A stretch of 64,000 nucleotides of DNA. Origin: Microthyrium microscopicum (Eukaryota). The translations under genes and the position numbers were made by a program. The notes beneath the pieces were generated by a model. That model was not told the DNA's origin. It ran no database searches and saw only the letters and a list, made by a program, of their open reading frames with translations. This document shows positions 1-64,000 of the stretch, in pieces (position 1 is the first letter of the stretch; each line of letters begins with the position of its first letter). Location of the stretch: assembly GCA_010405405.1 (NCBI GenBank), contig MU004230.1, forward strand, positions 530,627 through 594,626, written 5' to 3'.

Positions 1-147
1 GCTGCGCCTGGTAGCTCAAGCTGGATATAGGGATGCCTTGCATGAGTGAGCAAGTAGTTTGAGGAGGGAGGATGCTGCTTCTGTTGGTTGTAGAGTATAC
101 CCAGGTAGCTCAATGCAGTGCCTTGAATGCTGATTTGGTAAGCAGTA

Positions 148-910
148 TCAGTCTTGCTCTATTATTTCGAGGATGTGAGTGTTCTTAATTCGACATGATT
201 CTCCTGCTCCACAACCAAGCTCGGCTCGGGCTTGGTCATAATCGCCATGGAACTTCATAGAAGCTATTATGGTGGCTGCTTCCTCGCACGGGCGATCAGT
301 GTAGTCGACAGGATGTAGATTTGTGACGGTTTGAGGAGTGGTCATGACCTCTTGACGAAGCTCAACCTTAGCATTTGTTGATTTTTGCTGACAGCTAGAA
401 TCTGATGCGGCAATGGTCATGGGTATTTTGGATGGCTTTGTGTCCTGTGATGTTGGCGATAAGATTGTGCTAGGAGACGGAATAGATGCAGTTGAAATGG
501 TGCCCTTTTGGCATCCGCGAGATTCTGTGAAGCACGTCTTGACCGCAGGAAAAGGCGAGTAAAGATTTGTCTCCCCGGCCTGGAGCATAAAATCGTTGAT
601 TTCCTGATCCAAGACCCCTTTCCGTCTCAGTAATGTCCGCAGCAATTCATTTTCCCTAGCAACCTTGCGTGCAACATGCTGAAGTTCTACCGATGCCTGA
701 ACTCCATTTCTTTCATACTCAGCTAGTCTTGCTGCTAGATCTTCTATACGCTCCTTTTTTCGTAGCCTGGAGTTGCGTTGATTGTCCCGTAATCGGATGG
801 AGGCTGGGATGGACGATTTCTGCTCAAGGGTCAGCGATGAGGGCTCGCAGGCTGATGTTGACAGAGGCGCAAGCGGGACAAGGAGATGAAAGACGCACCT
901 GTCTCGCCAT
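148..910 (-). CDS. bZIP transcription factor with C-terminal Cys motif (~227 aa; exons 910-899 and 819-148)
   Basis: Basic region/zipper IRLRDNQRNSRLRKKERIEDLAARLAEYERNGVQASVELQHVARKVARENELLRTLL. Intron 898-820 has a GTGCGT donor, GCTGAC branch and CAG acceptor, joining ATG GCG AGA CAG in frame to the long ORF. C-terminal C-EEAATIIASM...LGC...C motif. Confidence 0.85.
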
Positions 911-1247
911 GGTTCATTCAATGATCTACTTAGCTTTGCAATCTCGTATAACCCGCTAGCCGAACGTTGTTGTGAATGGCTAGAGCCGCAAGAAGCTCGA
1001 ATTGAAATTGTGTAGACACAAGAGAGTTCTGATTGGTCGACTTTTTGCCTCAAAATCATAGAGATCCGATCCGATCTGATATAATTTCTTCCATGTCGCT
1101 TTACGAAACTCTCCTAAATAATTTTGAATACCCTTCCAAACACTTGCACTTTAATACTAGTATCTGGAATTACTGAGGTCTTCTTCTGGACCAACTAGTA
1201 CCACAGGTTCCGAATATAACTTCAGGTTACTTGCGAAGAAGATTCAA

Positions 1248-2526
1248 ATGTCACTTGATGCAGAAGACTTGGAGAAGAACTCCAAGGCTGTGCAACCTAA
1301 TGAAATAAGTACACTCCAGCCTATTCTATCCGCTATCATAATGTATGCTGACGTCTCCAAGACGAGCTCACCGACCACACTTCAGAGCAAGCTCCGCTCA
1401 AGGCACTATCATTCCTCGATCGCTTTCTAGTAATATGGATTATCCTCGCAATGGCAATCGGAATTTTACTCGGCAACTTCGTTAAGTCAACAGGACCAGA
1501 CTTACAGAAAGGCCAATTTGTCGGTGTGAGCATACCTATTGGTAAGTCTAAGCTAGATCTGAATGTGTACAGTACTCATTTACCCTTTTAGCTGTCGGCC
1601 TTCTTGTAATGATGTACCCCATTCTCTGCAAGGTGAAGTACGAGTCACTGCATCTCCTCCTTCGCAAAAAAGACCTTTGGATCCAAGTCGGAATATCTTT
1701 TGTGTTGAACTGGATCATTGCACCTCTTTTCATGGTCGGACTTGCATGGGCCTTCCTTCCAGACCGACAAGATCTTCGTGAGGGCTTGATATTTGTCGGA
1801 ATCGCTAGATGCATTGCCATGGTGTTGATATGGACAGATCTTGCAAACGGAGATGGAGATTATTGCGCTGTCTTGGTCGCTTTCAACTCCATTCTGCAAA
1901 TCATCCTGTTCGCACCTTTTGCGATATTCTATATCAACATCGTAAGCCACTCGAAAGAACTGGTCACTGTAAGCTACTCAAAGGTAGCAACAAGCGTTGC
2001 GGTGTTCCTAGGTAAGATGATCCACTCCCAGGTCAGTATTATTCCGACTAATTCTACCATAGGAATACCTCTCGCAGCCGCCATCCTGACCAGAGTAGCG
2101 CTGAAGCCAACGATAGGAGAAAAGAAATATCAGAAACTCATGGGCATCATCGGGCCAATATCACTTATTGGGCTACTGTACACGATCATCGTACTCTTCG
2201 CCTCCCAAGGAGCACACGTTGTGCATCAGATCACCTCCGTGTTGCGGGTGTGCGCGCCACTGATTGTGTACTTCTTCTGCATGTTCAGTCTTACCGTCTT
2301 TCTGTGTTGGAAGCTTGGATTCGGTTACAGAGTTAGCTGCACGCAAAGCTTTACAGCTGCAAGTAATAACTTTGAACTCGCCATTGCAGTAGTGGTCGCT
2401 GTATATGGTGTTAGCAGTGGGCAAGCACTGGCGAGTACTGTTGGACCGTTGATCGAAGTGCCAGTCCTAGTCGCTTTGGTGTATGTGTTAAAGTGGATTC
2501 GCAAGAGATGGGGTTGGGAAGATTGA
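1248..2526 (+). CDS. ACR3: Arsenite/antimonite efflux transporter, ACR3 family (3 introns)
   Basis: Spliced translation gives LSFLDRFLVIWIILAMAIGILLGNF, GLLVMMYPILCKVKYE, ARCIAMVLIW (conserved Cys), SFTAASNNFELAIAV and VGPLIEVPVL, all ACR3 hallmarks. GT..AG introns near 1309-1361, 1542-1590 and 2012-2061. Confidence 0.95.
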
Positions 2527-2774
2527 AAGCATAATCTTTGATGCTCGTATATTAGCAATAACAAAGAATCGTCAAATGCCGATAAATATCTGAATATTGA
2601 AAACATCGGGCTGAAGTTTCTTCCATCTCATTGGCAGAAATTTATCCATTGGCTGTGGCAAACCAGAGTCGATATCGGAGCATTAGCTTGGATATCTCGC
2701 CGAGATTGTTATCAAGCTGAAAGCACCTTATTGATAACACCCCATAATTCCCTTCAGAAGCTCTCATACAAAAA

Positions 2775-3562
2775 ATGGAGAGCGATCCAGGATTCCAAGC
2801 TGCTCTTTCAGAGGCCCGCGCAGGCCACGAAGAAGGAGGTGTTCCAATCGGAGCATGCTTAGTCGCTGCCGATGGAACCATACTTGGCAAGGGGAGGAAC
2901 GAAAGAATGCAAAAGGGGAGTGCAACACTACATGTAAGCTTCGAAGTTTTGTGACGATGGTCAGTATTTGACAGGATTTGGCTAAGGTCTCCTGTCTGTT
3001 AGGGCGAGACTGCTGCATTCGAGAATGCTGGGAGATTATCTGGAAAAACTGTCAAAGGTTCCACTATGTATACGACTTTATCACCTTGTGACATGTGTAC
3101 TGGTGCATGTCTTTTGTACAATGTTACGAGAGTAGTGATAGGGTACAGTCACTCATATCAATGGTGACATCCAGCTAACTGATCCCCAGAGAAAACAAAA
3201 CGTATTTGGGAGGCGAAGCGTATTTGAAACAGCGCGGTGTTGAAGTCATTGTGCTCGATAATGCTGAATGCAAATCAATGTGAGCACTGCTCATTTAAGC
3301 CATGGAGTTTGATGTAACTTGATCATCCGATGAAATGCTGTACAGCAATTTTGCGGAAGAACTAGTTATTCTGGGCACACTCCAAGCGCAGCTCCATACT
3401 CACGAAATTTAGGATGGCGGATTTTATCAAAAAGAATCCTGCAGAATGGTATGTACACCTCTTTTGCATTCATGTACATTTTTGTATCTTTTATTCATTC
3501 ATTCATGGATAGGGCTGACGTGGTTCCTCACACCCAGGAATGAGGACATTGGAAAAGATTGA
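2775..3562 (+). CDS. FCY1: Cytosine deaminase (4 introns)
   Basis: Spliced: MESDPGFQAALSEARAGHEEGGVPIGACLV...SATLH|GETAAFENAG...YTTLSPCDMCTGA...W|NEDIGKD*. Contains the HxE and PCxxC zinc motifs and the WxEDIG C-terminus of fungal Fcy1. Missed by the ORF track because the exons are short. Confidence 0.92.
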
Positions 3563-3567
3563 CGAGT

Positions 3568-4826
3568 CTAGCTGGTGGTACGGCGGATCTCTTCGAAGAA
3601 GAATCTGAGATCTTCAGGATTCACGAAAGGTGTGATTCCTAGGACAGTTAGCATCAGAGTATGTAGGACAATATCATCCAAGCATCATACCATGTCCTAA
3701 ATTGGCAATCCAGCCTTGTTTTCCACCACCGAATCCCGCGGTCATCTCCTCAACGACCTTTGTTATGGCAGCTCTGCCTCCATATAAGACGCCTGGGTCC
3801 GCATTACCTTGTACCGTCTTTCCATGAGCCCTTGCAATTTGATATGTCTTTGCAGGATCATGCAACCAGTCGAGTCCAATGACATCGTAATTGGTCTTGC
3901 AAAGGTCCTCTAGAGCATACCATGCTCCTTTTGCAAAGACAGTCAGAGGCACAGGCTCAAGGCCCTTTGACTTTAAGCGTTCTGGGAGTTCATCTGCTAT
4001 GCGGATCAGGTATGGTAAAGAGAAATCCTTGAAACTGGATGGCGAAAGCTCTCCTGCCCAGGAGTCAAACACCTGGAGCATCTGAGCGCCAGCTTCAACC
4101 TGTAGAGCTAGGTACTCCACGCAAAGAGTCGCAATCTTGTCAATGATATCTTTGCTTCCTTGTGGGTGCTTGAAAATCCACGTCTTTACTTCTTTGAAGA
4201 TTTTGCTCCCTCCACCTTCGATCATGTAGCAAAATAACGTCCATGGTGCGCCACAGAATCCAATGAGAGGGACTCTTCCGTCGAGCTTCTGTCTTGTCAT
4301 TGTGATAGCCGCATATACATAGTCCAGCTCTTTCTTCACATCGACTTCGCGAGCCATGACTTCTTTGTACTGTGGGTCTTCTGGAGAAGTCAATGGCGCG
4401 GGGAAGTGTGGCCCCTTTTTGTCAACCATGACGACTTCCATGCCCATTGCTTGTGGTATAACGAGGATATCAGAGAAAATGATTGCAGCATCAATTAGTC
4501 CGGCGAATCGTTCGATTGGCTGAAGTGTGATGGTCGAAGCGATCTCCGGCGACCGGCAACACTCGAAAAAATCTCTCTTCCCTTTGGCCTCATGGTACTC
4601 GGGCAGGTATCGACCAGCTGAAAATCTGTTAGATCAATTGATGCACCAGATAAAAGGGGATCGCATATTTATATGTACCTTGTCTCATCACCCACATTGG
4701 CGCTTTCTCCACCTTCTCGCCTGTACATCAATGAGTTGGTACCTGCGTTGCTTGTTTCAATGAGGTCTTACCTCTCGCCGTTCGAAGAAGCAAGTCATTT
4801 TTCAGGGGCGCAAATTGAGGAGCCAT
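3568..4826 (-). CDS. HEM12: Uroporphyrinogen decarboxylase (intron-containing)
   Basis: MAPQFAPLKNDLLLRTARG, WVMRQ|AGRYLPEY, AAIIFSDILVIPQAMG, LIGFCGAPWTLFCYMIEG, QVFDSWAG, IANLGHG|ITPFVNPE. Stop codon at 3570-3568. Confidence 0.95.
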
Positions 4827-5118
4827 CTTTCGGAGAATATCTTTAAAATCAGAACACTCAATGGCTATTCTAACAATGTTGGTGATCTGTGTAAAGACAC
4901 AAAAAATGATAAAATCGAATAGCGATTGGGCCGACGTCAGTGGCGTCAAACCCCATAGAGAAGCGCCACGCGAGCCTGTCAGCCAATCATGTAAGACCTC
5001 TCTTTAGACGCGACTTTTTGATGGCTGCGCGTTGCAAAAGGAGATATAATCGTCCATCACAGCTTCCGAAAAGCGGGGACCAAGATCTAATGGGAGATGA
5101 CCAAAGAAAAGCTAGGAG

Positions 5119-8100
5119 ATGCGTATTCGTGGATATGATGCCAGACGGCTGACTCAAATATCGAGGCGCTTTTCATCACGACCACCAGTTCGGCCAAGGA
5201 TTCACACATCATGGGAGACATCGGCCACTCACTCTGTATCATCCAGTATAGTGTGGAGCCGTGGTGCAAAGAGAGTCACCGAAGCAACTCTCCTGGACAT
5301 TTCGCAAGGTCCACTACCCAAGAAAGCTGGAGAAGATGACATATCAAAAGACGAGGCTCCGGTCTATCCAACAGTTGTTCAGCAAGCCTTGAACAACATG
5401 CGGAAGTTCTCCCAATGTGTCGTCTTGACAAGAGTAGGGAACTTTTACGAGTTGTACTTTGATCAAGCAGATGAGTTTGGTCCAATTCTAAACCTCAAGG
5501 CCAGCATTAAGAAGACAAATGCAGGCCCCGTCTCCATGACTGGGTTTCCATACTTTCAGCTCGACCGCTACTTGAAAATTCTCGTTCAGGATCAGAATCG
5601 ATATGTTGCAATCAGCGAAGAATTTGCCAATTCTGCGTCCGCCAAAGTCAAATCTGGGGGTCTCTTGTTTGATCGCAAAGTCACTAGAGTCATAACACCA
5701 GGAACACTCATTGATGAGAAGTTTATGGATCCATGGGAGAACAACTTTCTTCTAAGCATTCATTCAAGCGACTTTGGCAATGGCGTTACAACCACAGGCA
5801 ATAGCGACTCTCCAGTGCCAATTACTTTGGGTCTAGCATGGCTGGATCTTTCTAGCGGAGACTTTTTTACCCAAAGTACGGATATCGGAGCTCTCTCCTC
5901 AGCCCTGGCTCGGATAGGGCCCCGTGAAGTAGTACTGGATCGCGGCTTTGCAGATCAGAGGTCAGCAGAACTCAAAGCTGTGCTGGCAGAAGGTCGCTAT
6001 GTTGTCACCTATCACAACGGCAGCCAGTTGGGTTCAGTGGAAACCTGGGGCTGTATGCTTGAAGATAGTGGAGCGACCACTGAAGCTAGCAAGTTTAGCA
6101 AAACAGAAGTCGAGGCAGGAAACTTACTTCTACAATATGTTAATACAAGGCTCATGGGAGAAGCACCAAAACTTCGGCCACCAATTCAAAGACATAACGA
6201 GGAGTACATGGCGATCGACAAGAATAGTGTCAAAGCGTTAGAAATCAGAGAAACACTAAGAGATGGGTTGCTCGAGGGAAGTCTCCTGCACGCAGTTCGA
6301 CGTACGGTAACCAAAAGTGGACATAGACTTTTGTGGCAAAGACTAAGTATGGACTTGCAACCTCACGGACTGAATCGTGCTAACATGTCAAGTTTCACCC
6401 TCGACGTCTTTGCAAGAGATCAATCATCGATTAGATCTGGTTTCTGAGCTACTCCATAATCCAAATCTTCGTAGTAACCTTGTCAGTCTACTTCGTATGA
6501 CATCCGACAGCTGGAGGCTTTTACAGAAGTTTTCATTTGGACGTGGTGATCCAGATGATTTGTTAGGACTGGCTCGCACTATTCAGGTCACTACTCAGAT
6601 TACTGAACTGCTCCAACGTCACATACTGGACCCCGAGTATGTTGATTCCAGTCCACTTGTTCAAGCATCAATGCAGGAATCAGTCAAAAAGCTTTTGGAC
6701 AGGCTTGAAACAAACGACACTAATGCTTTAGCTCAACTCATCTTTGAAGCCATTGATGAAGAAAAGGTGACTGAGAAGCAAAGAATGGAAGATGACGAGG
6801 CAGCCAATGTAATACAAATGGCAGAAACAGTCTTAATTAGTGCTGGGGAGCAAGTGAAAGCTAAATCCAAAGCCAAGAAAGCTGCTGTTGAAAAAGACAG
6901 AGACAGCATACTTCCGAGCGAAGTATGGATAATGCATCCAAGGTTGGTACATCCCAATCCATGATCGTCTGGTTTCTAATATAATCTAGTGCGAGTCCCA
7001 CGCTGCAGAAGCTTCATACACAACTTGAAGAGCTATGGCTAGAAATGGAGAATCTTTCCAAAGATCTACGCGAGACCTCTGGCGCTCAATCACTTACACT
7101 CAAATGGACCCCTGGCCTTGGTCACATAATACACTTGAAAGGGAAAGACGCTTCTGCATCTCTGTCTGCTCTGGGCCTTGACAACGTACGAGCAGTCAAA
7201 TCCTCCCAGTCCACCAGATCGATCCACCACCCGCGATGGACACAACTAGGTAATCGCATCGACGATGTCAAACTACGCATCCGCGGCGAAGAAAACAAAG
7301 TCTTCACCTCCCTCCGCGAAAAAGTCATCCTCAACATCGTCCGTCTCCGCCGCAACGCCGCCGTTCTCGACGAGCTCGACGTCGCCGCCTCATGGGCCAC
7401 CCTCGCCGAAGAACAACACCTCGTCCGCCCACTTCTAAACTATGGCACAGCCCACCACATCATCGCCGGCCGACATCCCACCGTCGAGCCCGGTCTCACA
7501 GCCCAAGGCCGCACTTTCACCCACAACGACTTACTCGTCGGCGAAGACATCACAGTCGACACTGACCATACAGCCACCACAAACCCACGTATCCTCCTCA
7601 TCACAGGCCCAAACATGGGCGGCAAATCCACCTACCTCCGTCAAAACGCACTCATAAGCATCCTCGCACAAACAGGCAGCTACGTCCCCGCCGCCTACGC
7701 ATCCATCGGCATCGTCGACGCAATCTACTCGCGCGTTGGCAGCGCAGATAACCTCTTCCAAGACCAATCCACATTCATGGTCGAAATGCTTGAAACGGCA
7801 CACATTCTACGTGCCGCAACACCACGCAGTTTTGTCGTAATGGATGAAGTAGGACGCGGAACAACGCCTGAAGATGGTATCGCAGTGGGATATGCGGCGC
7901 TACATCATTTATATAATGTCAATAAGTGTCGGGCGTTGTTTGCGACGCATTTTCATGCGTTGGCGGATATGACGGCGGGCTGGGATGGTGTCAAGTGCTG
8001 GTGTACAGATGTTACTGAGCATCAGGATGATGGGAAGGAAGGGTTTAGTTATGTGCATAGGCTCAGAGAGGGCGTGAATAGGGAGAGCCATGCGTTGAAG

Positions 8101-8229
8101 GTTGCTAGGTTGGCGGGGATGCCGGAGAGTGTGGTTGAGGTTGCAAGGGAAGTGCTTGTTGGGCTGAAGATGGATGTTGGTAATGAGTCGATATCTAAGG
8201 CGAAGACTGCTAGCTCTGCTGATGGATAG
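5119..8229 (+). CDS. MSH1: Mitochondrial MutS homolog (DNA mismatch repair); 2 introns (~6348-6391, ~6943-6989)
   Basis: Arg/Ser-rich N-terminal presequence; LTRVGNFYELY (MutS domain I); VTRVITPGTLIDE; Walker A ITGPNMGGKSTYLRQ; STFMVEM; MDEVGRGT; FATHFH. Three ORFs joined by GT..AG introns. Confidence 0.93.
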
Positions 8230-8539
8230 TGATGAGACTTTGTTGATATTATATTTGTACTATACCCAGAATCTCTGCTTGTATATACCATTGTTGATTA
8301 TAATCACCTTTGAAGACATGGCTGGAGGTTTGAGTTGAATATATCATTATGTTTATCCTACAATACTTTTCTCAAACATGACTGTGTAACCGTCATTTTT
8401 GAAGCTCGCATCCGTGCTGAAAATGCATACCGTGACACCAGTGCCATGTTATTATTCAGTGTCCTATCCCTCGCCATTGCTCGTTGCCCATTGCTTGTGG
8501 TGTATCAAAGAAATATCAAAAGTGCTGTCCAGTTCAAGC

Positions 8540-9226
8540 TCAGTCATGAACTGCTTCAGTTTGGTCTCCATTGTTTTCTCCGTTTGTCGAAATGTTCGCT
8601 GCTTCCCAAGCACTCAGCGGGTCGGCCCAGATCTCCTATAAGCAGTCAGCACATTCTTCATATCAATTGAATGCAAGCCAGCTTACCCATCTAGCAATCC
8701 TACCATCCTCATCAAACCCACATAGCCGATAAATAAACGTCTCGTTCCAACTCCATCCACTCCCCCGATGCTCAAAGTGTCCCTTCCCGGTAACACACAC
8801 CATGCCCTTCAACTCCAAACCCGCCACCTTCGTATCCGGATCCACACACAGCTCATCATCCGGTGGAAACGCCTCCTGACTCAACTTCATGCGCAGCGTA
8901 TGACCCAGTCTCTCAAAGTATTGCACACAACCTTCTCTTCCCTCAAACGTCTGTCCAAGAAAAGGAAGCTTCTTGCGTGCCCAATTGGGTCCATGCTCGA
9001 TGATAGTAGCGCCCTCTTCAACGAAGAAGGTGGAGACGAATGTATGTGCGTTGAATTCAGAGGAGCGCAGGGCCATGCAGAATGCGTGGGCGCATTTGCG
9101 GAGCATGGCGGAGCGGGACCATTGGGGACTGGGCGAGGAGAGTGGTTTGGGTACGTTGGCGGTTGAGGTGGTTGCTAAGGTTGATGGCATGGATGGTGCC
9201 GTTGGCATTGATGCAGTGGCAGACAT
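8540..9226 (-). CDS. Conserved fungal NTF2/SnoaL-like fold protein (1 intron near 8687-8637)
   Basis: ORF 9226-8663 with EHGPNWARKKLPFLGQTFEG and SWNETFIYRLCGFDEDGRIARW. A GTAAGC..TAG intron joins a final exon EIWADPLSAWEAA...HD*. Fold assignment is by resemblance only. Confidence 0.7.
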
Positions 9227-10237
9227 ATTGGCTGTTTTGTTGGTTATGTGGTTGAGGTTTGACGCCCTGAGGCTAAGTTTTTGTTATTGTCTGAGATGAC
9301 GATAGGACAAAGGCATTCAAGGGGACGATAGACGATAGGTAGGTAGTTGGAGTTGGGTTGTGGAGTAATTGGGTTGAGAGATGGGGTTTGTTGCACAAGG
9401 CTGTAACAAAGGCGGCAGATAATCAAGGTCTGGGGAGCACTTGGACGAAGATAGTTAGTCAAGCTAAAAAGAAGAGCTAATGAGAGATTGAGCGGGGAAA
9501 CAGTCTGGAAGCTGAGAGGACAGAAACCACTTGTGGAAATACGAGAGAAAGTGTAATTAAATAATTAGCACCGGGCGAAGCTTCTTTCTTACGCCTTGCC
9601 TTCGCCCCTTCCGTGGTGGGTATGAAGTCAATGGTGGAGTAGTGACGCAGTCTGCCCCAGAAATTGCCAGAAGAGTCGTTATCAAGCGAAGATCAACAAC
9701 CCTTAAACGTCAACAGTTCGTTGGACCCAGCCTCAGTCAGGGGCAAGCAAAGCCTTCAGCATTAAATTCCAGAAAAAGAAACACGGCCCGAGTCTTGCCT
9801 ATCAGTTCGGTCCGACATATCAAAGTGATGATGCTACACTCTTTCCTATTTCGGACACATTTGCTGAGCTGTGGATTTGACATGGGATTTCTTTACCATA
9901 TTTGCCAAGAAATACTGTTTATTTAAAGTGTGGTCTCTGTAAATCTTACATATGCAAGCCGGACCGTTCAGATGACCGTACCTCCTCGGTCTTTCAATTC
10001 TGAAAGTTCCGATTGTAGCTGGAGGAGCGCATACTTATCCATTAAATCTCTCTGTGACAACTTTGATGGTAGACTATGTCAATCCAACCAGAATTACAGC
10101 CCACTGCCACCTGTTAACTAGTATTTCACCTGAGAACTGAGACATGCCACTTTCGAAGTACCCCCTCTTCTCTCCTTACGCCTATCCTTTTGTGGTTTTG
10201 ACAAAGTAGACGTTTTGATATACACCAAGTCGAAAAT

Positions 10238-10826
10238 ATGATCCACCTTCAACATATTCTGGTCATGCCAGTAATTCTTGCTTGTCTTCCGGCTTTCATA
10301 AAGTCACAGCTTGTCATTCCAGGAATTATTCCTTATAAAGAAACGTACAAGGAGACGGAATCTACGATACGTAAGGGTTGAAAAGACAAATCGAGCTGTG
10401 CTGATATTTTAGCTCTTACTTCTCCAATTTGCGGCACTGCTGGCAGACTCCGAAGAGGCGTAGGTCTTGATACACTACTTCCATGGCAGTATCTCACTCA
10501 CATGTACCTCACAGACACCCTACAACATACATCCTCATTCTACCTTCGAGACTTGCCAAGAGAATTGCAAGCAATTTCCAAAATGCAGATCGTTTGGATA
10601 TGGAAGGCTGGATCACAACTGTCGCCTCTATAGAAAGGAACTAAGGCGAATGGACTTGATCGAGGATACTAGCGATGGCGTGAATAATGTCTATTATGAT
10701 GAGGGCTGCGCAGATGCGACTCCAGACTGGGCAGAAGCTGAAGGCCATGAGAGTGATTCGGATGAAGAGCATTGCGGATGCCAACAGCAATGTGGATGTG
10801 GAGGCAAGTGTGGATGCAATCATTGA
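10238..10826 (+). CDS. Small secreted PAN/apple-domain protein with acidic linker and Cys-rich tail (2 introns)
   Basis: Signal-peptide-like MIHLQHILVMPVILACLPAFIKS. Introns GTAAGG..TAG (~10371-10412) and GTAGGT..CAG (~10460-10515). PAN-like CGT...CQENCKQFPKCRSFGY...CRLY...YYDEGC; tail HCGCQQQCGCGGKCGCNH. Confidence 0.7.
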
Positions 10827-11843
10827 ACAAGTCTGCTGTGGGGAGTTGAAGCCTTACATCAAAGATAGTAATTGGCTACAGAAGTCTGGGAACAAGTCAG
10901 TGAACATTTCAAGGGGCTGAAGTTTTCCAACTACCTACCTAGTCAACTATCGTGAAATATTGCCGTTGAGTAAGACACTCATGGCCTACATATGGAAGCG
11001 CTTGTCCAGGATCATGGCCTTCTCGCTTGAGTTTCGAGTATTCAGGGATCCGTGATATCGACAAGAAGTCCAAGACAAAAGATTGAAAGTGTCTTACAAA
11101 ACCAGTCGTGGTCTATCGTGAACTTCTCATGAACGTGTTTGCTTCGCCGGTGAGAGCCATCTTATTCCTCGATCACCGCGGAGGGATACAGTCGACGATA
11201 GAGACAGCATGTACTTTGTACATGTAAACTTAAACAGTGCTGATGGTGTATAAGTCAACTGACTCACTATCTTCCATTTCGCGATGGCTGCAGATGGTTC
11301 GCAGGGGAGAGAAGACGGTGGTTACTGCATGTAGAGATACTTTACAGTAGGGGTTGGCGTATTCAATCAACAACCAATCAATCATGCATTCCCCGCGTAA
11401 ACTTGTCGATCAAATACCCTTTTAGAAGCAGTCTACAATACGCTAATGCGCTCCAAGCATTAATTAGCCGTTGGCGCTCAAGCCGCAGCATATCGAGATT
11501 GAACAATTCGGTATCAAATATCCTGGAGGCTTTTGCTCGAGTCTTGGTCAACTCCCTGGTCTCACCGACTCTCGCCCAGCAACCGCCCGGCTTATCTCTG
11601 CTCTTCATCTATTGTGAAATACAACTCGTGCTTCTAGGTACAACAATAACCTGCTCGAGTCTTTCCATCCCTTCCACTTCAGACGCCTCTCGGAGCTCTC
11701 GCCTTGCACTCGCCGCGTCAAGTGCGTCATACCAACACCGCGCTCACGCCTAGCGACGAAAACACCACACTCCGACACTCCGGTCCTTTATATCGTGTCT
11801 CATTGTAGACATTGCACGCTCACGTCGTATACGACTCGAAAAT

Positions 11844-12587
11844 ATGACCAGAAGAGTGGTATATGGAGTTGGAGTGTGGTGTACTGCGGCCGGTAAGAGT
11901 TCTAGGCAACCACTATCAATCTGTCCTCATGAGGCTAATTGTTCGTAGCCACGGCGATGACATTAGCCGCCATAATCATGCCGCGATGGGTTCATTTACA
12001 GAGCGTATGTTCATTCAAGCCTCGACGGCGCACTGCTAATCTCCTCTATCAGGGCCTTACTGGCGAAATAACAGTGAGCTACGGTCTACATAAAAAATGC
12101 TCGTCAGTTACCGGAACATGCGAACCCTTCCCAACCGATCAAGTCTGCACAAACGACGAGACGTTCTGTACAATGTGGAGGACCGTAGGCTTTCTCATGA
12201 GCTTTTCTGTTATCATTGAGCTTGCAACGTTTATCGCCTACGCGGTCGTCATAATTGGCGGAGTACAGCATAGAAGTTATGGCTGGAAGGTTGTTTGTTC
12301 GCTTCTTGGCTCTGCGAGTCTTGTACAAGCGGCAGGAATGGCGATAATTGTGAGTTTGAAACATCTGAACTTGCACTAAACTGTACTGATATTGACAGGC
12401 ATATGTCTTTGATCACGATGAGCGCTTCTTCCCAGGCTGGAAACTCGATGTTTCATGGGCGCTTTGCACCGCAAGTTGGAGTGTCCTCGCATTGACGGGT
12501 ATCGGCATTGGTGCTGCAACATATGCGCTTCCTGATGAAGGCGGCTACGAGTTAATACGCGGAGACGATGATGATTATGGATACTAG
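11844..12587 (+). CDS. Claudin/PMP22/SUR7-like four-TM membrane protein (3 introns)
   Basis: Spliced: MTRRVVYGVGVWCTAA|ATAMTLAAIIMPRWV...YGLHKKCSSVTGTCEPFP (claudin-like W..GL..C..C loop)...FCTMWRTVGFLMSF...GWKLDVSWALCT...EGGYELIRGDDDDYGY*. Confidence 0.8.
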
Positions 12588-13153
12588 TGCGTATGATTGA
12601 TGAAGAGCGAGAGTGGCTTGCTCCAGCATTTTCCTTTTGTCAAGCAACGAAGATACCTTTTGGGAGGGAGTGTTTGCATATTTCGCGCTTCTTATTCAAG
12701 TTGAGCATGTTCGATACCAAGTAGTCCGTTTTCTGCCTTGTTTTTGTCTTACAAGTTCTAGTTGCTTATGCATTGCCAATGACACAGCATAAATAATATC
12801 ATTGATAAGCGTTCACGTCTGGACACTTCTCAGACCACTATTACCTCACTTAACTCCGCGCTTTGTGCTCTTCATCCGAGTGTAAGAGTCGATTGTGCAT
12901 AGATCAGGTTAGATCTGTCAGATTCAGTACGGCTCGGTTCGGAGTTACTAAGGCCTTGGTACTTGCTAGCAAGGTAGCCCATATGGAGTAGTGAGAGCGA
13001 GCGCATATGTATAAAAGTAAGCTTACTTACTCCACAGTAGAGTAGTGCTTTGCTACCCCACCATACATATCAGCCTCACACTGTACTTGTTCGGAACCAA
13101 CCTCTACTTCTTTCTATAATCATACATCGTTGAATATTCAAAATCTGGCAATC

Positions 13154-13982
13154 ATGGCCGACATAGATATCTCCAGCATCGCCGCCAACAGAGGCATACC
13201 AACAGATCACATTCCAGTCAATGTCGTCCCAGCCAAAGAAGGCGACATCATCAGATTGGGGCCCATCACTTGCCGAGTGATGGAAGATGGCTCCAGGACA
13301 GGTACCTTCCCACCCATGGCATTCGCGAATTACGCGACAAGCTAATGATCTTAGACAACAGAATTGGTGTTGCAGAGTTCACTTTGCCGCCAAACACCAA
13401 AGGACCACCAGCTCACTGGTACGGACTGACGCAGTGCGACTCTACGAGATTACTGACTTACGTAGGCATGAAATGCATGACGAAATCTTTGTTACGACTG
13501 CGGGTACTGTGCGATTCCATCTGCCCAATCCGGACTCATCTCAGCCGGAGAAACTTGTCGATTGCGCAGTGGGAGACCTTTGCACGTAAGTATATTCATA
13601 CCCAATATAGAGTACTGTTACACTCCACATTTTCAAGCTTGAAAAGTCTACAACTTATCTGTAATCTTCATAATGATACGCTCATTTGCCGGAAGATTGG
13701 CCCATTACACACATGCAGGAACCCAACATCTGTTGATGTTATCACATTGATACTATCATACTAACATGCTATAGTGTACCAATTCGTGCGCCTCACACTT
13801 TCTCCAATCCATTTGATGTTGAGGCGAAGTTCATCAACACATATACTCCAGCGTTCTATATCAACTACTTCAAGATGATGGGAGAAATGCTGGAAGTTGG
13901 TGAAGCGATGACACCAGCCAAGAACATTCAGGCCATGGCAAACTTTGCTACTATTCCTGTTAAGCCAAGTGGTCCAAAGTAA
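13154..13982 (+). CDS. Cupin-domain protein (3 introns)
   Basis: Spliced: ...RVMEDGSRT|DNRIGVAEFTLPPNTKGPPAHW|HEMHDEIFVTTAGTVRF...GDLCT|VPIRAPHTFSNP...INYFK. Cupin motif 1 (HxH...E) and motif 2 (GD...VP...PH) are present. Confidence 0.85.
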
Positions 13983-16900
13983 TATATCGGCAAGGCTGTC
14001 TTGTATTTATTGGGAATGGGATGTCCAGGTGGTTTTTCTCGATTGGATATACGTTTGATCTCAATACACCAAAGTTAGCTACCAGTGCTTATCATTTCGT
14101 ACCAGACATGATTGTGACGACTTTCATTCCTTCTCATATTCTATTCCGACTACCCGGATGGCCTTGAATAGGACATTGTTCTAAGACAGTGGAGATAGTG
14201 ATTTCCGCAAGGACTATGATCTGCGCGAGGATATATCATGTATGACTACCAGGGTAGTACGAATTTAGATACTTAAAATGATGCTACTACACTTCATCCA
14301 GCTATAGCCATCCTCCTATACTGCTATTTCACTTGAACATTAAAGGTAGCACGTTTCATGATGGTGTTCTACCGTATTGGTGCCTGCCGAAGGTAACGCT
14401 AGAACAAGGCTGGGCCCTGGCGGAGGAGGATATTATCAGGTCCCACTTCTACAAGAGGACTTACGGAGGTAACAGCCATTGATATCACGATCTGATACAT
14501 GTAGTAGCACATATCGACATAGTGCAACAACTCGGTACCACATAGATTCGGGACTGTACCACTGATACCGGGGACATGAAGATACGATCTACATCATCCA
14601 CACCTCAACATATTCTCACGCATGCCGAAGAGCCAAAACCTGCCCCGCAATACTCGATAGCGCAGACTAGCTGTCAAAAATATAGCCGTGCAAATCCCAA
14701 ACGAAACAAAACGAAACGCCCAGCACGCGCTCAGCCGTTGGCCACCTAAATACTTGTGTACTACTGCAGGGCCAGGAAACTAGTTTTTCGCTATAGAAAC
14801 CGCAGCAATAGAAAAGATCTGACCTGATAGGTTGACAAGAGCGAATAAGAGGCTGGTATGTTCCGCAAGTGGTCACAAACAGTTCCTGCCCCTCGAGTCA
14901 GTGCAGTGCAGTGCAGCATATCAAAAAAGGCGAGCCCGGCCTTGCATTTCTCATATGCAGGACGGCGGATAATGAAGGAACTTTTCAAAAGGGGGGTTGT
15001 TGATTAGAGAGCTAGCATCCAAATCGGATTTCATCTTGGATAAGTGTAGTTCTACGCATGGAGGTTAAAAACGTGAACATCAAAGCCACGTGTCTTGCCT
15101 GCGATCAACGTGAAAATCGCTAAGGAGAGTGGATTTGTCTGGTAGCGATATTGATAGTGTTTCGGGTTCCGATAGATGATGAGTGGATGTGGTTAAACCG
15201 TTAGAGAAGAGCTGAAAAACGTGGGCGATTTATGGAACACTATAGTGCTAGGATGAAGCTATTGATAAATCCACTTAAATGGTTAAAGTTGCCGATCTGG
15301 AATATCGTGTTGTACTTTGATCTTGCTTCAGAAAGACATAGAAGAAGATTATTGGGAGTCTGGAAAGAGATGCATTGAAAAGGAGGTCAAGGGACGATTA
15401 CCGCACCTGTATTGCGAAAACAAGTTCTGGGAATATATCAAATTATCGAAATCTGGGAGTGTTGTACAACTCATCGAAGCTGCGTATTACAGGGGTGGGT
15501 ATTATTTGAAAGAAGCAAAGTAATAGTTCCAATTCAACCGCAGCTATAGGCGGAATCTTAGACTGGTTCTAATCATCTGCGTAAGGCTGAATAGCGCATT
15601 TAGTGAAATGGTCCAGAATGAAGATGTTTGAGTTTTGAACAAGCACCTGTTTCTCAGTTAGGTCAAACCGTATTGATTCAAGAGAAAGAAGAAGACAAAC
15701 GATACCAGATCTGAGTTCTGGAGAGATGATGACTACAGATATATCGTAGATATAATGCGAGATAAACGATGACCCGCAAAAACAAAAGTGTTCGATGATA
15801 TGTTGGTATAAAAGTAGTCCTCGAGGCTTGATATAAATGCCAAGAGTGCTTTACAAGAGGTTTGAAGTCGTGGTTATCGCAATGTAGCCATGTCGTGGTT
15901 GTTTTAGTTCAGTAAGTGTGATACCACCGAAAAGATCCTTCAACCAATGTTAGGTACTGTAAGGTGCTGGGATTCTGGAAGGAGGTTGGAGTAATGGTGA
16001 TATCCGTAGATAGCTCCTGCCGTGTCCGCATTGGATCTCGTGGAGAAGAACCTACTCCGTATGAGAGAAAGATACGGCAAGGGCATTCCATTGTTCTAAG
16101 TAGGCAGTCGCTAACTTTATATCAACGTCTTGCCATCAGAAATTCAGAACCAAACCTCAATTTCCAATATCATCCTCCCAGAATCCCATTGCGCAATGGA
16201 ACATGGACTCAAATTGAATCATGGCACGATGTAAAAGTGGAGGTTTATGGATTGGCGCATCGTAAAAATCTCTCCCCTTTTCTCAAACAGGTTAGCGGGC
16301 GATGCACCACCCCAGCCTTTCCGTACCCGTACCCAATCTTTGGGCGGTGATTTGAGGGATTGCTCGGCACGGCTGCAGCTTTGGCAGCGCAATGGAGTGC
16401 ACGGCTCGCGCTGGCGACAGGTCCAGAAATGTCTTTGATGGCGGTCCTCTACAACCAATTGCATTTGCAGACTTGCCCGTCGCCTTCAATCTCGCAAATG
16501 CAGAGAGCCTTTCAGCCGTGACAGAGACGAGAGACATCAGAGTCAACAGCTTCAGCACTTCTTTTGTGTCGTATTGCCGGTCCTCCGCTTCTGGGAGCCT
16601 GCCACTCATGGGAGGAGTCGCGCGAACTCTTTTTCTGATCGTGCATCAATTGTTCTAACTATCTTTGACTGTAACCCCTGGAAGCTTGACCGTCGTCTTT
16701 AGACTTTAGTCTTCTTCTTTATGCGACTCCTGGCTCCACCAAAAAAATCCCTGTACCTTTCGTGTGCTTGCTATGCTGCTGTGCTCTTGGCTACTCTGAT
16801 CTCTCCCCAATCTTTGGAAAACACCTCCACCTCCTGACGGCTCGGACTACTGCTCATCGTGTCAGCCCTGTCCTAACCTCTCGTGCCTCTCCATCTTCCA

Positions 16901-17568
16901 AACTCCTCCACCTCATTGCCTACCTTCCTTTGGTATCCTGATACTATTCTTCCCACCTCTATCAAAGCCATAGACACGCATGAGACCTTCTCGTTAATAT
17001 CTGGTTGTGTCTGCCACAATTTAGGCCTAATTGCGGCTCTACCAGATCTCGTGTGACCTCCATCCGTGTTGGTTTTAGCACATCTTCTCCCCAGTTCATT
17101 ACCAACCACCAAAACTCTCAACGTTCAACAAATAATCCTCGAGCATTTAGAGCGTAAATCACATCATATCAGCCTTCTCGATCAAGCCGACTTCATTTGG
17201 ATATCCAGGTTACGAAAAGAGACTACCCTGAATTCGGTAATCTCGCTCGCGTAGTCAACTTCCGAATCCATCGGGTGCAAATCCCGTCTCCCTAAAAAAG
17301 TATATCAGACCTGTCATTTTTTCCATCCATGCGCGGATCACAAAGTGGGCTAATCATCTATCTATTTACAGGTAAAACAGATTGCAATCCCCGCGATCTC
17401 AATAATATCCAGGAAACCCTCCTTTCACCCACAGTGGTCCCACGCTCACCCCGGCTTTCACACGTCGCAATTGACTTTGCTTGACAACGCCCTCTGCGAC
17501 AGAGCTCACTTAAGTGAGGCTCTAGCCATCAACTCAATCGAAATCCTGCAAAGGTAACGAACCACATC

Positions 17569-20500
17569 ATGAACGACTTTGTACCAGCCTCGCGAGGAAG
17601 CAGGGCTCCCAGTGTGTCCTCTGCCGGCACTGCGTCGACGACTGGCGTTGGCACCTTCATCCCCAAATATACACCAAAACCAGAACCAGCATACATATCT
17701 TCCTCTGCGGCCGCCGATCACATAACACATATCCATCATAACGAGCAATATGGACTTTTGTCCCCTGCAGCTTCCCCTACGAATGACGCTGCTATATTCT
17801 CCGACAATGCGCTTCAAATGCTCAATTCCTTTTTGGACTCGCTGCTCTACAATTTTCTTGCAAAGGCAAAAGGCACAAAACTCTCGCTACTCAGACCTGC
17901 TATCATTGAGGTTCTCAAGGCAAAACTAGGCCGTGAAGCTTTGGCTAGTGCTGACGAGGAGCTCGAGGGTCTCGTCGCAGAAGGTGACGACGATGAGCAA
18001 GATGGTGCTGACAAGATGTCCTCCGTTCCTGAATGGCATTTGGAAAGCGCATTCAAGCGAATGAGACTGAGAGTCATGGTTTTCATTCGATTGGGTGATT
18101 TCGATGACGATGATGAGGACAAGTTTCTTGACGATGAGGACGCTGCCGATATGCATGGCCACGATCAGCAAATCCTCTCTTCTCCAGCTGCTGTATATGT
18201 TGCTTCCGTTCTGGAGTACCTCGCAGAACAATCACTATCGCTTGCCAGCGAGGCAGCTTGCTCACGAGCTAGACTGCGAGCTCGTCGAGTGTTCAACGAG
18301 AGTGGCCCAGTGGATGTTCCAGAGCATGAAAACATTGTGGTTGAGGACAATGACGTGGAAAAGATTGCACTGAATCCCGGTTTAGGACGTCTCTGGCGAA
18401 CCTTTCGCAAATCTCAACGAAGTCTTCTCCCACCTGGAAGTCCAACAGCCTCACACTCACGGCGCAGCTCTGTAACATCACCAATCCGCGTTGCTAGAGA
18501 TGCTCGAAGACAATCTGGCGCGGGTATGATTAGAGAGGAGCGAGAAACACCAGTAGAAATTATTCCAGATTGCGAACCGACAGAAACTGAAATTGCAGCA
18601 AATATTCCGCTACCCACCAACGAACGAGACGCGGAAGAAATTGAAATTCCTGGTTTAGCTCCCGTCATCTACGACGAAGATGAGGAGAGCTTCGAAGATG
18701 AGCTTGAGCAGGGGTCCTTGCATAGACCGCGCAGTGTGTCATTCACCATCCCCGGTGCTTTTGTGTCAGAATCACCCATGATTGAAAGTCCGGCTGAGTC
18801 AGCCCCGCAACCTCATTTTAAGCCATTGTTGAAGAGACAGCGATCAAATTCGGTTCCATCAACATCTGCAGTACCGTGGGATTGGATTCCTGTGTCGGTT
18901 CGTAGAGCTCTCGCTCGATACGCGAAGATGGACGACTTGGAGCTTGCTAGCATCATTCAGCTTCCAGAAGAGGATGAACATGAGCTTATCGAGGCCGCCA
19001 CATTGACCCCCCTTCCCGAAGACACGCACGATGTGGAATCTGAGGTCTATGCCGCTGTGTTGGCTAATGACGAAGTAGCTCCCACGGCAGCATCTTCGGA
19101 ATATGGTTCAGACACCGCTTCTATTCAAGATCCTACAGAAACTATCATCGCTCAAACCGGCGATAAGCCCTTAAACGATCCTTCAGTCGAGCCTTCAATC
19201 GATCCCAATACCAACGAAAACGGTCCGGCAATATATGTTGCCGAGCCTGTGGCTGACTCTGAAAAACAAGTCGAATCAGAGCCTATGGATGAGCATACTG
19301 TGGAACAAAAGTCAAAGAAGGGGCTTGTCGCAGGTGCAGTTGGTGCTACAACATTAGCCGCGGCAGCAGTTGGAGCAGCAGTAGCTGGCACAATTGGATC
19401 GTCGAACAAAGAAGAACACAAAGAAGTGGCTCAGCCAGGATCGAGATCAAGCCTTTCAGTGCAAACTAGAGAGGTCTTTGATATGGACGAGCCCGATACA
19501 GCAAGACAAAGCCTCGACGTGAGCCAACATCAACTAGGAGCATCCCGGGAATCTTCCGCAGATACCGTTGTACGGGTTGATAAAAGTGCAGAGCAATCTA
19601 TTTTCAAGAAACCAGATTCACCCGTCAAGAAACAAGTTGCTTTTGCCGACGAGCCTAAAGAGAAAGAAAGTTCCCCTCTGTTGTCTGCATACGCACAAAA
19701 GAAATCTCCGACGATCGAACAGCGAGGTTTCGCTTTCCAGGCCGAGCCGTCTAGGGTGGCGCCACTACAGACATCCACGGCCAAAGATAGTAGCAAGGAT
19801 GCCCCAAGCGCCCTACCCGTGGATTCCAAGGTGGCCAGCTCAAATCATATTGCCAGCCAGATTGCAGCGACCGGTATTGCAGCCGCTGCAGGGGCCGCTG
19901 CAATTGCGGCGGTATCTACAACCTCAGGATTCGCCAAAACCAACACAAGTCCTCCCATCAGCACTGGCAAACCGTCTCCACCGCCAGACACGCCTACGCC
20001 TGTCAAGGCAGGAACGGAGAGTCCAGTCTCACCCTTGGAAGGCACGATGGCGCTTCATCAGCAAAAGCTGCAGGAGCCACCCAGATCTGTTCCTGCCCGG
20101 GATGGCCCGCCAAAGCCATTGACCACCTCCAACGGAAATTATCCCGTCAACCCATACGCCATGTTGTATGATGATATAGAGCCTGATGCCATTGGCGTCG
20201 CAAAGACCTCCAATGTCCCCATACATTCCTCATCTCCCTCCATTTCCACTGAATCACGGCCTTGGACGCCCAACCGTGGCGCCACTACTACCACCGTGTC
20301 TAACTCCATCAATGCCAATACTGCCAATAACTCTGAGCAAGCTCAACGAACGCGAAACATCCCATCTCCTCTTCGGGTTGGCAATCAGGATCAATTGCTA
20401 GCTCATGGCAATTCTCAATTCCCATCTACATCCACACCAACCCAAAAGTCTCGGGATGCACCTAAGACAACGGCTCAGGACTCGGATGACTACGATCTAG

Positions 20501-22277
20501 ACAAGCCGATCAACCCAGGGACTTTCCAGAGCTGGAAGACACCCAAGGAGAGTCCAACTCTGCCCAAGTTCTACAATCAAAACCAAACCGCTGTGGCTGG
20601 TTCAGAAGCTTCCAAGCCCGTCACTACTAATAGCTCTGCTGCACAATCTCAGCATAGTCCAAAGGGTTCGCAGGGCAGTCAGAAGAGTCAAAAGAACTAC
20701 CAATCCGAGGAAATCAAGCAACGTGAATTCGATGCACTGCTCGACCGAAAAGAAACTGTCAAGTACACATTAACCCCAGAAGAAATCCGTGACGTAGGGG
20801 TAAGTAATTCTTTATACCTTTCTTTGTACTTTCTAACATTCCTTAGCCATACTCCTCCCAGAAGCCTAGCTTAGAACGTAAAGCTCCTTCTCCTGTGGAT
20901 ACAACTCGTAAAACATCGATCACTGGAGCGCGCTCCCCTCCTCTTTTCCGCCGTGCTTCACCAACACCACAACAACAGCAACAGCAGCCAGTCCAGCCAG
21001 TTCAGCAAGTCCAGCAAGTCCAGCAGCAGGCTCCTTCTCCCCAGCGCCCTCTTAAGATTTCGGACATTCGTAAATCTATCAATGCTATAAGCCCTGAACC
21101 TGTCGAGTCTTCCAAGATGCGCAAGAATGGTCTCATGGCCCGTGAAGCGCGTGTGCCGGGCGGAGAGACTAAGGATTTTGTCGACTTTATCCGCTCCTGT
21201 GCACCAAGTTCCCCAGATCAGACAGAGCCACCACAGTTGTCTCATCGTTTATCTGGCAATCTAAGCCAAACTGCACCAGCTGGACCACGATCTCAACGAT
21301 CTAGATTGAATCTAGTTCCACGAGAACCCGATGTTCGTACAAATGCAAATGATGATCTCGTCGATTTCATTCGCAACGGGCCTCCTCAGGCTGGTGCCAA
21401 CGGCCAGGCCGCACGAAACGCTGCCTCTCCGCGGTCTGATCAAAATGGTTCGTCAACAAATAATTCTCTTAACTCTCGTCCTTCTGTGACCGACTCTTAC
21501 AATTCAACAGCACCCTTGGTAAACACCAACAAGCCACTACCATCGAATCCCAAGGTTCTGTCACCTCCCCAGCCTCAGATCACCAAGACTCGACGTCGAA
21601 ACAAGGACCCATACGCGATCGATTCCGACGATGAGGATGATCTCACCGCTTTGCCAACCAAGGGCCGCGCTGGTGGAAGTGGATCTGAAACGATACAGGA
21701 ATTCCTCATGTCTACAAGCCCACCTACTCAGTCGTCACGCATCAGTGGAGGAAGTAATGGAGTCACCAATGGAAGTCCTCTTGCTGTCTCTTCCTCATCC
21801 CGAAATGAGCCGTTGAACTTCCGTTCTCCTGTTTCTGCCAGTTCGCGATCGCGCCGTAATACCAATGAGCCATTACAACGTCAAGCAAGTGGCAATCAAC
21901 TCAATGGTGCACAAGCTCCAGCTTCACTTTCAGGTCGTGGCTCTCACCCTGCCCTCAACTCTTCCGGATTTTCCAAGAAGAAGCTGGAGGCTAGACCTGC
22001 AGGTGCCACGCGAGGATTTGGAGGCCTTGGATATTACTACAGCACTAATGACCTCGCCGACTACCTTCGGTCTAGTGGACCAAATGCTAATCGCGTGAAT
22101 GGCGATGCTACAAATGGAGGCCCAGTTGCACCTTTCAATAATCCCAACCTTACCGCCGGTAGACTTAGTGCCAATCCAAGTGGACGCAACTCACCCGCCT
22201 TGGAAGGTGGCCCAGCATTGAAAAAGACAGACAGCACACGAAAACGATTCTTTGGCCGCAAAGCCGTTCAGACATAG
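17569..22277 (+). CDS. ~1,553-aa protein: N-terminal histone-fold-like region followed by a long Ser/Pro/Thr-rich low-complexity region (1 intron 20800-20846)
   Basis: ORFs 17569-20874 and 20895-22277 join in frame through a GTAAGT..CTAAC..TAG intron. SPAAVYVASVLEYLAEQSLSLASEAA resembles the histone H2A central helix. No obvious signal peptide. Confidence 0.8.
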
Positions 22278-23111
22278 TGGTCTCGATTTCGCAGCTAACT
22301 ACATCCAAACCTGACGTTTTTACGGATCTGGAGGCTTTACTGATTACCGCATCTTAGCGGATACATATTTTTATTCCATGCCTATTTCTACCAACAGTCT
22401 GGCGGCCTTGCAACTTCTTTCAATTCCGCCGCTCTACGCCATCTTTCTTTTTCCTTTGTACAGCAAGCATTGCTTAGGGGTTCAAACTACAGGTCGCTTT
22501 CCCCCCATTTATGGTCTCCTGGGGGCTCGTTTTTAGAGGATTTCAGGGTTGCAGGTATATCTACCTTCGTTGTGATTTATACTTGTTCTTGTTCATATGT
22601 ACACTTTAAAGGTTATTTGAAGCGGCACTAAATTCATGCCTGGTTCTTTCTTATGTCTTTTAATTATTGTTACCACCATCAGTTAGCTAGATGCTTCCAA
22701 CCTCATGTCCGAAGATGCAAATCAATTTCATGTTCTGTTTTAAATGTTATAAATTGTCTACTCCAAATGTCGTTTGGGATCCTGGCCCTTGTTGCTCCCT
22801 AATCCCATTGGACATTAATACATTGCAATATGACGAGGCCTCTGTATATCGAGTTTTGAAATAGGCAAGGGAAATTTGAACTTAATATATGGCCACGCTT
22901 GCTATTACACGGAGAAATCTATGCGACTCTAAATCTCAAAAAGTCGGTTCCTCCATACATTCACTATACTAGCATTTCTTCCGTCGTGTATTACTACACC
23001 CGGTTACCTTACCCAACCATTAGAGTATGTAGTAGTCGTACCATCCGCCGCATAAACTGCCCTTTCTTCCTCAGCCCATCGTGAAGCAATCGTCAAAGGC
23101 AATCCATCACC

Positions 23112-24231
23112 ATGCCCAAACTCACCACCACCACCACCATCCTCCTCACCACCCTCGCCCTCACCGCCTCCGCCATCCCCCAATCCGCACCAACATGTAA
23201 ATCCTGGCCCGGCTTCACCGCCCTCAAAAACCTCTTCATCTTCGGCGACTCCTACACCCAAACCGGCTTCAACACCTCCCTCTCCCAGCCCTCCGCGTCC
23301 ACCCCCCTCGGCAACCCACCCTACCCCGGCTGGACATCGTCCAATGGCCCGAACTGGGTGGACTACTTGACCGTAAAATACAACGCGTCGAAACTATTGA
23401 CGTACAATCTGGCGTGGGGTGGCGCGACGGTGGATGCGGCGTTGGCGAAACCGTATGCGAGTTCTGTGCATAGTCTGGTCGATCAGGTGGAGAAGGACTG
23501 GATGCCGAAATATGCGAGTGGGAACATGAGGGCGAAGTGGATGGGGAGGGACAGTTTGTTTGGAATGTGGGTGGGCATCAATGATGTTAGTGGGCGGTAT
23601 GGTGATGCAGATTTTAAGAATGTTGATAAGATTTTTAAGGTTTGGGCGCGCTTGGTTGAGGAGGTTTGTTATACTCTCTCTCTCTGTTCTATGGTTCGGG
23701 GAGATTGCTAATGCGGTGTAGTTGTATAGCTCGGGGGCGCGAAACTTTCTCTTCATGGATGTACCGACTATTGAAAGGAGTCCGCAGAGTCAGAAGTATC
23801 CGACGACGTTGGCGAAGCTTACGGAGTTTGAGAAGTATTGGGCTAAGCAGATCGCGGATGTGCTGGTGAAGACTGTGAATAGGCATGCGGATGCGACGGT
23901 GGTTACGTATTCGACGTATGATTTGTTTGAGCGGGTGTTGAAGGATCCGAAGAGTACGCCGCAGACTTCAAAGTTGACGGTTATCACTCCTGAGTTCTGC
24001 CAGGCATACAAGGAGTAAGTTGATGAGTTTGGCTAGTGATGATAGAGCTAACGAATTGATAGTGGAAATGTCAATGGCGACCAAGTCAAGACAGGATGTA
24101 AAGGAACGCCAAATCAGTACTTCTGGTTGAATGATTTACATCCTACACCAGCTATTCACGAGGCTACTGCTGCGGAAGTTGCAAAGGCTTTGATTGCTGT
24201 GCCAGCTAACGCGTGTGCGCCGAAACTATAG
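23112..24231 (+). CDS. Secreted SGNH/GDSL hydrolase, carbohydrate esterase family 16-like acetylesterase (2 introns)
   Basis: Signal peptide; FIFGDSYT (block I), YNLAWGGATVD (block II), WVGIND (block III), GARNFLFMDVP, YFWLNDLHPT (block V). Confidence 0.9.
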
Positions 24232-24286
24232 GCTTTCTGTTGCATTGAGCCACAAATGTCATTTGTTGCCATAATTATACATGTGA

Positions 24287-25621
24287 TCATTGCGCGTCCA
24301 AGAGTGGTGTTTCCTCCGTGTTCTCCGCTCTGAATATTCCGAGCCACGATCTTCGACCCTCATTGCTCCAGACTTTGTCCCAGTACAGCACAATATACCA
24401 CAGCACACCAGCCAAGAACCCAACAGCATCGTTCTTGAAAGCGAGTATACCTGCAATAGTTACAAGCATCACACTAAACCGTTTCTTTCTCTCCTCGTCA
24501 CCCGCCATGCGGAAACTGTTGCCATCTATGTTTTCTTCGAGATCGAGAGCAGTGGTGTTTAGGCTCTCTGCCACTTTGGCAAGCTCCATGCCTGCAGCTA
24601 TCACCATGATACCCAGTAGGCTGTGTGGGAAGCGCTCAACGACCCATACCACAGGGTTTGCAAAGAAAAGGCCGAGGATGAGTTTGACGAGACCGAGAAA
24701 GATGACTGAAGCACCACTGCGAGCTCCAAAGTGGTATTGAGCAGCCAGTCCACCAGAGCCATGACAAATTGGCATGCCGCCAAAAATGAATGAGATGAAG
24801 TTTGTGACTGATAGTGTAAGGCCAAGGTGAGCCAAACTTGGTGCAGGCTCTTCGGAGAAAAGGTGCTTGCTCAGATGAGATGTGGCCAGTATTGAGTTTA
24901 GAGTTGTCAAAGGTATCTGGCCGATTGCTGCTGGTAGAGCCGCTTTGAAGTCATGGAGATCCGGGACATATATCTGTGGATTCCAGAGACTAGGGTGCGT
25001 ATGAGAGTGGTAGTGATCTCTTGGAGATAGGATAGCGAACAGCACTCCCAAAAGCGTGATGATCAACGCATATGGAATATGTCGTTTCGAATATGCCGTG
25101 CAAAGAAGCAGAAATACAAAAGCAAATAGTGTCCATAAGTGATTGTCTGCCCAGGAAGGTCGAACCCATCCCAACGGTTTCAATAAGCTTGTTCCCGCGG
25201 TGATGATGAGTTGAAGTCCAGCACCGACTTGAATACCGCGAACGACCGGAAGAGGAATGTATTGATTGAGCAAGTCCAGAGTTCCAGATATGCTGAGCAA
25301 GAAGATAACCACGCTCACTATAAGTCCCGCTACTGCCGTTTCCTGTATGCTGAAATGTTGATCGATTGCTACGGCCGCGATGGCTTTCATAGGCTGGACT
25401 GGTATTGGCAGTCCAAAGAGTAATCCAGTAGCGATATTTGCCAGTCCTGTAAAGACCAAAGTAGACGATACAGCAATGCTGCCATTCAGCGCGAGAGCGA
25501 TGAAGATGGGCAATAAAGTACCCAAATCGCCCAATGAGCCAGAGATCTCGGAAAGAGGGTTGACTTTGAAGGTTTGCACATTGCGTCGTGAGACACGACT
25601 CAAATGGGCTTTGAGTGGCAT
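24287..25621 (-). CDS. Molybdate transporter, MOT1 family
   Basis: Single-exon 444-aa ORF with SEISGSLGDLGTL, PVQPMKAIAAVAI and MPICHGSGGLAAQYHFGARSG motifs typical of MOT1-type molybdate transporters; many TM segments. Confidence 0.88.
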   Translation of the reverse strand: MPLKAHLSRVSRRNVQTFKVNPLSEISGSLGDLGTLLPIFIALALNGSIAVSSTLVFTGLANIATGLLFGLPIPVQPMKAIAAVAIDQHFSIQETAVAGLIVSVVIFLLSISGTLDLLNQYIPLPVVRGIQVGAGLQLIITAGTSLLKPLGWVRPSWADNHLWTLFAFVFLLLCTAYSKRHIPYALIITLLGVLFAILSPRDHYHSHTHPSLWNPQIYVPDLHDFKAALPAAIGQIPLTTLNSILATSHLSKHLFSEEPAPSLAHLGLTLSVTNFISFIFGGMPICHGSGGLAAQYHFGARSGASVIFLGLVKLILGLFFANPVVWVVERFPHSLLGIMVIAAGMELAKVAESLNTTALDLEENIDGNSFRMAGDEERKKRFSVMLVTIAGILAFKNDAVGFLAGVLWYIVLYWDKVWSNEGRRSWLGIFRAENTEETPLLDAQ

Positions 25622-25726
25622 CTTGTCTAGATCAAAAGGTTATGAGAGTAATGAGGTCAGCTAAAGAGAACGACAAGAGACGGTACCAAATGCCGCTGGA
25701 CATGAAGTTCAATTTACCTCAGCGTG

Positions 25727-25801
25727 CTCAGACTCTAATTCAGGTTTAGCGTCTGATTATTAATAGTCGCTACGCTCCCTGACCCTAAATTAGAGCCTAA
25801 G
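25727..25801. repeat. Imperfect inverted repeat (23-bp arms, 29-bp loop) at the left edge of the RIP block
   Basis: 25727-25749 CTCAGACTCTAATTCAGGTTTAG versus reverse complement of 25779-25801 CTTAGGCTCTAATTTAGGGTCAG: 18/23 identical, and 4 of the 5 mismatches are transitions. Confidence 0.7.
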
Positions 25802-26379
25802 AGACACTTATATAATCTATACTATAATCGCCTTAACGGATTTTTAGATTTCTATTTATTCTTTAATTATACTATTACTATATATAAATTATTAAATTTT
25901 CTTATAAAAGGCTACTAAGTAAGTAATTATATATATAAAAATTAGGTTTATTTTAAGATTTAATGCTAACTACGTTCTATAAAAATCTCTCTATTTTATC
26001 TTACTTTAAGGAGCCTAACTTAGTAAAAGTTAATAACTATATAATCTTTTATATATATACGTATAACTACTATTTACTATTACTACTCCTATTATCTTTT
26101 CGTCCCTTCTCTTATATCTAATATATTTATAAAATACATTTATAACGCTTTATTTCGTATTATTAGCTAGTAATACTATTAGCTTTTCTATTATTACTTC
26201 TAGTAGTAATACTATTAATAAGTTCGTATTAGCTATAGCTTTATACTTTTACTATTCTCTTTACGTATTTATCTTAATCTTAAGGTCTATATTATATAAA
26301 TATATATTAATTATATTATATAATATATTAAACTATTCTAATTATATATAAGCCCTTTTAAATAATGCGCTAGATATTA

Positions 26380-26680
26380 CTAAAGACATATTAAACGTAT
26401 CTAAAGATATATTAAATATGTCTAAAGACGTATTAAACGTTTTAAACGATAAGTCTAAACGTTTCTTATAATATATTAAACGTTTATTATATTTTACTAA
26501 ACGTTTGTTATATCTTATTAAACGTTTGTTATATCTTATTAAACGTTTATTATATCTTATTAAACGTTTATTATATTATAAGAAATGTTTCTATAACGTA
26601 TTAAACGTTTTTATAATATATTAAAACTTTTACTAGTTATTTATTAGATATTTTATATATTCTAAACGTTTTATAACGTC
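26380..26680. repeat. 21-bp-period tandem array built on TAAACGTT
   Basis: Five units TAAACGTTT(G/A)TTATATCTTAT-like starting at 26477, 26498, 26519, 26540 and 26561, preceded by three CTAAAGACRTATTAAACGT-like units at 26380, 26401 and 26422. Confidence 0.85.
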
Positions 26681-26794
26681 TTAACTAAATAAAAGTATTA
26701 GATATTAACCCCTATCTACTACTCTATATATAAAGGCTATACGTTAGTATTACTAATATAGATATAGTTAATTAGAGACTTATATACTATTATT

Positions 26795-29700
26795 ATATCT
26801 AGTACTAAGCGTAAACGTAAGAGTAAACGTAATAAGGTTATAAGTAGATCTAAAAGCTAGACTAAGAATCTACGTTATTATAATATAAAGGTAGCTTAGA
26901 GAGATCTACTAAATAGGCCTAAATAAAATATATTTTTCCTTAGCTCTATTAGCAAACGTACTTATTCTACTTCTTATAGCTCTATATTATCTATAGCTAC
27001 TAAATTTAATAAAACTACTACTAGTAGTTAAGGTAATAATATAGCTAATTATTATAATAGTACTACTTATAGTAATAGCAATAGTAATAGAGATAGTAAT
27101 ACTAATAACTATATTAATAGGGATATAACTAGCAATATAGCTAATAGTACTAGTACTAGTACTTATAATAATAAAATTAATAATAATCTTATTAATAGTA
27201 ATAACGCTATTAGTATTAATTCTATTATATATCTACTTAGTCTATAATATGCTATTATACTAGATAAGTAAGTAAAGTACTTATAAGATTTTAATACTAT
27301 AATTAAAGTTTCTATACTTCTAACTATCTTTACTAATATACTTACTTAAGAGAATAATAAAGCTAGTATTAATATTACCTCTTTAGGCTAATAGTATTAT
27401 AAAGATTTTATAAAAGCTTTATTTAAAAGATTACTATATATATAGGAAAGTAAAAGGTTAGAAGCTAAGCTAAGGTAGGTAGAATCTCTATATTATATAA
27501 TTTTTAAGCAATAAGATATTATACTTATTACTAAGACTAAATATAGTAAAAGTATTATCTTTTAAGCTTTTAGTATTCTTATTAGTAAGGTTATTCTCTA
27601 GGCTATTCTCTTTACTTTACTAGGTTTAGAGTAGTATAAAGATATTACGTAGCTTCTTAGTATAAACCTAGCTATTATTTATTTAAGGTTAATACTTAAT
27701 AAATACGCTTAAGTCTATTATAAGTTACTTAATAGTACTATTACGTATTATCTACTTTCTTCTAAATAATTAATTAGTAAGTATATATAAAAACTACTTT
27801 AAGATCCTTAATTCCAAAATAGACTTAGTCTAGTTATTATTAATAAGGAACATCTTATTAAAGACTAAAGGAAATTCTTTTAAAAGGAATATTCTTAACT
27901 TTATATACTTTAAGATATTATTCCTTATTTCGTCATTTAGTTTAGTTACTTAGAGACTTTAATAGTAAAAGCTAAGAAGTTTTTACTTAATAAAGAAGAA
28001 TTCTAGCTATATAAAGAATACTAAGATATTACTTATACTACTAGGTTTATTTATACTACTATTAATAGGCTAAATTTAGGTTTTTAACTTTTATATATCC
28101 TAAAAGGGAAGCTTAGTAATTAGTTAAGGTTAAATATAGTCCTTAGTTAAGCTATTTAGAATCCTACTAATAGAGATTTATTTATAATATCTAAGTTTAT
28201 ACTATTAACTATAATTTTCTTAGATAAGCTATTAAATATAATATCTATTCTTAATTACCTATAATAAGCCTTAGTAAAGTTATATTCTAACTTTACCTAA
28301 AGTAATTAGCTTTCCTTAGCTAATATTTATACTATTATTTAATAGTATACTAAATTAACTTAGAATTTTAATTAAGATTTATAGTATATTTAGCTTAAGT
28401 AGTTTAATTCGTTTTGCTATATTATAGTTACTATAACTACCTTTAGCATAGGCGTTAATATTCTAAATATATATTACGTTATAATATAAGGTCTTTTATA
28501 AAGTAGAGTATTAGCTAATCTAGTTTAGAAGATTAGTTAAGTTAGTTATTCTAAAGCTAGTTATATTCTTCCTCTTCTATTAGAAATAGGTTTAAACTTA
28601 CTATTACCTATCTTACCTAATCTAGATAATAAAACTTTCTCTAGAGTTAGGCTATTTAATTATATTCCTTTTTATTTATTAGTTATTATTTTTCTACTAT
28701 ACTAGTTATTTAATACTTAAAGGTAGTATCTAGTACTAAAGTCTTCTTATAAGAAAGTAGATAATATATATATAGTAGTAACTACTCTTTAGGCTAATAT
28801 TAGTAAGGTTAATACTAAGGGCTATTTACTATTAGCTTTTAAGTTACTCTATATAATATAAAATACTAATTTTGCTACCTAACTAAGTACTTTAGTTACT
28901 ACTTAAGAAGCCTAGGCGTCTATTAATCTACTTAGTAGTTTAGCTATTATAGCCTCTATTAGTTATAATCTAAAAAGTAATAGATTATTAGACTAAATAT
29001 GCGTAGAAATTAGGTATAGAGCTATAATTAATTCTATTTAATTAAAGTTAGTTAATAGTACGCTATTATTAGATTCTAACCTTAGTTAGCCTTACTATTA
29101 CTATTAAGTTATCCTAGACTACCTAAGAGACGTTAAATATTATTAAGGTACTCTTATTAATTATAATTAATATTATAATATATATTAGCTAGATAAATTT
29201 ATTATATTACTATCTTAGCTTATTATAAAGAAGAAGCTTATAATTCCTTATATAAAAACGTAAAGGCAATATACCTTTAATAGCTTAAAATAATAAGCTA
29301 CTACGTAGTTAGATAAAAAGTATCTAATTACTTATTAATAGCTCTTATTTAGAGAGTTTTAGTATATAGGCTAAATTAAGTTAGTTACTTTAAGTATCTT
29401 TTAGGATTTTACTAACTTTCTATCTCTTATAGATAATTCTATAAACCTAAATACTATATAGAATTAAATATATCTTATATATTCTCTTTTATAAAAGTAA
29501 AGAGTTATAAATATAGCTACTTATAGCTAATTATTAACCTTTCTTATTAGTTCTAACTATTAAGCTTGCTATATAGTAGCGTTTAAATATAATAGACTTT
29601 TTAGGCGAGTTAGTTCTATAGTGCTATTATATTTATCTTTTATAATTCTAAGTTTTAGTACTTATTACTATCCTTCTAAAGAAGTTAAGCCTATTAGTTC

Positions 29701-30223
29701 CTTACTAGTAGACTATTTGCTAGGTTAGGTTACTTTAAGGTTTAGGTAGTTATTACCTATTATACGTTTAGCTACTTCTATCTTAGCCTCTTAACTAGTA
29801 TTTTCTTTATTATTATTATCTTAGCCTTTAGTAGTATCGTCTATACTTAGACTATTATTTTAAACTAAAACTAGGGTATCTCTTAATTTAAAGAAAAAAT
29901 AAGGAAGAGATTATCCTTATAAACCTAGATTAGTCTTTAAACTTTTAGTTAATAGTAGTCTTTCTTAACCTTTACTTATAATGCTAACTACTTCTTAATA
30001 TAATAGTAGTACTTTATATTCTTCTTTACCTAATATAGTTCTAGACTTATTCTTATTATATATACTATTACTAAATAAGCTTATAGAGTATTAGTTACTA
30101 AACTATTTAAGTAGCCTCTTACTCTATAATACTAAAAGTAGTTAGTTAAGCTTATTATCTTATTCTCTAGTAATTAGTAATTATAGTAGAAAGTAATAAT
30201 AGAAATTAGAAACTAGACGTTAG
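26795..30223 (+). pseudogene. RIP-inactivated RecQ-family (SF2) DNA helicase, ~1,140 codons
   Basis: All motifs lie in one frame and are recovered by reverting transitions. Motif I ACT AAG ACT AAA TAT AGT AAA AGT (27530-27553, ~AKTGYGKS). Motif II ATT AAT AAG GAA CAT...GAC TAA AGG...TTT TAA AAG GAA TAT (from 27839, ~IDEEHLIKDWG.FRKEY). HTTIDRPNL near 28050. Motif V ~IVATTAFGMGVNIPDV (~28420-28470). Motif VI ~QKIGRVGR (28526-28549). Zn domain ~CRRQVILDYLG...CCDVC (29090-29185). Start ATA(<ATG) followed by a TKRKR basic patch. End coordinate is approximate. Confidence 0.85.
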
Positions 30224-31149
30224 CCTCTATATAATAATCTTAATTACTATTTTCCTTTATCTTTACCTTCTATGAATAGTCTAAATATTATACTATATAA
30301 GAGGACATAATATAGCTTAGTTATTTTATAGCAAACCTAAGTAATTAATTTATTCCTAATGCTTTCTTATAGTTTAGGAGAGACTACTATACTAAGAGAT
30401 AAGTTATCTTCTATATACTTATCTTATCCTTTTAATTTAGATACCTTTATTAATAAGCTAGTATATTAAGAAATAACTAAAAGTAGCTAAAAAGTACGCT
30501 AGTTTAAGTATGTATTAGAAAATTTATTCCCTTATTAATATATTTAATAATATTTCTATATTTTATATATTATTAGATAGCCTTAATTATTATTAGGTTA
30601 TTTATCTTATAGTATTAAGTATATACTAAGTTTTATAAAGGATAGTTAAGATTTTAGAAACTTTTTATATATTTATACTTAAAATAATATAGCTATTACT
30701 AATTATTATATTATTATTTATAGAGTTACGTAGATCCTATTTATTAGTATTAAAGGTTATTAATATTAACTATATTTCTTTATATATACTTTTAATGCTA
30801 TCTATATAATACTAATAGTATATCTATCTTAATAGATTTTAAACTATAATTCTATAATGTTCTTTATATCCTTCTCTTACCTTAGCTATCTTAGATAGTA
30901 CTACTCTTTATTACTTTATCTTATTCTTAATTATCTATATATTATTATTATCCTTATTATATATTAAATTTTATCTTTAAATATTTAGTTATATACTTTC
31001 TCTTTTAAAATAATTTAATAATTAAACGTTATTAAACGTTTTAATTAATAAATCTTAGAAAGTACGTTATAAAGTATTCTATTAATAAGATTAAAACTCC
31101 TATTAGATTATATCTTCTATTACCTTCTCTTTTAAAACCTAACTTCTTA

Positions 31150-34100
31150 TTAATTTAAATTTACTATTAAATTATTTCTAAAGTTTACTAACCTTTTAAA
31201 TAGTAAGAATATTTAAGGATTATTATTATAAGTAGTTAGTAGTAACTATTATTAACTAAATAGATAATATTATTTATATAGATACCTTTAGTCTATATAA
31301 TCTATTATTTATAAAATCTTTTACCCTCTATATCTTTTTCCTCTCTCCTAAGTATTACTCTTTTAGCTTTAACTTATCTTTATAAGTTATTTAGTATCTA
31401 TTATATCTTTAAGTCTTATTATTTAGCCTCTAAATAGCCTTTATTATATTCTTAGTTTATCTATCTATTAATAGGTACTTTAAGAAGAGTACTATTTATA
31501 TATTCCTTTATTTAGACGTTTATTATTACTATAAACTATAATCTAGTTACTTTTACCTCTAAAACTCTTTATAAGTTATCTTTTAAGGTTTTTTATTAAG
31601 TATCTAAGTAATAATTTATAGTCTTAATATTATTATACCTTAGTTAATCTTATTAAGTTATAGGCCTAATTTTAGCCTTTATAATAGCTATATTTCTTAC
31701 GCTACTCTTTATTAGTATTATAATTAACCTTTTATTTTAGACTTATTTAATTTATATTTATATAGTTAGGAACTAAATATACTATCTACTCTCTAACTTT
31801 TTTTACTATCTTCCTTATAACTTACTCTTTTATTACCTCTAAGCTCTACTATTTTTATTAAGATATCTTTATTAATTTTTAAATTTACGCTACTTAGTCT
31901 AGATTTTTTATTTTCTCTAAATAAAGAGCTAGGAAATGTTAATATTCTAGCTTCTTCTATTACTTTACTATTAAGATTACTAAATTTATATTATAATAGC
32001 CTTTTATCTTTTATCTAAGAGCTATTAAATATAGCTATATCTATAGGATTAAGTAAAGATAATAATATAGTATCTAAGTAAGAGAATTAACTAAATAATA
32101 ATAAGGTTATTTAATATATAGTTAAGAATAGGCTAACTTTAGATATAGCTCTTACTCTATATTAAGACCTTCCTAAGTATAATAGTAATAAATAGCTATA
32201 TCTAAATAATTAGCTATAGCTTTAGGTATCTTAAGAAACTAAGTCTTTTATTTTAGATTTAGATAAAGATAAGATACTCTTTTATTACGTTCCTTATCCT
32301 CCTATACCTTAATATTCCTCTTCTTTATAGCCTATAATAACTATAATATCTATTTTTATTCCTTAACCTTTATTACTTAGGAAGAATTAAACCTAGTAAT
32401 ACCTTACTTATAATCTAGTAACTAATTAGCTTCTTCTACTAGTATAATTACGTATAGTTTATATCCTCTTTACTCTAATAGATTATAGTATCTTTAGTTT
32501 TACTTAGTATAAACTTATTACTTCCTTACCTAAGTTTTTAAGTATTATATATCTACTATAGATATTTACTCTAACTTTTAAAGAATCTTTAGTTTATAAT
32601 TTAAAGTTTATAGTATTAAACGTTATATCTATACTATATCTAGCTTTTATAGTTTATAAAGCTATTTATATTACTCTTAAAGTTAATTAGCATAATTATA
32701 CTAACTTTAATTATTATAAGTTATATCCTATTAAAGAAGCTTACTAGTATCCTAATATATTAGAGTATTATTACTATCTTTAGTAGTACTTTTATCTTTT
32801 ATTAAGTCTAATAAGTATTAGTATACTTTTAGATTATTTAAGCGTTACTAGTTAATAGGTATTAGGTTATTTAGAAGCTATTCTTATTTCTATACTTTAT
32901 ACTTATTAAGATATAGCTATTAATACTTACTATCGCTACTAAGATTAATAGCGTTAGTTAGAGATAAAAAAAATATAAAGAAAGTAATATAAATCTACTA
33001 ATATTTAGTATATACGTTAGTTATTAGATACTTAGGCTAGGTATATATAATTTACTATTATTATATAGTAAGTTATTAATACTAATATTACTATAAATAT
33101 GCTTTAGCTATAGTAGTAGAGACTAATAGTTTATATTACTATTACTTCTATAACTCTAACCTACTTTTCTTCTTTACCTTCTTAATTTATAGGTTCTTCT
33201 TTATATAATTAACTCTTAGCTTCTTTATAAGCTACGTCTATACTTATGTTAGTTTTCTTATTTCCTACTATTATTTTATTAGTAGAAAGTTTTTTATCTA
33301 TTCTAGCTATTAATACTATACTAAGAGCGTCTTTACCTCTACTAATAAGATTTTCTCTACCTAGGTCTTTAAATAAGAATAGTAATAATAGGGATTTTAA
33401 CCTATTTAGTAATAATTAGGAAATAAATAGTCTATTTATTAATAATAAGTATAATAAATAAGATAGTAGTATTAAGATTTAGGCTATTGTTCTTTTATAG
33501 CTAATTATATATCTATAGACTAAAGCTAAAAACTATATTATAGCTAAACTTAAAAAAGAATTATAGGTTAAAGCTATGCCTACTCTTTAATTACTAGCTT
33601 AGTTACATTATATACTTACGTTAATTCTTTCTTAGCTATTTCTAAATTTATAGTCTAGTTCTCTTATATTAATTTAATATATATTAGGTCTAGTTAAGCT
33701 AATTAGTCTATATATAAGTAATAATAATTATTATTCTCCTCCTATAGCTCGTTACCTATCTTCTTTCTAAGCTTTAATTACCTCTATTATGCCTAGTAAT
33801 TAACTAGTAATAAATACTTTATCTCTAATTCCCTTAACGTTTATTAACTCTTTTCGTTTAATTACTTTTATCTTAACTTCTACTCTTCTAATTAATAATA
33901 CCTATATTATTAATAATTATAGTCTTATACTTCTACCTCTCTATTTATTTTATATCTTAACTTCTACTCTTTCTATTAGTAATACCTATATTGCTAATAA
34001 TTATAGTCTTATATATCTACCTTTTCCTCTATCTCGTCTTATAGATAGTATTCTTTCTACCTTAACTACTATATTATTTAAAGAGTCTAAATAAGGCCCT

Positions 34101-35400
34101 TAAAGTAGGATTCCTTAAGTAGAAACTCTAAATAGTTTACCTTAGTATAACTCTACTTAATTTAGCTAGTAATATTATAAAGATCTAGCTATATATAAGA
34201 ATAATACTAAGTAATATAAATTTTAAGGTATTATAACTATTATAAAGACTAATCTTAGCTATTAAGTTTATAGTAATAATTAATATACGTATTATAAAGA
34301 AAGTAATTATAAATATTAGGTTTATACTAAATAGGGTTATAAGGTTATTAAGAGTATAACTAATAGCTATACTTAGTATTACTTTAAATCCTAAAAGGAT
34401 AGTTACTTATTAATAAATTACGTTTCTAATAAAGGACGCTATATTAAGGCTTAAAGTAAAAAAACTAAGAAGTGTCTAGTAAGTAAAAAGACTTAAAAGT
34501 AGGCTAATAAGAAAAAAGCTTAGTAGTCTTACTAATAATAATTTAGTAATAAAGATTAGAATAAGGACAATAATAGTTAGCAAGTTACGCCTCCTAAAAT
34601 CCTTATCTCTAATCGCTATAGGCCTAAGTATTAAGGACCTTCTTTACTACTTTTACTAAAACTAATAATAGAAGTTTAGTTTCTCTTTTTATATTAATAG
34701 TTAAGTTTAAATTATAGTAATTATAGATTCTATTATATAGTTATAATTATATTTCTATTAAATTCTATTTAAATCTAAATCGTATAGTACCTAAATTATA
34801 TAATCTAATTACTACTACGAAAAATATAGTCTATATACTTTATTATTATAAATTTTATATTGCTTCCTTCTAGCTTCTAGTCTAAGATCCTCTATATATA
34901 TATTCCTATAGCTTCTTTTACTTTTATTAATATATTACTTATATATTCTATATATTTATTATATTTAATAGTAAGCTCCTCTAGTTTTCTAATAACGTTT
35001 TCTACTATTATAGTTTTAGTAGGCTAGTACTATTAAACTTAGAACTCTTAGAGAATAATAGTATAAAGGATCTTTATAGCTAAAAGTAAAGTTATCTATA
35101 ATATTCTAGTTTATACTTTTATCGTCCTAAGTTATAATAGTTATATAGGAAAGTCTAAAAAGAAAGCAAATAATATATTATAGCTAAGAGTAGATTTATT
35201 TATAATACCTTAGTTTATAATTTTACTATTTTAAGTTATAATAGTAGTATAAAAGGTTTAGTAAAAAAGTAAATAATACTAATAGAAGAGTTTAGTAATA
35301 TTAAGATATAAAACTTAGTTTATTAAATATAGGTAACTAAGTATTTATAGTAAGTAGCTATATTATTATTTCTTAGTAAGATTAAGCTAGAGGTAATTAA
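31150..35400 (-). pseudogene. Long RIP-degenerated coding relic of unknown family (with an internal ~84-bp duplication at ~33869-34025)
   Basis: Minus strand is purine-rich with Glu/Lys-type codons held in consistent frames, broken only by TAA/TAG. Relic splice signals near 33620 and 32940-32960. Boundaries approximate. Confidence 0.35.
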
Positions 35401-35710
35401 ATATTTAAATCTCTTATTTATAAAGCTATATTATAATTATTAATAAAGTTAAGTCTTATTATAGCTAGTACACTAGTAAATATACTATAAAAAATATTAA
35501 ACGTTTTAAATATTTTATTATAGATACCTATATAGCCCTAAATTTATTTACCTATTCCTTCTAAATCCTAACTATATTATATACTTTTATATCTTAATCT
35601 TATATTTTTTATAGTAGCTTTAAGAGACTTCCCTTTATATAGGCGTCTAGTAGTATTTATTACTATTTACTTTATTTAAAAGCCTATGTCTTAATATCTA
35701 GAAATATATA

Positions 35711-35810
35711 ATAACGTTTAATAACTTTTAATAACTTTTAACAACGTTTAATAACTTTTAATAATTTTTAATAATATCTAATAATGTTTAATACCTTTTA
35801 ATAATTTTTA
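35711..35810. repeat. 10-bp tandem array (ATAACGTTTA / ATAACTTTTA), ~10 units
   Basis: Directly visible 10-bp periodicity. The reverse-complement unit TAAACGTTAT matches the core of the 26.4-kb array. Confidence 0.85.
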
Positions 35811-36099
35811 AAGCCTTTTATAAATTTTTGCTTTACGTTGCTATATATAACCTTATAATTATCTTTATTTATATTCTTAATTAAAGGCTTTTATCATTTT
35901 TTCTTATACTACTTCTTAACTAACTTTAAATATAGTTATATAGGTTTCCTTTCTTAGGGAAGTAGTTATATTTAACAACTATATATATATTTTAGCTAAT
36001 ATATTTTATAATAAGAAAAAGTTAATATTTTAAGTTTATTATAATTTATTAATACTATAGGCTTACTCTTCCTTCTTTATATTATTCTATTTATTCTTA

Positions 36100-39000
36100 C
36101 TATGCTATCTATATAACTCTTTATATATAAAGTATTATCTATAGTTAGTATTTCTATTTATTACTTTAAGTATCTTTAATTATTCTATATAATTTATTAT
36201 AAGGTATATTCTTAATAATAGCGCTAGCAAGTTATAATTAAGAGAAAGAGTAACTTAGGTAGAATAATATTAAGGAATATTATATTTATATATTAGTAGT
36301 AGAATTAAGCTACTATATAGGTTTAAGTCTTATTTAATTATTAGTAAATCGTATCTAAAATTATATTAATAATAGCTATATAGGTTAAATAGTCTCTATT
36401 ATTTAACTTTACTAAGCTTAATTTTTTAACTTAAAATAATAAGCGTTACTCTTATTTATAGTATTCTATCTAAGAGTTATCTTACTATATATAGTAGCTT
36501 TATCTAATTTATTTACTTTATAATTGCATACTAACCTAATATAAGCTATATTATCTATTAATAATAGTTATTATTAGAAGTATAAGAGTCTTATATTTAC
36601 TTTTTTACAAAAGATTAGAATAACTTTAGTTTCTAAAAAAGGGGAATGCTCTTAATAATATTATTGTTAAAGTGCTTAGTATTATTTATAAGTAACTATA
36701 AGCTATTAGTAATACCTTAGTACCTTAAAAGAGTATAAAATAGTACTTCTTTTCTTTAGCTTCCTTCTCTTCTTTACCTTATAATAATACTTATTTAGAA
36801 TACTAATTAATATTTTAAACTCTTCTCTTACTTAATAATACCTTCTTTTAGTCTCTATAGTAACTTAATATACGTCTAATAATAAAAGCTATATAGTTTA
36901 CCCTATGCTATTCTTTTACGCTTAATATAGTTACGTTTTATAATTCTATTTATTAGCCTTTTCTTACTATTATTTATCTAGCTCTTATTCCTATTATAGT
37001 TTACGTATTAAAAGAAATTAACTATTAATAGCTACTTAATCTTTATTATTACGTAGATTATAGGTTTATATTATTTTATAAAATACTTAGCGCTATTAGC
37101 GTTAGCCTTAGTCTACTATAGAATAATAATTTGCCTTAATATTTATAGTATATTATACTATATTTAGGTAGTTACATTAAATAGCGTAGTTAAGAAAAGT
37201 AGGTTATTATTAACTTCTATAATTCTCTTACTTATTAGATTTTTAAATATATTCTAGTCTTAATTAACGTTAGTTATCTAGTCTTTATACTTGTTAATTT
37301 TACTAACTATCTAGTAAGATATTAATCTATAGGAGATATAAGGTTATAAGCTACGTCTAAATAGTCTTAATAACGATTCTACTAATTACCTCTCTAAAGT
37401 TGCTATCTAATATAGTTAAATACCTCCTAAACTATTAGTTAGGCAAGAATAGTTAACGTCTATTATAAAAGGCGATTCTATTACTAGCATTCTTATTAAT
37501 AGTTATAGATAACTTTATATAAGTTCTAATTAATATAAGTAGTATTAGCGTTACTATTTTATTAATAAATAAGTATTTAGATATTAGTAAGTTATAAAAG
37601 GTTATGTTAGTCTATTTAGATAGTATTATAATAAATATAGATATTGCGTCTTATTTAGTACATTATATAGTCTTATAAGCTTCTATTCCTTACTACTATA
37701 TAATCTTAAATAGCGCTAGCCTTAATTAAGTTAAATAGAGATCTCTTTAGCTCTTTAATTAAAAGGATTAACTTAGAACTAAAGTATTATAATATATATA
37801 TACCTAATAGATTAGCGAAGGAGAATTTAATACTTAGTTATTTAGCTTAGAAATAGCTCTTATTAGCGTAAGTTAGTTATAAGGCTAGTCTTTAGTTAAT
37901 AGAAGGTTACTAGTATAGTTACTATAATATAAAACTATTTAGAGCAAACCCTATTTCTTTATATATAAGTACTATTAGTCTATTAGTTTAATATAGAGAA
38001 GTAGTAGCTATATTACTTTATTTATTCTAAAGTACGCAAAACTTTTTAGCTTATAAGTAATAGCTATTATTAATATCTATTTCTATACGCGCTATAATAT
38101 AATATATAGTTATAAAAGTAGAGTATACTAAATACCTAAGGCTAGGATTAAATTAATCCTTTATAAATTTAATTAACTATTATATATTTTCGTTATATTA
38201 AAGATGCTAGTATCCTAAATTAAATTAAATTAAACTTAGAATAAAAAGAGAACTAATAAAGCATATAAAATAAACCTTCTACCTTACTTTTATACCTAAT
38301 CCTATTTCTTTATTATAAATGCTAATATTATTATCTTTAGCCTTAGAGTAGAGTAACTAACTTTATATATATTAAACTATTAGGATAGTACCTAAGTTAA
38401 AAGATAAGGTCTATTATTATAAATAAATAGTATATAACTTATCTAATCTTTATTTACTTAAAAGTAGTTCTTTTACGAAATATAGTTAGGCGTTATAATA
38501 AGGGTAAAATCTATATATTTAATAGTAGTTATAGACTTTATTAATACTATTAGGTATCTATATATAATATATAGGCTAATAATAATTAGCGTAGGCGTAT
38601 ATCTTCTTTTAACTATTAAAAACTAAGCGATTTAATATATAATAATTAGGGAATAGTTAATCTTTATTTATATTATTAACGTAAATCTATCTATACTTTT
38701 TGTTCTTATGTAAGTTAGCATAACGAACCTATATTAGATAAAGTAATTTAACTTACTAGGTCTTTATTATTAGCCTTTAAGGTATAGTTAACGCTAAAGA
38801 GTATAATAAATATTACGTTAAATATAGTATTTATTTAACTATATTTACTATAGTCCTTAGTATTCTTAAATAGATTAGTTGCATTAACCCTTAAGCTACT
38901 AAGCTTATATACTTAAAGATTATTAAAGTTAATATTATTATTATTAAGTTTGTAGTGCTTAAATATTAGTAGTACTTTAAGGTTGTTATAATTATACTCT

Positions 39001-39200
39001 TTATTTACGTAATAAGTATACTTAAGGAGCATAAGGCAAAAGTTTTATTAAAGAGTTAGTCTATTATTATTAACATACTAGATAACATAATTTATAACCT
39101 TAATAAATCCTTATACTTATAGGTTTATATTAAAATTAAAATCCTTATTCTAATTAAATTTAACTATAGTATATGCTTTAAAGACTATAGCGTATTTATT
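36100..39200 (-). pseudogene. RIP-degenerated coding relic(s) of unknown family
   Basis: A minus-strand frame read manually across ~37860-36640 keeps protein-like codons, with stops only of the TAA/TAG type expected from CAA/CAG/CGA/TGG. No family recognised; boundaries approximate. Confidence 0.3.
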
Positions 39201-39499
39201 AAAGTAGCTTATAATATATTATAAGTAGCTAGTTATATTAAATATTTACTTTTTACTTACTATATGTATAGGAAAAGTTTAGTACTATTTATTTACTATA
39301 GTTACTAATATAATTTAATAATAAGACAAAGAGTTAAAGATAGAATATTATAAGTATAAAAGTATAATAGTATAAAAGTTATAAAATAAGAAAGTTAAAA
39401 GTAATTAGATAGAAAAAAGAGCAAAATAATAAAATAAAAATATTTATAAAAAATACTAAAGGTTTAAATCTTAATTTAGATATAGAAGTATCTAAATAG

Positions 39500-42400
39500 T
39501 AGCCTAAAGTTACTAATTATATATATTACTAACTTATGCGTAGTTAATCCTTATATAAATTAGTATTACTAATTAAAGGAATATAAGAATATTCCTTAAT
39601 AAGAAAGATAAGAATATAAATATTATTAAATATAATACTAAGTAGAACTTATAATAAGTATACTATTAATTATGCTTACTATTAATAACGTTTATCTAAT
39701 AGACTAGCCCTCTTAAGTAACTAGCCATTTATATAGACGTCTATATAGAGGCTACTAAAGACTTCTCCCTTAATAGTAAAGTACTTAGATAGAGTATTAA
39801 CGCTAATAAAGTTATAAAATTTCTTCTTCTTAAATTAAAAGTAGTAATATTAATATTATAAAGTAAATACTAGGCATTTAGGAACTACTTATCTAAATAT
39901 ACTAAACTTACTTATAAAATTATACAATATTTACTTAATTAGTAAAACGTTCTAGTTATAATAAGTATATTACTAACTAAAATCTCCTTTATAGACTCTA
40001 GTTAGGCATAATTTACTAAAGCTTACCTTAAAGTAGTTTTTTAACGTACGCTTTTACTTATAAAGTTAACTTCTTAGTAAATACTACTCTCTTATATCTC
40101 TATAAAAATTCTATAGTATACCTATTAACTCTTACTATAGATTCTTATAGTAATATTTATACTATAATACTAAGTAAGTATTTAGCATTCTCTATAATTA
40201 TATAAATGACTAAAGTAAAGTTAATAAGCTCTTTAACTACTTAAATTAATTAGACTATTATTATTAACCTAACTAAGCTAAACTCTTTTAATTAGTCTTC
40301 TCTTTTCCTAACTAGTATAGAGGCTACTTTAGTCGTTAATAGAGATAAGTAACTAATAATACCTAAATTAATTAACTTAATAAAGATAGACTTACTAAAT
40401 TATTCTTCTTTTTTCCTAGTTAGTATTAATACTAGTTTAGTTATTAATTAAGAAGATTTAATAATAATACTTAGATTAATAAACTTAATAGAGATTAAAT
40501 TAGCTAAAGCTCTATTAGTCCTCTTAGTTAATGCTAATTATAGTCTAGTTATTAATTAGTTTAATTTAATAATACTTCTTAAGGTAATAAGTAAGTTATA
40601 TATACTAATAAACTCCTAGCTAGATCTAACTATAAATTACTACTTTAATAAATAGTAGACGTATCTAATTAATCTTATAAGTATCCTAATTATAGTAATG
40701 AGATTTNNNNNNNNNNATTAATTAACTTAATAGAGATAGACTTACTAGATTACTCTTCTTTTCTCCTAGTTAGCATTAATACTAGTCTAGTTATTAATTA
40801 AGAAGATTTAATAATAATACCTAGATTAATAGACTTAATAGAGATTTAATTAGCTAAAGCTCTACTAGTCCTCCTAATTAATGCTAATTATAGTCTAGTT
40901 ATTAATTAGTTTAGTTTAATAATACTTCCTAAGGTAATAAGTAAGTTATGTCTACTAATAGACTCCTAGCTAGATCTAACTATAAATTACTACTTTAATA
41001 AATAGTAGACGTATCTAATTAATCTTATAAGTATCCTAATTATAGTAATGAGATTTATAGCTAATTCTTATAATTTATTAGCCTTTAGATATAGTCTTAT
41101 TGCTAAAAGTATATAATAATTATATATATATTAATTACGCTATAAGAGTAAGTATAGGCATAGTTACTAATATAATAAAGCTTAATACTCTCTACCCTTA
41201 TCTTAAGATTTATATACCTTTTAGGAATATAACTAAGATATATAATAACTATCTCTATCTATAGTATAATAGTAGTTTACTCTATAGGCCTTATGAATAT
41301 TATTATCTCTACGACGCGCTAAGAAACGTTAATATTTTAAATTACGTAAGTATAAGTTTAGAGACTAGTACTTTTAAGATAATCTTACTACTATAATATC
41401 TATATACTATGTACGTTCCTCCCTAAATTATATTTATTAGATTCTAATACTATTATAGTAGAAATTAAATATAAGAATTAAGAGAGTATTAATTTATTTT
41501 ATATAATTTATAGTTTAAGAAGTTTTAGTATTATATAGCATTCTAGCTATATATTAATTAAGTATTAAAAAAATTATAGGATTAGGTTTTAGGTATGCTT
41601 AGCAATATATAAGATCTAAATATTAGATTTAATACGAAAAAGAAGGAAGGATATATAAACTAGAGATATTAGTAGGATTTTAGTAATCTTTAATTATTCT
41701 CTAGGTCTCTCTCTTTAATAGCTTAGGAAGGAAAGTATTAAGAATTTTATTAATTAATATATTATATACTATAATAGTTATAAAATTGCTATTTACTACT
41801 ACCTATAAACTATCTATAGCTTAGCTAAGTAGATTTAGACCTTATTTAACTATCTATTTAAGTAGTTCTATATATTCTATTTTCTTCTTAGATAACTTAG
41901 CTTTAGATATAAATAGTTTGTTAATTAGGCCTAATATAAAAAACGTATCTTAAGATTTACTTCTTAATAGTATATTACTAAGTAAAATTTAATTACGCTT
42001 TAAAAGGCTAGTATTAGGAGACAACTAAGATTTACCTTTAATAGACTTAATAATATTTAGATTATTATTTATAAAGAAGTTGTCTTCTAGTCTATATATA
42101 CCAAAATTATTCTAAACGTAAGGATCTTATATTTCTAAGCTTTACTATACCTTACCTTTATTAGTAAAGTAGTAATTAATAAGTAATTTATAACGCTTTC
42201 TATTTTCTAGGTAGGTATATAGAATATTAGGCTTATAGAGATATAAAAGACCTTTCTATTTACTATCTTTATAGAATTATAAAATTATTTCTAAATACTT
42301 ATTAATATAAGTAGGGACTATGCTAAGATACTTAATATTATAAGATTCTTATATAATAAAGCTATTATATTTAATCTTATCCTAATTAAGAGCATTAGCT

Positions 42401-42950
42401 TTATCTTAAGTCTTTTTATTATAAAGAGTTAGGCTTTAAACGTTTAGCTAGTTAGTATATAGTAGGTAAGTATTATAGGTAGGAGACTAATTTATATTTA
42501 TTACTTAACTTAATAGTCTATTATCTACTATTATTATAATTATAATTTACTCCTCTAATTAAGGTATTAGAGAGGTACGCTTAGTATTAGGATTAAGTAA
42601 AGTATTAGCTATATCTAGTTTTTATCTATAATTCTTATTTAGTACTAATATTTTAGGTTAAATATTAAGACGTTATTTATAGGTTATTAAATTTATAGTT
42701 TCTTATTAGGCTTAGAATTATATAATAATAGGTAGAAGTCTTTCTTAAATATAGAAAGAGTCTTAAGGAATATTACTAGTATAGGTTATAGAGTTAAGTT
42801 ATAATATAGTCTATAAAGAGTCTAAATATACGTAAGTATTTTTAAGATTAGCTAGTTATAGTTTAGGTAGAGTATTATTAGCTACCTCTTAAGCCTATTA
42901 TATAAGATCTTATAGATATTATAAGATAGGCATTAGGTATATTAAAATAA
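39500..42950 (+). pseudogene. Long RIP-degenerated coding relic of unknown family
   Basis: Plus-strand codon-like sequence with RIP-type stops, interrupted by an N-gap with a duplicated overlap. No family recognised. Confidence 0.3.
40367..41056. other. 340-bp direct duplication flanking a 10-N gap (40707-40716)
   Basis: 40367-40706 and 40717-41056 align without gaps. They differ almost entirely by C/T and G/A transitions in the 5' part and are identical near the 3' end. Confidence 0.9.
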
Positions 42951-43599
42951 TAAATAGGTAATTAGGATATATAAGTAGAATATAGTTAGTTAAAGAGTAG
43001 AGAAAGTATTTAGAATTAAACTATTAGTAGTTATAAACTCGTAGTATAAATATAATAGAATTTTATAGAGTTTATTAATATTAGATAATTTATTATAACG
43101 TTAGAGTATTATTATAAAGATATTAGCTTAATAGTAGTAGATTATATTAACGTTAGTCTATTATGTTAGTCTATTAGGCTACTTAATAATCCTAAAGCCT
43201 CTATCTAGTTTAGTTAGCAAATATTTAAAAAGATTTAAAAGATTTAACAAACGTTTTAATTAGTTTTAAAAGATTTAGCAAACCTTTTAATTAGATTTCA
43301 TACCTTTTAAGCTTAAATAAAAGTATTAAGGACGTTTAACGTTAATTACTAGAGTAATAAGCATAGCATATTAATCTAAATTAACTATACCTATAACTTA
43401 CTAGATACTATATTCTATTTAAGTTCTATAACTAAGGTTAAGAATATTATAAGAAACTAATATGTTAGCTTCTTTTATATTTAATATTAGGTTACGTATA
43501 TTATAGTAAGCGTTATTAGAAAGATAGCTCTTATTAATTACGCTTATTATAACCTTAATTACGTTAACGTACTTTAATATCTAAACCTATATAATCCTT

Positions 43600-45120
43600 T
43601 TTGGCCTAAGGTTATAATAAAAAAAAGAGTAGTATAAATAATATAGTAGCTACACCTTATATTAAAGGCTATAAATAATAAGATAAATAAAATAAATTAA
43701 ATAAAGTAACGAAAAGTAGAAGGAATAGTTAAGTAGACTTATAATAAATCTAATAAAGAAATAATAGACTTATACCTTACCTTTTAAATAAAGAATATTA
43801 ATTAACTAATAAAGTAGATATTATAAAGTTAAGATAAGGCGTATCTTAATAAGTAAAGAGAATCTATAATACTAATAGATAGATATACCTATAATATTTA
43901 AAGAGCATATTTCTTATTTACTTAAATAGAAGATTATTAATATCTTAGCTAAATTTAAGAAAAATCCTAGCGTACGCTATAACTTATAATAGTTAGAGAG
44001 AATAAAGAACTAGAGGTCTTTATTCTTAATATTAGCTCTTATTATTTTAGATTAATTAAAAGTTAAAGTAGTATAAATTAACGTTAAATATGCTATTAGC
44101 GTATTTGCTATTAACCTAATTGTATATAATTAAAATAACTTAATTTTAGTTAGGACTTAAAACTAAATAAGGTAGTAGGCTATAAATATTCTCTAAGTTT
44201 TTAAAGTAGAGAGTTAGTTATTAAGTTATTTAATAGACACTACTTAATAAAGAAGACTATTTATATAAATAATATATAATTTAGATTATATATAAGAAAT
44301 AGAGTAGTAGGCTAGCATTTTATCTAGTATACTAGTATAAAAGAATATCTTAAGCAATACTTATTATTTTAAGAAGTATTTTTAGGTATTAACTAAGTGC
44401 TTTAATCTTTAAGCGTAAGAATACTTAGAATATTAAGTTTATTAGCAATATAAAGATTAGGGGATTAATATTAATTAGTTAATATAACTAACTAAAGTCT
44501 ATATATTTTAAGTATAGCTAATTAGTAAGGAATAAATAAAATACTTAGTATTTAACCTATTTCTATTAGGTTAAAAGGAATTAATAAGATAATTATAATT
44601 ATAGGATAGTAATTAGGCGTTTAAATAGCTATTACTTACTACAAGCTTTTAAGACGAAGGAAACTTAAAAATATTTTTAGAACTTGCTATTTCTTAGTTT
44701 TACTTTAGTTAATCTTAGAAAGATAATTTATATTTAGATATTACTTAATTAGTTAAGGGTTAGTATATAGATAAGATATTAATAGCACTTAATATTTACT
44801 AACTAAGTAAATAATAAACTAAATAATATAATATAATAATTTTTTCTTAAGGTAAAAAAATTATGCCTTTTTATTTAGCATAGCTACTATCTTTTAATAA
44901 ATTCTATACTTATTAATCTATTGTTCTAAGCTAAGAGTTTATCTTATAATTAAGTAAAGCAAACTTAATTAATAAGATTCTAATAAACTCTCCTTAAGAA
45001 CGCTATAGACTATTAATTAAGCTTATCTATAGTACCTTAGCATAGTAATACGCTTTCTAAAGATAAAGTAGGAGGATAATAGGTAGAATATTATTAATTT
45101 AAAGGTATATATAAAGTAGT
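43600..45120 (+). pseudogene. RIP-degenerated coding relic of unknown family
   Basis: Purine-rich plus strand with a continuous protein-like frame, downstream of a repeat array at 43220-43330. No family recognised. Confidence 0.3.
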
Positions 45121-45461
45121 ATATTTTTTAGTAAATAAAAATATTTAGGTAAGTAGTAAGCTTATTAATATTAGGACGTATTAAAGGTTTTAATAATATA
45201 AACTAAATAGATATTTAGTTAGTATTAACTACGTCATAACGCTTCTCTTAATAATACTAAATTAAATTAAACTTTTACCTACTCTTTATTATTTACCTCT
45301 TATTATACTATATCTTCTTATATATTAAACTACTATATTAGAAATTTAGAATAATTAAATATTATATCCCCCTAAAGCTTTAGAAAGTAGTAAAGCTAAA
45401 CGTATATAGCACTAAGCAAAGATTAATATTATTATTAAAAAGATTTAAAGATTTGCTAGTA

Positions 45462-47530
45462 ATGCCCTATCGCTATTCTTTTATATTATAACTAATTCTA
45501 TAGTATAATAAATTTTTACCTAATACTAATGTTTATATTAAGATAGAGATTAAGTAATTTAGTAAGCCTATATATAATTTCCTTATAATAATTAAAGGAG
45601 AGATTAAATAAGAAGAGTTTAATAACTAGCCTTATAAAGAGTATTTAATATATAATAAGACATATAATTATAATATAACTACGTAAGTAGTTAAAAGGCC
45701 TAAGAAATAGATATAATATTAAATTATACTAATATATATATCTATATTTTAACGTTTATAGTATTAAGGTTATCTTAAATACTACTAAGGCTCTCTAAAC
45801 TAGACGCTTATATATATATTCTAATACCTTAACATTATCTTAATAGATATACTTAACTACCTAGACTAAAGTAATATAAAGTTATATAGTACTATAGTAA
45901 CAGAATTATCTAGAGTATATACAAATATAGTTAGCTTTATTAAGGAGCTCTACGTAACTAGATAGAAGATAATAATAGTATAATTAGAAGTTCTATATAA
46001 CGTAATACTTAGTACGTAATTAATAATAAGATTAATAGGACTAGCTTTATAATACTAGAATAGGGTTATATCCTTATATATTTAAATAGATATTTAATAC
46101 AAACCTATAATTAGACTATTTATATATTAATAACTACTACCTTTATATTATAGTTAGTATATCTTATTATAAAATCTAGCATAAAGAGTTAGACTATAAG
46201 ATAGTAAGTACTAACTCTATACTAATTAATATTATTATATTAAAATATAGTAGTAATCTAATAAAAGTTTTTAAGAATATCTAATATTTATAGTAACTTA
46301 GCTAGAAGGTTAGAATAATACTAGTTATTCTACTAGTATACTAAGTATTTAACGCGATTCTTTTTACTTCCCTTCTTTATTATCTTTTTAGTATCTAAAT
46401 TTAGTTTATTTAATTTATAGGAATACTACCCTAAGAAAATAAAGATACTATCTTTAATTATATTATAATTAGTACTATTAAACGTATTAATAATATAACG
46501 TAATAGTACTTTATATATCCTAATTATTATAATAAACCTACTAAAAATGCTATTAGTATATAACTATAATAGTAGATAATTTAATAGTTAGAAGTATACT
46601 ATTCTTTAACCTTAGGATAGAAATATAAGAAAGTCTTATTTACTAACTTATATACTATAAGTATATAGAACGCCTACTTATAAAATTAATAGAAGTTAGA
46701 ACTCCTATTTATAAAATTATATTTATTTATTATAGCTAAGTACTAGAATCTTAATATTATATAGAGTTAACTTTTAGTAATTACTTATTTAGTACGCCTA
46801 CTATAAAAATATAGAAGTTTTAAAACTCTTACTAGCTAAAAGTTTAATACGTAGCTTAGCTAAAAGTTTATAGATATATAATGCTATTCTTAGTAGCTAG
46901 TTATAGATTATTTATCCTTTCTACTTAAATTAACTATAATCTATTAATTATACTTAACTATGCTTATTATAAGTATATAGTACTAATTATTTAAGTTCTT
47001 ATCTAGTAGGAGCACTATAATATTTATAGATAAGGAGAATATAATAGGTATAGGGTAGGTAAAGAAAGAAGTAAGGATTTATATAGTAGTAGTTTATATA
47101 TTAAGAAGAAGTAAAGTATTAAAGATAATAGATAAACGTAATATAGGTTTACTAATAAAGATCTTAGATTAAATAGTAAAAAAAGTAAGTAATAACTATT
47201 AAAATAGGACTAGCTAATATTTAATATAGTATTAAACTTACTATTAATTAATAATACGCTAAAGAATAAGTAAATATAAATAAAATAATAATAAGTTAGT
47301 AGATTAGTAATTCTATAATAAGAATAGAGGTAAGAATACTATACTAAGTCTAACTCTTATAAGTTATAGAGAAAAGGATAGAGTAGTAAAAATATAGTAA
47401 GTCTATAGAAGGATATAAAAAAATAAACTAAATAAATAAAGCTAATAGTATATATTTTATAAAAGATATTAAAATAGTAGTAGTTAAAATAATATAGAGT
47501 AAGTAGCTCTTACTTAATAAGGTATAATTT
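45462..47530 (+). pseudogene. RIP-degenerated intron-containing coding relic of unknown family
   Basis: Surviving ATG CCC TAT CGC at 45462, a GTAAGT donor at 45683 with a TAG acceptor at ~45761, then a long frame with RIP-type stops and a charged C-terminal region. Confidence 0.35.
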
Positions 47531-48037
47531 ATCTAGATAGATATTTCTATTAGTATTTAAACCTTTACTAACTATTAAACGTTATAAGACTTTACTTTAT
47601 TTATCCTAGATTTTTAATATTTTAATAACGTTTAATTAGTCCTAACTTATAATAATAATAAAATTCTTATTATAGGATATAAATACTAACTTTATACTTT
47701 TTATTGTCTATATAGTTATTTTACTTCTATTTTATACTATAAAGTTACTATAATATCTAAGGTTATTATACTAGAAATATAGTAAAATTAAGTAGTTAAA
47801 TAATAAGTATTTAGTTATATCTTCTAGATTAGGTAGAAATAGTAAATAGTAATGCTTTATATATTTATAAAGGATATAATTAATAAGTATATATATTAGA
47901 TATAAAAGTAAAAGAGTACTAAGATTAATATAGTTATAAAGAACTAAGGAAAGAATATAGTATTAAGTAAGCTATTAAAACTATTTAGTAATACCTAGCA
48001 TAATAATAATAGAGAAGACTTTATTATACTAACTTAA

Positions 48038-48782
48038 TAGATAATAAAGATAGCATCCCTAAGTTAAATCTATCTTAGTATACTTTTAAGAACTACTACC
48101 TAGCTAATAAAGATACTATCCCTAGATTAAAACTAGCATAGCTATTTTAAAGAACTACTATATAACTAATATAAATACTATCTTTAGATTAAAACTAACG
48201 CAACTATTTTTAATTAATATAAATTAGCTAATAAAGAAACTATCCCTAGATTAAAACTAACGTAACTATTTTTAAGTAACACAATATAGCTAACAAAGAA
48301 ACTATCCCTAGATCAAAACTAATGCGACTATTTTTAAGCAATATAATATAGCTAATAAAGAAACTATTCCTAAATCAAAATCGTTGTAGCTATTTTTAAG
48401 CGATATAATATAGCTAACAAAGAAACTATCCCTAAATTAAAACCACTATAGTCATTTTTAAATGATATAATATAGCTAACGAAAAAACTATACCTAAATT
48501 AAAACTATCGTAACTATTTTTAAGCGACATAATATAGCTAATAAAGAAACTATCCCTAAATTAAAACTATTATAGCTATTTTTAAGCAACACGATATAGC
48601 TAATAAAGAAACTATCCCTAAATTAAAACTACTATAGCCATTTTTAAACGACATAATATAGCTAATAAAGAAACTATACCTAAATTAAAACTACTATAGC
48701 TATTTTTAAACGACACGATATAGCTAATAAAGAAACTATACCTAAATTAAAACTACTATAGCCTTTTTAAATATATATTATA
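48038..48782. repeat. 62-bp minisatellite, 12 units
   Basis: Unit ~TAGCTAATAAAGAAACTATCCCTAAATTAAAACTACTATAGCTATTTTTAAACGACACGATA. Starts at 48038, 48101, 48163, 48225, 48287, 48349, 48411, 48473, 48535, 48597, 48659 and 48721. Confidence 0.92.
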
Positions 48783-50793
48783 TAAGTAGCGCAGCTAATA
48801 CTAATACGTTAGATTCTAAAGAGTAATTTTTAAGAGGCACTTATCTAATTATATAATTAGTATAAATACTTACTAACTACGCAAGATTTTAGCCTTTAAG
48901 AGAATACACTATATATATTTTATATACTATATAGAAATATATCTTCTTTACTTATATTTAGGATATATACTCTATCTAACGTAAATATATTTAGATATTT
49001 ATAATACCTTAGTAAATAAATAGGAAGTAATTAGTAGATATAGAATATAGTAAAAGTCTATATAATATATAAGTATANNNNNNNNNNNNNNNNNNNNNNN
49101 NNNNNNNNNNNNNNNNNTTTTTACTTCTCTTCTTTATTATCTTTTTAGTATTTAAATTTAGTTTATTTAATTTATAGAAATACTACCCTAAAAAAATAAA
49201 AATATTATCTTTAATTATATTATAATTAGTACTATTAAACGTGTTAACAATATAATATAATAGTACTTATATATCCTAATTACTATAATAAACCTACTAA
49301 AAATGCTATTAGTATATAACTATAATAATAAATAATCTAATAGTTAGAGGTATACTATTCTTTAATCCTAGAATAGAAATATAAGAAAGTTTTATTTACT
49401 AACTTATATACTATAAGTATATAGAATACCTACTTATAAAATTAATAAAAGTTAGAACTCTTACTTATAAAATTATATTTATCTATTATAGCTAAGTACT
49501 AGAATCTTAATATTATATAGAGCTAACTTTTAGTAATTACTTATTTAGTATACTTACTATAAAAATATAAAAGTTTTAGAACTTCTATTAGCTAAAAGTT
49601 TAATACGTAGCTTAGCTAAAAGTTTATAGATATATAATGCTATTCTTAATAGCTAGTTATAGGTTATTTATCCTTTCTACCTAAATTAACTATAATCTAT
49701 TAGTTATACTTAACTATACTTATTATAGATATATAGTACTAATTATCTAAGTTCTTATTTAGTAAAGGTACTATAATATTTATAAGTAAGAAGAGTATAA
49801 TAGATATAGGGTAGGTAAAGAGAGGAGTAAAGATTTATATAGTAGTAGTTTATACGTTAGAAAGAAGCAAAGTATTAAATATAGTAAATAAACGTAATAT
49901 AGGTCTACTAATAAAGGTTTTAAATTAAATAGTAAAAAAGATAAGTAATAACTATTAAAATAAGACTAGCTAACATTTAATATAGTATTAAACTTACTAT
50001 TAATTAATAATATGCTAAAGAATAAGCAAATATAAATAAAATAATAATAAGTTAGCTAATAAGCAATTCTATAAAGAGAATAGAGATAAGAACATAGTAC
50101 TAAGTTTAACTCTTATAAGTTATAAAGAAAAAGATAGAGTAGTAAAAATATAGTAAGTATATAGAAGGATATAAAAAGATAAACTAGATAAATAAAGCTA
50201 ATAATATATATCTTATAAAAGATATTAATATAGTAATAATTAAGATAACGTAAAGTAAGTAGCTCTTACTTAATAAGGTATAATTTATTTAGATAAACGT
50301 TTCTATTAGTATTTAAACCTTTACTAACTATTAAATATTATAAGACTTTACCTTATTTATCTTAGATTTTTAATATTTTAATAACGTTTAATTAGTCCTA
50401 ACCTATAATAATAATAAAATTCCTATTATAAAATATAAATACTAACTTTATACTCTATATTATCTATATAGTTATTTTGCTTCTACTTTATACTATAAAG
50501 TTATTATAATATTTAAGGTTATTATACTAGAAATATAGTAAAATTAAGTAATTAAATAATAAGTATTTAGTTATATCTTCTAAATTAGGTAAAAATAGTA
50601 AATAGCAATACTTTATATATTTATAAAGGATATAATTAACGAGTATATATATTAAATATAGAAGTAGAAGAGTACTAAGATTAATATAGTTATAAAGAAC
50701 TAAGGAAAGAATATAGTATTAAGCAAGCTATTAAAACTATTTAGTAATACCTAATATAGTAATAATAAAGAAGACTTTATTATACTAACTTAA

Positions 50794-51352
50794 TAGATAA
50801 TAAAGATAGCATCCCTAAGTTAAATCTATCTTAATATACTTTTAAGAGCTACTACTTAGCTAATAAAGACACTATCTTTAAATTAAAATTAGTATAGCTA
50901 TTTTAGAGAACTATTATATAACTAACGTAAATACTATCTCTAGATTAAAACTAATATAACTATTTTTAATTAATACTAATTAGCTAATAAAGAAACTATC
51001 CTTAAATTAAAACTAATGCAACTATTTTTAAGCGATATAAATTAGCTAATAAAGAAATCATTCCTAAATTAAAACTACTATAGCTATTTTTAAATGACAC
51101 GATATAGCTAATAAATAAACTATACCTAAATTAAAACTACTATAGCTATTTTTAAACAACACGATATAGCTAATAAAGAAACTATACTTAAATTAAAACT
51201 ATTACAACTATTTTTAAATAATATAATATAGCTAACAAAGAAACTATACCTAAATTAAAACCGCTATAGCTATTTTTAAATAACACGATATAGCTAACAA
51301 AGAAACTATACCTAAATTAAAACTACTATAGCTTTTTTAAATATACATTATA
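50794..51352. repeat. 62-bp minisatellite, 9 units (second copy)
   Basis: Starts at 50794, 50857, 50919, 50981, 51043, 51105, 51167, 51229 and 51291; same unit as the 48-kb array. Confidence 0.92.
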
Positions 51353-51897
51353 TAAGTAGTATAACTAATACTAATACGTTAGATTCTAAGGAGTAATTTT
51401 TAAAAAGCACTTATTTAACTATATAATTAGTATAAATACTTACTAACTATATAAGATTTTAGCCTTTAAGAGAATATACTATATATATTTTATATACTAT
51501 ATAGAAATATGTCTTCTTTATTTATATCTAAGACGTATACTCTATTTAACGTAAATATATTTAGATATTTATAATATCTTAGTAAATAAATAAGAAGTAA
51601 TTAGCAAATATAGAATATAGTAAAAGTCTATATAATATATAAGTATATTCCTTAAAGTATAGCTATTTATATAAGGTACGTTATAAGATTCTATATATTA
51701 AAAAGGCTAAGATATACTAATATATTAGAAGTAATACTATAGATTATATATTTCTAAATTATTTACTATATCTATAATAAGTATAAGAATAAGGATAAGC
51801 CTACTTACTAAAGTATTTAAATTATAAAAGGATAATTAAAATTAGAAATAAAGAATAATATAAGTTATATATAAAAACTAAACCTTAAGTAAGTATA

Positions 51898-52123
51898 TGT
51901 AACGAGCTGCGGAACTCAAGTGAGCAGATAATTAGATTGTATTCTAGAATCTATGAATAGGAGAGAGAGAGAAGAAGATCTAGAAGAGCTGTAGATCTAC
52001 GAGGGAAGTAAGTTTGCTTGGCAGATCCTTAGGCGTACTAACCCCCTTAGGTCTAGTGCGTAATCTTATAATAAGATCTCTCTTATAATACTATTGTAAA
52101 GCCTATAAGGAGGAATTATTATA
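51898..52123 (-). repeat. 3' LTR of the Gypsy element
   Basis: Starts TGTAACGAGCTGCGGAAC and ends AGGAATTATTATA (RIP of ...ATCATCACA). Aligns to 59324-59549 with transition differences. Confidence 0.93.
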
Positions 52124-52189
52124 TGACCCTCCTCTTTAGCATAGCTCTCTAGGCTATAGACTACTAATTATATCTACTTTCCTAATCTA

Positions 52190-52243
52190 TTCTATTCTAA
52201 TCTAGTCTAGTCTAGTCTGGTCTAGTTTAGTCTAGTCTAGTCT
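52190..52243. repeat. (TCTAG)n pentanucleotide microsatellite inside the Gypsy 3' UTR
   Basis: TCTAG TCTAG TCTAG TCTGG TCTAG TTTAG TCTAG TCTAG directly visible. Confidence 0.8.
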
Positions 52244-52539
52244 AATAAACTTTTAGTAATAAATGATATTTTGATCCTTCTATGGTGCAATACTAACCTT
52301 ATTAGTCGTTTAAAGCATCTCAACCTCTAGCCTACTAAGGTAACTGTTAAGAAGTATTAACGAACCCTAAGATATCCTTAGAATACTCTGGTTCTTAAGT
52401 CCTAGTAGTCTAGTAATTAGTAGTCCTATTAATATAGGGGAATTAGTAGTATAATTATTTACTCTTCCTAATTAGTAGGAACGTTATTAGAGTTATAATT
52501 AATACCATCGCTAGTAGGCTTTAGTATTGGTAGTATCTA

Positions 52540-55500
52540 GGTAGGATATAGGCCTAGCTTGCTAGGGTGCTAAGCGTAAAACTTAGCAATAAGCTTTAGC
52601 GCATTCTTAGTGGCTATCCAATCATGCTATTTAGCTTTATCGTAACTAGTGTACTTAATCTCGTATTATAGCTTCTTATATTAACTAGCAAAGCGGCTAT
52701 TAACAATAGCGTTAATAGACCATTCATTATCGTCTATAGTTTCTCTAACGACTACTAATAGTAGATTAGCGTGCTTAAGCAACTTAGCGTCGTCTATAAT
52801 ATAGTAGAGGACCTAGGCGTAAAAGACATTATGCATCTTTATAGAAGAGGAGAGATTAAGTTTATAGGTAACGATATTAATCTTCTTAATTATGCAAAAG
52901 GGACTTATGTTCTTATCGTCTAGAGTCTTTAAAGGACGTAAAGTAGGGTAGTTCTATATATCTAAGCAAACCTAGTCGCCTAGTAACAGGTCTAGAGCTA
53001 CGTAGCGATAGCGGTTAGCGTATTCTACCTATTAAGCTTATGCCTAGATTAATTGCTCTATTAGATAATCGTGCATCTTAGCGTAACCCTTCTACATCAT
53101 GTCTGCATTAATAGCTTCCTTATTAGCAGCTATAGAGGCGTTTATAGGTTTTAAGAGGCGATATAAGGACTTAAGGCCTGATTGAGGGTTAAATCTATTT
53201 TAAGCTTTAAAGGATATAACTCTTATGGTAGTATTCACGACGGAATTGACTACAAATTTAGCGAAGGGCAGAAGGGCTACCTAGTTATCTTAATCCTAGT
53301 TAATAAACACGCGTAGGAATTGCTTAAGTACTATGACTAAGATTTCTATTATACTATTAGTCTCAGGGTGAAATGCTATACTAAGATAAAGTATTATGCC
53401 TACGCGTTTATATAAGCGCTTCTAGAATACAGAGGTAAATTAGCTACTACAGTCTAAAAGAATTGTTGATGGCTAGCTAATAAGTTTCTATACGTGGTTA
53501 ATAAAGGCTAGTACTATTAAGTCTACAGACAGGTCTAGTAGTAGGATAAAACGTTAGGTCTATATATAGCGATTAATAACTACTATAACGTGCTAATAGA
53601 TTATACCTTAGTATAAATAGTGAGGTAGTAAGACGGTAAAGTTAATAGAAATATTAGACTACACGCGCTTAGGGAGAGGGAATTAACGTAGGAAGCCTTA
53701 CTTCTTTTAACAGATAGGTTTAGCAAACACGCATTTATAGCCTTTAACAAAGCTCTTAACGTCTTATAACATTTTAAGCTACTAATAATCTTCTTATAGG
53801 TAGTAATAAGTTATTACTACTCTACTATAGCCTATAGCTTTATAGCTATACGCACTCTATATAGCGCGACGCTAAAGCTTACCTTAAGGGATAAAGATCT
53901 AGTTACGATAGAGGATTATCTTATTAGTAGCTACTATATAGTCTCTAAGCTTAATTTGCTCTTATTCTAGAGTACCAAAGGGTAAGAAGAGTTAATAGTC
54001 AGTCTTAGCGTAGCGAATAGCAATTATTGTTTTGTTATACTTCGCTACGTTCATAATATCCTATAGGAACTAGTCGCTATTAAAATCTAGGGATAGGTTA
54101 TTTCCTAAGGAATTAAGTAGCTTACCCTTAGGCGTCTTGTTATTACTAAGAGACTCTCCTATAAAATTAAGTAGCTTACTTATAGAATTAGAAATATCTA
54201 ACTTATCTTAAGTAATAGTAGCTAAGTATAGTATTAAGAGGTAGGTAGGTTTAATAAGTAATATAGCTAGCTTTACTACGTGTTCTATATTAAATTAGTA
54301 TAGGAATAGCAAAGGTTAGACCTATTAAGAGATATAAGGGTTATTATTACTTTATAGAATGTCTTATAACTAATAGGTAAGGGCATCTACTTTTCTATTA
54401 GCTATACCTAGGTAGTACTTTATCTTAAAGTAAAACTAGGAGAGGAACTTAGCTTATTTAGCTTATCGTTAAGAGAGACGTTTTGTTATTATAAACGTCT
54501 AAAGGTTATAGTAATTAGAGAATACTTAAATAGGGTTAATAGAGCTAAACAGCTCTAGTTCTTATTCTTTAAATATATAGATAATAGCTAGAAGCTCTTT
54601 GTTATAAATGTCATAATTACATTCTACTAAGGTTATTTTTTTTAAGAGGTACGTAACTAGATAAAGCTTCTTATTATTACCTTTTTAAGAGAAGACTATA
54701 GCATAAACCTAATTTAAGGCGTCTATCTCTAGCTATGTTTCTTTTGTATAGTTAAAGTGACGTAATATCTTAATAGACGTAAAGTCTTACTTTAGCTTCT
54801 TAAATATACATTCCTTTAGCCTATTAGGGTCCTAAGGAAAGATTACTATAGCGTCCTTCTTTATAAGTACTATTAGTAGTGCTATAGTCTTTAAATATTT
54901 AAGAATAAATTAGTAGTAGAAGTTAGTGAAGCTAAGGAAAGCTTAAATATCTTTTACTAAAGAGGGACGTTACTAGTTAACTACGCTTTAAACCTTCTTT
55001 AGGTCTATCTTAATGCCTTTAGTAGTAATAATTAGGCTAAGGTATTTAACTTATTAAGTATTAAATTTATACTTCTAGATATCTAAGTATAATCCTACTT
55101 TACTTATTACTTCTAGGACTAAGTAAGTATAGGCAATATAGCTAGCTTTAGTGTTACTAAAGACTAGTAGATTATCTATATAGCCTATAATAAAGTTATC
55201 TAGGTAATTAATTAGAATATAGTTAAAATAAGCTTAGAAAGTCCTTAGGGCTCTAGTAAGGCTAAAGGATATAACTTTAAATTTATATAACCTATAATAA
55301 GTTAAGAATACGGTTTTATGTTCGTTGCTAGGTTTAATGCAAATATATATAAAGATAGTAATAACATTAAATTTAGAGAAGTATTTTGCGTAATAGATAT
55401 AGGTAAGTATTTCTAGTAGCTATAGAGGGACGTTATGATTCTTTTATATAATCTTATTAAGTTTATAATAATTAATATAAACTTAAATTCCTCCTTCTAG

Positions 55501-58500
55501 CTTATATATATATAGTATTAGTATAGCGTAATACAACTTGCTAGCCTAAACTTAATCTTAACTAAGTATCTAATTAACGTATTATTTTACGACGAGGAAT
55601 TCTTAGTAACCTAAGCTATTATAGTAACGTTTAAGAATTATAGCGTTTAGGATAATATTAATAAAGTAATCCTATTCACTACGGTATAGTACAAGTTTAT
55701 TACCTAATTTTAGGTTAAAGACGTCTATATAATAATAATATTCCTTTAGTAGGCATTTAAGAATCTCTTCTCGTAAGAAGGGAGGCTTATTATACTTCTC
55801 TTACTACTTTTTAAAATCCTTAGGTAAGATTTTGCTTAAGTTAATAGCAACGTCTTCCTTTAGCATAGGATCTAGATCTAGAGGTTTCTTTTCCTTTCTA
55901 TCTTTAAAGTCATTAAGCTAGATTTTACTAAATTGCTAGCCTTATTCTAGTAACTTAATAAAGGTAGTAGTGCTAACTATAGTAACGTTTTTAAAGTAAG
56001 GATCTATTAGATTAACTAAGTAGCCCTTATAATCTATTAAGATTAAGTAGCCTACTAGTAAGTAGTATATAAGGTAGTAGTCTAAGTTAAAGTAGATTTA
56101 CTTCTTACTTCTTTTAAAAATAATCTTATAGAGGTTAATCTAAGGGTTACTAAGGATAAGGTTATAGCTAGCGACGTTTATAACAAAGTAGTAGATTTAT
56201 TTAATATACCCTCCTAAATAGACATTAACTATAGCAGCTTTATTAACTTTTATAATAGCCTTACTGTTAGCTAATTATATAATTTAGGGGATAGAGAGAT
56301 TAATAGTAAGGATCTTATATTGTTTAATAAAGTTAGGGTAAATAATTCTTATTGCTCTACTACTAGTATCTATAAGGATATTAATTTTTAAGTAGTAGCT
56401 TTATCTTAGAGAAAATATAGTATTAGAAGTAGTCTATTAATTGCTTACTATAGGTATAGTAGCTACTTCTTAGGGATAGAAATCGTATGCTATAAAGGTA
56501 AGAAATATCTTAATAATAGCTAGTTTGCTATTATTAAATATAACAAGCTCTAAGGATAATGCTTATTAGAGATTACCTTCTAGGTGCTAGATAGTCTTAT
56601 TAACCTTATATTAGATTTATTCTTTAGAGAGAACTAGTTTAGGGTTAGGTTCCTTCTTCTTCTATTACTAATTATACGCTTCTTACTTATTTAGCTCCTT
56701 TGCGCGTCTCTATAGAGGAGCTTTTAGTTTTTTATATCATTACTATAATTATACTTATCGTAATTATTCTCTATGATTAGGGACTAAGGAGATTAAGTAA
56801 TAATTTAATTATAGATAGTAGTGAACTTTATAATAATAGTAGTAACTTTTAGTTATATTTTAGCATCTAAAAGGGCGTCTCTATCTTTATATAGTACTAA
56901 GTTGTACTAATAGCTATAGCCTTTCTCTCTATACTTTATATAATGGTTATTAGCCTTTAAGGTATTATAGATATTTAAAAGGCAATTAAACTTAGATTTC
57001 TATCTACTACCCTTAGCTACTAGACGATTATTATTATCGTAGCTTCACGAATTAGTAGAGGAAATATATTTAATATAACGAGTAATAGTATATAGGCTCT
57101 TAAGGAAATCTATAAATATTTTTAATTCTATAAAGAGCACTCTCTCTACGAATTTTGGGAGTAGAAGAAGACGCATTTTAATAATCTTATCTTAATTACT
57201 AAGCTTAGCTTCTCGTAAGTTCTCTAAGAAGTGAGCTAGGAATTGTTTAAGCTTCTTAATAGGCTTTATTATAGCTTCTTAACTTTTAAGCTAAGTCTTA
57301 GTAGTAATATAGCTATCTTTAATACTATACTTATAATCTAGATTAGACTATATCTTTACTATAAATAAATATAGGTTAGTTAACTTATGGTTACTCTACT
57401 TATTAATAGTGCTAAATACTTAATCCTTTATTGCTCCTTAGACGACTTAGATCTTAGAGGCTTCTATAAGATAGACTTATGTATTATTATTAAGGTAGTT
57501 TAGTACTTTGCCTTTCTAAGCATAGTACTTTTGCTTATCCTTTCCTAAGAAGAGTAAAGGCTTATCGCTCTATATTTTAAGGAGAGAGGCGCTACTAATT
57601 AAGTTAAGGTTAGAGAAAAGAGTAGTTTAATATAAGTCTAGTACCCCTAGAGGTATATTTAAGTTAGGTTAGTTTATATCCTAAGCTAGAGAGGTCTAGC
57701 AAAATAGATCGTTATCTACTAACTTATTGTAATTAAGATAGAGATTAGTTATCTTAGTAGCTAAGGGTTTCTTTTAGAAGGCATTAACCTAGGCTTAAAG
57801 GATAGTAGCTTTGTCTACCTTCTTCTATAGAGCCTTATAGTATTTACTAATTTTATTAACGTAGGTAGTGAGTACTTCCTTAAGTAAATTATTATTATAT
57901 TGTAACTCCTATACTTTTTAGTAAGTAGTTACTACTTCCTTAAGGGCAATGGTATTATTTTAAATCTACGCTTTAAGATAAGTAATCTACTTTGCGCGTT
58001 TATTATTAGTTTTAGCTAAGTCCTACATCTCTTCTTAAGCTTCTAAAGCTTCTTCCTAGAGAGTATAGATTAAGTCTATATTGCAAGCGTTTATATTCTA
58101 CTTAATTTTAAAGAGGTAGGCTATAGTTTAAGAGGCTAATAATAAAGCGTAAAGCTATATAACTAAGTCGTCTAGCGTAATCTCTTCTTTTAATAGACGT
58201 TCTAAGTCTATACCTAATTTAATTAAGTAGTAAGAGTAGTAATAGAGGTCTAATTGCTTTTCTTTATAATAGAGGTATACTCTTACGTCTTTTAGCTTAT
58301 TACCTTCTTTACTAGGCATCTTTCGTGCTTAAGTAGCTTAGAAGATTAGAGGGTTCTTATTAATAGTTAGAGTAACTAGTTAATTAAGGTTTACTACTAT
58401 AGGGTAGTAAGACATCAATATAGGTAGTACTTTAGGGCCTTTAGCTTGCTAGTATAGTTCTATTAGCTATTTATGCATTTTAGGAGAAAGTCTAGTGTTA

Positions 58501-58700
58501 TTATTAAGTTAAAAAGGAGCTAGTAGTTAGTTATCTTCTATGTTTATTTAGTTTAGTAAAGTTATTTAACTAGTATTTTAAGGGGCGTCTTCTAACGCTT
58601 TAGTCTCTTTGCCTTTATAGCCTTATTCTAATAGATGATTATCTTCTAACTTATCTTTATCTTCTAACAATGCTCTTAAGTCTAGTTCTAGCAATTTTAA
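52540..58700 (-). pseudogene. Gypsy gag-pol relic (Zn knuckle, AP, RT, RNase H, IN, chromodomain)
   Basis: De-RIP translations: C.KCGEKGH (~56900-56950); ILVDTGG (~56360-56385); KTAFLT.YGLYEFKVMPFGLTGAPGTFQ (~55235-55320); YIDDLLVFS (~55160-55185); ETDASD (~54715-54735); NYDIYDKELLAII (~54580-54620); LSTAFHPETDG (~53350-53385); EWSIDAIVDSRF...LQYEIKYTGYD...FHAQHP (52560-52730). Gag start is approximate. Confidence 0.88.
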
Positions 58701-59323
58701 TAGTCTTAAGACACTCTTTACTAAATTTACTACTTTTTAGGTAGTATCTAGTTATATTATATCCTAAGTATTAGGTTCGCTTTAATACTTAGTACGTATA
58801 GCAGAGGGGTAACGCAATAGAGATAAGTAACGTAAGTATATAGGAGATAGAGATAGGCGCTAATTATTAGGCTAAGTATAAGTAACTAGGGATAGCGAGT
58901 AGGCTATATAGCTATTAACTTAGGTTTATTAGTTAGGAGCCTTATTAGCTATAGTTATAAATAATAAAGAAGAGTACTAGGAGGGAATGCTTATTTATTT
59001 AGCGCGTTTTAATAGTAAGTATGTTAAGTATAATTATAGATATTTAGTAGTAGTATAGAAGACAAACTTTAGTATTCTATAGAACTAAGGATAAGGGATA
59101 ATTAACGCTTAGACTATTAATAGGTTAAAGAGTGTTAGGGAATCCTAACGCTCTAATTAGATAAGGGGTTAGTAGGGCTAACAGATTTAGTAAATCTATA
59201 AAGGATCTTTAATAGGGTCTAAGACTACGCGTATAGGATATTAATCTATATAGGCGCTTCTTTAGAAGTAAATTCTAGGGTACATAGTATAAGCGCGTAG
59301 GTAGTTGAATGGTTCGTAGATTA

Positions 59324-59549
59324 TGTAACGAGCTATGGAACTTAAGCAAGCAGATAATTAGATTATATTCTAGAATCTATAAATAGGAGAGAGAGAGAAG
59401 AAGATTTAGAAGAGCTACAGATCTGCAAGGGAAGTAAGTCTGCTTGGTAGATCCTTGGGCGCGCTAACCCCCTTGGGTCTAGCGCGTAATCTTGCAACAA
59501 GATCTCTCTCACAATACCGCTGTAAAGCCTGTAAGGAGGAATCATCACA
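59324..59549 (-). repeat. 5' LTR of the Gypsy element
   Basis: TGTAACGAGCTATGGAAC...GAGGAATCATCACA, followed by TSD GTATA. Confidence 0.93.
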
Positions 59550-59598
59550 GTATATTATTTAACGTTAGCCTAAATAAGTCTAACGTTAAATAATATAC
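59550..59598. repeat. Perfect 19-bp inverted repeat with 11-bp spacer
   Basis: GTATATTATTTAACGTTAG (59550-59568), spacer CCTAAATAAGT, CTAACGTTAAATAATATAC (59580-59598). Confidence 0.9.
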
Positions 59599-62053
59599 CT
59601 AGTTAACGCTTTAACGTTAGGCTATAAATAGAGCAAATATTAAGCTAATATTACAATTTCCTAAGTTAAATCTTTAAATATTAAGATTAACTAAACTAAT
59701 AAGCTAATTAATACTAAATCTTTAACTTCTTAGCTATAGACTTTACTAACTTATCTATAATACTAATTATTAACTCTAGTTTCTAAAAAATAGTAAAAAG
59801 TAAATATAAATAACTACTATCTTTAATATAATATAAGTATAATATAGGCTAATTATTATATATAAGTAAGTACAACTAGTTTATTAACTAATTTTACTAA
59901 CTACTATATTAGAATAGATAAAAGTAAAATAGTAGGTTTAAGACAACTAAGTAGAATTAAATAGATAACTAGATTAATAGCTATTTATATTACATTTATA
60001 TAAGTAAGTATTCCTTAAATTTTAGACTTTCTATATACTAATTATATATTAATAATATATAATATAACTACTATTATTAAACTATTACTTAAAAGTATAT
60101 CTTAATAAGTACGTTAAGTTTCTAGTAACTTATAATACTAATAAAATAGATATAGAATGCTATAATACTTATAGTATACTATATTTCTATTACTTATTAT
60201 ATATATAAATATATTAAATTAGCCTTAAGATACCTAGTCTATAACAAAATATATTATTACGTTTATTACTACTTATAGAATATACTAAAAGTAAGACCTA
60301 ACTAAATGTCTATTATAGCCTTTTAATTACCTATAACTATTACCTAAAATAAGATAGTTAAAAGAGTTCTAAAGATAGCTTATTACAATACTATAGGCTC
60401 CTATAATTATTAGCTAAGAAGGACTAGTTAAATTAAGTAATAGTAAAATACTAATTATAGTAATATTACCTCTTATAACTATTACTTATTAAGATATACC
60501 TAATTTAAGTATTAGAGAAAGTCCCTATTCTAATATTATAAGCTAATCTATAAGTCTAAATACCTTAAAGAACACTACTACTAAAGCTAAGAACCTACCT
60601 ATCTACTATTAACCTAATAAAAATCATCTATTAATTTATATAGAAGATATAATGTAACTACTACTCTTTAATAGTTACTAAATTATATAGTTACTTATAT
60701 TAAGTAGAATTCTACTTATTAGTAATATAGCCTTTATAATTAATTAAAATAGTAGTATTTAGGCATAAGGCTAAACTTAATACCTACTAAACTAGTACTA
60801 TATATACTACATAAAGATATAAAGCTACTTACCCTATTCTTTATATAATTAGCAATATAGTACTTATAAATAAGTAAGATAGTATCTAAGGCTCTAATAA
60901 TTCTTACTAAATAGGTATCTAAGCTACTATAGAAAAATATAATTTAGTTACGCTAACTAAAGTCTTAGCATTAGTATCCTTAGATATAACTTATAAATTA
61001 TATCTTAACTTAACCTTATTATTCTTACCTACTAAGCCCTTCTCTACCTCTTTAATAAGACTAAGCAAACTACTTAAATCTATACTACTCTTAATACTTA
61101 TGCTAGCCTTATTAACCCTAACTTACTTACTATTTAGATCCTCCTCTTTATATCTTTTATTAGCCTATCTATTCTATACTTATAGCTCTATACTACTCTT
61201 ATTAACTATACTACTATTATCTTATATAATCCTACTCTATAGGCTTACTAGCTTATTAAAAGAGGTAAACTATTTAATATTTATAATATATTTTGCTATA
61301 CTATTAAACCTAATACTATTATTTTACTTCTTTATTCTAATTAACCTAGTAAAATTATTAGTAGTTTCTAAGTAATTAATATTATTTACTAGGTTAACTA
61401 AGATAAAAGCATAAGCCTATATAATAATTTTAGAGCTACTTATTATAGTAGTATAAGTATCTATATTTACTACTTAGAAGGATATAGCTAGAATAAGGAT
61501 AGAAAGTACTATAACTATACTAAAATACTACTTAGAGCTATTACCTACTTTATATTTAAATAAGCTTTCTATTAATATAATAATATATAAAAGACTCTAC
61601 TCTATAATAAGTAACTATAGAGTAGTTAGACTATCTATAACTAGCAGCGTAATTACTTTAAAGTTAAACTAGAATAAAAAAAATAGGAAATAAAAATTAG
61701 AGTATTACTAAGTCTAAGAAGTACTTATTTAAGTAATTTACCCTAGTAATAATATTATAAGTAATAGATTCTATAATATAATAATAACTACTCTTATTAA
61801 TTACTATAAAGGAGTCTACTTTATAGCACTATTATAGAGTAACTAAACTACTTCTAACTAGTAATTACTATGTCTACTTTAAGGTAGTTTCTATATAGAG
61901 ATTATGTATAAGGAAGTTAAATATAGCTTATTATTAAAATATACTAGTTATACTCTTATAATAGGTATTTACCTAAGTTCTAGCTATATAAGAGAGTATA
62001 AGTATTAATTTTAGGTAAGATAAAGATAGAGCTATTAAGAGCTAGATACCTAG

Positions 62054-62420
62054 AACTATAGGCGTAGTAACCTCTTTATTAATAATATAGTATACTTCTA
62101 ATAAAAGCTACTAAATAGATTTAAACGTATATTAATTTATAGTAATATTATACTACTACTTTTAAATTATATCTTTACTATCTTAAAAATAATATAGTTT
62201 ATAGTAGGTAATATATAAAAACTATAGGCGTAATAGCTACTTTATTAATAATACGTTATATCTTTAATAAAAGCTTCTAAATAGATCTAACTATATATTA
62301 ATTTATAGTAATATCGTTTTGCTACTTTTAGATTATATCTTTACTATAGTAAGACTAATAAGGTATTTAGTAATAACGCTTAAGAACTATAAGCGTAGTA
62401 GCTAAATACTTAGAATTATA
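62054..62420. repeat. ~165-bp diverged tandem repeat (2+ units), possibly a relic protein repeat
   Basis: AACTATA(G/A)GCGTA recurs at 62054, 62220 and 62385, with alignable sequence between (TATATTAATTTATAGTAATAT, ATTATATCTTTACTAT). Confidence 0.7.
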
Positions 62421-63150
62421 GGCATAAAATAAGTAAAGCTTCTACCTTCTTATTAATATTTTGCTATAGATTAATCGTACTTCTAAGACTTTATAGTCTT
62501 CTAATAGATATTAAAAGAAGAAGCGTAGCTTATAATACTAGTATTAAAGTAGATAGAGTAACTAAAGGCTATATTCTAAATAATAAGAGACTTAGTATAG
62601 GTAGTATCCCCTCCTTATTATACTTATCTTATATTATAGTAATACTAATAATATTAATACTTATTAGTTTACTAAGGACGTATTTTTTCCTATTATGTCT
62701 CTTTAGTTCTCTTAAACTATTTACCTTTAGTAAGTAATTTTATAGCTTTAGCTATAACCTCTATATACAACTTTGCATATCTTAGTAAAAAATTTATTAT
62801 TTAATCCTTAGTACGTATAAGGGATTTAGAAACTAGAATATAAAGGATAGTTTACAAAATTATTACTAAATAAAGGTAGAATAGCTAAGTAGGCTAGTTA
62901 ATCTTTAACTTCTTCCTTAATATATTATACGTCTATTTATAGTATAATTTTAAGTTGCTTACTACTAGAGTTAGTAGTTCTATTAGGTAAAGTAATAAAT
63001 AAAGATATAATACTAAAGGATAAAATATTATATAGTAGTAAGAGTTTATAGTAAGTTATAGTTTATATAAATATACTATATTATATGTCTTTATATAGTA
63101 GTAGATAGCTTTACGCAATATTATATAATATTAAATATATTAACTACTAT

Positions 63151-63226
63151 TAAACTATATTAAACTATATTAAACTATATTAAACTATATTAAATAATAT
63201 TAAATAATGTTAAATATTATTAAATA
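63151..63226. repeat. 10-bp tandem array (TAAACTATAT), ~7 units, followed by TAAACGTTTTAAACGTTT
   Basis: Directly visible 10-bp periodicity. Confidence 0.85.
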
Positions 63227-64000
63227 CTCCTATACAAATACCTAAATAAATACTTAAACGTTTTAAACGTTTTAGCTTAGATTAGGAGTTACTAAAGTAT
63301 AAGAACCTAGGTAATAAGTTACTATTTAGGATACTTTTACTAATAGTCTTTACGTAATAGAATACGTATTTTTAATAAGTTTATTTTGCCTAATTATCTT
63401 TATCTAATTAATTATAAATTAATACTTATAATAGTAATTATTTTTCTACTAGACTATCTATATAAATAATGTAATATATATACTATAAGTAATAGCATTC
63501 TATTCTAATATACTATATAAAAAAGAATTATTAATAAACTAACCTTCCTTATAATAACCTAGCCTAGCTATCTCTATTAGTAGGATTCTATATATTTGCT
63601 AATAAAAAATAAGAACTCTATAAATACTTTTACTAATAGTATTAGGAAGTAGTCTAACGTAGTATTTTATAATTAAATTAAGCTATACTAAGAGTAAATT
63701 AATATAGTAGTTTTTTTTTTAATAGCTAATAGTAAATATCTTTAAGCCTACCTATTAGCGCCTATAATTAGTACTAGCTTTAATAGTAAAGAGATAATAT
63801 ATATAACTAACTATAATACCTTTAATTAATATACTTTAGTATATTACCTATACTTAGGTAAGTAATATATAAGTTAGTTTCCTATAATAAAAATATAGCG
63901 TATATAATAAGGTAAGTATAACTTATTAATATTTTAATAATATATACATACTAATAGTAATAGAAACATAAATAATAATACCTAAGTATAATTATACTAT

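Follow-up and report, generated by a model that had tools for sequence, protein, structure and literature searches.

The window, by which we mean the whole stretch of 64,000 nucleotides of Microthyrium microscopicum contig MU004230.1 that was analysed, contains an AT-rich block that adjoins a molybdate-transporter gene (MFS_MOT1). In 1-kb bins, the GC content was 0.41 to 0.55 in all of positions 1 to 26,000 (0.48 at 24 to 25 kb and 0.41 at 25 to 26 kb), dropped from about 0.48 to 0.21 at 25.72 kb, and was 0.18 to 0.23 at 26 to 52 kb and at 60 to 64 kb. The composite RIP index was -0.30 to -0.95 in 13 of 13 2-kb bins left of position 26,001 and 1.27 to 1.78 in 19 of 19 such bins from there onward. 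The following features were recognized.

25720..64000, no strand: RIP-mutated AT-rich block, about 20% GC (Gypsy part about 26 to 34%), from GC bins and RIP indices
25727..25801, no strand: imperfect hairpin at the GC/AT edge, from folding and arm comparison
26380..26690, plus strand: array of 21-bp units with TATTAAACGTT, upstream of the helicase and positioned as the subterminal arrays of relatives
27395..30142, plus strand: RecQ-like SF2 helicase relic in a single reading frame with 71 in-frame stops
30143..34076, no strand: spacer between the helicase relic and ORF x
34077..34421, plus strand: relic of the small Cys-rich ORF of the family (ORF x), from RIP-aware references and a profile
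35709..35829, minus strand: array of 10/20-bp units with TATTAAACGTT inverted, matching the internal array located after ORF x in the relatives
35830..46360, no strand: RIP-mutated DNA in which a 340-bp tandem pair flanks a 10-N gap (40,367-41,056)
46361..51647, no strand: tandem duplication of a 2.5- to 2.7-kb unit across a 40-N gap (copies 46,361-49,077 and 49,118-51,647)
51898..59549, minus strand: nested Ty3/Gypsy LTR retrotransposon of 7,652 bp, from LTRs, target-site duplication (TSD) and pol domains
59555..64000, no strand: RIP-mutated DNA right of the Gypsy element, with a stop-poor, 3-periodic frame at about 60.75 to 61.9 kb (plus strand)

A preliminary description of this DNA had placed a sharp edge carrying a hairpin at about 25.72 kb. 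The GC bins and the composite RIP index both agree with the edge, and the hairpin is present, with arms of 23 nt (25,727-25,749 and 25,779-25,801) that are 78% complementary, though it stands out only weakly from shuffled sequence (-11.1 kcal/mol; z = -1.99; equal folding in 5 of 200 shuffles). On the minus strand, an 18-nt stretch of the hairpin (25,749-25,766) resembles the terminal repeat of the transposon family introduced below, including an exact TCAGACGC, at a level not above chance (about 1.3 such matches per shuffled window).

The gene leading the block had been described as a RecQ helicase fossilized by RIP, and both the identity and the cause of death held up: the relic reads on the plus strand through 71 in-frame stops, amid extreme RIP indices, and it was recovered both by an exhaustive HMMER search and by RIP-aware codon alignment. 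The X-read translation of positions 27,221 to 30,820 returned 146 proteins at an E value of ≤1e-3, 43 of them at ≤1e-10, the best match (E = 1.7e-27) covering query residues 57 to 434. DEAD and Helicase_C domains were found in 14 of 14 HMMER matches scanned, and when the best match was compared with the PDB, RecQ-family helicases accounted for 37 of 44 matches, with Escherichia coli RecQ at the top (4.8e-21). The RIP-aware alignment scored 512 to 542 half-bits (reversed-sequence null, ≤91) and ran through residues 85 to 942 of a 958-aa relative, with 826 aligned pairs, of which 174 were identical and 236 more were RIP-compatible. Motifs I and II lie at nt 27,530 and nt 27,836, respectively, and the sequences TKTKYSKSIIF and YYLLSSKXL of the relic are RIP-compatible with the clade motifs TGFGKS(L/I)IF and H(I/V)LLGPEQA. 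Pfam gave no match to this true relic even at E ≤ 10, and Pfam silence elsewhere in the block therefore carries no weight; this includes DUF3435, for which Pfam with stops read as X gave no match in the block. Sequence searches against Pfam and the PDB overlook a genuine, full-length relic at 20% GC, a point of importance for the annotation of such regions.

Relatives of the helicase relic were found in metagenome contigs (164 relatives, 80 loci kept), and they belong to bounded DNA transposons of 8.6 to 13.5 kb with conserved terminal inverted repeats (TIRs) of 18 to 20 bp and 8-bp TSDs. The family repeat is TTATCTCATAAATCAGAC, with conserved TTATCTCA... termini; of the 80 loci, 27 had the terminal 20-mer and 13 had it at both ends, the largest of these 13 measuring 13.5 kb. 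An 8.6-kb unit occurred in at least 11 copies in one metagenome sample, and all 10 copies whose ends could be placed had 8-bp TSDs (six perfect, four off by one transition) of variable sequence. In the relatives, a gene near the left end codes for a RecQ-like helicase of 780 to 1,000 aa; it is accompanied by a small Cys-rich ORF and by a DUF6589 gene of about 900 aa that is convergent with it, the domain being found in 3 of 3 intact neighbours (2e-67 to 4.7e-70). Among 20 loci with at least 5 kb of flank, 19 had this last gene downstream of the helicase and on the opposite strand; in 19 of 19 loci having both genes, it followed the helicase by 0.6 to 6.2 kb. A structural model of DUF6589 (pLDDT 85.7) matched best to P element transposase, over 244 aligned residues with Z = 6.7, to Hermes with Z = 5.4 and to integrase cores; Foldseek found nothing, and there were no Pfam P or hAT domains. 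On this model, the DUF6589 half is RNase H-like, with a predicted P-element/hAT-like transposase fold at modest Z values, and the Pfam family DUF6589 thereby gains a likely role as a DDE transposase.

The left part of this layout is present in the window, where a helicase of the same motif clade reads inward from near the left end and ORF x follows downstream on the same strand. Five ORF x references scored 80 to 129 against shuffle maxima of 50 to 72 (the best, 129, against shuffles of ≤50), and the profile scored 130 against 72. The spacer between the two relics is 3.9 kb long, compared with 0.8 to 1.6 kb in the relatives, or about 2.5 to 3 kb longer. The motif TATTAAACGTT has 38 matches compared with 5.3 expected, and its exact copies are all on the plus strand at 26.39 to 26.68 kb and all on the minus strand at 35.71 to 35.79 kb. 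Short-motif arrays in direct orientation near the left end and in inverted orientation beyond ORF x are a family trait, seen for example in one relative (L026) with AACTCCTGCA / TAGGAGTTTA arrays, although the motif itself differs. The preliminary description had spoken of related repeat arrays between long relic genes that form a regular series on the two strands. The relation holds for the two arrays that share TATTAAACGTT; for the 62-, 84- and 108-bp arrays, no relation to these was found. As for the series of genes, only the helicase and one small ORF are identifiable, and further stop-poor stretches of about 1 kb in the block could not be assigned to any gene.

The family layout could be followed in the window only to about 35.8 kb. 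Of the convergent DUF6589 transposase gene that follows the helicase by 0.6 to 6.2 kb in the family, nothing was found: RIP-aware searches with 18 single references and two profiles gave no relic of DUF6589 or of the N-terminal transposase part in 25.5 to 64 kb. Three single references scored at most 68 (null, 61 to 77), the profile at most 78 (null, 96), and fifteen further references at most 93 (null, 56 to 75), whereas DUF6589 carrying simulated RIP to 21% GC scored 514 to 1,036 against a null of at most 69. As no DUF6589 relic was found in 25.5 to 64 kb, the window copy is not a whole element. No convincing terminal repeat was found in the window either, RIP-tolerant matches numbering 2 compared with 5.7 in shuffles (≤2 mismatches), and none of 195 candidate end pairs in the window had RIP-compatible 8-bp flanks.

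Neither a helicase nor a DUF6589 or Gypsy pol relic was found in positions 35,830 to 46,360. The duplicated segments that adjoin the gaps are true repeats driven apart by RIP: the 2.7-kb pair, which carries a 62-bp minisatellite in each copy (48,037-48,770 and 50,793-51,354), differs by 126 transitions and 8 transversions, and the 340-bp pair by 15 and 2. The Gypsy element has every character expected of a Ty3/Gypsy element, namely, an LTR pair with TG..CA ends (51,898-52,123 and 59,324-59,549), a perfect 5-bp TSD, GTATA (51,893-51,897 and 59,550-59,554), and an RT-RNase H-integrase pol on the minus strand (RT / RNase H / SH3_Tf2-1). Between its two LTRs there are 31 transitions and 0 transversions, and the element is an independent insertion into the block. 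The earlier account of this region was thus accurate as to the duplications, the nested Gypsy element, and the more than 27 kb that remain, with no right end in view, once these are subtracted. About 20 kb of RIP-mutated DNA is left over, which could be linked neither to the helicase element nor to another family; the simplest reading, an assumption, is that it represents remains of other repeats.

We consider it probable that the block is a repeat region of an ordinary kind, mutated by RIP, whose first part is a defective, AcademH-like DNA transposon with a helicase. The stretch from about 26.3 to 35.8 kb would be a dead, incomplete copy of a cut-and-paste element that has retained the left array, helicase, small ORF and inverted internal array in family order, with RIP stops throughout, and whose transposase gene would have been lost or separated from the rest. 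Such an element would depend on the DUF6589 protein for cleavage and joining at the inverted repeats and short-motif arrays, with the helicase in an accessory role, by analogy with AcademH and KolobokH elements. Farther to the right lie the tandem duplication, the independently inserted Gypsy element and the approximately 20 kb of RIP-mutated DNA. The candidate giant new element would thereby become something mostly ordinary, an incomplete transposon copy killed by RIP at the edge of an AT-rich region. The earlier proposal of an undescribed giant class or the end of a Starship is unsupported, as the relatives of the helicase sit in TIR- and TSD-bounded elements of 8.6 to 13.5 kb; its choice of AcademH-type helicase-bearing transposons for comparison was apt.

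It is possible, though we think it less than likely, that a truncated helicase element is followed by a nest of unrelated older transposon relics (Copia, LINE, Mutator, Fot1-type etc.), each once multicopy, as in a classical AT isochore. The nested Gypsy element with its TSD, the extreme RIP indices everywhere in the block, and the break in family layout at about 35.8 kb are consistent with such a nest. However, no second transposon family was identified besides Gypsy, eight Gypsy pol references matched only the known copy in the block, and an R/Y-collapsed self-comparison gave no further LTR pair or internal repeat above control.

We regard as unlikely a giant, cargo-carrying RecQ/DUF6589 derivative that would begin near 26 kb and take up the rest of the block, more than 27 kb net, with the Gypsy element and the tandem duplication as later additions and with the transposase and right terminal repeat beyond 64 kb. 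The family gene order is kept to 35.8 kb and the DNA then runs on, RIP-mutated, without a recognizable end, the missing DUF6589 relic could sit right of the window, and the 13.5-kb relative (L005) has extra DNA exactly between ORF x and DUF6589. Yet that relative is the largest of the 13 with both ends found, and the helicase-to-DUF6589 distance of 0.6 to 6.2 kb in 19 of 19 relatives' loci compares with more than 23 kb net in the window. Moreover, the block accepts independent insertions (the Gypsy element with its TSD), no cargo gene was identified, and the uniformity of RIP across the block, which might seem to favour a single unit, is uninformative under RIP saturation. If real, such a derivative would be a Starship-sized element mobilized by a DDE transposase and helicase rather than by a tyrosine recombinase.

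A subtelomere with a RIP-mutated telomere-linked RecQ helicase (TLH) gene is very improbable. TLH genes are RecQ-like and multicopy and, according to the relevant part of one report, are among the RIP-affected telomeric repeats of Leptosphaeria maculans (PMC3105345). The relic, however, aligns end to end over 2.75 kb with helicases of 780 to 1,000 aa inside TIR- and TSD-bounded transposons, and the window has no telomere-repeat runs, intact or RIP-tolerant. As far as the preprint describes them, TLH ORFs are 4.7 to 4.9 kb long, with a TLH domain, C2H2 motifs and flanking telomere repeats (10.1101/2024.02.27.582403); the length and alignment of the relic and the absence of such runs disfavour this identity. 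Least probable of all, to the point of being negligible, is the captain-distal part of a Starship. Nothing but the size of the block and the absence of a right end speaks for it, whereas at the left edge the first gene that can be recognized, the helicase, comes from a TIR transposon family, and no Starship-specific feature was seen.

Among known systems, Starships resemble the block in large size only, and the leading gene here comes from a TIR transposon family of 8.6 to 13.5 kb. A further comparison is with the AT isochores, or large RIP-affected regions, of Pezizomycotina, for example those of L. maculans (PMC3105345). The block shares with them a sharp GC/AT boundary that adjoins an ordinary gene, RIP at saturation and LTR elements nested within; no difference is demonstrable, though most of the block is not resolved into known families.

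For the element itself, the comparison begins with AcademH, reportedly the helicase-encoding lineage of Academ DNA transposons as described by Kojima in 2020. The likeness, so far as these accounts describe AcademH, is that of a low-copy fungal DNA transposon of about 10 kb with TIRs, a DDE-type transposase and a separate SF2 (DEAD plus Helicase_C) helicase, and an SF2 helicase ORF is present here too; the helicase domains are named in an excerpted passage of PMC10799480. The AcademH TSDs are given as 9 or 10 bp in the corresponding passage of PMC10045372. The 8 bp in 10 of 10 copies of the relatives (not the window's own ends) do not fit the AcademH reports, as far as those passages go, and the window copy, in addition, is without a transposase relic. 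[quoted passage not shown] They share with our family a RecQ helicase carried by a fungal DNA transposon; in the relatives, unlike that outline, the helicase has a gene of its own, which lies at the other end of the element and converges with the DUF6589 gene. The target of Kolobok is TTAA, whereas the 8-bp TSDs of the relatives vary in sequence.

P element and hAT transposons also make 8-bp TSDs, and the DUF6589 model comes closest in fold to P element transposase (Z = 6.7) and to Hermes (Z = 5.4). Such Z values are modest, however, Foldseek was empty, Pfam P and hAT domains were not found, and the relatives carry a helicase, which, to our knowledge, neither P nor hAT elements do. The relatives thus provide a clean description of a widespread ascomycete family that combines a RecQ-like helicase, a small Cys-rich ORF and DUF6589 with 8-bp TSDs in elements of 8.6 to 13.5 kb.

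The AT-rich block occupying positions 25,720 to 64,000 of the window begins approximately 100 bp upstream of the MFS_MOT1 start codon. GC content in 1-kb bins was 0.41-0.55 throughout positions 1-26,000 and 0.18-0.23 from 26 to 64 kb, except between 52 and 60 kb, where it was 0.26-0.34. In all 19 of the 2-kb bins from 26,001 on, TpA/ApT was 1.47-1.87 and (CA+TG)/(AC+GT) was 0.05-0.41, values which indicate that the block is RIP saturated; RIP indices were normal in the 13 2-kb bins to the left. The hairpin that the preliminary description placed at this GC/AT edge is present, with 23-nt arms that are 78% complementary, and is mildly unusual (z = -1.99; 5 of 200 shuffles fold equally well). Exactly at the edge, an 18-nt stretch (25,749-25,766, minus strand) resembles the terminal repeat of the transposon family discussed below and includes an exact TCAGACGC. 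This stretch faces the MOT1 gene, which is the "wrong" direction, and the likeness may be due to chance, since a shuffled window should yield about 1.3 matches of this kind. Farther to the left and unrelated to the block, a MutS-family mismatch-repair gene with domains I, II, III, and V (5,119-8,229, plus strand) occupies two long ORFs, presumably owing to an intron. The repeat pairs among the features below were obtained by self-comparison of the block with BLASTN and then after purine/pyrimidine (R/Y) collapse, RIP transitions leaving the R/Y classes unchanged.

Features of the window
24,287-25,621, minus strand: MFS_MOT1 molybdate-transporter gene (match 3.9e-60)
34,077-34,421, plus strand: relic of ORF x, the small Cys-rich ORF of the transposon family (RIP-aware scoring with references and a profile)
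46,361-49,077 and 49,118-51,647: tandem pair, 90% identical, 99.1% after R/Y collapse
Flanking the 10-N gap: 340-bp pair, 95% identical, 99.4% after R/Y collapse
226-bp LTR pair, 87% identical, 100% after R/Y collapse
51,898-59,549, minus strand: LTR element (Ty3/Gypsy) ending in TG..CA and flanked by a perfect target duplication, GTATA

The frame of nucleotide 25,721 contains few stops across 26.7-30.5 kb, and its translation there includes helicase motifs I and II in RIP-compatible form. When positions 27,221-30,820 were used as the query of an exhaustive HMMER search, with stops read as X, 146 proteins were matched at an E value of ≤1e-3 and 43 at ≤1e-10; the best match (E = 1.7e-27, 27% identity) covered residues 57-434. 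DEAD and Helicase_C domains were found in 14 of the 14 matches scanned, and RecQ-family helicases made up 37 of the 44 PDB matches of the best match, with Escherichia coli RecQ at the top (4.8e-21). The relic itself gave 0 matches to the PDB by phmmer. Three helicase references were also scored by a RIP-aware alignment, in which each codon is converted to a posterior over ancestral amino acids with C-to-T and G-to-A changes allowed; scores were 512-542 half-bits, versus no more than 91 for reversed references. The alignment spans nt 27,395-30,142, corresponding to residues 85-942 of a 958-aa relative, with 71 stops, 0 frameshifts, and 826 aligned pairs (174 identical and 236 RIP-compatible). 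The HMMER and RIP-aware scores thus indicate that the RecQ relic noticed by eye is real and nearly full length. No second helicase was detected in the block by RIP-aware alignment. Upstream of the helicase core and in the same frame, the stretch at 26,920-27,220 (plus strand) is low-complexity sequence rich in Asn, Ser, and Thr, built on a 6-bp repeat of the TAATAG type; a run rich in Lys and Arg comes before it. This stretch could be the degenerate N terminus of the helicase ORF.

A scan of metagenome contigs yielded 164 relatives, and the 80 loci kept define a family of TIR transposons carrying a RecQ-like helicase and DUF6589. Their gene order is helicase (plus strand), ORF x (plus strand), and then a convergent gene, 880-990 aa in full-length forms, that consists of an N-terminal part and DUF6589. 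The last domain lies downstream of the helicase on the opposite strand, at a distance of 0.6-6.2 kb, in 19 of the 20 loci with at least 5 kb of flank. The terminal inverted repeats are TTATCTCATAAATCAGAC, and the element end type is TTATCTCA. The terminal 20-mer (≤4 errors) was found in 27 of the 80 loci, from many samples, and at both ends in 13 loci, in which the elements measure 8.6-13.5 kb. Target duplications of 8 bp were present in 10 of 10 copies with placed ends, 6 of them perfect and 4 with one transition. One metagenome sample contained at least 11 RIP-like copies of an 8.6-kb unit that are 82-92% alike (L022 and L026-L041, e.g., L026:9167-17811). These copies have no ORF of ≥120 aa and a GC content of 0.37-0.44 and retain perfect terminal repeats and 8-bp target duplications, a state which indicates that the family underwent RIP-like mutation in another fungus as well. 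The 13.5-kb member (L005:1926-15464) has roughly 4 kb of additional sequence between ORF x and DUF6589, indicating that insertions or cargo at this point are tolerated in the family; the ORFs of this extra DNA gave no Pfam match.

An AlphaFold model of DUF6589, based on 40 sequences, had a pLDDT of 85.7. Foldseek found no match to this model in the PDB at an E value of ≤0.001, and in the ranking of an exhaustive structural aligner, the top match was the P element transposase (Z = 6.7, with 244 residues superposed at an rmsd of 5.4), followed by Hermes (Z = 5.4) and retroviral and Ty3 integrase cores (Z = 4.2-4.9). These matches, modest in Z score but coherent, suggest that DUF6589 is probably an RNase H-like DDE transposase. 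A full-text literature search for DUF6589 gave nothing related, and the supplements of PMC10799480 contain no entry for DUF6589, PF20231, or AcademH.

The window keeps the left two-thirds of the family element, with the order correct. Downstream of the helicase, the ORF x relic scored 80-129 with five references, versus shuffle maxima of 50-72, and 130 with the profile, versus 72; Tyr occupies Cys positions, as predicted for RIP. The motif TATTAAACGTT was matched 38 times versus 5.3 expected, and its exact copies lie upstream of the helicase at 26,431-26,609, all on the plus strand, and after ORF x at 35,713 and 35,743, both on the minus strand. Analogous arrays, direct and inverted, of a different motif occupy the corresponding positions in L026, one of the 8.6-kb copies. 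No DUF6589 relic was recovered with three single references (scores of ≤68; null, 61-77), an eight-sequence profile (≤78; null, 96), an N-terminal profile (≤56; null, 56), or fifteen additional references (≤93; null, 56-75). As a control, two intact relatives were mutated in silico to 21% GC, and references 23-55% identical to them scored 514-1,036, versus no more than 69 for reversed references. This detection indicates that DUF6589 is truly absent, at least in the form of a relic with no damage other than RIP.

Neither end of the window copy was identified. A RIP-tolerant scan of the window for the family terminal repeat gave no excess over shuffles, none of the candidate end pairs had RIP-compatible 8-bp flanks, and comparison of the left edge with 35.8-36.7 kb in R/Y space for a long TIR scored 65 (null mean, 60; maximum, 81). 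The end pair 26,316/51,832 was rejected: agreement at 7 of 8 target duplication bases is no more than chance would give among 11 AT-rich candidates, and the bases at its termini are RIP-incompatible with the family repeat. Terminal-repeat-like motifs at 47,817-47,834 and 50,573-50,590 (plus strand; 3 and 2 mismatches to the RIP-tolerant consensus, respectively) lie about 220 bp upstream of the two 62-bp minisatellites, one in front of each, and this arrangement of motif and then minisatellite resembles the left end of the family. Such motifs are not above chance (at ≤2 mismatches, 2 were observed and 5.7 expected), and neither one is followed by a second helicase relic.

Transitions exceeded transversions in the tandem pair (126 versus 8), the 340-bp pair (15 versus 2), and the LTR pair (31 versus 0), and this excess identifies all three as true repeats driven apart by RIP rather than assembly artifacts; the gap-flanking duplications described previously are therefore genuine. 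R/Y-collapsed self-comparison revealed no further repeats within the block above the reversed-sequence control. The nested Gypsy of the preliminary description was likewise borne out by its ends, its target duplication, and its reverse transcriptase, RNase H, and Tf2-type SH3 domains, which share one minus-strand frame, and it is an independent Ty3/Gypsy insertion. It is less RIP mutated than the host DNA (GC content of 0.26-0.34 versus about 0.20), and its pol is still one reading frame, indicating that it was inserted after most of the surrounding RIP or underwent fewer RIP cycles. Eight Gypsy pol references scored 277-844 on this element and at or below the null elsewhere in the block, except for spill-over at its edge.

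Regions 30.1-34.1, 35.8-46.4, and 59.6-64 kb and the duplicated unit at 46.4-51.6 kb received no family assignment. With stops read as X, Pfam detected 0 families in 25,720-46,400, 46,300-49,077 (copy 1 of the tandem pair), and 59,500-64,000; this silence is uninformative, because Pfam also detected 0 families in the true helicase relic, even at an E value of ≤10. R/Y codon-class periodicity and a RIP likelihood coding score were both too weak or poorly calibrated, neither of them picking out even the helicase, and a RIP-aware self-comparison of the block at the protein level was unusable, as biased composition pushed the scoring into the linear regime, where null scores exceeded 1,000. By stop density, stop-poor frames lie at 38.6-39.4, 41.6-42.4, 43.1-44.2, 45.0-46.1, 46.9-48.0 (duplicate, 49.9-50.6), and 60.75-61.9 kb, a signal that periodic repeats or the composition of the strand can also generate. 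Within the block, stops are rarest and 3-periodicity is strongest in the frame at 60,750-61,900 (plus strand), which has 10-13 stops per 250 codons, versus 19-49 in other frames, and its translation is Leu-, Ile-, and Tyr-rich. A word-based protein search with 60,701-61,960 (plus strand), of probably low sensitivity for such relics, found no relative.

The window copy is either truncated near 35.8 kb or has been parted from its transposase by later insertions, and the Gypsy indicates that later insertions do occur in the block. A giant cargo-bearing derivative of the RecQ/DUF6589 transposon has, in our judgment, a slim chance of being correct: the right end of the block is outside the window and the extra DNA of the 13.5-kb member sits exactly where the unassigned DNA of the window starts, but the net distance (>23 kb) is far beyond the helicase-DUF6589 range of the family. 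The proposal of a giant element class was not upheld, in that the leading gene belongs to a TIR transposon family of ordinary size, and its alternative, the captain-distal end of a Starship, gained no positive support. A telomere-linked RecQ helicase (TLH) was rejected in view of ORF size, of domains, and of the lack of telomere repeats in the window.

AcademH and KolobokH are described in PMC10799480 and PMC9587614 as fungal DNA transposons with RecQ-type helicases. As AcademH is portrayed in the papers that cite it, the present family is similar to it in content; its target duplication, said in PMC10045372 to be 9 or 10 bp, differs from the 8 bp found here. On the precedent of AcademH and KolobokH, and with this difference from AcademH, the feature of the window is classed as a dead member of the helicase-carrying fungal DNA transposons, a kind already known.

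What the first reader, a model, noticed from the sequence alone, without database searches (positions are those of the whole stretch)
26795..30223. Hidden ~1,140-codon RecQ helicase invisible to ORF calling
Helicase motifs I, II, V and VI and the RecQ Zn-binding Cys cluster all fall in the frame starting at 26795 (offsets divisible by 3). There are no net indels, only transition damage. Motif II reads DEEH after reversion rather than the usual DEAH. It has a low-complexity N-terminal extension with a KRKR patch and a Ser/Pro-rich tail. Being RIP-mutated implies a repeated, element-borne helicase rather than host SGS1.
Basis: partly seen in the sequence, partly recalled or inferred. Interest (0 to 1): 0.75.

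Follow-up and report, generated by a model that had tools for sequence, protein, structure and literature searches.

The report
RIP-killed transposon RecQ-like helicase gene
A fungal genome-defence process (RIP) has riddled a roughly 1,100-codon RecQ-like helicase gene with stop codons, and its intact relatives elsewhere are carried by a cut-and-paste DNA transposon, so this is a dead mobile-element gene, not a host repair gene.

Summary
The frame starting at 26795 has 93 stops and hits nothing in Pfam or PDB. Scoring that allows C>T and G>A reversion gives 627 half-bits against a profile of intact relatives. The other five frames give 62 or less. Plain phmmer of the stop-masked translation finds 145 relatives in 1.84 billion proteins, best E 1.5e-27.

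Alignment to 900-1,000 aa relatives runs in one frame from nt 27116 to 30316. Motifs I, II, V, VI and four invariant Cys, now Tyr codons, are in register. RIP indices are extreme.

The family is RecQ-like but not canonical. It has DEAD and Helicase_C only and scores below the NCBIfam recQ_fam cutoff.

In metagenome loci the intact relatives sit in 8.5-9.6 kb elements. These have an 18-bp TIR, 8-bp TSDs, a small Cys-rich ORF and a convergent DUF6589 gene. None of 80 loci has telomere repeats.

The window keeps the helicase and the Cys-rich ORF relic. No DUF6589 gene or TIR was found.

Verdict: an ordinary dead transposon relic. The transposon family may be undescribed.

The parts
25800..26794 (.). 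Start of the RIP-degraded AT-rich block and the leader upstream of the helicase frame. It may hold the left end of the element.
   Evidence: GC falls from 0.42 to 0.18 between 25750 and 25850. The distance to 26795, about 975 bp, resembles the TIR-to-ORF distance in the closest intact loci: L002 880 bp, L008 1,136 bp. No TIR was found.
26380..26615 (+). 21-bp tandem array with core TTAAACGTTT, 180-415 bp upstream of the frame start.
   Evidence: TRF reports 2.9 and 7.7 copies. 15 of 50 window matches to the core cluster at 26391-26673. Intact elements carry short-period motif arrays in the same place. Homology between the arrays is not shown.
26795..30223 (+). The stretch supported by homology is 27116-30316.
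   Evidence: 93 in-frame TAA/TAG stops. RIP-aware profile score 627.4 against 62.5 or less in other frames. Pairwise scores 505-540 half-bits to P0123, P0124, P0122 and P0137, in one frame. phmmer best E 1.5e-27. TpA/ApT 1.82 and (CpA+TpG)/(ApC+GpT) 0.05.
27527..27553 (+). Helicase motif I (Walker A), read ITKTKYSKS; the family consensus is ArTGFGKS.
   Evidence: Codons ATT ACT AAG ACT AAA TAT AGT AAA AGT. G, K and S are invariant in 29 of 29 relatives.
27842..27853 (+). Helicase motif II, read NKEH. It reverts to D-E-(E|G)-H.
   Evidence: Codons AAT AAG GAA CAT. In the family D, E and H are invariant; the third position is C in 26, A in 2 and V in 1 of 29.
28430..28555 (+). Helicase motifs V (28430-28459) and VI (28523-28555).
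   Evidence: These align to family columns AttsLGmGvN and WQriGRGgR. The motif VI codons are consistent with x-E-x-G-R-A-G-R by transitions only (my reading of the codons).
29093..29185 (+). C-terminal Cys cluster C..(L/F)GE..CCxxC of the family, now Tyr codons.
   Evidence: C676, C700 and C701 of P0124 are invariant in 29 of 29 and C704 in 28 of 29. The window has TAY at all four aligned places. There is a weak profile match to the RecQ zinc subdomain.
34017..34472 (+). Relic of the element's second gene, a small Cys-rich ORF ('C5'), on the same strand and in the same order as in intact elements.
   Evidence: RIP-aware scores of 214.5, 172.6 and 111.0 to the C5 ORFs of L002, L008 and L003, all ending at 34421-34472. 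By my reading of the alignment, the six conserved Cys of the motif are Tyr codons. C5 lies between helicase and DUF6589 in 18 loci. The low-complexity N-terminal part raises the background.
35709..35829 (.). 10-bp-period array (TAATAACTTT, with AACGTTT variants). It may be a subterminal repeat of the right end.
   Evidence: TRF reports 10.3 copies. AACTTTTAA is the transition product of L008's array motif AACTCCTGA. Two TTAAACGTT-like units lie here on the minus strand, against plus at the left. Suggestive only.

Best explanation
Window 26795-30223, probably extending to about 30316, is the dead copy of a RecQ-like superfamily-2 helicase gene. The gene belongs to a family of cut-and-paste DNA transposons of ascomycete fungi.

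Shown: in intact relatives the element is 8.5-9.6 kb long. It has an 18-bp terminal inverted repeat (TTATCTCATAAATCAGAC) and makes 8-bp target-site duplications. It carries three genes: the helicase (+), a small Cys-rich protein (+), and a convergent protein of about 890 aa with the domain DUF6589 (-).

Inferred: DUF6589 is the transposase. It has invariant D, D and E residues in contexts typical of a DDE enzyme. The helicase and the Cys-rich protein would then be accessory factors. The Cys-rich protein may bind the 10-bp motif arrays found near both ends. The helicase may unwind DNA at the ends, at the target or during gap repair.

Shown for the window copy: repeat-induced point mutation (RIP) converted C to T and G to A on both strands. 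It produced 93 stop codons with no frameshift, so the gene cannot make protein.

Partly shown, partly inferred: the copy retains the helicase and the Cys-rich ORF relic in the right order. It has lost the DUF6589 gene and any recognisable termini. It is therefore a truncated or rearranged relic at the edge of a 38-kb RIP-degraded repeat block, next to ordinary housekeeping genes.
For: Helicase identity:
- RIP-aware profile score 627.4 against 62.5 or less in the other frames.
- phmmer finds 145 hits, best E 1.5e-27.
- Alignment to relatives stays in one frame over nt 27116-30316.
- 19-21% of aligned residues are identical and a further 27-29% are transition-compatible. Shuffled pairings give 4-7% and 11-15%.

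RIP:
- TpA/ApT is 1.82 and (CpA+TpG)/(ApC+GpT) is 0.05. The flank 1-25900 gives 0.69 and 1.32.
- Where the window has stops, relatives have R 23%, Q 14% and W 11%. Background is 9%, 5% and 1.6%.

Transposon context of relatives:
- 21 of 26 loci with at least 5 kb downstream of the helicase carry a convergent DUF6589 gene. Over all loci the figure is 29 of 80.
- The Pfam DUF6589 match has E 1e-67 to 3e-72.
- Helicase and DUF6589 relatives share contigs of identical length.
- Twelve two-ended copies were examined. Seven have perfect 8-bp TSDs, three have one transition mismatch and two have none.
- At least 9 copies with sharp boundaries occur in one metagenome's contigs.
- The TIR core is also conserved in L002, L004, L006, L008, L012 and L067.
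- The Cys-rich ORF is present in 18 loci.

The window copy:
- The Cys-rich ORF relic lies at 34017-34472 on the same strand.
- The closest intact loci, L003, L002 and L008, all have the three-gene layout.

Not a telomere-linked helicase:
- 0 of 80 loci carry (TTAGGG)3.
- The window has no telomere array.
- 0 of 29 relatives have the C2H2 patterns.
Against: - No TIR was found in the window. There were 3 matches to the degenerate TIR against 3.15 expected by chance, and none lies near the gene.
- The left-end DNA of intact elements shows no similarity above shuffles.
- No DUF6589 gene was found anywhere in 25-64 kb in six frames. The profile maximum was 50 and pairwise scores were 57 or less, against a median of 52.
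- The helicase and the Cys-rich relic are 3.3 kb apart, against 1.1-1.3 kb in L002, L003 and L008. The intervening DNA is unexplained.
- No second copy of any part of 26-36 kb lies in the window.
- The copy number in this genome is unknown.
- That DUF6589 is a transposase rests only on conserved acidic residues and on exclusion. Its fold was not tested.
- Five of 26 well-flanked loci lack DUF6589, so helicase copies without it also exist.
Confidence: 0.8

Rival explanations
1. It is a RIP-degraded telomere-linked RecQ helicase (TLH), the subtelomeric gene family known from Magnaporthe, Fusarium, Ustilago and S. pombe. RIP-degraded repeats of this kind have been described in Stagonospora nodorum, Zymoseptoria tritici and Leptosphaeria maculans.
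For: - RIP-degraded repeats annotated as telomere-associated RecQ helicase are on record: S. nodorum repeat X26 (PMC3017866, passages) and L. maculans (PMC3105345, table footnote).
- Z. tritici has a 3,480-bp, 34.7% GC subtelomeric RecQ ORF in 13 copies (PMC4522978, passages). That is close to the 3,429 bp here.
- The window is a 64-kb piece whose chromosomal position is unknown.
Against: - There is no telomere repeat array in the window. The two single 12-mers with one mismatch are at chance level.
- The gene abuts housekeeping genes: URO-D, a MutS homolog, SBF and MOT1.
- 0 of 80 loci of intact relatives hold (TTAGGG)3. Many of these copies lie inside contigs of 100 kb or more and are bounded by TIRs and TSDs.
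- 0 of 29 relatives have either N-terminal C2H2 pattern. Motif I sits at residue 66-235, which leaves no room for a 250-aa TLH domain plus zinc fingers. The TLH features are taken from passages of preprint 10.1101/2024.02.27.582403.
Confidence: 0.08
2. It is a host RecQ paralogue, not mobile. It could be a duplicate of Sgs1/MusN, QDE-3 or a RecQ2-type gene. It would have been destroyed because RIP spread into it from neighbouring repeats or after a segmental duplication.
For: - RIP is known to leak into sequence next to repeats (general knowledge).
- The whole 38-kb block is RIP-degraded, so the damage alone does not prove that this gene itself was repeated.
- No second copy lies in the window.
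Against: - The best relatives are not BLM/Sgs1 types. RIP-aware scores are 505-540 to the transposon-borne family and 119-148 to fungal BLM-type proteins P0102 and P0112.
- The family is separated from 14 canonical RecQ by a long branch, SH-aLRT 98 in a quick tree. In the sequence search the E-value jumps from 1e-74 to 1e-16.
- RQC and HRDC are absent.
- A second gene of the element lies downstream in the expected order.
Confidence: 0.04
3. The helicase family is mobile, but the window copy is a solo helicase captured or duplicated outside any transposon, for example by segmental duplication. The downstream Cys-rich match would then be coincidental low-complexity similarity.
For: - No TIR, no TSD and no DUF6589 gene were found in the window.
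- The C5 references have a low-complexity N-terminal half that scores 90-126 in wrong frames.
- Five of 26 well-flanked loci lack DUF6589.
Against: - Three independent C5 references from loci of different samples end at the same window position, 34421-34472, in the same frame. Their scores are 111-214.
- The aligned conserved part places Tyr codons at all six Cys and stops at Trp and Arg (my reading of the alignment).
- Strand and order match the intact elements.
Confidence: 0.07

Closest known systems
AcademH DNA transposons (Kojima 2020, Mob DNA 11:15). The paper itself is not held; it is known here only through citing passages in PMC10045372 and PMC10799480.
   Same: - A eukaryotic TIR transposon that carries a DEAD/Helicase_C helicase beside its transposase.
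- It is reported from animals and fungi (title only).
- Structural kin of DUF6589 in the ESM Atlas come from Basidiomycota, Mucoromycota, Mollusca and Cnidaria, a similar spread.
   Different: - AcademH is stated to make 9 or 10-bp TSDs (PMC10045372 passage). Here 10 of 12 two-ended copies show 8 bp.
- Whether DUF6589 is the Academ transposase could not be tested, since no Academ sequence or profile was to hand.
KolobokH DNA transposons (Kojima 2022, PMC9587614, passages).
   Same: A fungal DNA transposon lineage that encodes a RecQ helicase.
   Different: - In KolobokH the helicase lies downstream of the transposase domain. Here it is a separate gene on the opposite strand.
- Kolobok TSDs are TTAA (recalled, not from a call). 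Here they are 8 bp of varied sequence.
Fungal telomere-linked RecQ helicases (TLH): M. oryzae TLH1, F. oxysporum TLH, S. pombe Tlh1/2, U. maydis UTASa.
   Same: A multi-copy, RecQ-like, fungus-specific helicase family outside the housekeeping RecQ clades.
   Different: TLH proteins have a 250-aa TLH domain and two N-terminal C2H2 motifs, and they sit next to telomere repeats (preprint passages). None of these is seen in this family or in the window.
RIP-degraded 'telomere-associated RecQ' repeats of Dothideomycetes: S. nodorum X26 and the Z. tritici 3,480-bp RecQ ORF.
   Same: - A RecQ-like coding sequence of very low GC, repeated, and recognised only after allowing for RIP.
- Similar length: 3,480 bp against 3,429 bp.
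   Different: Those repeats are reported as subtelomeric.
Canonical RecQ helicases (E. coli RecQ, Sgs1/BLM, WRN, RECQ1/4/5).
   Same: - The helicase core with motifs 0-VI: hhalign probability 99.9% and 38 of 39 PDB hits.
- A Cys cluster after motif VI with C.R..(F/L)L..(L/F)GE.
   Different: - No RQC or HRDC domain, and no Pfam RecQ_Zn_bind hit.
- Below the TIGR00614 cutoff.
- DECH in motif II instead of DEAH.
- A separate clade.

Membership tests
RecQ helicase family (canonical) | SF2 helicase core with RecQ-type motifs 0, I, Ia, II-VI | tested here: met
   RIP-aware alignment to E. coli RecQ residues 27-331. For the intact relatives: hhalign E 2.3e-36 and 38 of 39 PDB hits RecQ-family.
RecQ helicase family (canonical) | RecQ C-terminal zinc-binding subdomain (four Cys) | tested here: inconclusive
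   Four invariant Cys are present in the family and appear as TAY codons in the window. Pfam PF16124 is not detected in 16 of 16 relatives. Local hhalign of the post-motif-VI pieces gives P 8.9e-5 and probability 60%.
RecQ helicase family (canonical) | RQC winged-helix and/or HRDC domains; score above the curated family cutoff | tested here: not met
   No PF09382 or PF00570 in 16 of 16 relatives scanned, nor in the 51 family rows. TIGR00614 scores 98-122 bits against a cutoff of 219.8 in 7 of 7.
Telomere-linked helicase (TLH) | Position next to terminal telomere repeats | tested here: not met
   No array in the window. 0 of 80 relatives' loci have (TTAGGG)3. Caveat: assemblies often lack telomeres, and the window's chromosomal position is unknown.
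Telomere-linked helicase (TLH) | Two N-terminal C2H2 motifs and a ~250-aa TLH domain upstream of the helicase core | tested here: not met
   0 of 29 relatives match either C2H2 pattern, and motif I sits at residue 66-235. The TLH domain itself was not compared by sequence, because no TLH sequence was to hand.
AcademH | Helicase gene inside a TIR/TSD-bounded DNA transposon | tested here: met
   Met for intact relatives. Not shown for the window copy.
AcademH | 9 or 10-bp TSD | tested here: not met
   8 bp in 10 of 12 two-ended copies: 7 perfect and 3 with one transition mismatch. Two copies have no TSD.
AcademH | Academ-type DDE transposase | not testable with these tools
   No Academ profile or sequence was available. 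DUF6589 hits nothing else in Pfam or in PDB by sequence. The fold job was not accepted.
KolobokH | [quoted passage not shown] | tested here: not met
   The helicase is a separate gene, convergent with the DUF6589 gene, in 29 loci. In one locus (L045) the two are on the same strand.
RIP-mutated repeat | TpA/ApT above 0.89 and (CpA+TpG)/(ApC+GpT) below 1.03 (thresholds recalled); transitions only; nonsense codons derived from Q, W and R | tested here: met
   Indices are 1.82 and 0.05, against 0.69 and 1.32 in the flank. The stops align to R, Q or W in 48% of cases, against 16% background.
Cut-and-paste DNA transposon (the window copy itself) | TIRs and TSD at the ends of this copy | tested here: not met
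   The degenerate TIR search is at chance level. There is no left-end DNA similarity. Nothing is seen at the AT-block boundary.

The most novel reading that the evidence does not exclude
The intact relatives define a lineage of eukaryotic cut-and-paste transposons that is not yet described as such.

- Its transposase would be the 'domain of unknown function' DUF6589.
- It makes 8-bp TSDs and has a strongly conserved 14-18 bp terminus.
- It travels with two accessory genes, a RecQ-like helicase and a small six-Cys protein.
- The six-Cys protein's likely targets are the 10-bp motif arrays near both ends and before each gene.

Under this reading the window holds a RIP-killed, transposase-less member. 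Some published 'telomere-associated RecQ' repeats of Dothideomycetes may belong to the same transposon family rather than to true TLH genes.
Probability: 0.3. Interest if true: 0.55.

Novelty: new member of a known kind. Interest (0 to 1): 0.35.

Why it matters
For this genome the result is mostly good annotation. A 3.4-kb stretch that no ORF caller or Pfam scan can see is a dead transposon gene. It is not a lost DNA-repair gene and not a telomere helicase.

Three wider points follow.

1. Method. A stop-masked translation of DNA at 22% GC still found its family by plain phmmer in a very large protein library, although Pfam saw nothing. A simple transition-aware log-odds score raised the signal tenfold. 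This makes heavily RIP-degraded blocks annotatable.

2. DUF6589. The intact relatives give this domain, widespread in fungi, a concrete context. It sits in a TIR/TSD-bounded element together with a RecQ-like helicase. Its suspected transposase function is therefore directly testable.

3. Fungal helicase annotation. Helicase domains of transposon origin are said to dominate host-TE fusions in fungi (PMC10799480, passages). Knowing which helicase clades are transposon-borne matters for reading fungal 'RecQ' and 'TLH' annotations.

Tried and rejected
- Raw translation against Pfam and PDB: nothing. Local phmmer against E. coli RecQ gave -3 bits.
- Whole genome: none is held, so copy number, other copies and synteny could not be examined.
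- Sequencing runs: 6 runs listed under coded names, and no RNA holder listed. No depth, variant or expression data were obtained.
- Earlier findings of the scan: nothing on this genome, on the words tried or on the sequence.
- E. coli RecQ 'longer' search: only bacterial fusions and BLM types, useful only as outgroups.
- DUF6589 in the window: pairwise and profile RIP-aware scans of 25-64 kb in six frames gave background only.
- TIR in the window:
  - The degenerate pattern search was at chance level.
  - Transition-aware DNA alignment of seven left ends to 25500-27000 was not above shuffles.
  - The AT-block boundary showed nothing by eye.
- The motif TTAAACGTTT as an end marker was rejected as a general marker. 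It is scattered over the block, possibly because CpG survives RIP. Only the 26.39-26.67 kb cluster stands out.
- Window 30224-33599:
  - No Pfam hit in six frames.
  - No specific RIP-aware hit to 128 plus 252 ORFs of related loci.
- Cys-rich ORF as Zn2Cys6: Pfam Zn_clus gave E 7.7, which is not support. The weakest hints were DUF3716 at E 0.024 and CxC4 at 0.63.
- DUF6589 classification:
  - No PDB sequence hit at E<=10.
  - No second Pfam family in 40 members.
  - The ESM Atlas showed only DUF6589-like clusters.
  - The structure prediction tool was not accepting jobs, so no fold search was made.
- Papers not held: Kojima 2020 on AcademH and Yuan & Wessler 2011. DUF6589 occurs in one held paper only, as a list item.
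- The careful tree did not finish. The quick tree is reported instead.
- The organism was not identified.


Full report
**What is there**

The window splits at about 25,800-25,850. The first 25.8 kb has normal composition, GC about 0.47. The remaining 38 kb has about 20% GC.

The normal part holds housekeeping genes:
- a sodium/bile-acid symporter family protein
- uroporphyrinogen decarboxylase
- a MutS homolog
- a GDSL lipase
- a MOT1-type molybdate transporter

The AT-rich block has the classical RIP signature. Over the finding, TpA/ApT is 1.82 and (CpA+TpG)/(ApC+GpT) is 0.05. Over bases 1-25,900 the same indices are 0.69 and 1.32.

The frame starting at 26795 gives 1,143 codons with 93 stops. 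All are TAA or TAG. Read with X at the stops, this translation hits no Pfam family at E<=10 and no PDB chain. So the gene is indeed invisible to ordinary tools.

**Is it more than chance?**

I scored codons by log-odds after summing over the residues each codon could have encoded before C>T and G>A changes. This is a script of my own; the priors were 0.65 in TpA context and 0.30 elsewhere.

The other five frames score 35.6-44.7. Thirty codon shuffles gave 43.8 +/- 7.2.
- That alignment covers RecQ residues 27-331, with motifs 0, I, II, III, V and VI in order.
- Plain phmmer of the X-masked translation against 1.84 billion representative proteins then found 145 hits at E<=1e-3 and 44 at E<=1e-10. 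The best is E 1.5e-27 with 27% identity over query residues 199-576. This is independent of my scoring scheme.
- With these relatives as references, the RIP-aware scores rise to 505-540 half-bits. The alignments run in one frame from nt 27116 to 30316, over nearly the whole length of proteins of 900-1,000 aa.
- A profile of 29 relatives scores 627.4 in this frame and 34.9-62.5 in the other five.
- The whole window holds no second copy. The next best score is 74.
- Identity to the best relatives is 18-21%, and a further 27-29% of aligned residues are reachable by transitions only. Shuffled pairings give 4-7% and 11-15%.
- At the window's stop codons the relatives have Arg 23%, Gln 14% and Trp 11%. 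Their background frequencies are 9%, 5% and 1.6%. This is what CGA, CAR and TGG codons would give under RIP.

- Motif I is at 27527-27553.
- Motif II is AAT AAG GAA CAT at 27842-27853, which reverts to D-E-(E or G)-H. The family has DECH in 26 of 29 members.
- Motifs V and VI are at 28430-28459 and 28523-28555.
- Of the family's four conserved Cys after motif VI, three are invariant and the fourth is present in 28 of 29. All four are Tyr codons (TAY) in the window.
- Of 58 strongly conserved profile columns, 18 are identical, 35 are transition-compatible and 5 are incompatible.
- The basic patch KRKRKSKR is directly visible at codons 5-12.
- The first ~107 codons have no homology support, so the start at 26795 (ATA, possibly a former ATG) is unproven.
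- The C-terminus projected from relatives lies between about 30,196 and 30,316.

**What family?**

The intact relatives carry only the Pfam domains DEAD and Helicase_C.
- None of 16 scanned has RecQ_Zn_bind, RQC or HRDC.
- The 51 family rows of a second search show the same.
- Their nearest solved relatives are RecQ-family throughout. 38 of 39 PDB sequences hit are WRN, RecQ, RECQ5, RECQ1, BLM or RECQ4.
- hhalign against 16 canonical RecQ gives probability 99.9% and E 2.3e-36. It covers the core only.
- NCBIfam recQ_fam scores 98-122 bits, under its cutoff of 219.8, in 7 of 7.
- In the sequence search the family ends at E 1.8e-74 and canonical RecQ begins at 3.6e-16.
- A quick tree puts 25 family members on one side of a branch (SH-aLRT 98) against 14 canonical RecQ. 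The careful search did not finish.
- The post-motif-VI segment C.R..FL..LGE aligns weakly with the RecQ zinc-subdomain helix CRR..LL.YFGE, with P 8.9e-5 and probability 60%.

So the gene is RecQ-like, in a separate fungal clade.

Named members come from:
- Verruconis gallopava
- Histoplasma capsulatum
- Microthyrium microscopicum
- Annulohypoxylon bovei

**Neighbourhoods of intact homologs**

A scan of metagenome contigs found 215 relatives, and the best 80 loci were kept.

- None of the 80 holds three or more TTAGGG units.
- Clustering of flanking ORFs showed a recurrent neighbour on the opposite strand, downstream of the helicase. It is Pfam DUF6589, with E 1e-67 to 3e-72.
- By tblastn, 21 of 26 loci with at least 5 kb downstream carry it in convergent orientation. 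Over all loci the count is 29 of 80, and one locus has it on the same strand.
- Helicase and DUF6589 relatives share contigs of identical length: 10315, 12598, 12380, 8380, 7050, 778892, 611236, 6912 and 8176 bp.
- In V. gallopava the two genes have neighbouring locus tags, PV09_09841 and PV09_09843.
- A third gene, a small ORF with a conserved six-Cys C-terminal motif, lies between them on the helicase strand in 18 loci. It has no significant Pfam match.
- In the contigs of one metagenome the unit is repeated at least nine times with sharp edges.
- The edges are an 18-bp terminal inverted repeat, TTATCTCATAAATCAGAC.
- Of 12 copies with both ends, 7 have perfect 8-bp target-site duplications, 3 have one transition mismatch and 2 have none.
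- The 14-bp terminal core recurs in loci from other samples whose helicases are only about 40% identical: L002, L004, L006, L008, L012 and L067.
- Those copies are themselves RIP-affected, with TpA/ApT 1.5-1.7.
- Arrays of a 10-bp motif (GAACTCCTG, AAACTCCTA or AAACTTCTG) lie just inside the ends and between the genes.

The family is therefore carried by a cut-and-paste DNA transposon of 8.5-9.6 kb.

**The window copy**

- The loci closest to the window's helicase are L003 (74% identity to P0122), L002 and L008. All have the layout helicase, Cys-rich ORF, DUF6589.
- The window has a relic of the Cys-rich ORF on the same strand at 34017-34472. Three references give scores of 214.5, 172.6 and 111.0. 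By my reading of the alignment, Tyr codons stand at the six Cys and stops at Trp and Arg.
- It has no DUF6589 gene anywhere in 25-64 kb.
- It has no recognisable TIR.
- An unexplained 3.3 kb separates the two relics.
- A 21-bp tandem array lies upstream of the helicase at 26380-26615, and a 10-bp array lies at 35709-35829. The unit of the second array is the transition product of L008's motif. Together they hint at ends about 9.5 kb apart. This is suggestive only.

**Mechanism**

- Shown: the gene is dead by RIP-type transitions without frameshift, and its family rides a TIR/TSD transposon.
- Inferred: DUF6589 is the transposase. It has invariant D310 (vvvYDNfNF), D477 (wLvHGDQLT) and E732 (IDLGLEHLN) in P0383 numbering.
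- Also inferred: the helicase and the Cys-rich protein are accessory factors.
- The fold test could not be run.

**Known relatives**

Helicase-bearing DNA transposons are known in fungi.
- AcademH makes 9-10 bp TSDs (PMC10045372, passage).
- The present elements differ from both in TSD length (8 bp) and in gene layout.
- The AcademH paper itself is not held, and no Academ sequence was available.
- DUF6589-like folds in the ESM Atlas come from Basidiomycota, Mucoromycota, Mollusca and Cnidaria. This resembles the 'animals and fungi' range in that paper's title.

TLH features come from preprint passages. They are telomere adjacency, two C2H2 motifs and a 250-aa TLH domain. None is met.

RIP-degraded 'telomere-associated RecQ' repeats are already described in S. 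nodorum, Z. tritici and L. maculans. Whether they are this same family is untested.

**Verdict**

For the window, this is an ordinary relic of a transposon gene. The transposon family itself, with DUF6589 as candidate transposase, is the part worth following up.

Noticed in passing
Loci L002-L081, e.g. L008:258-9817 and L040:9066-17602: Intact relatives form an 8.5-9.6 kb transposon. It has an 18-bp TIR, an 8-bp TSD and three genes: a RecQ-like helicase, a six-Cys small ORF and a DUF6589 protein. Arrays of a 10-bp motif lie near both ends and between the genes. DUF6589 has an invariant D/D/E set.
   Followed up: partly
window 46361-51647: A 2,756-bp tandem duplication, 98% alike after purine/pyrimidine collapse. 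It carries 62-bp satellite arrays at 48019-48938 and 50713-51508.
   Followed up: no
window 51896-59545, minus strand: A Ty3/gypsy LTR retrotransposon with hits to RT_RNaseH_2, RT_RNaseH, RVT_1 and the Tf2-1 SH3 domain. Its 224-bp LTRs are 87% alike. It is less degraded than its surroundings, GC 0.31.
   Followed up: partly
window 30224-33599: 3.3 kb between the helicase and the Cys-rich relic, with no Pfam hit in six frames and no RIP-aware match to ORFs of related loci. It may be a nested insertion.
   Followed up: partly
window 26044-26086 versus 47833-47875 and 50589-50631: An inverted repeat of 43 nt, 79% and 74% complementary, with its left arm near the start of the AT-rich block. Its significance in AT-rich DNA was not assessed.
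   Followed up: no
window 17518-22277, plus strand: Two long open frames, 1,118 and 476 aa, in the normal-GC part with no Pfam hit.
   Followed up: no
window about 40706: A run of N (assembly gap), inside a 350-bp tandem duplication at 40367-41056.
   Followed up: no
window 26795-30223 (method): Pfam hmmscan found nothing. Plain phmmer of the same stop-masked translation against a 1.84-billion-protein library reached E 1.5e-27. This may be useful for other RIP-degraded blocks.
   Followed up: yes
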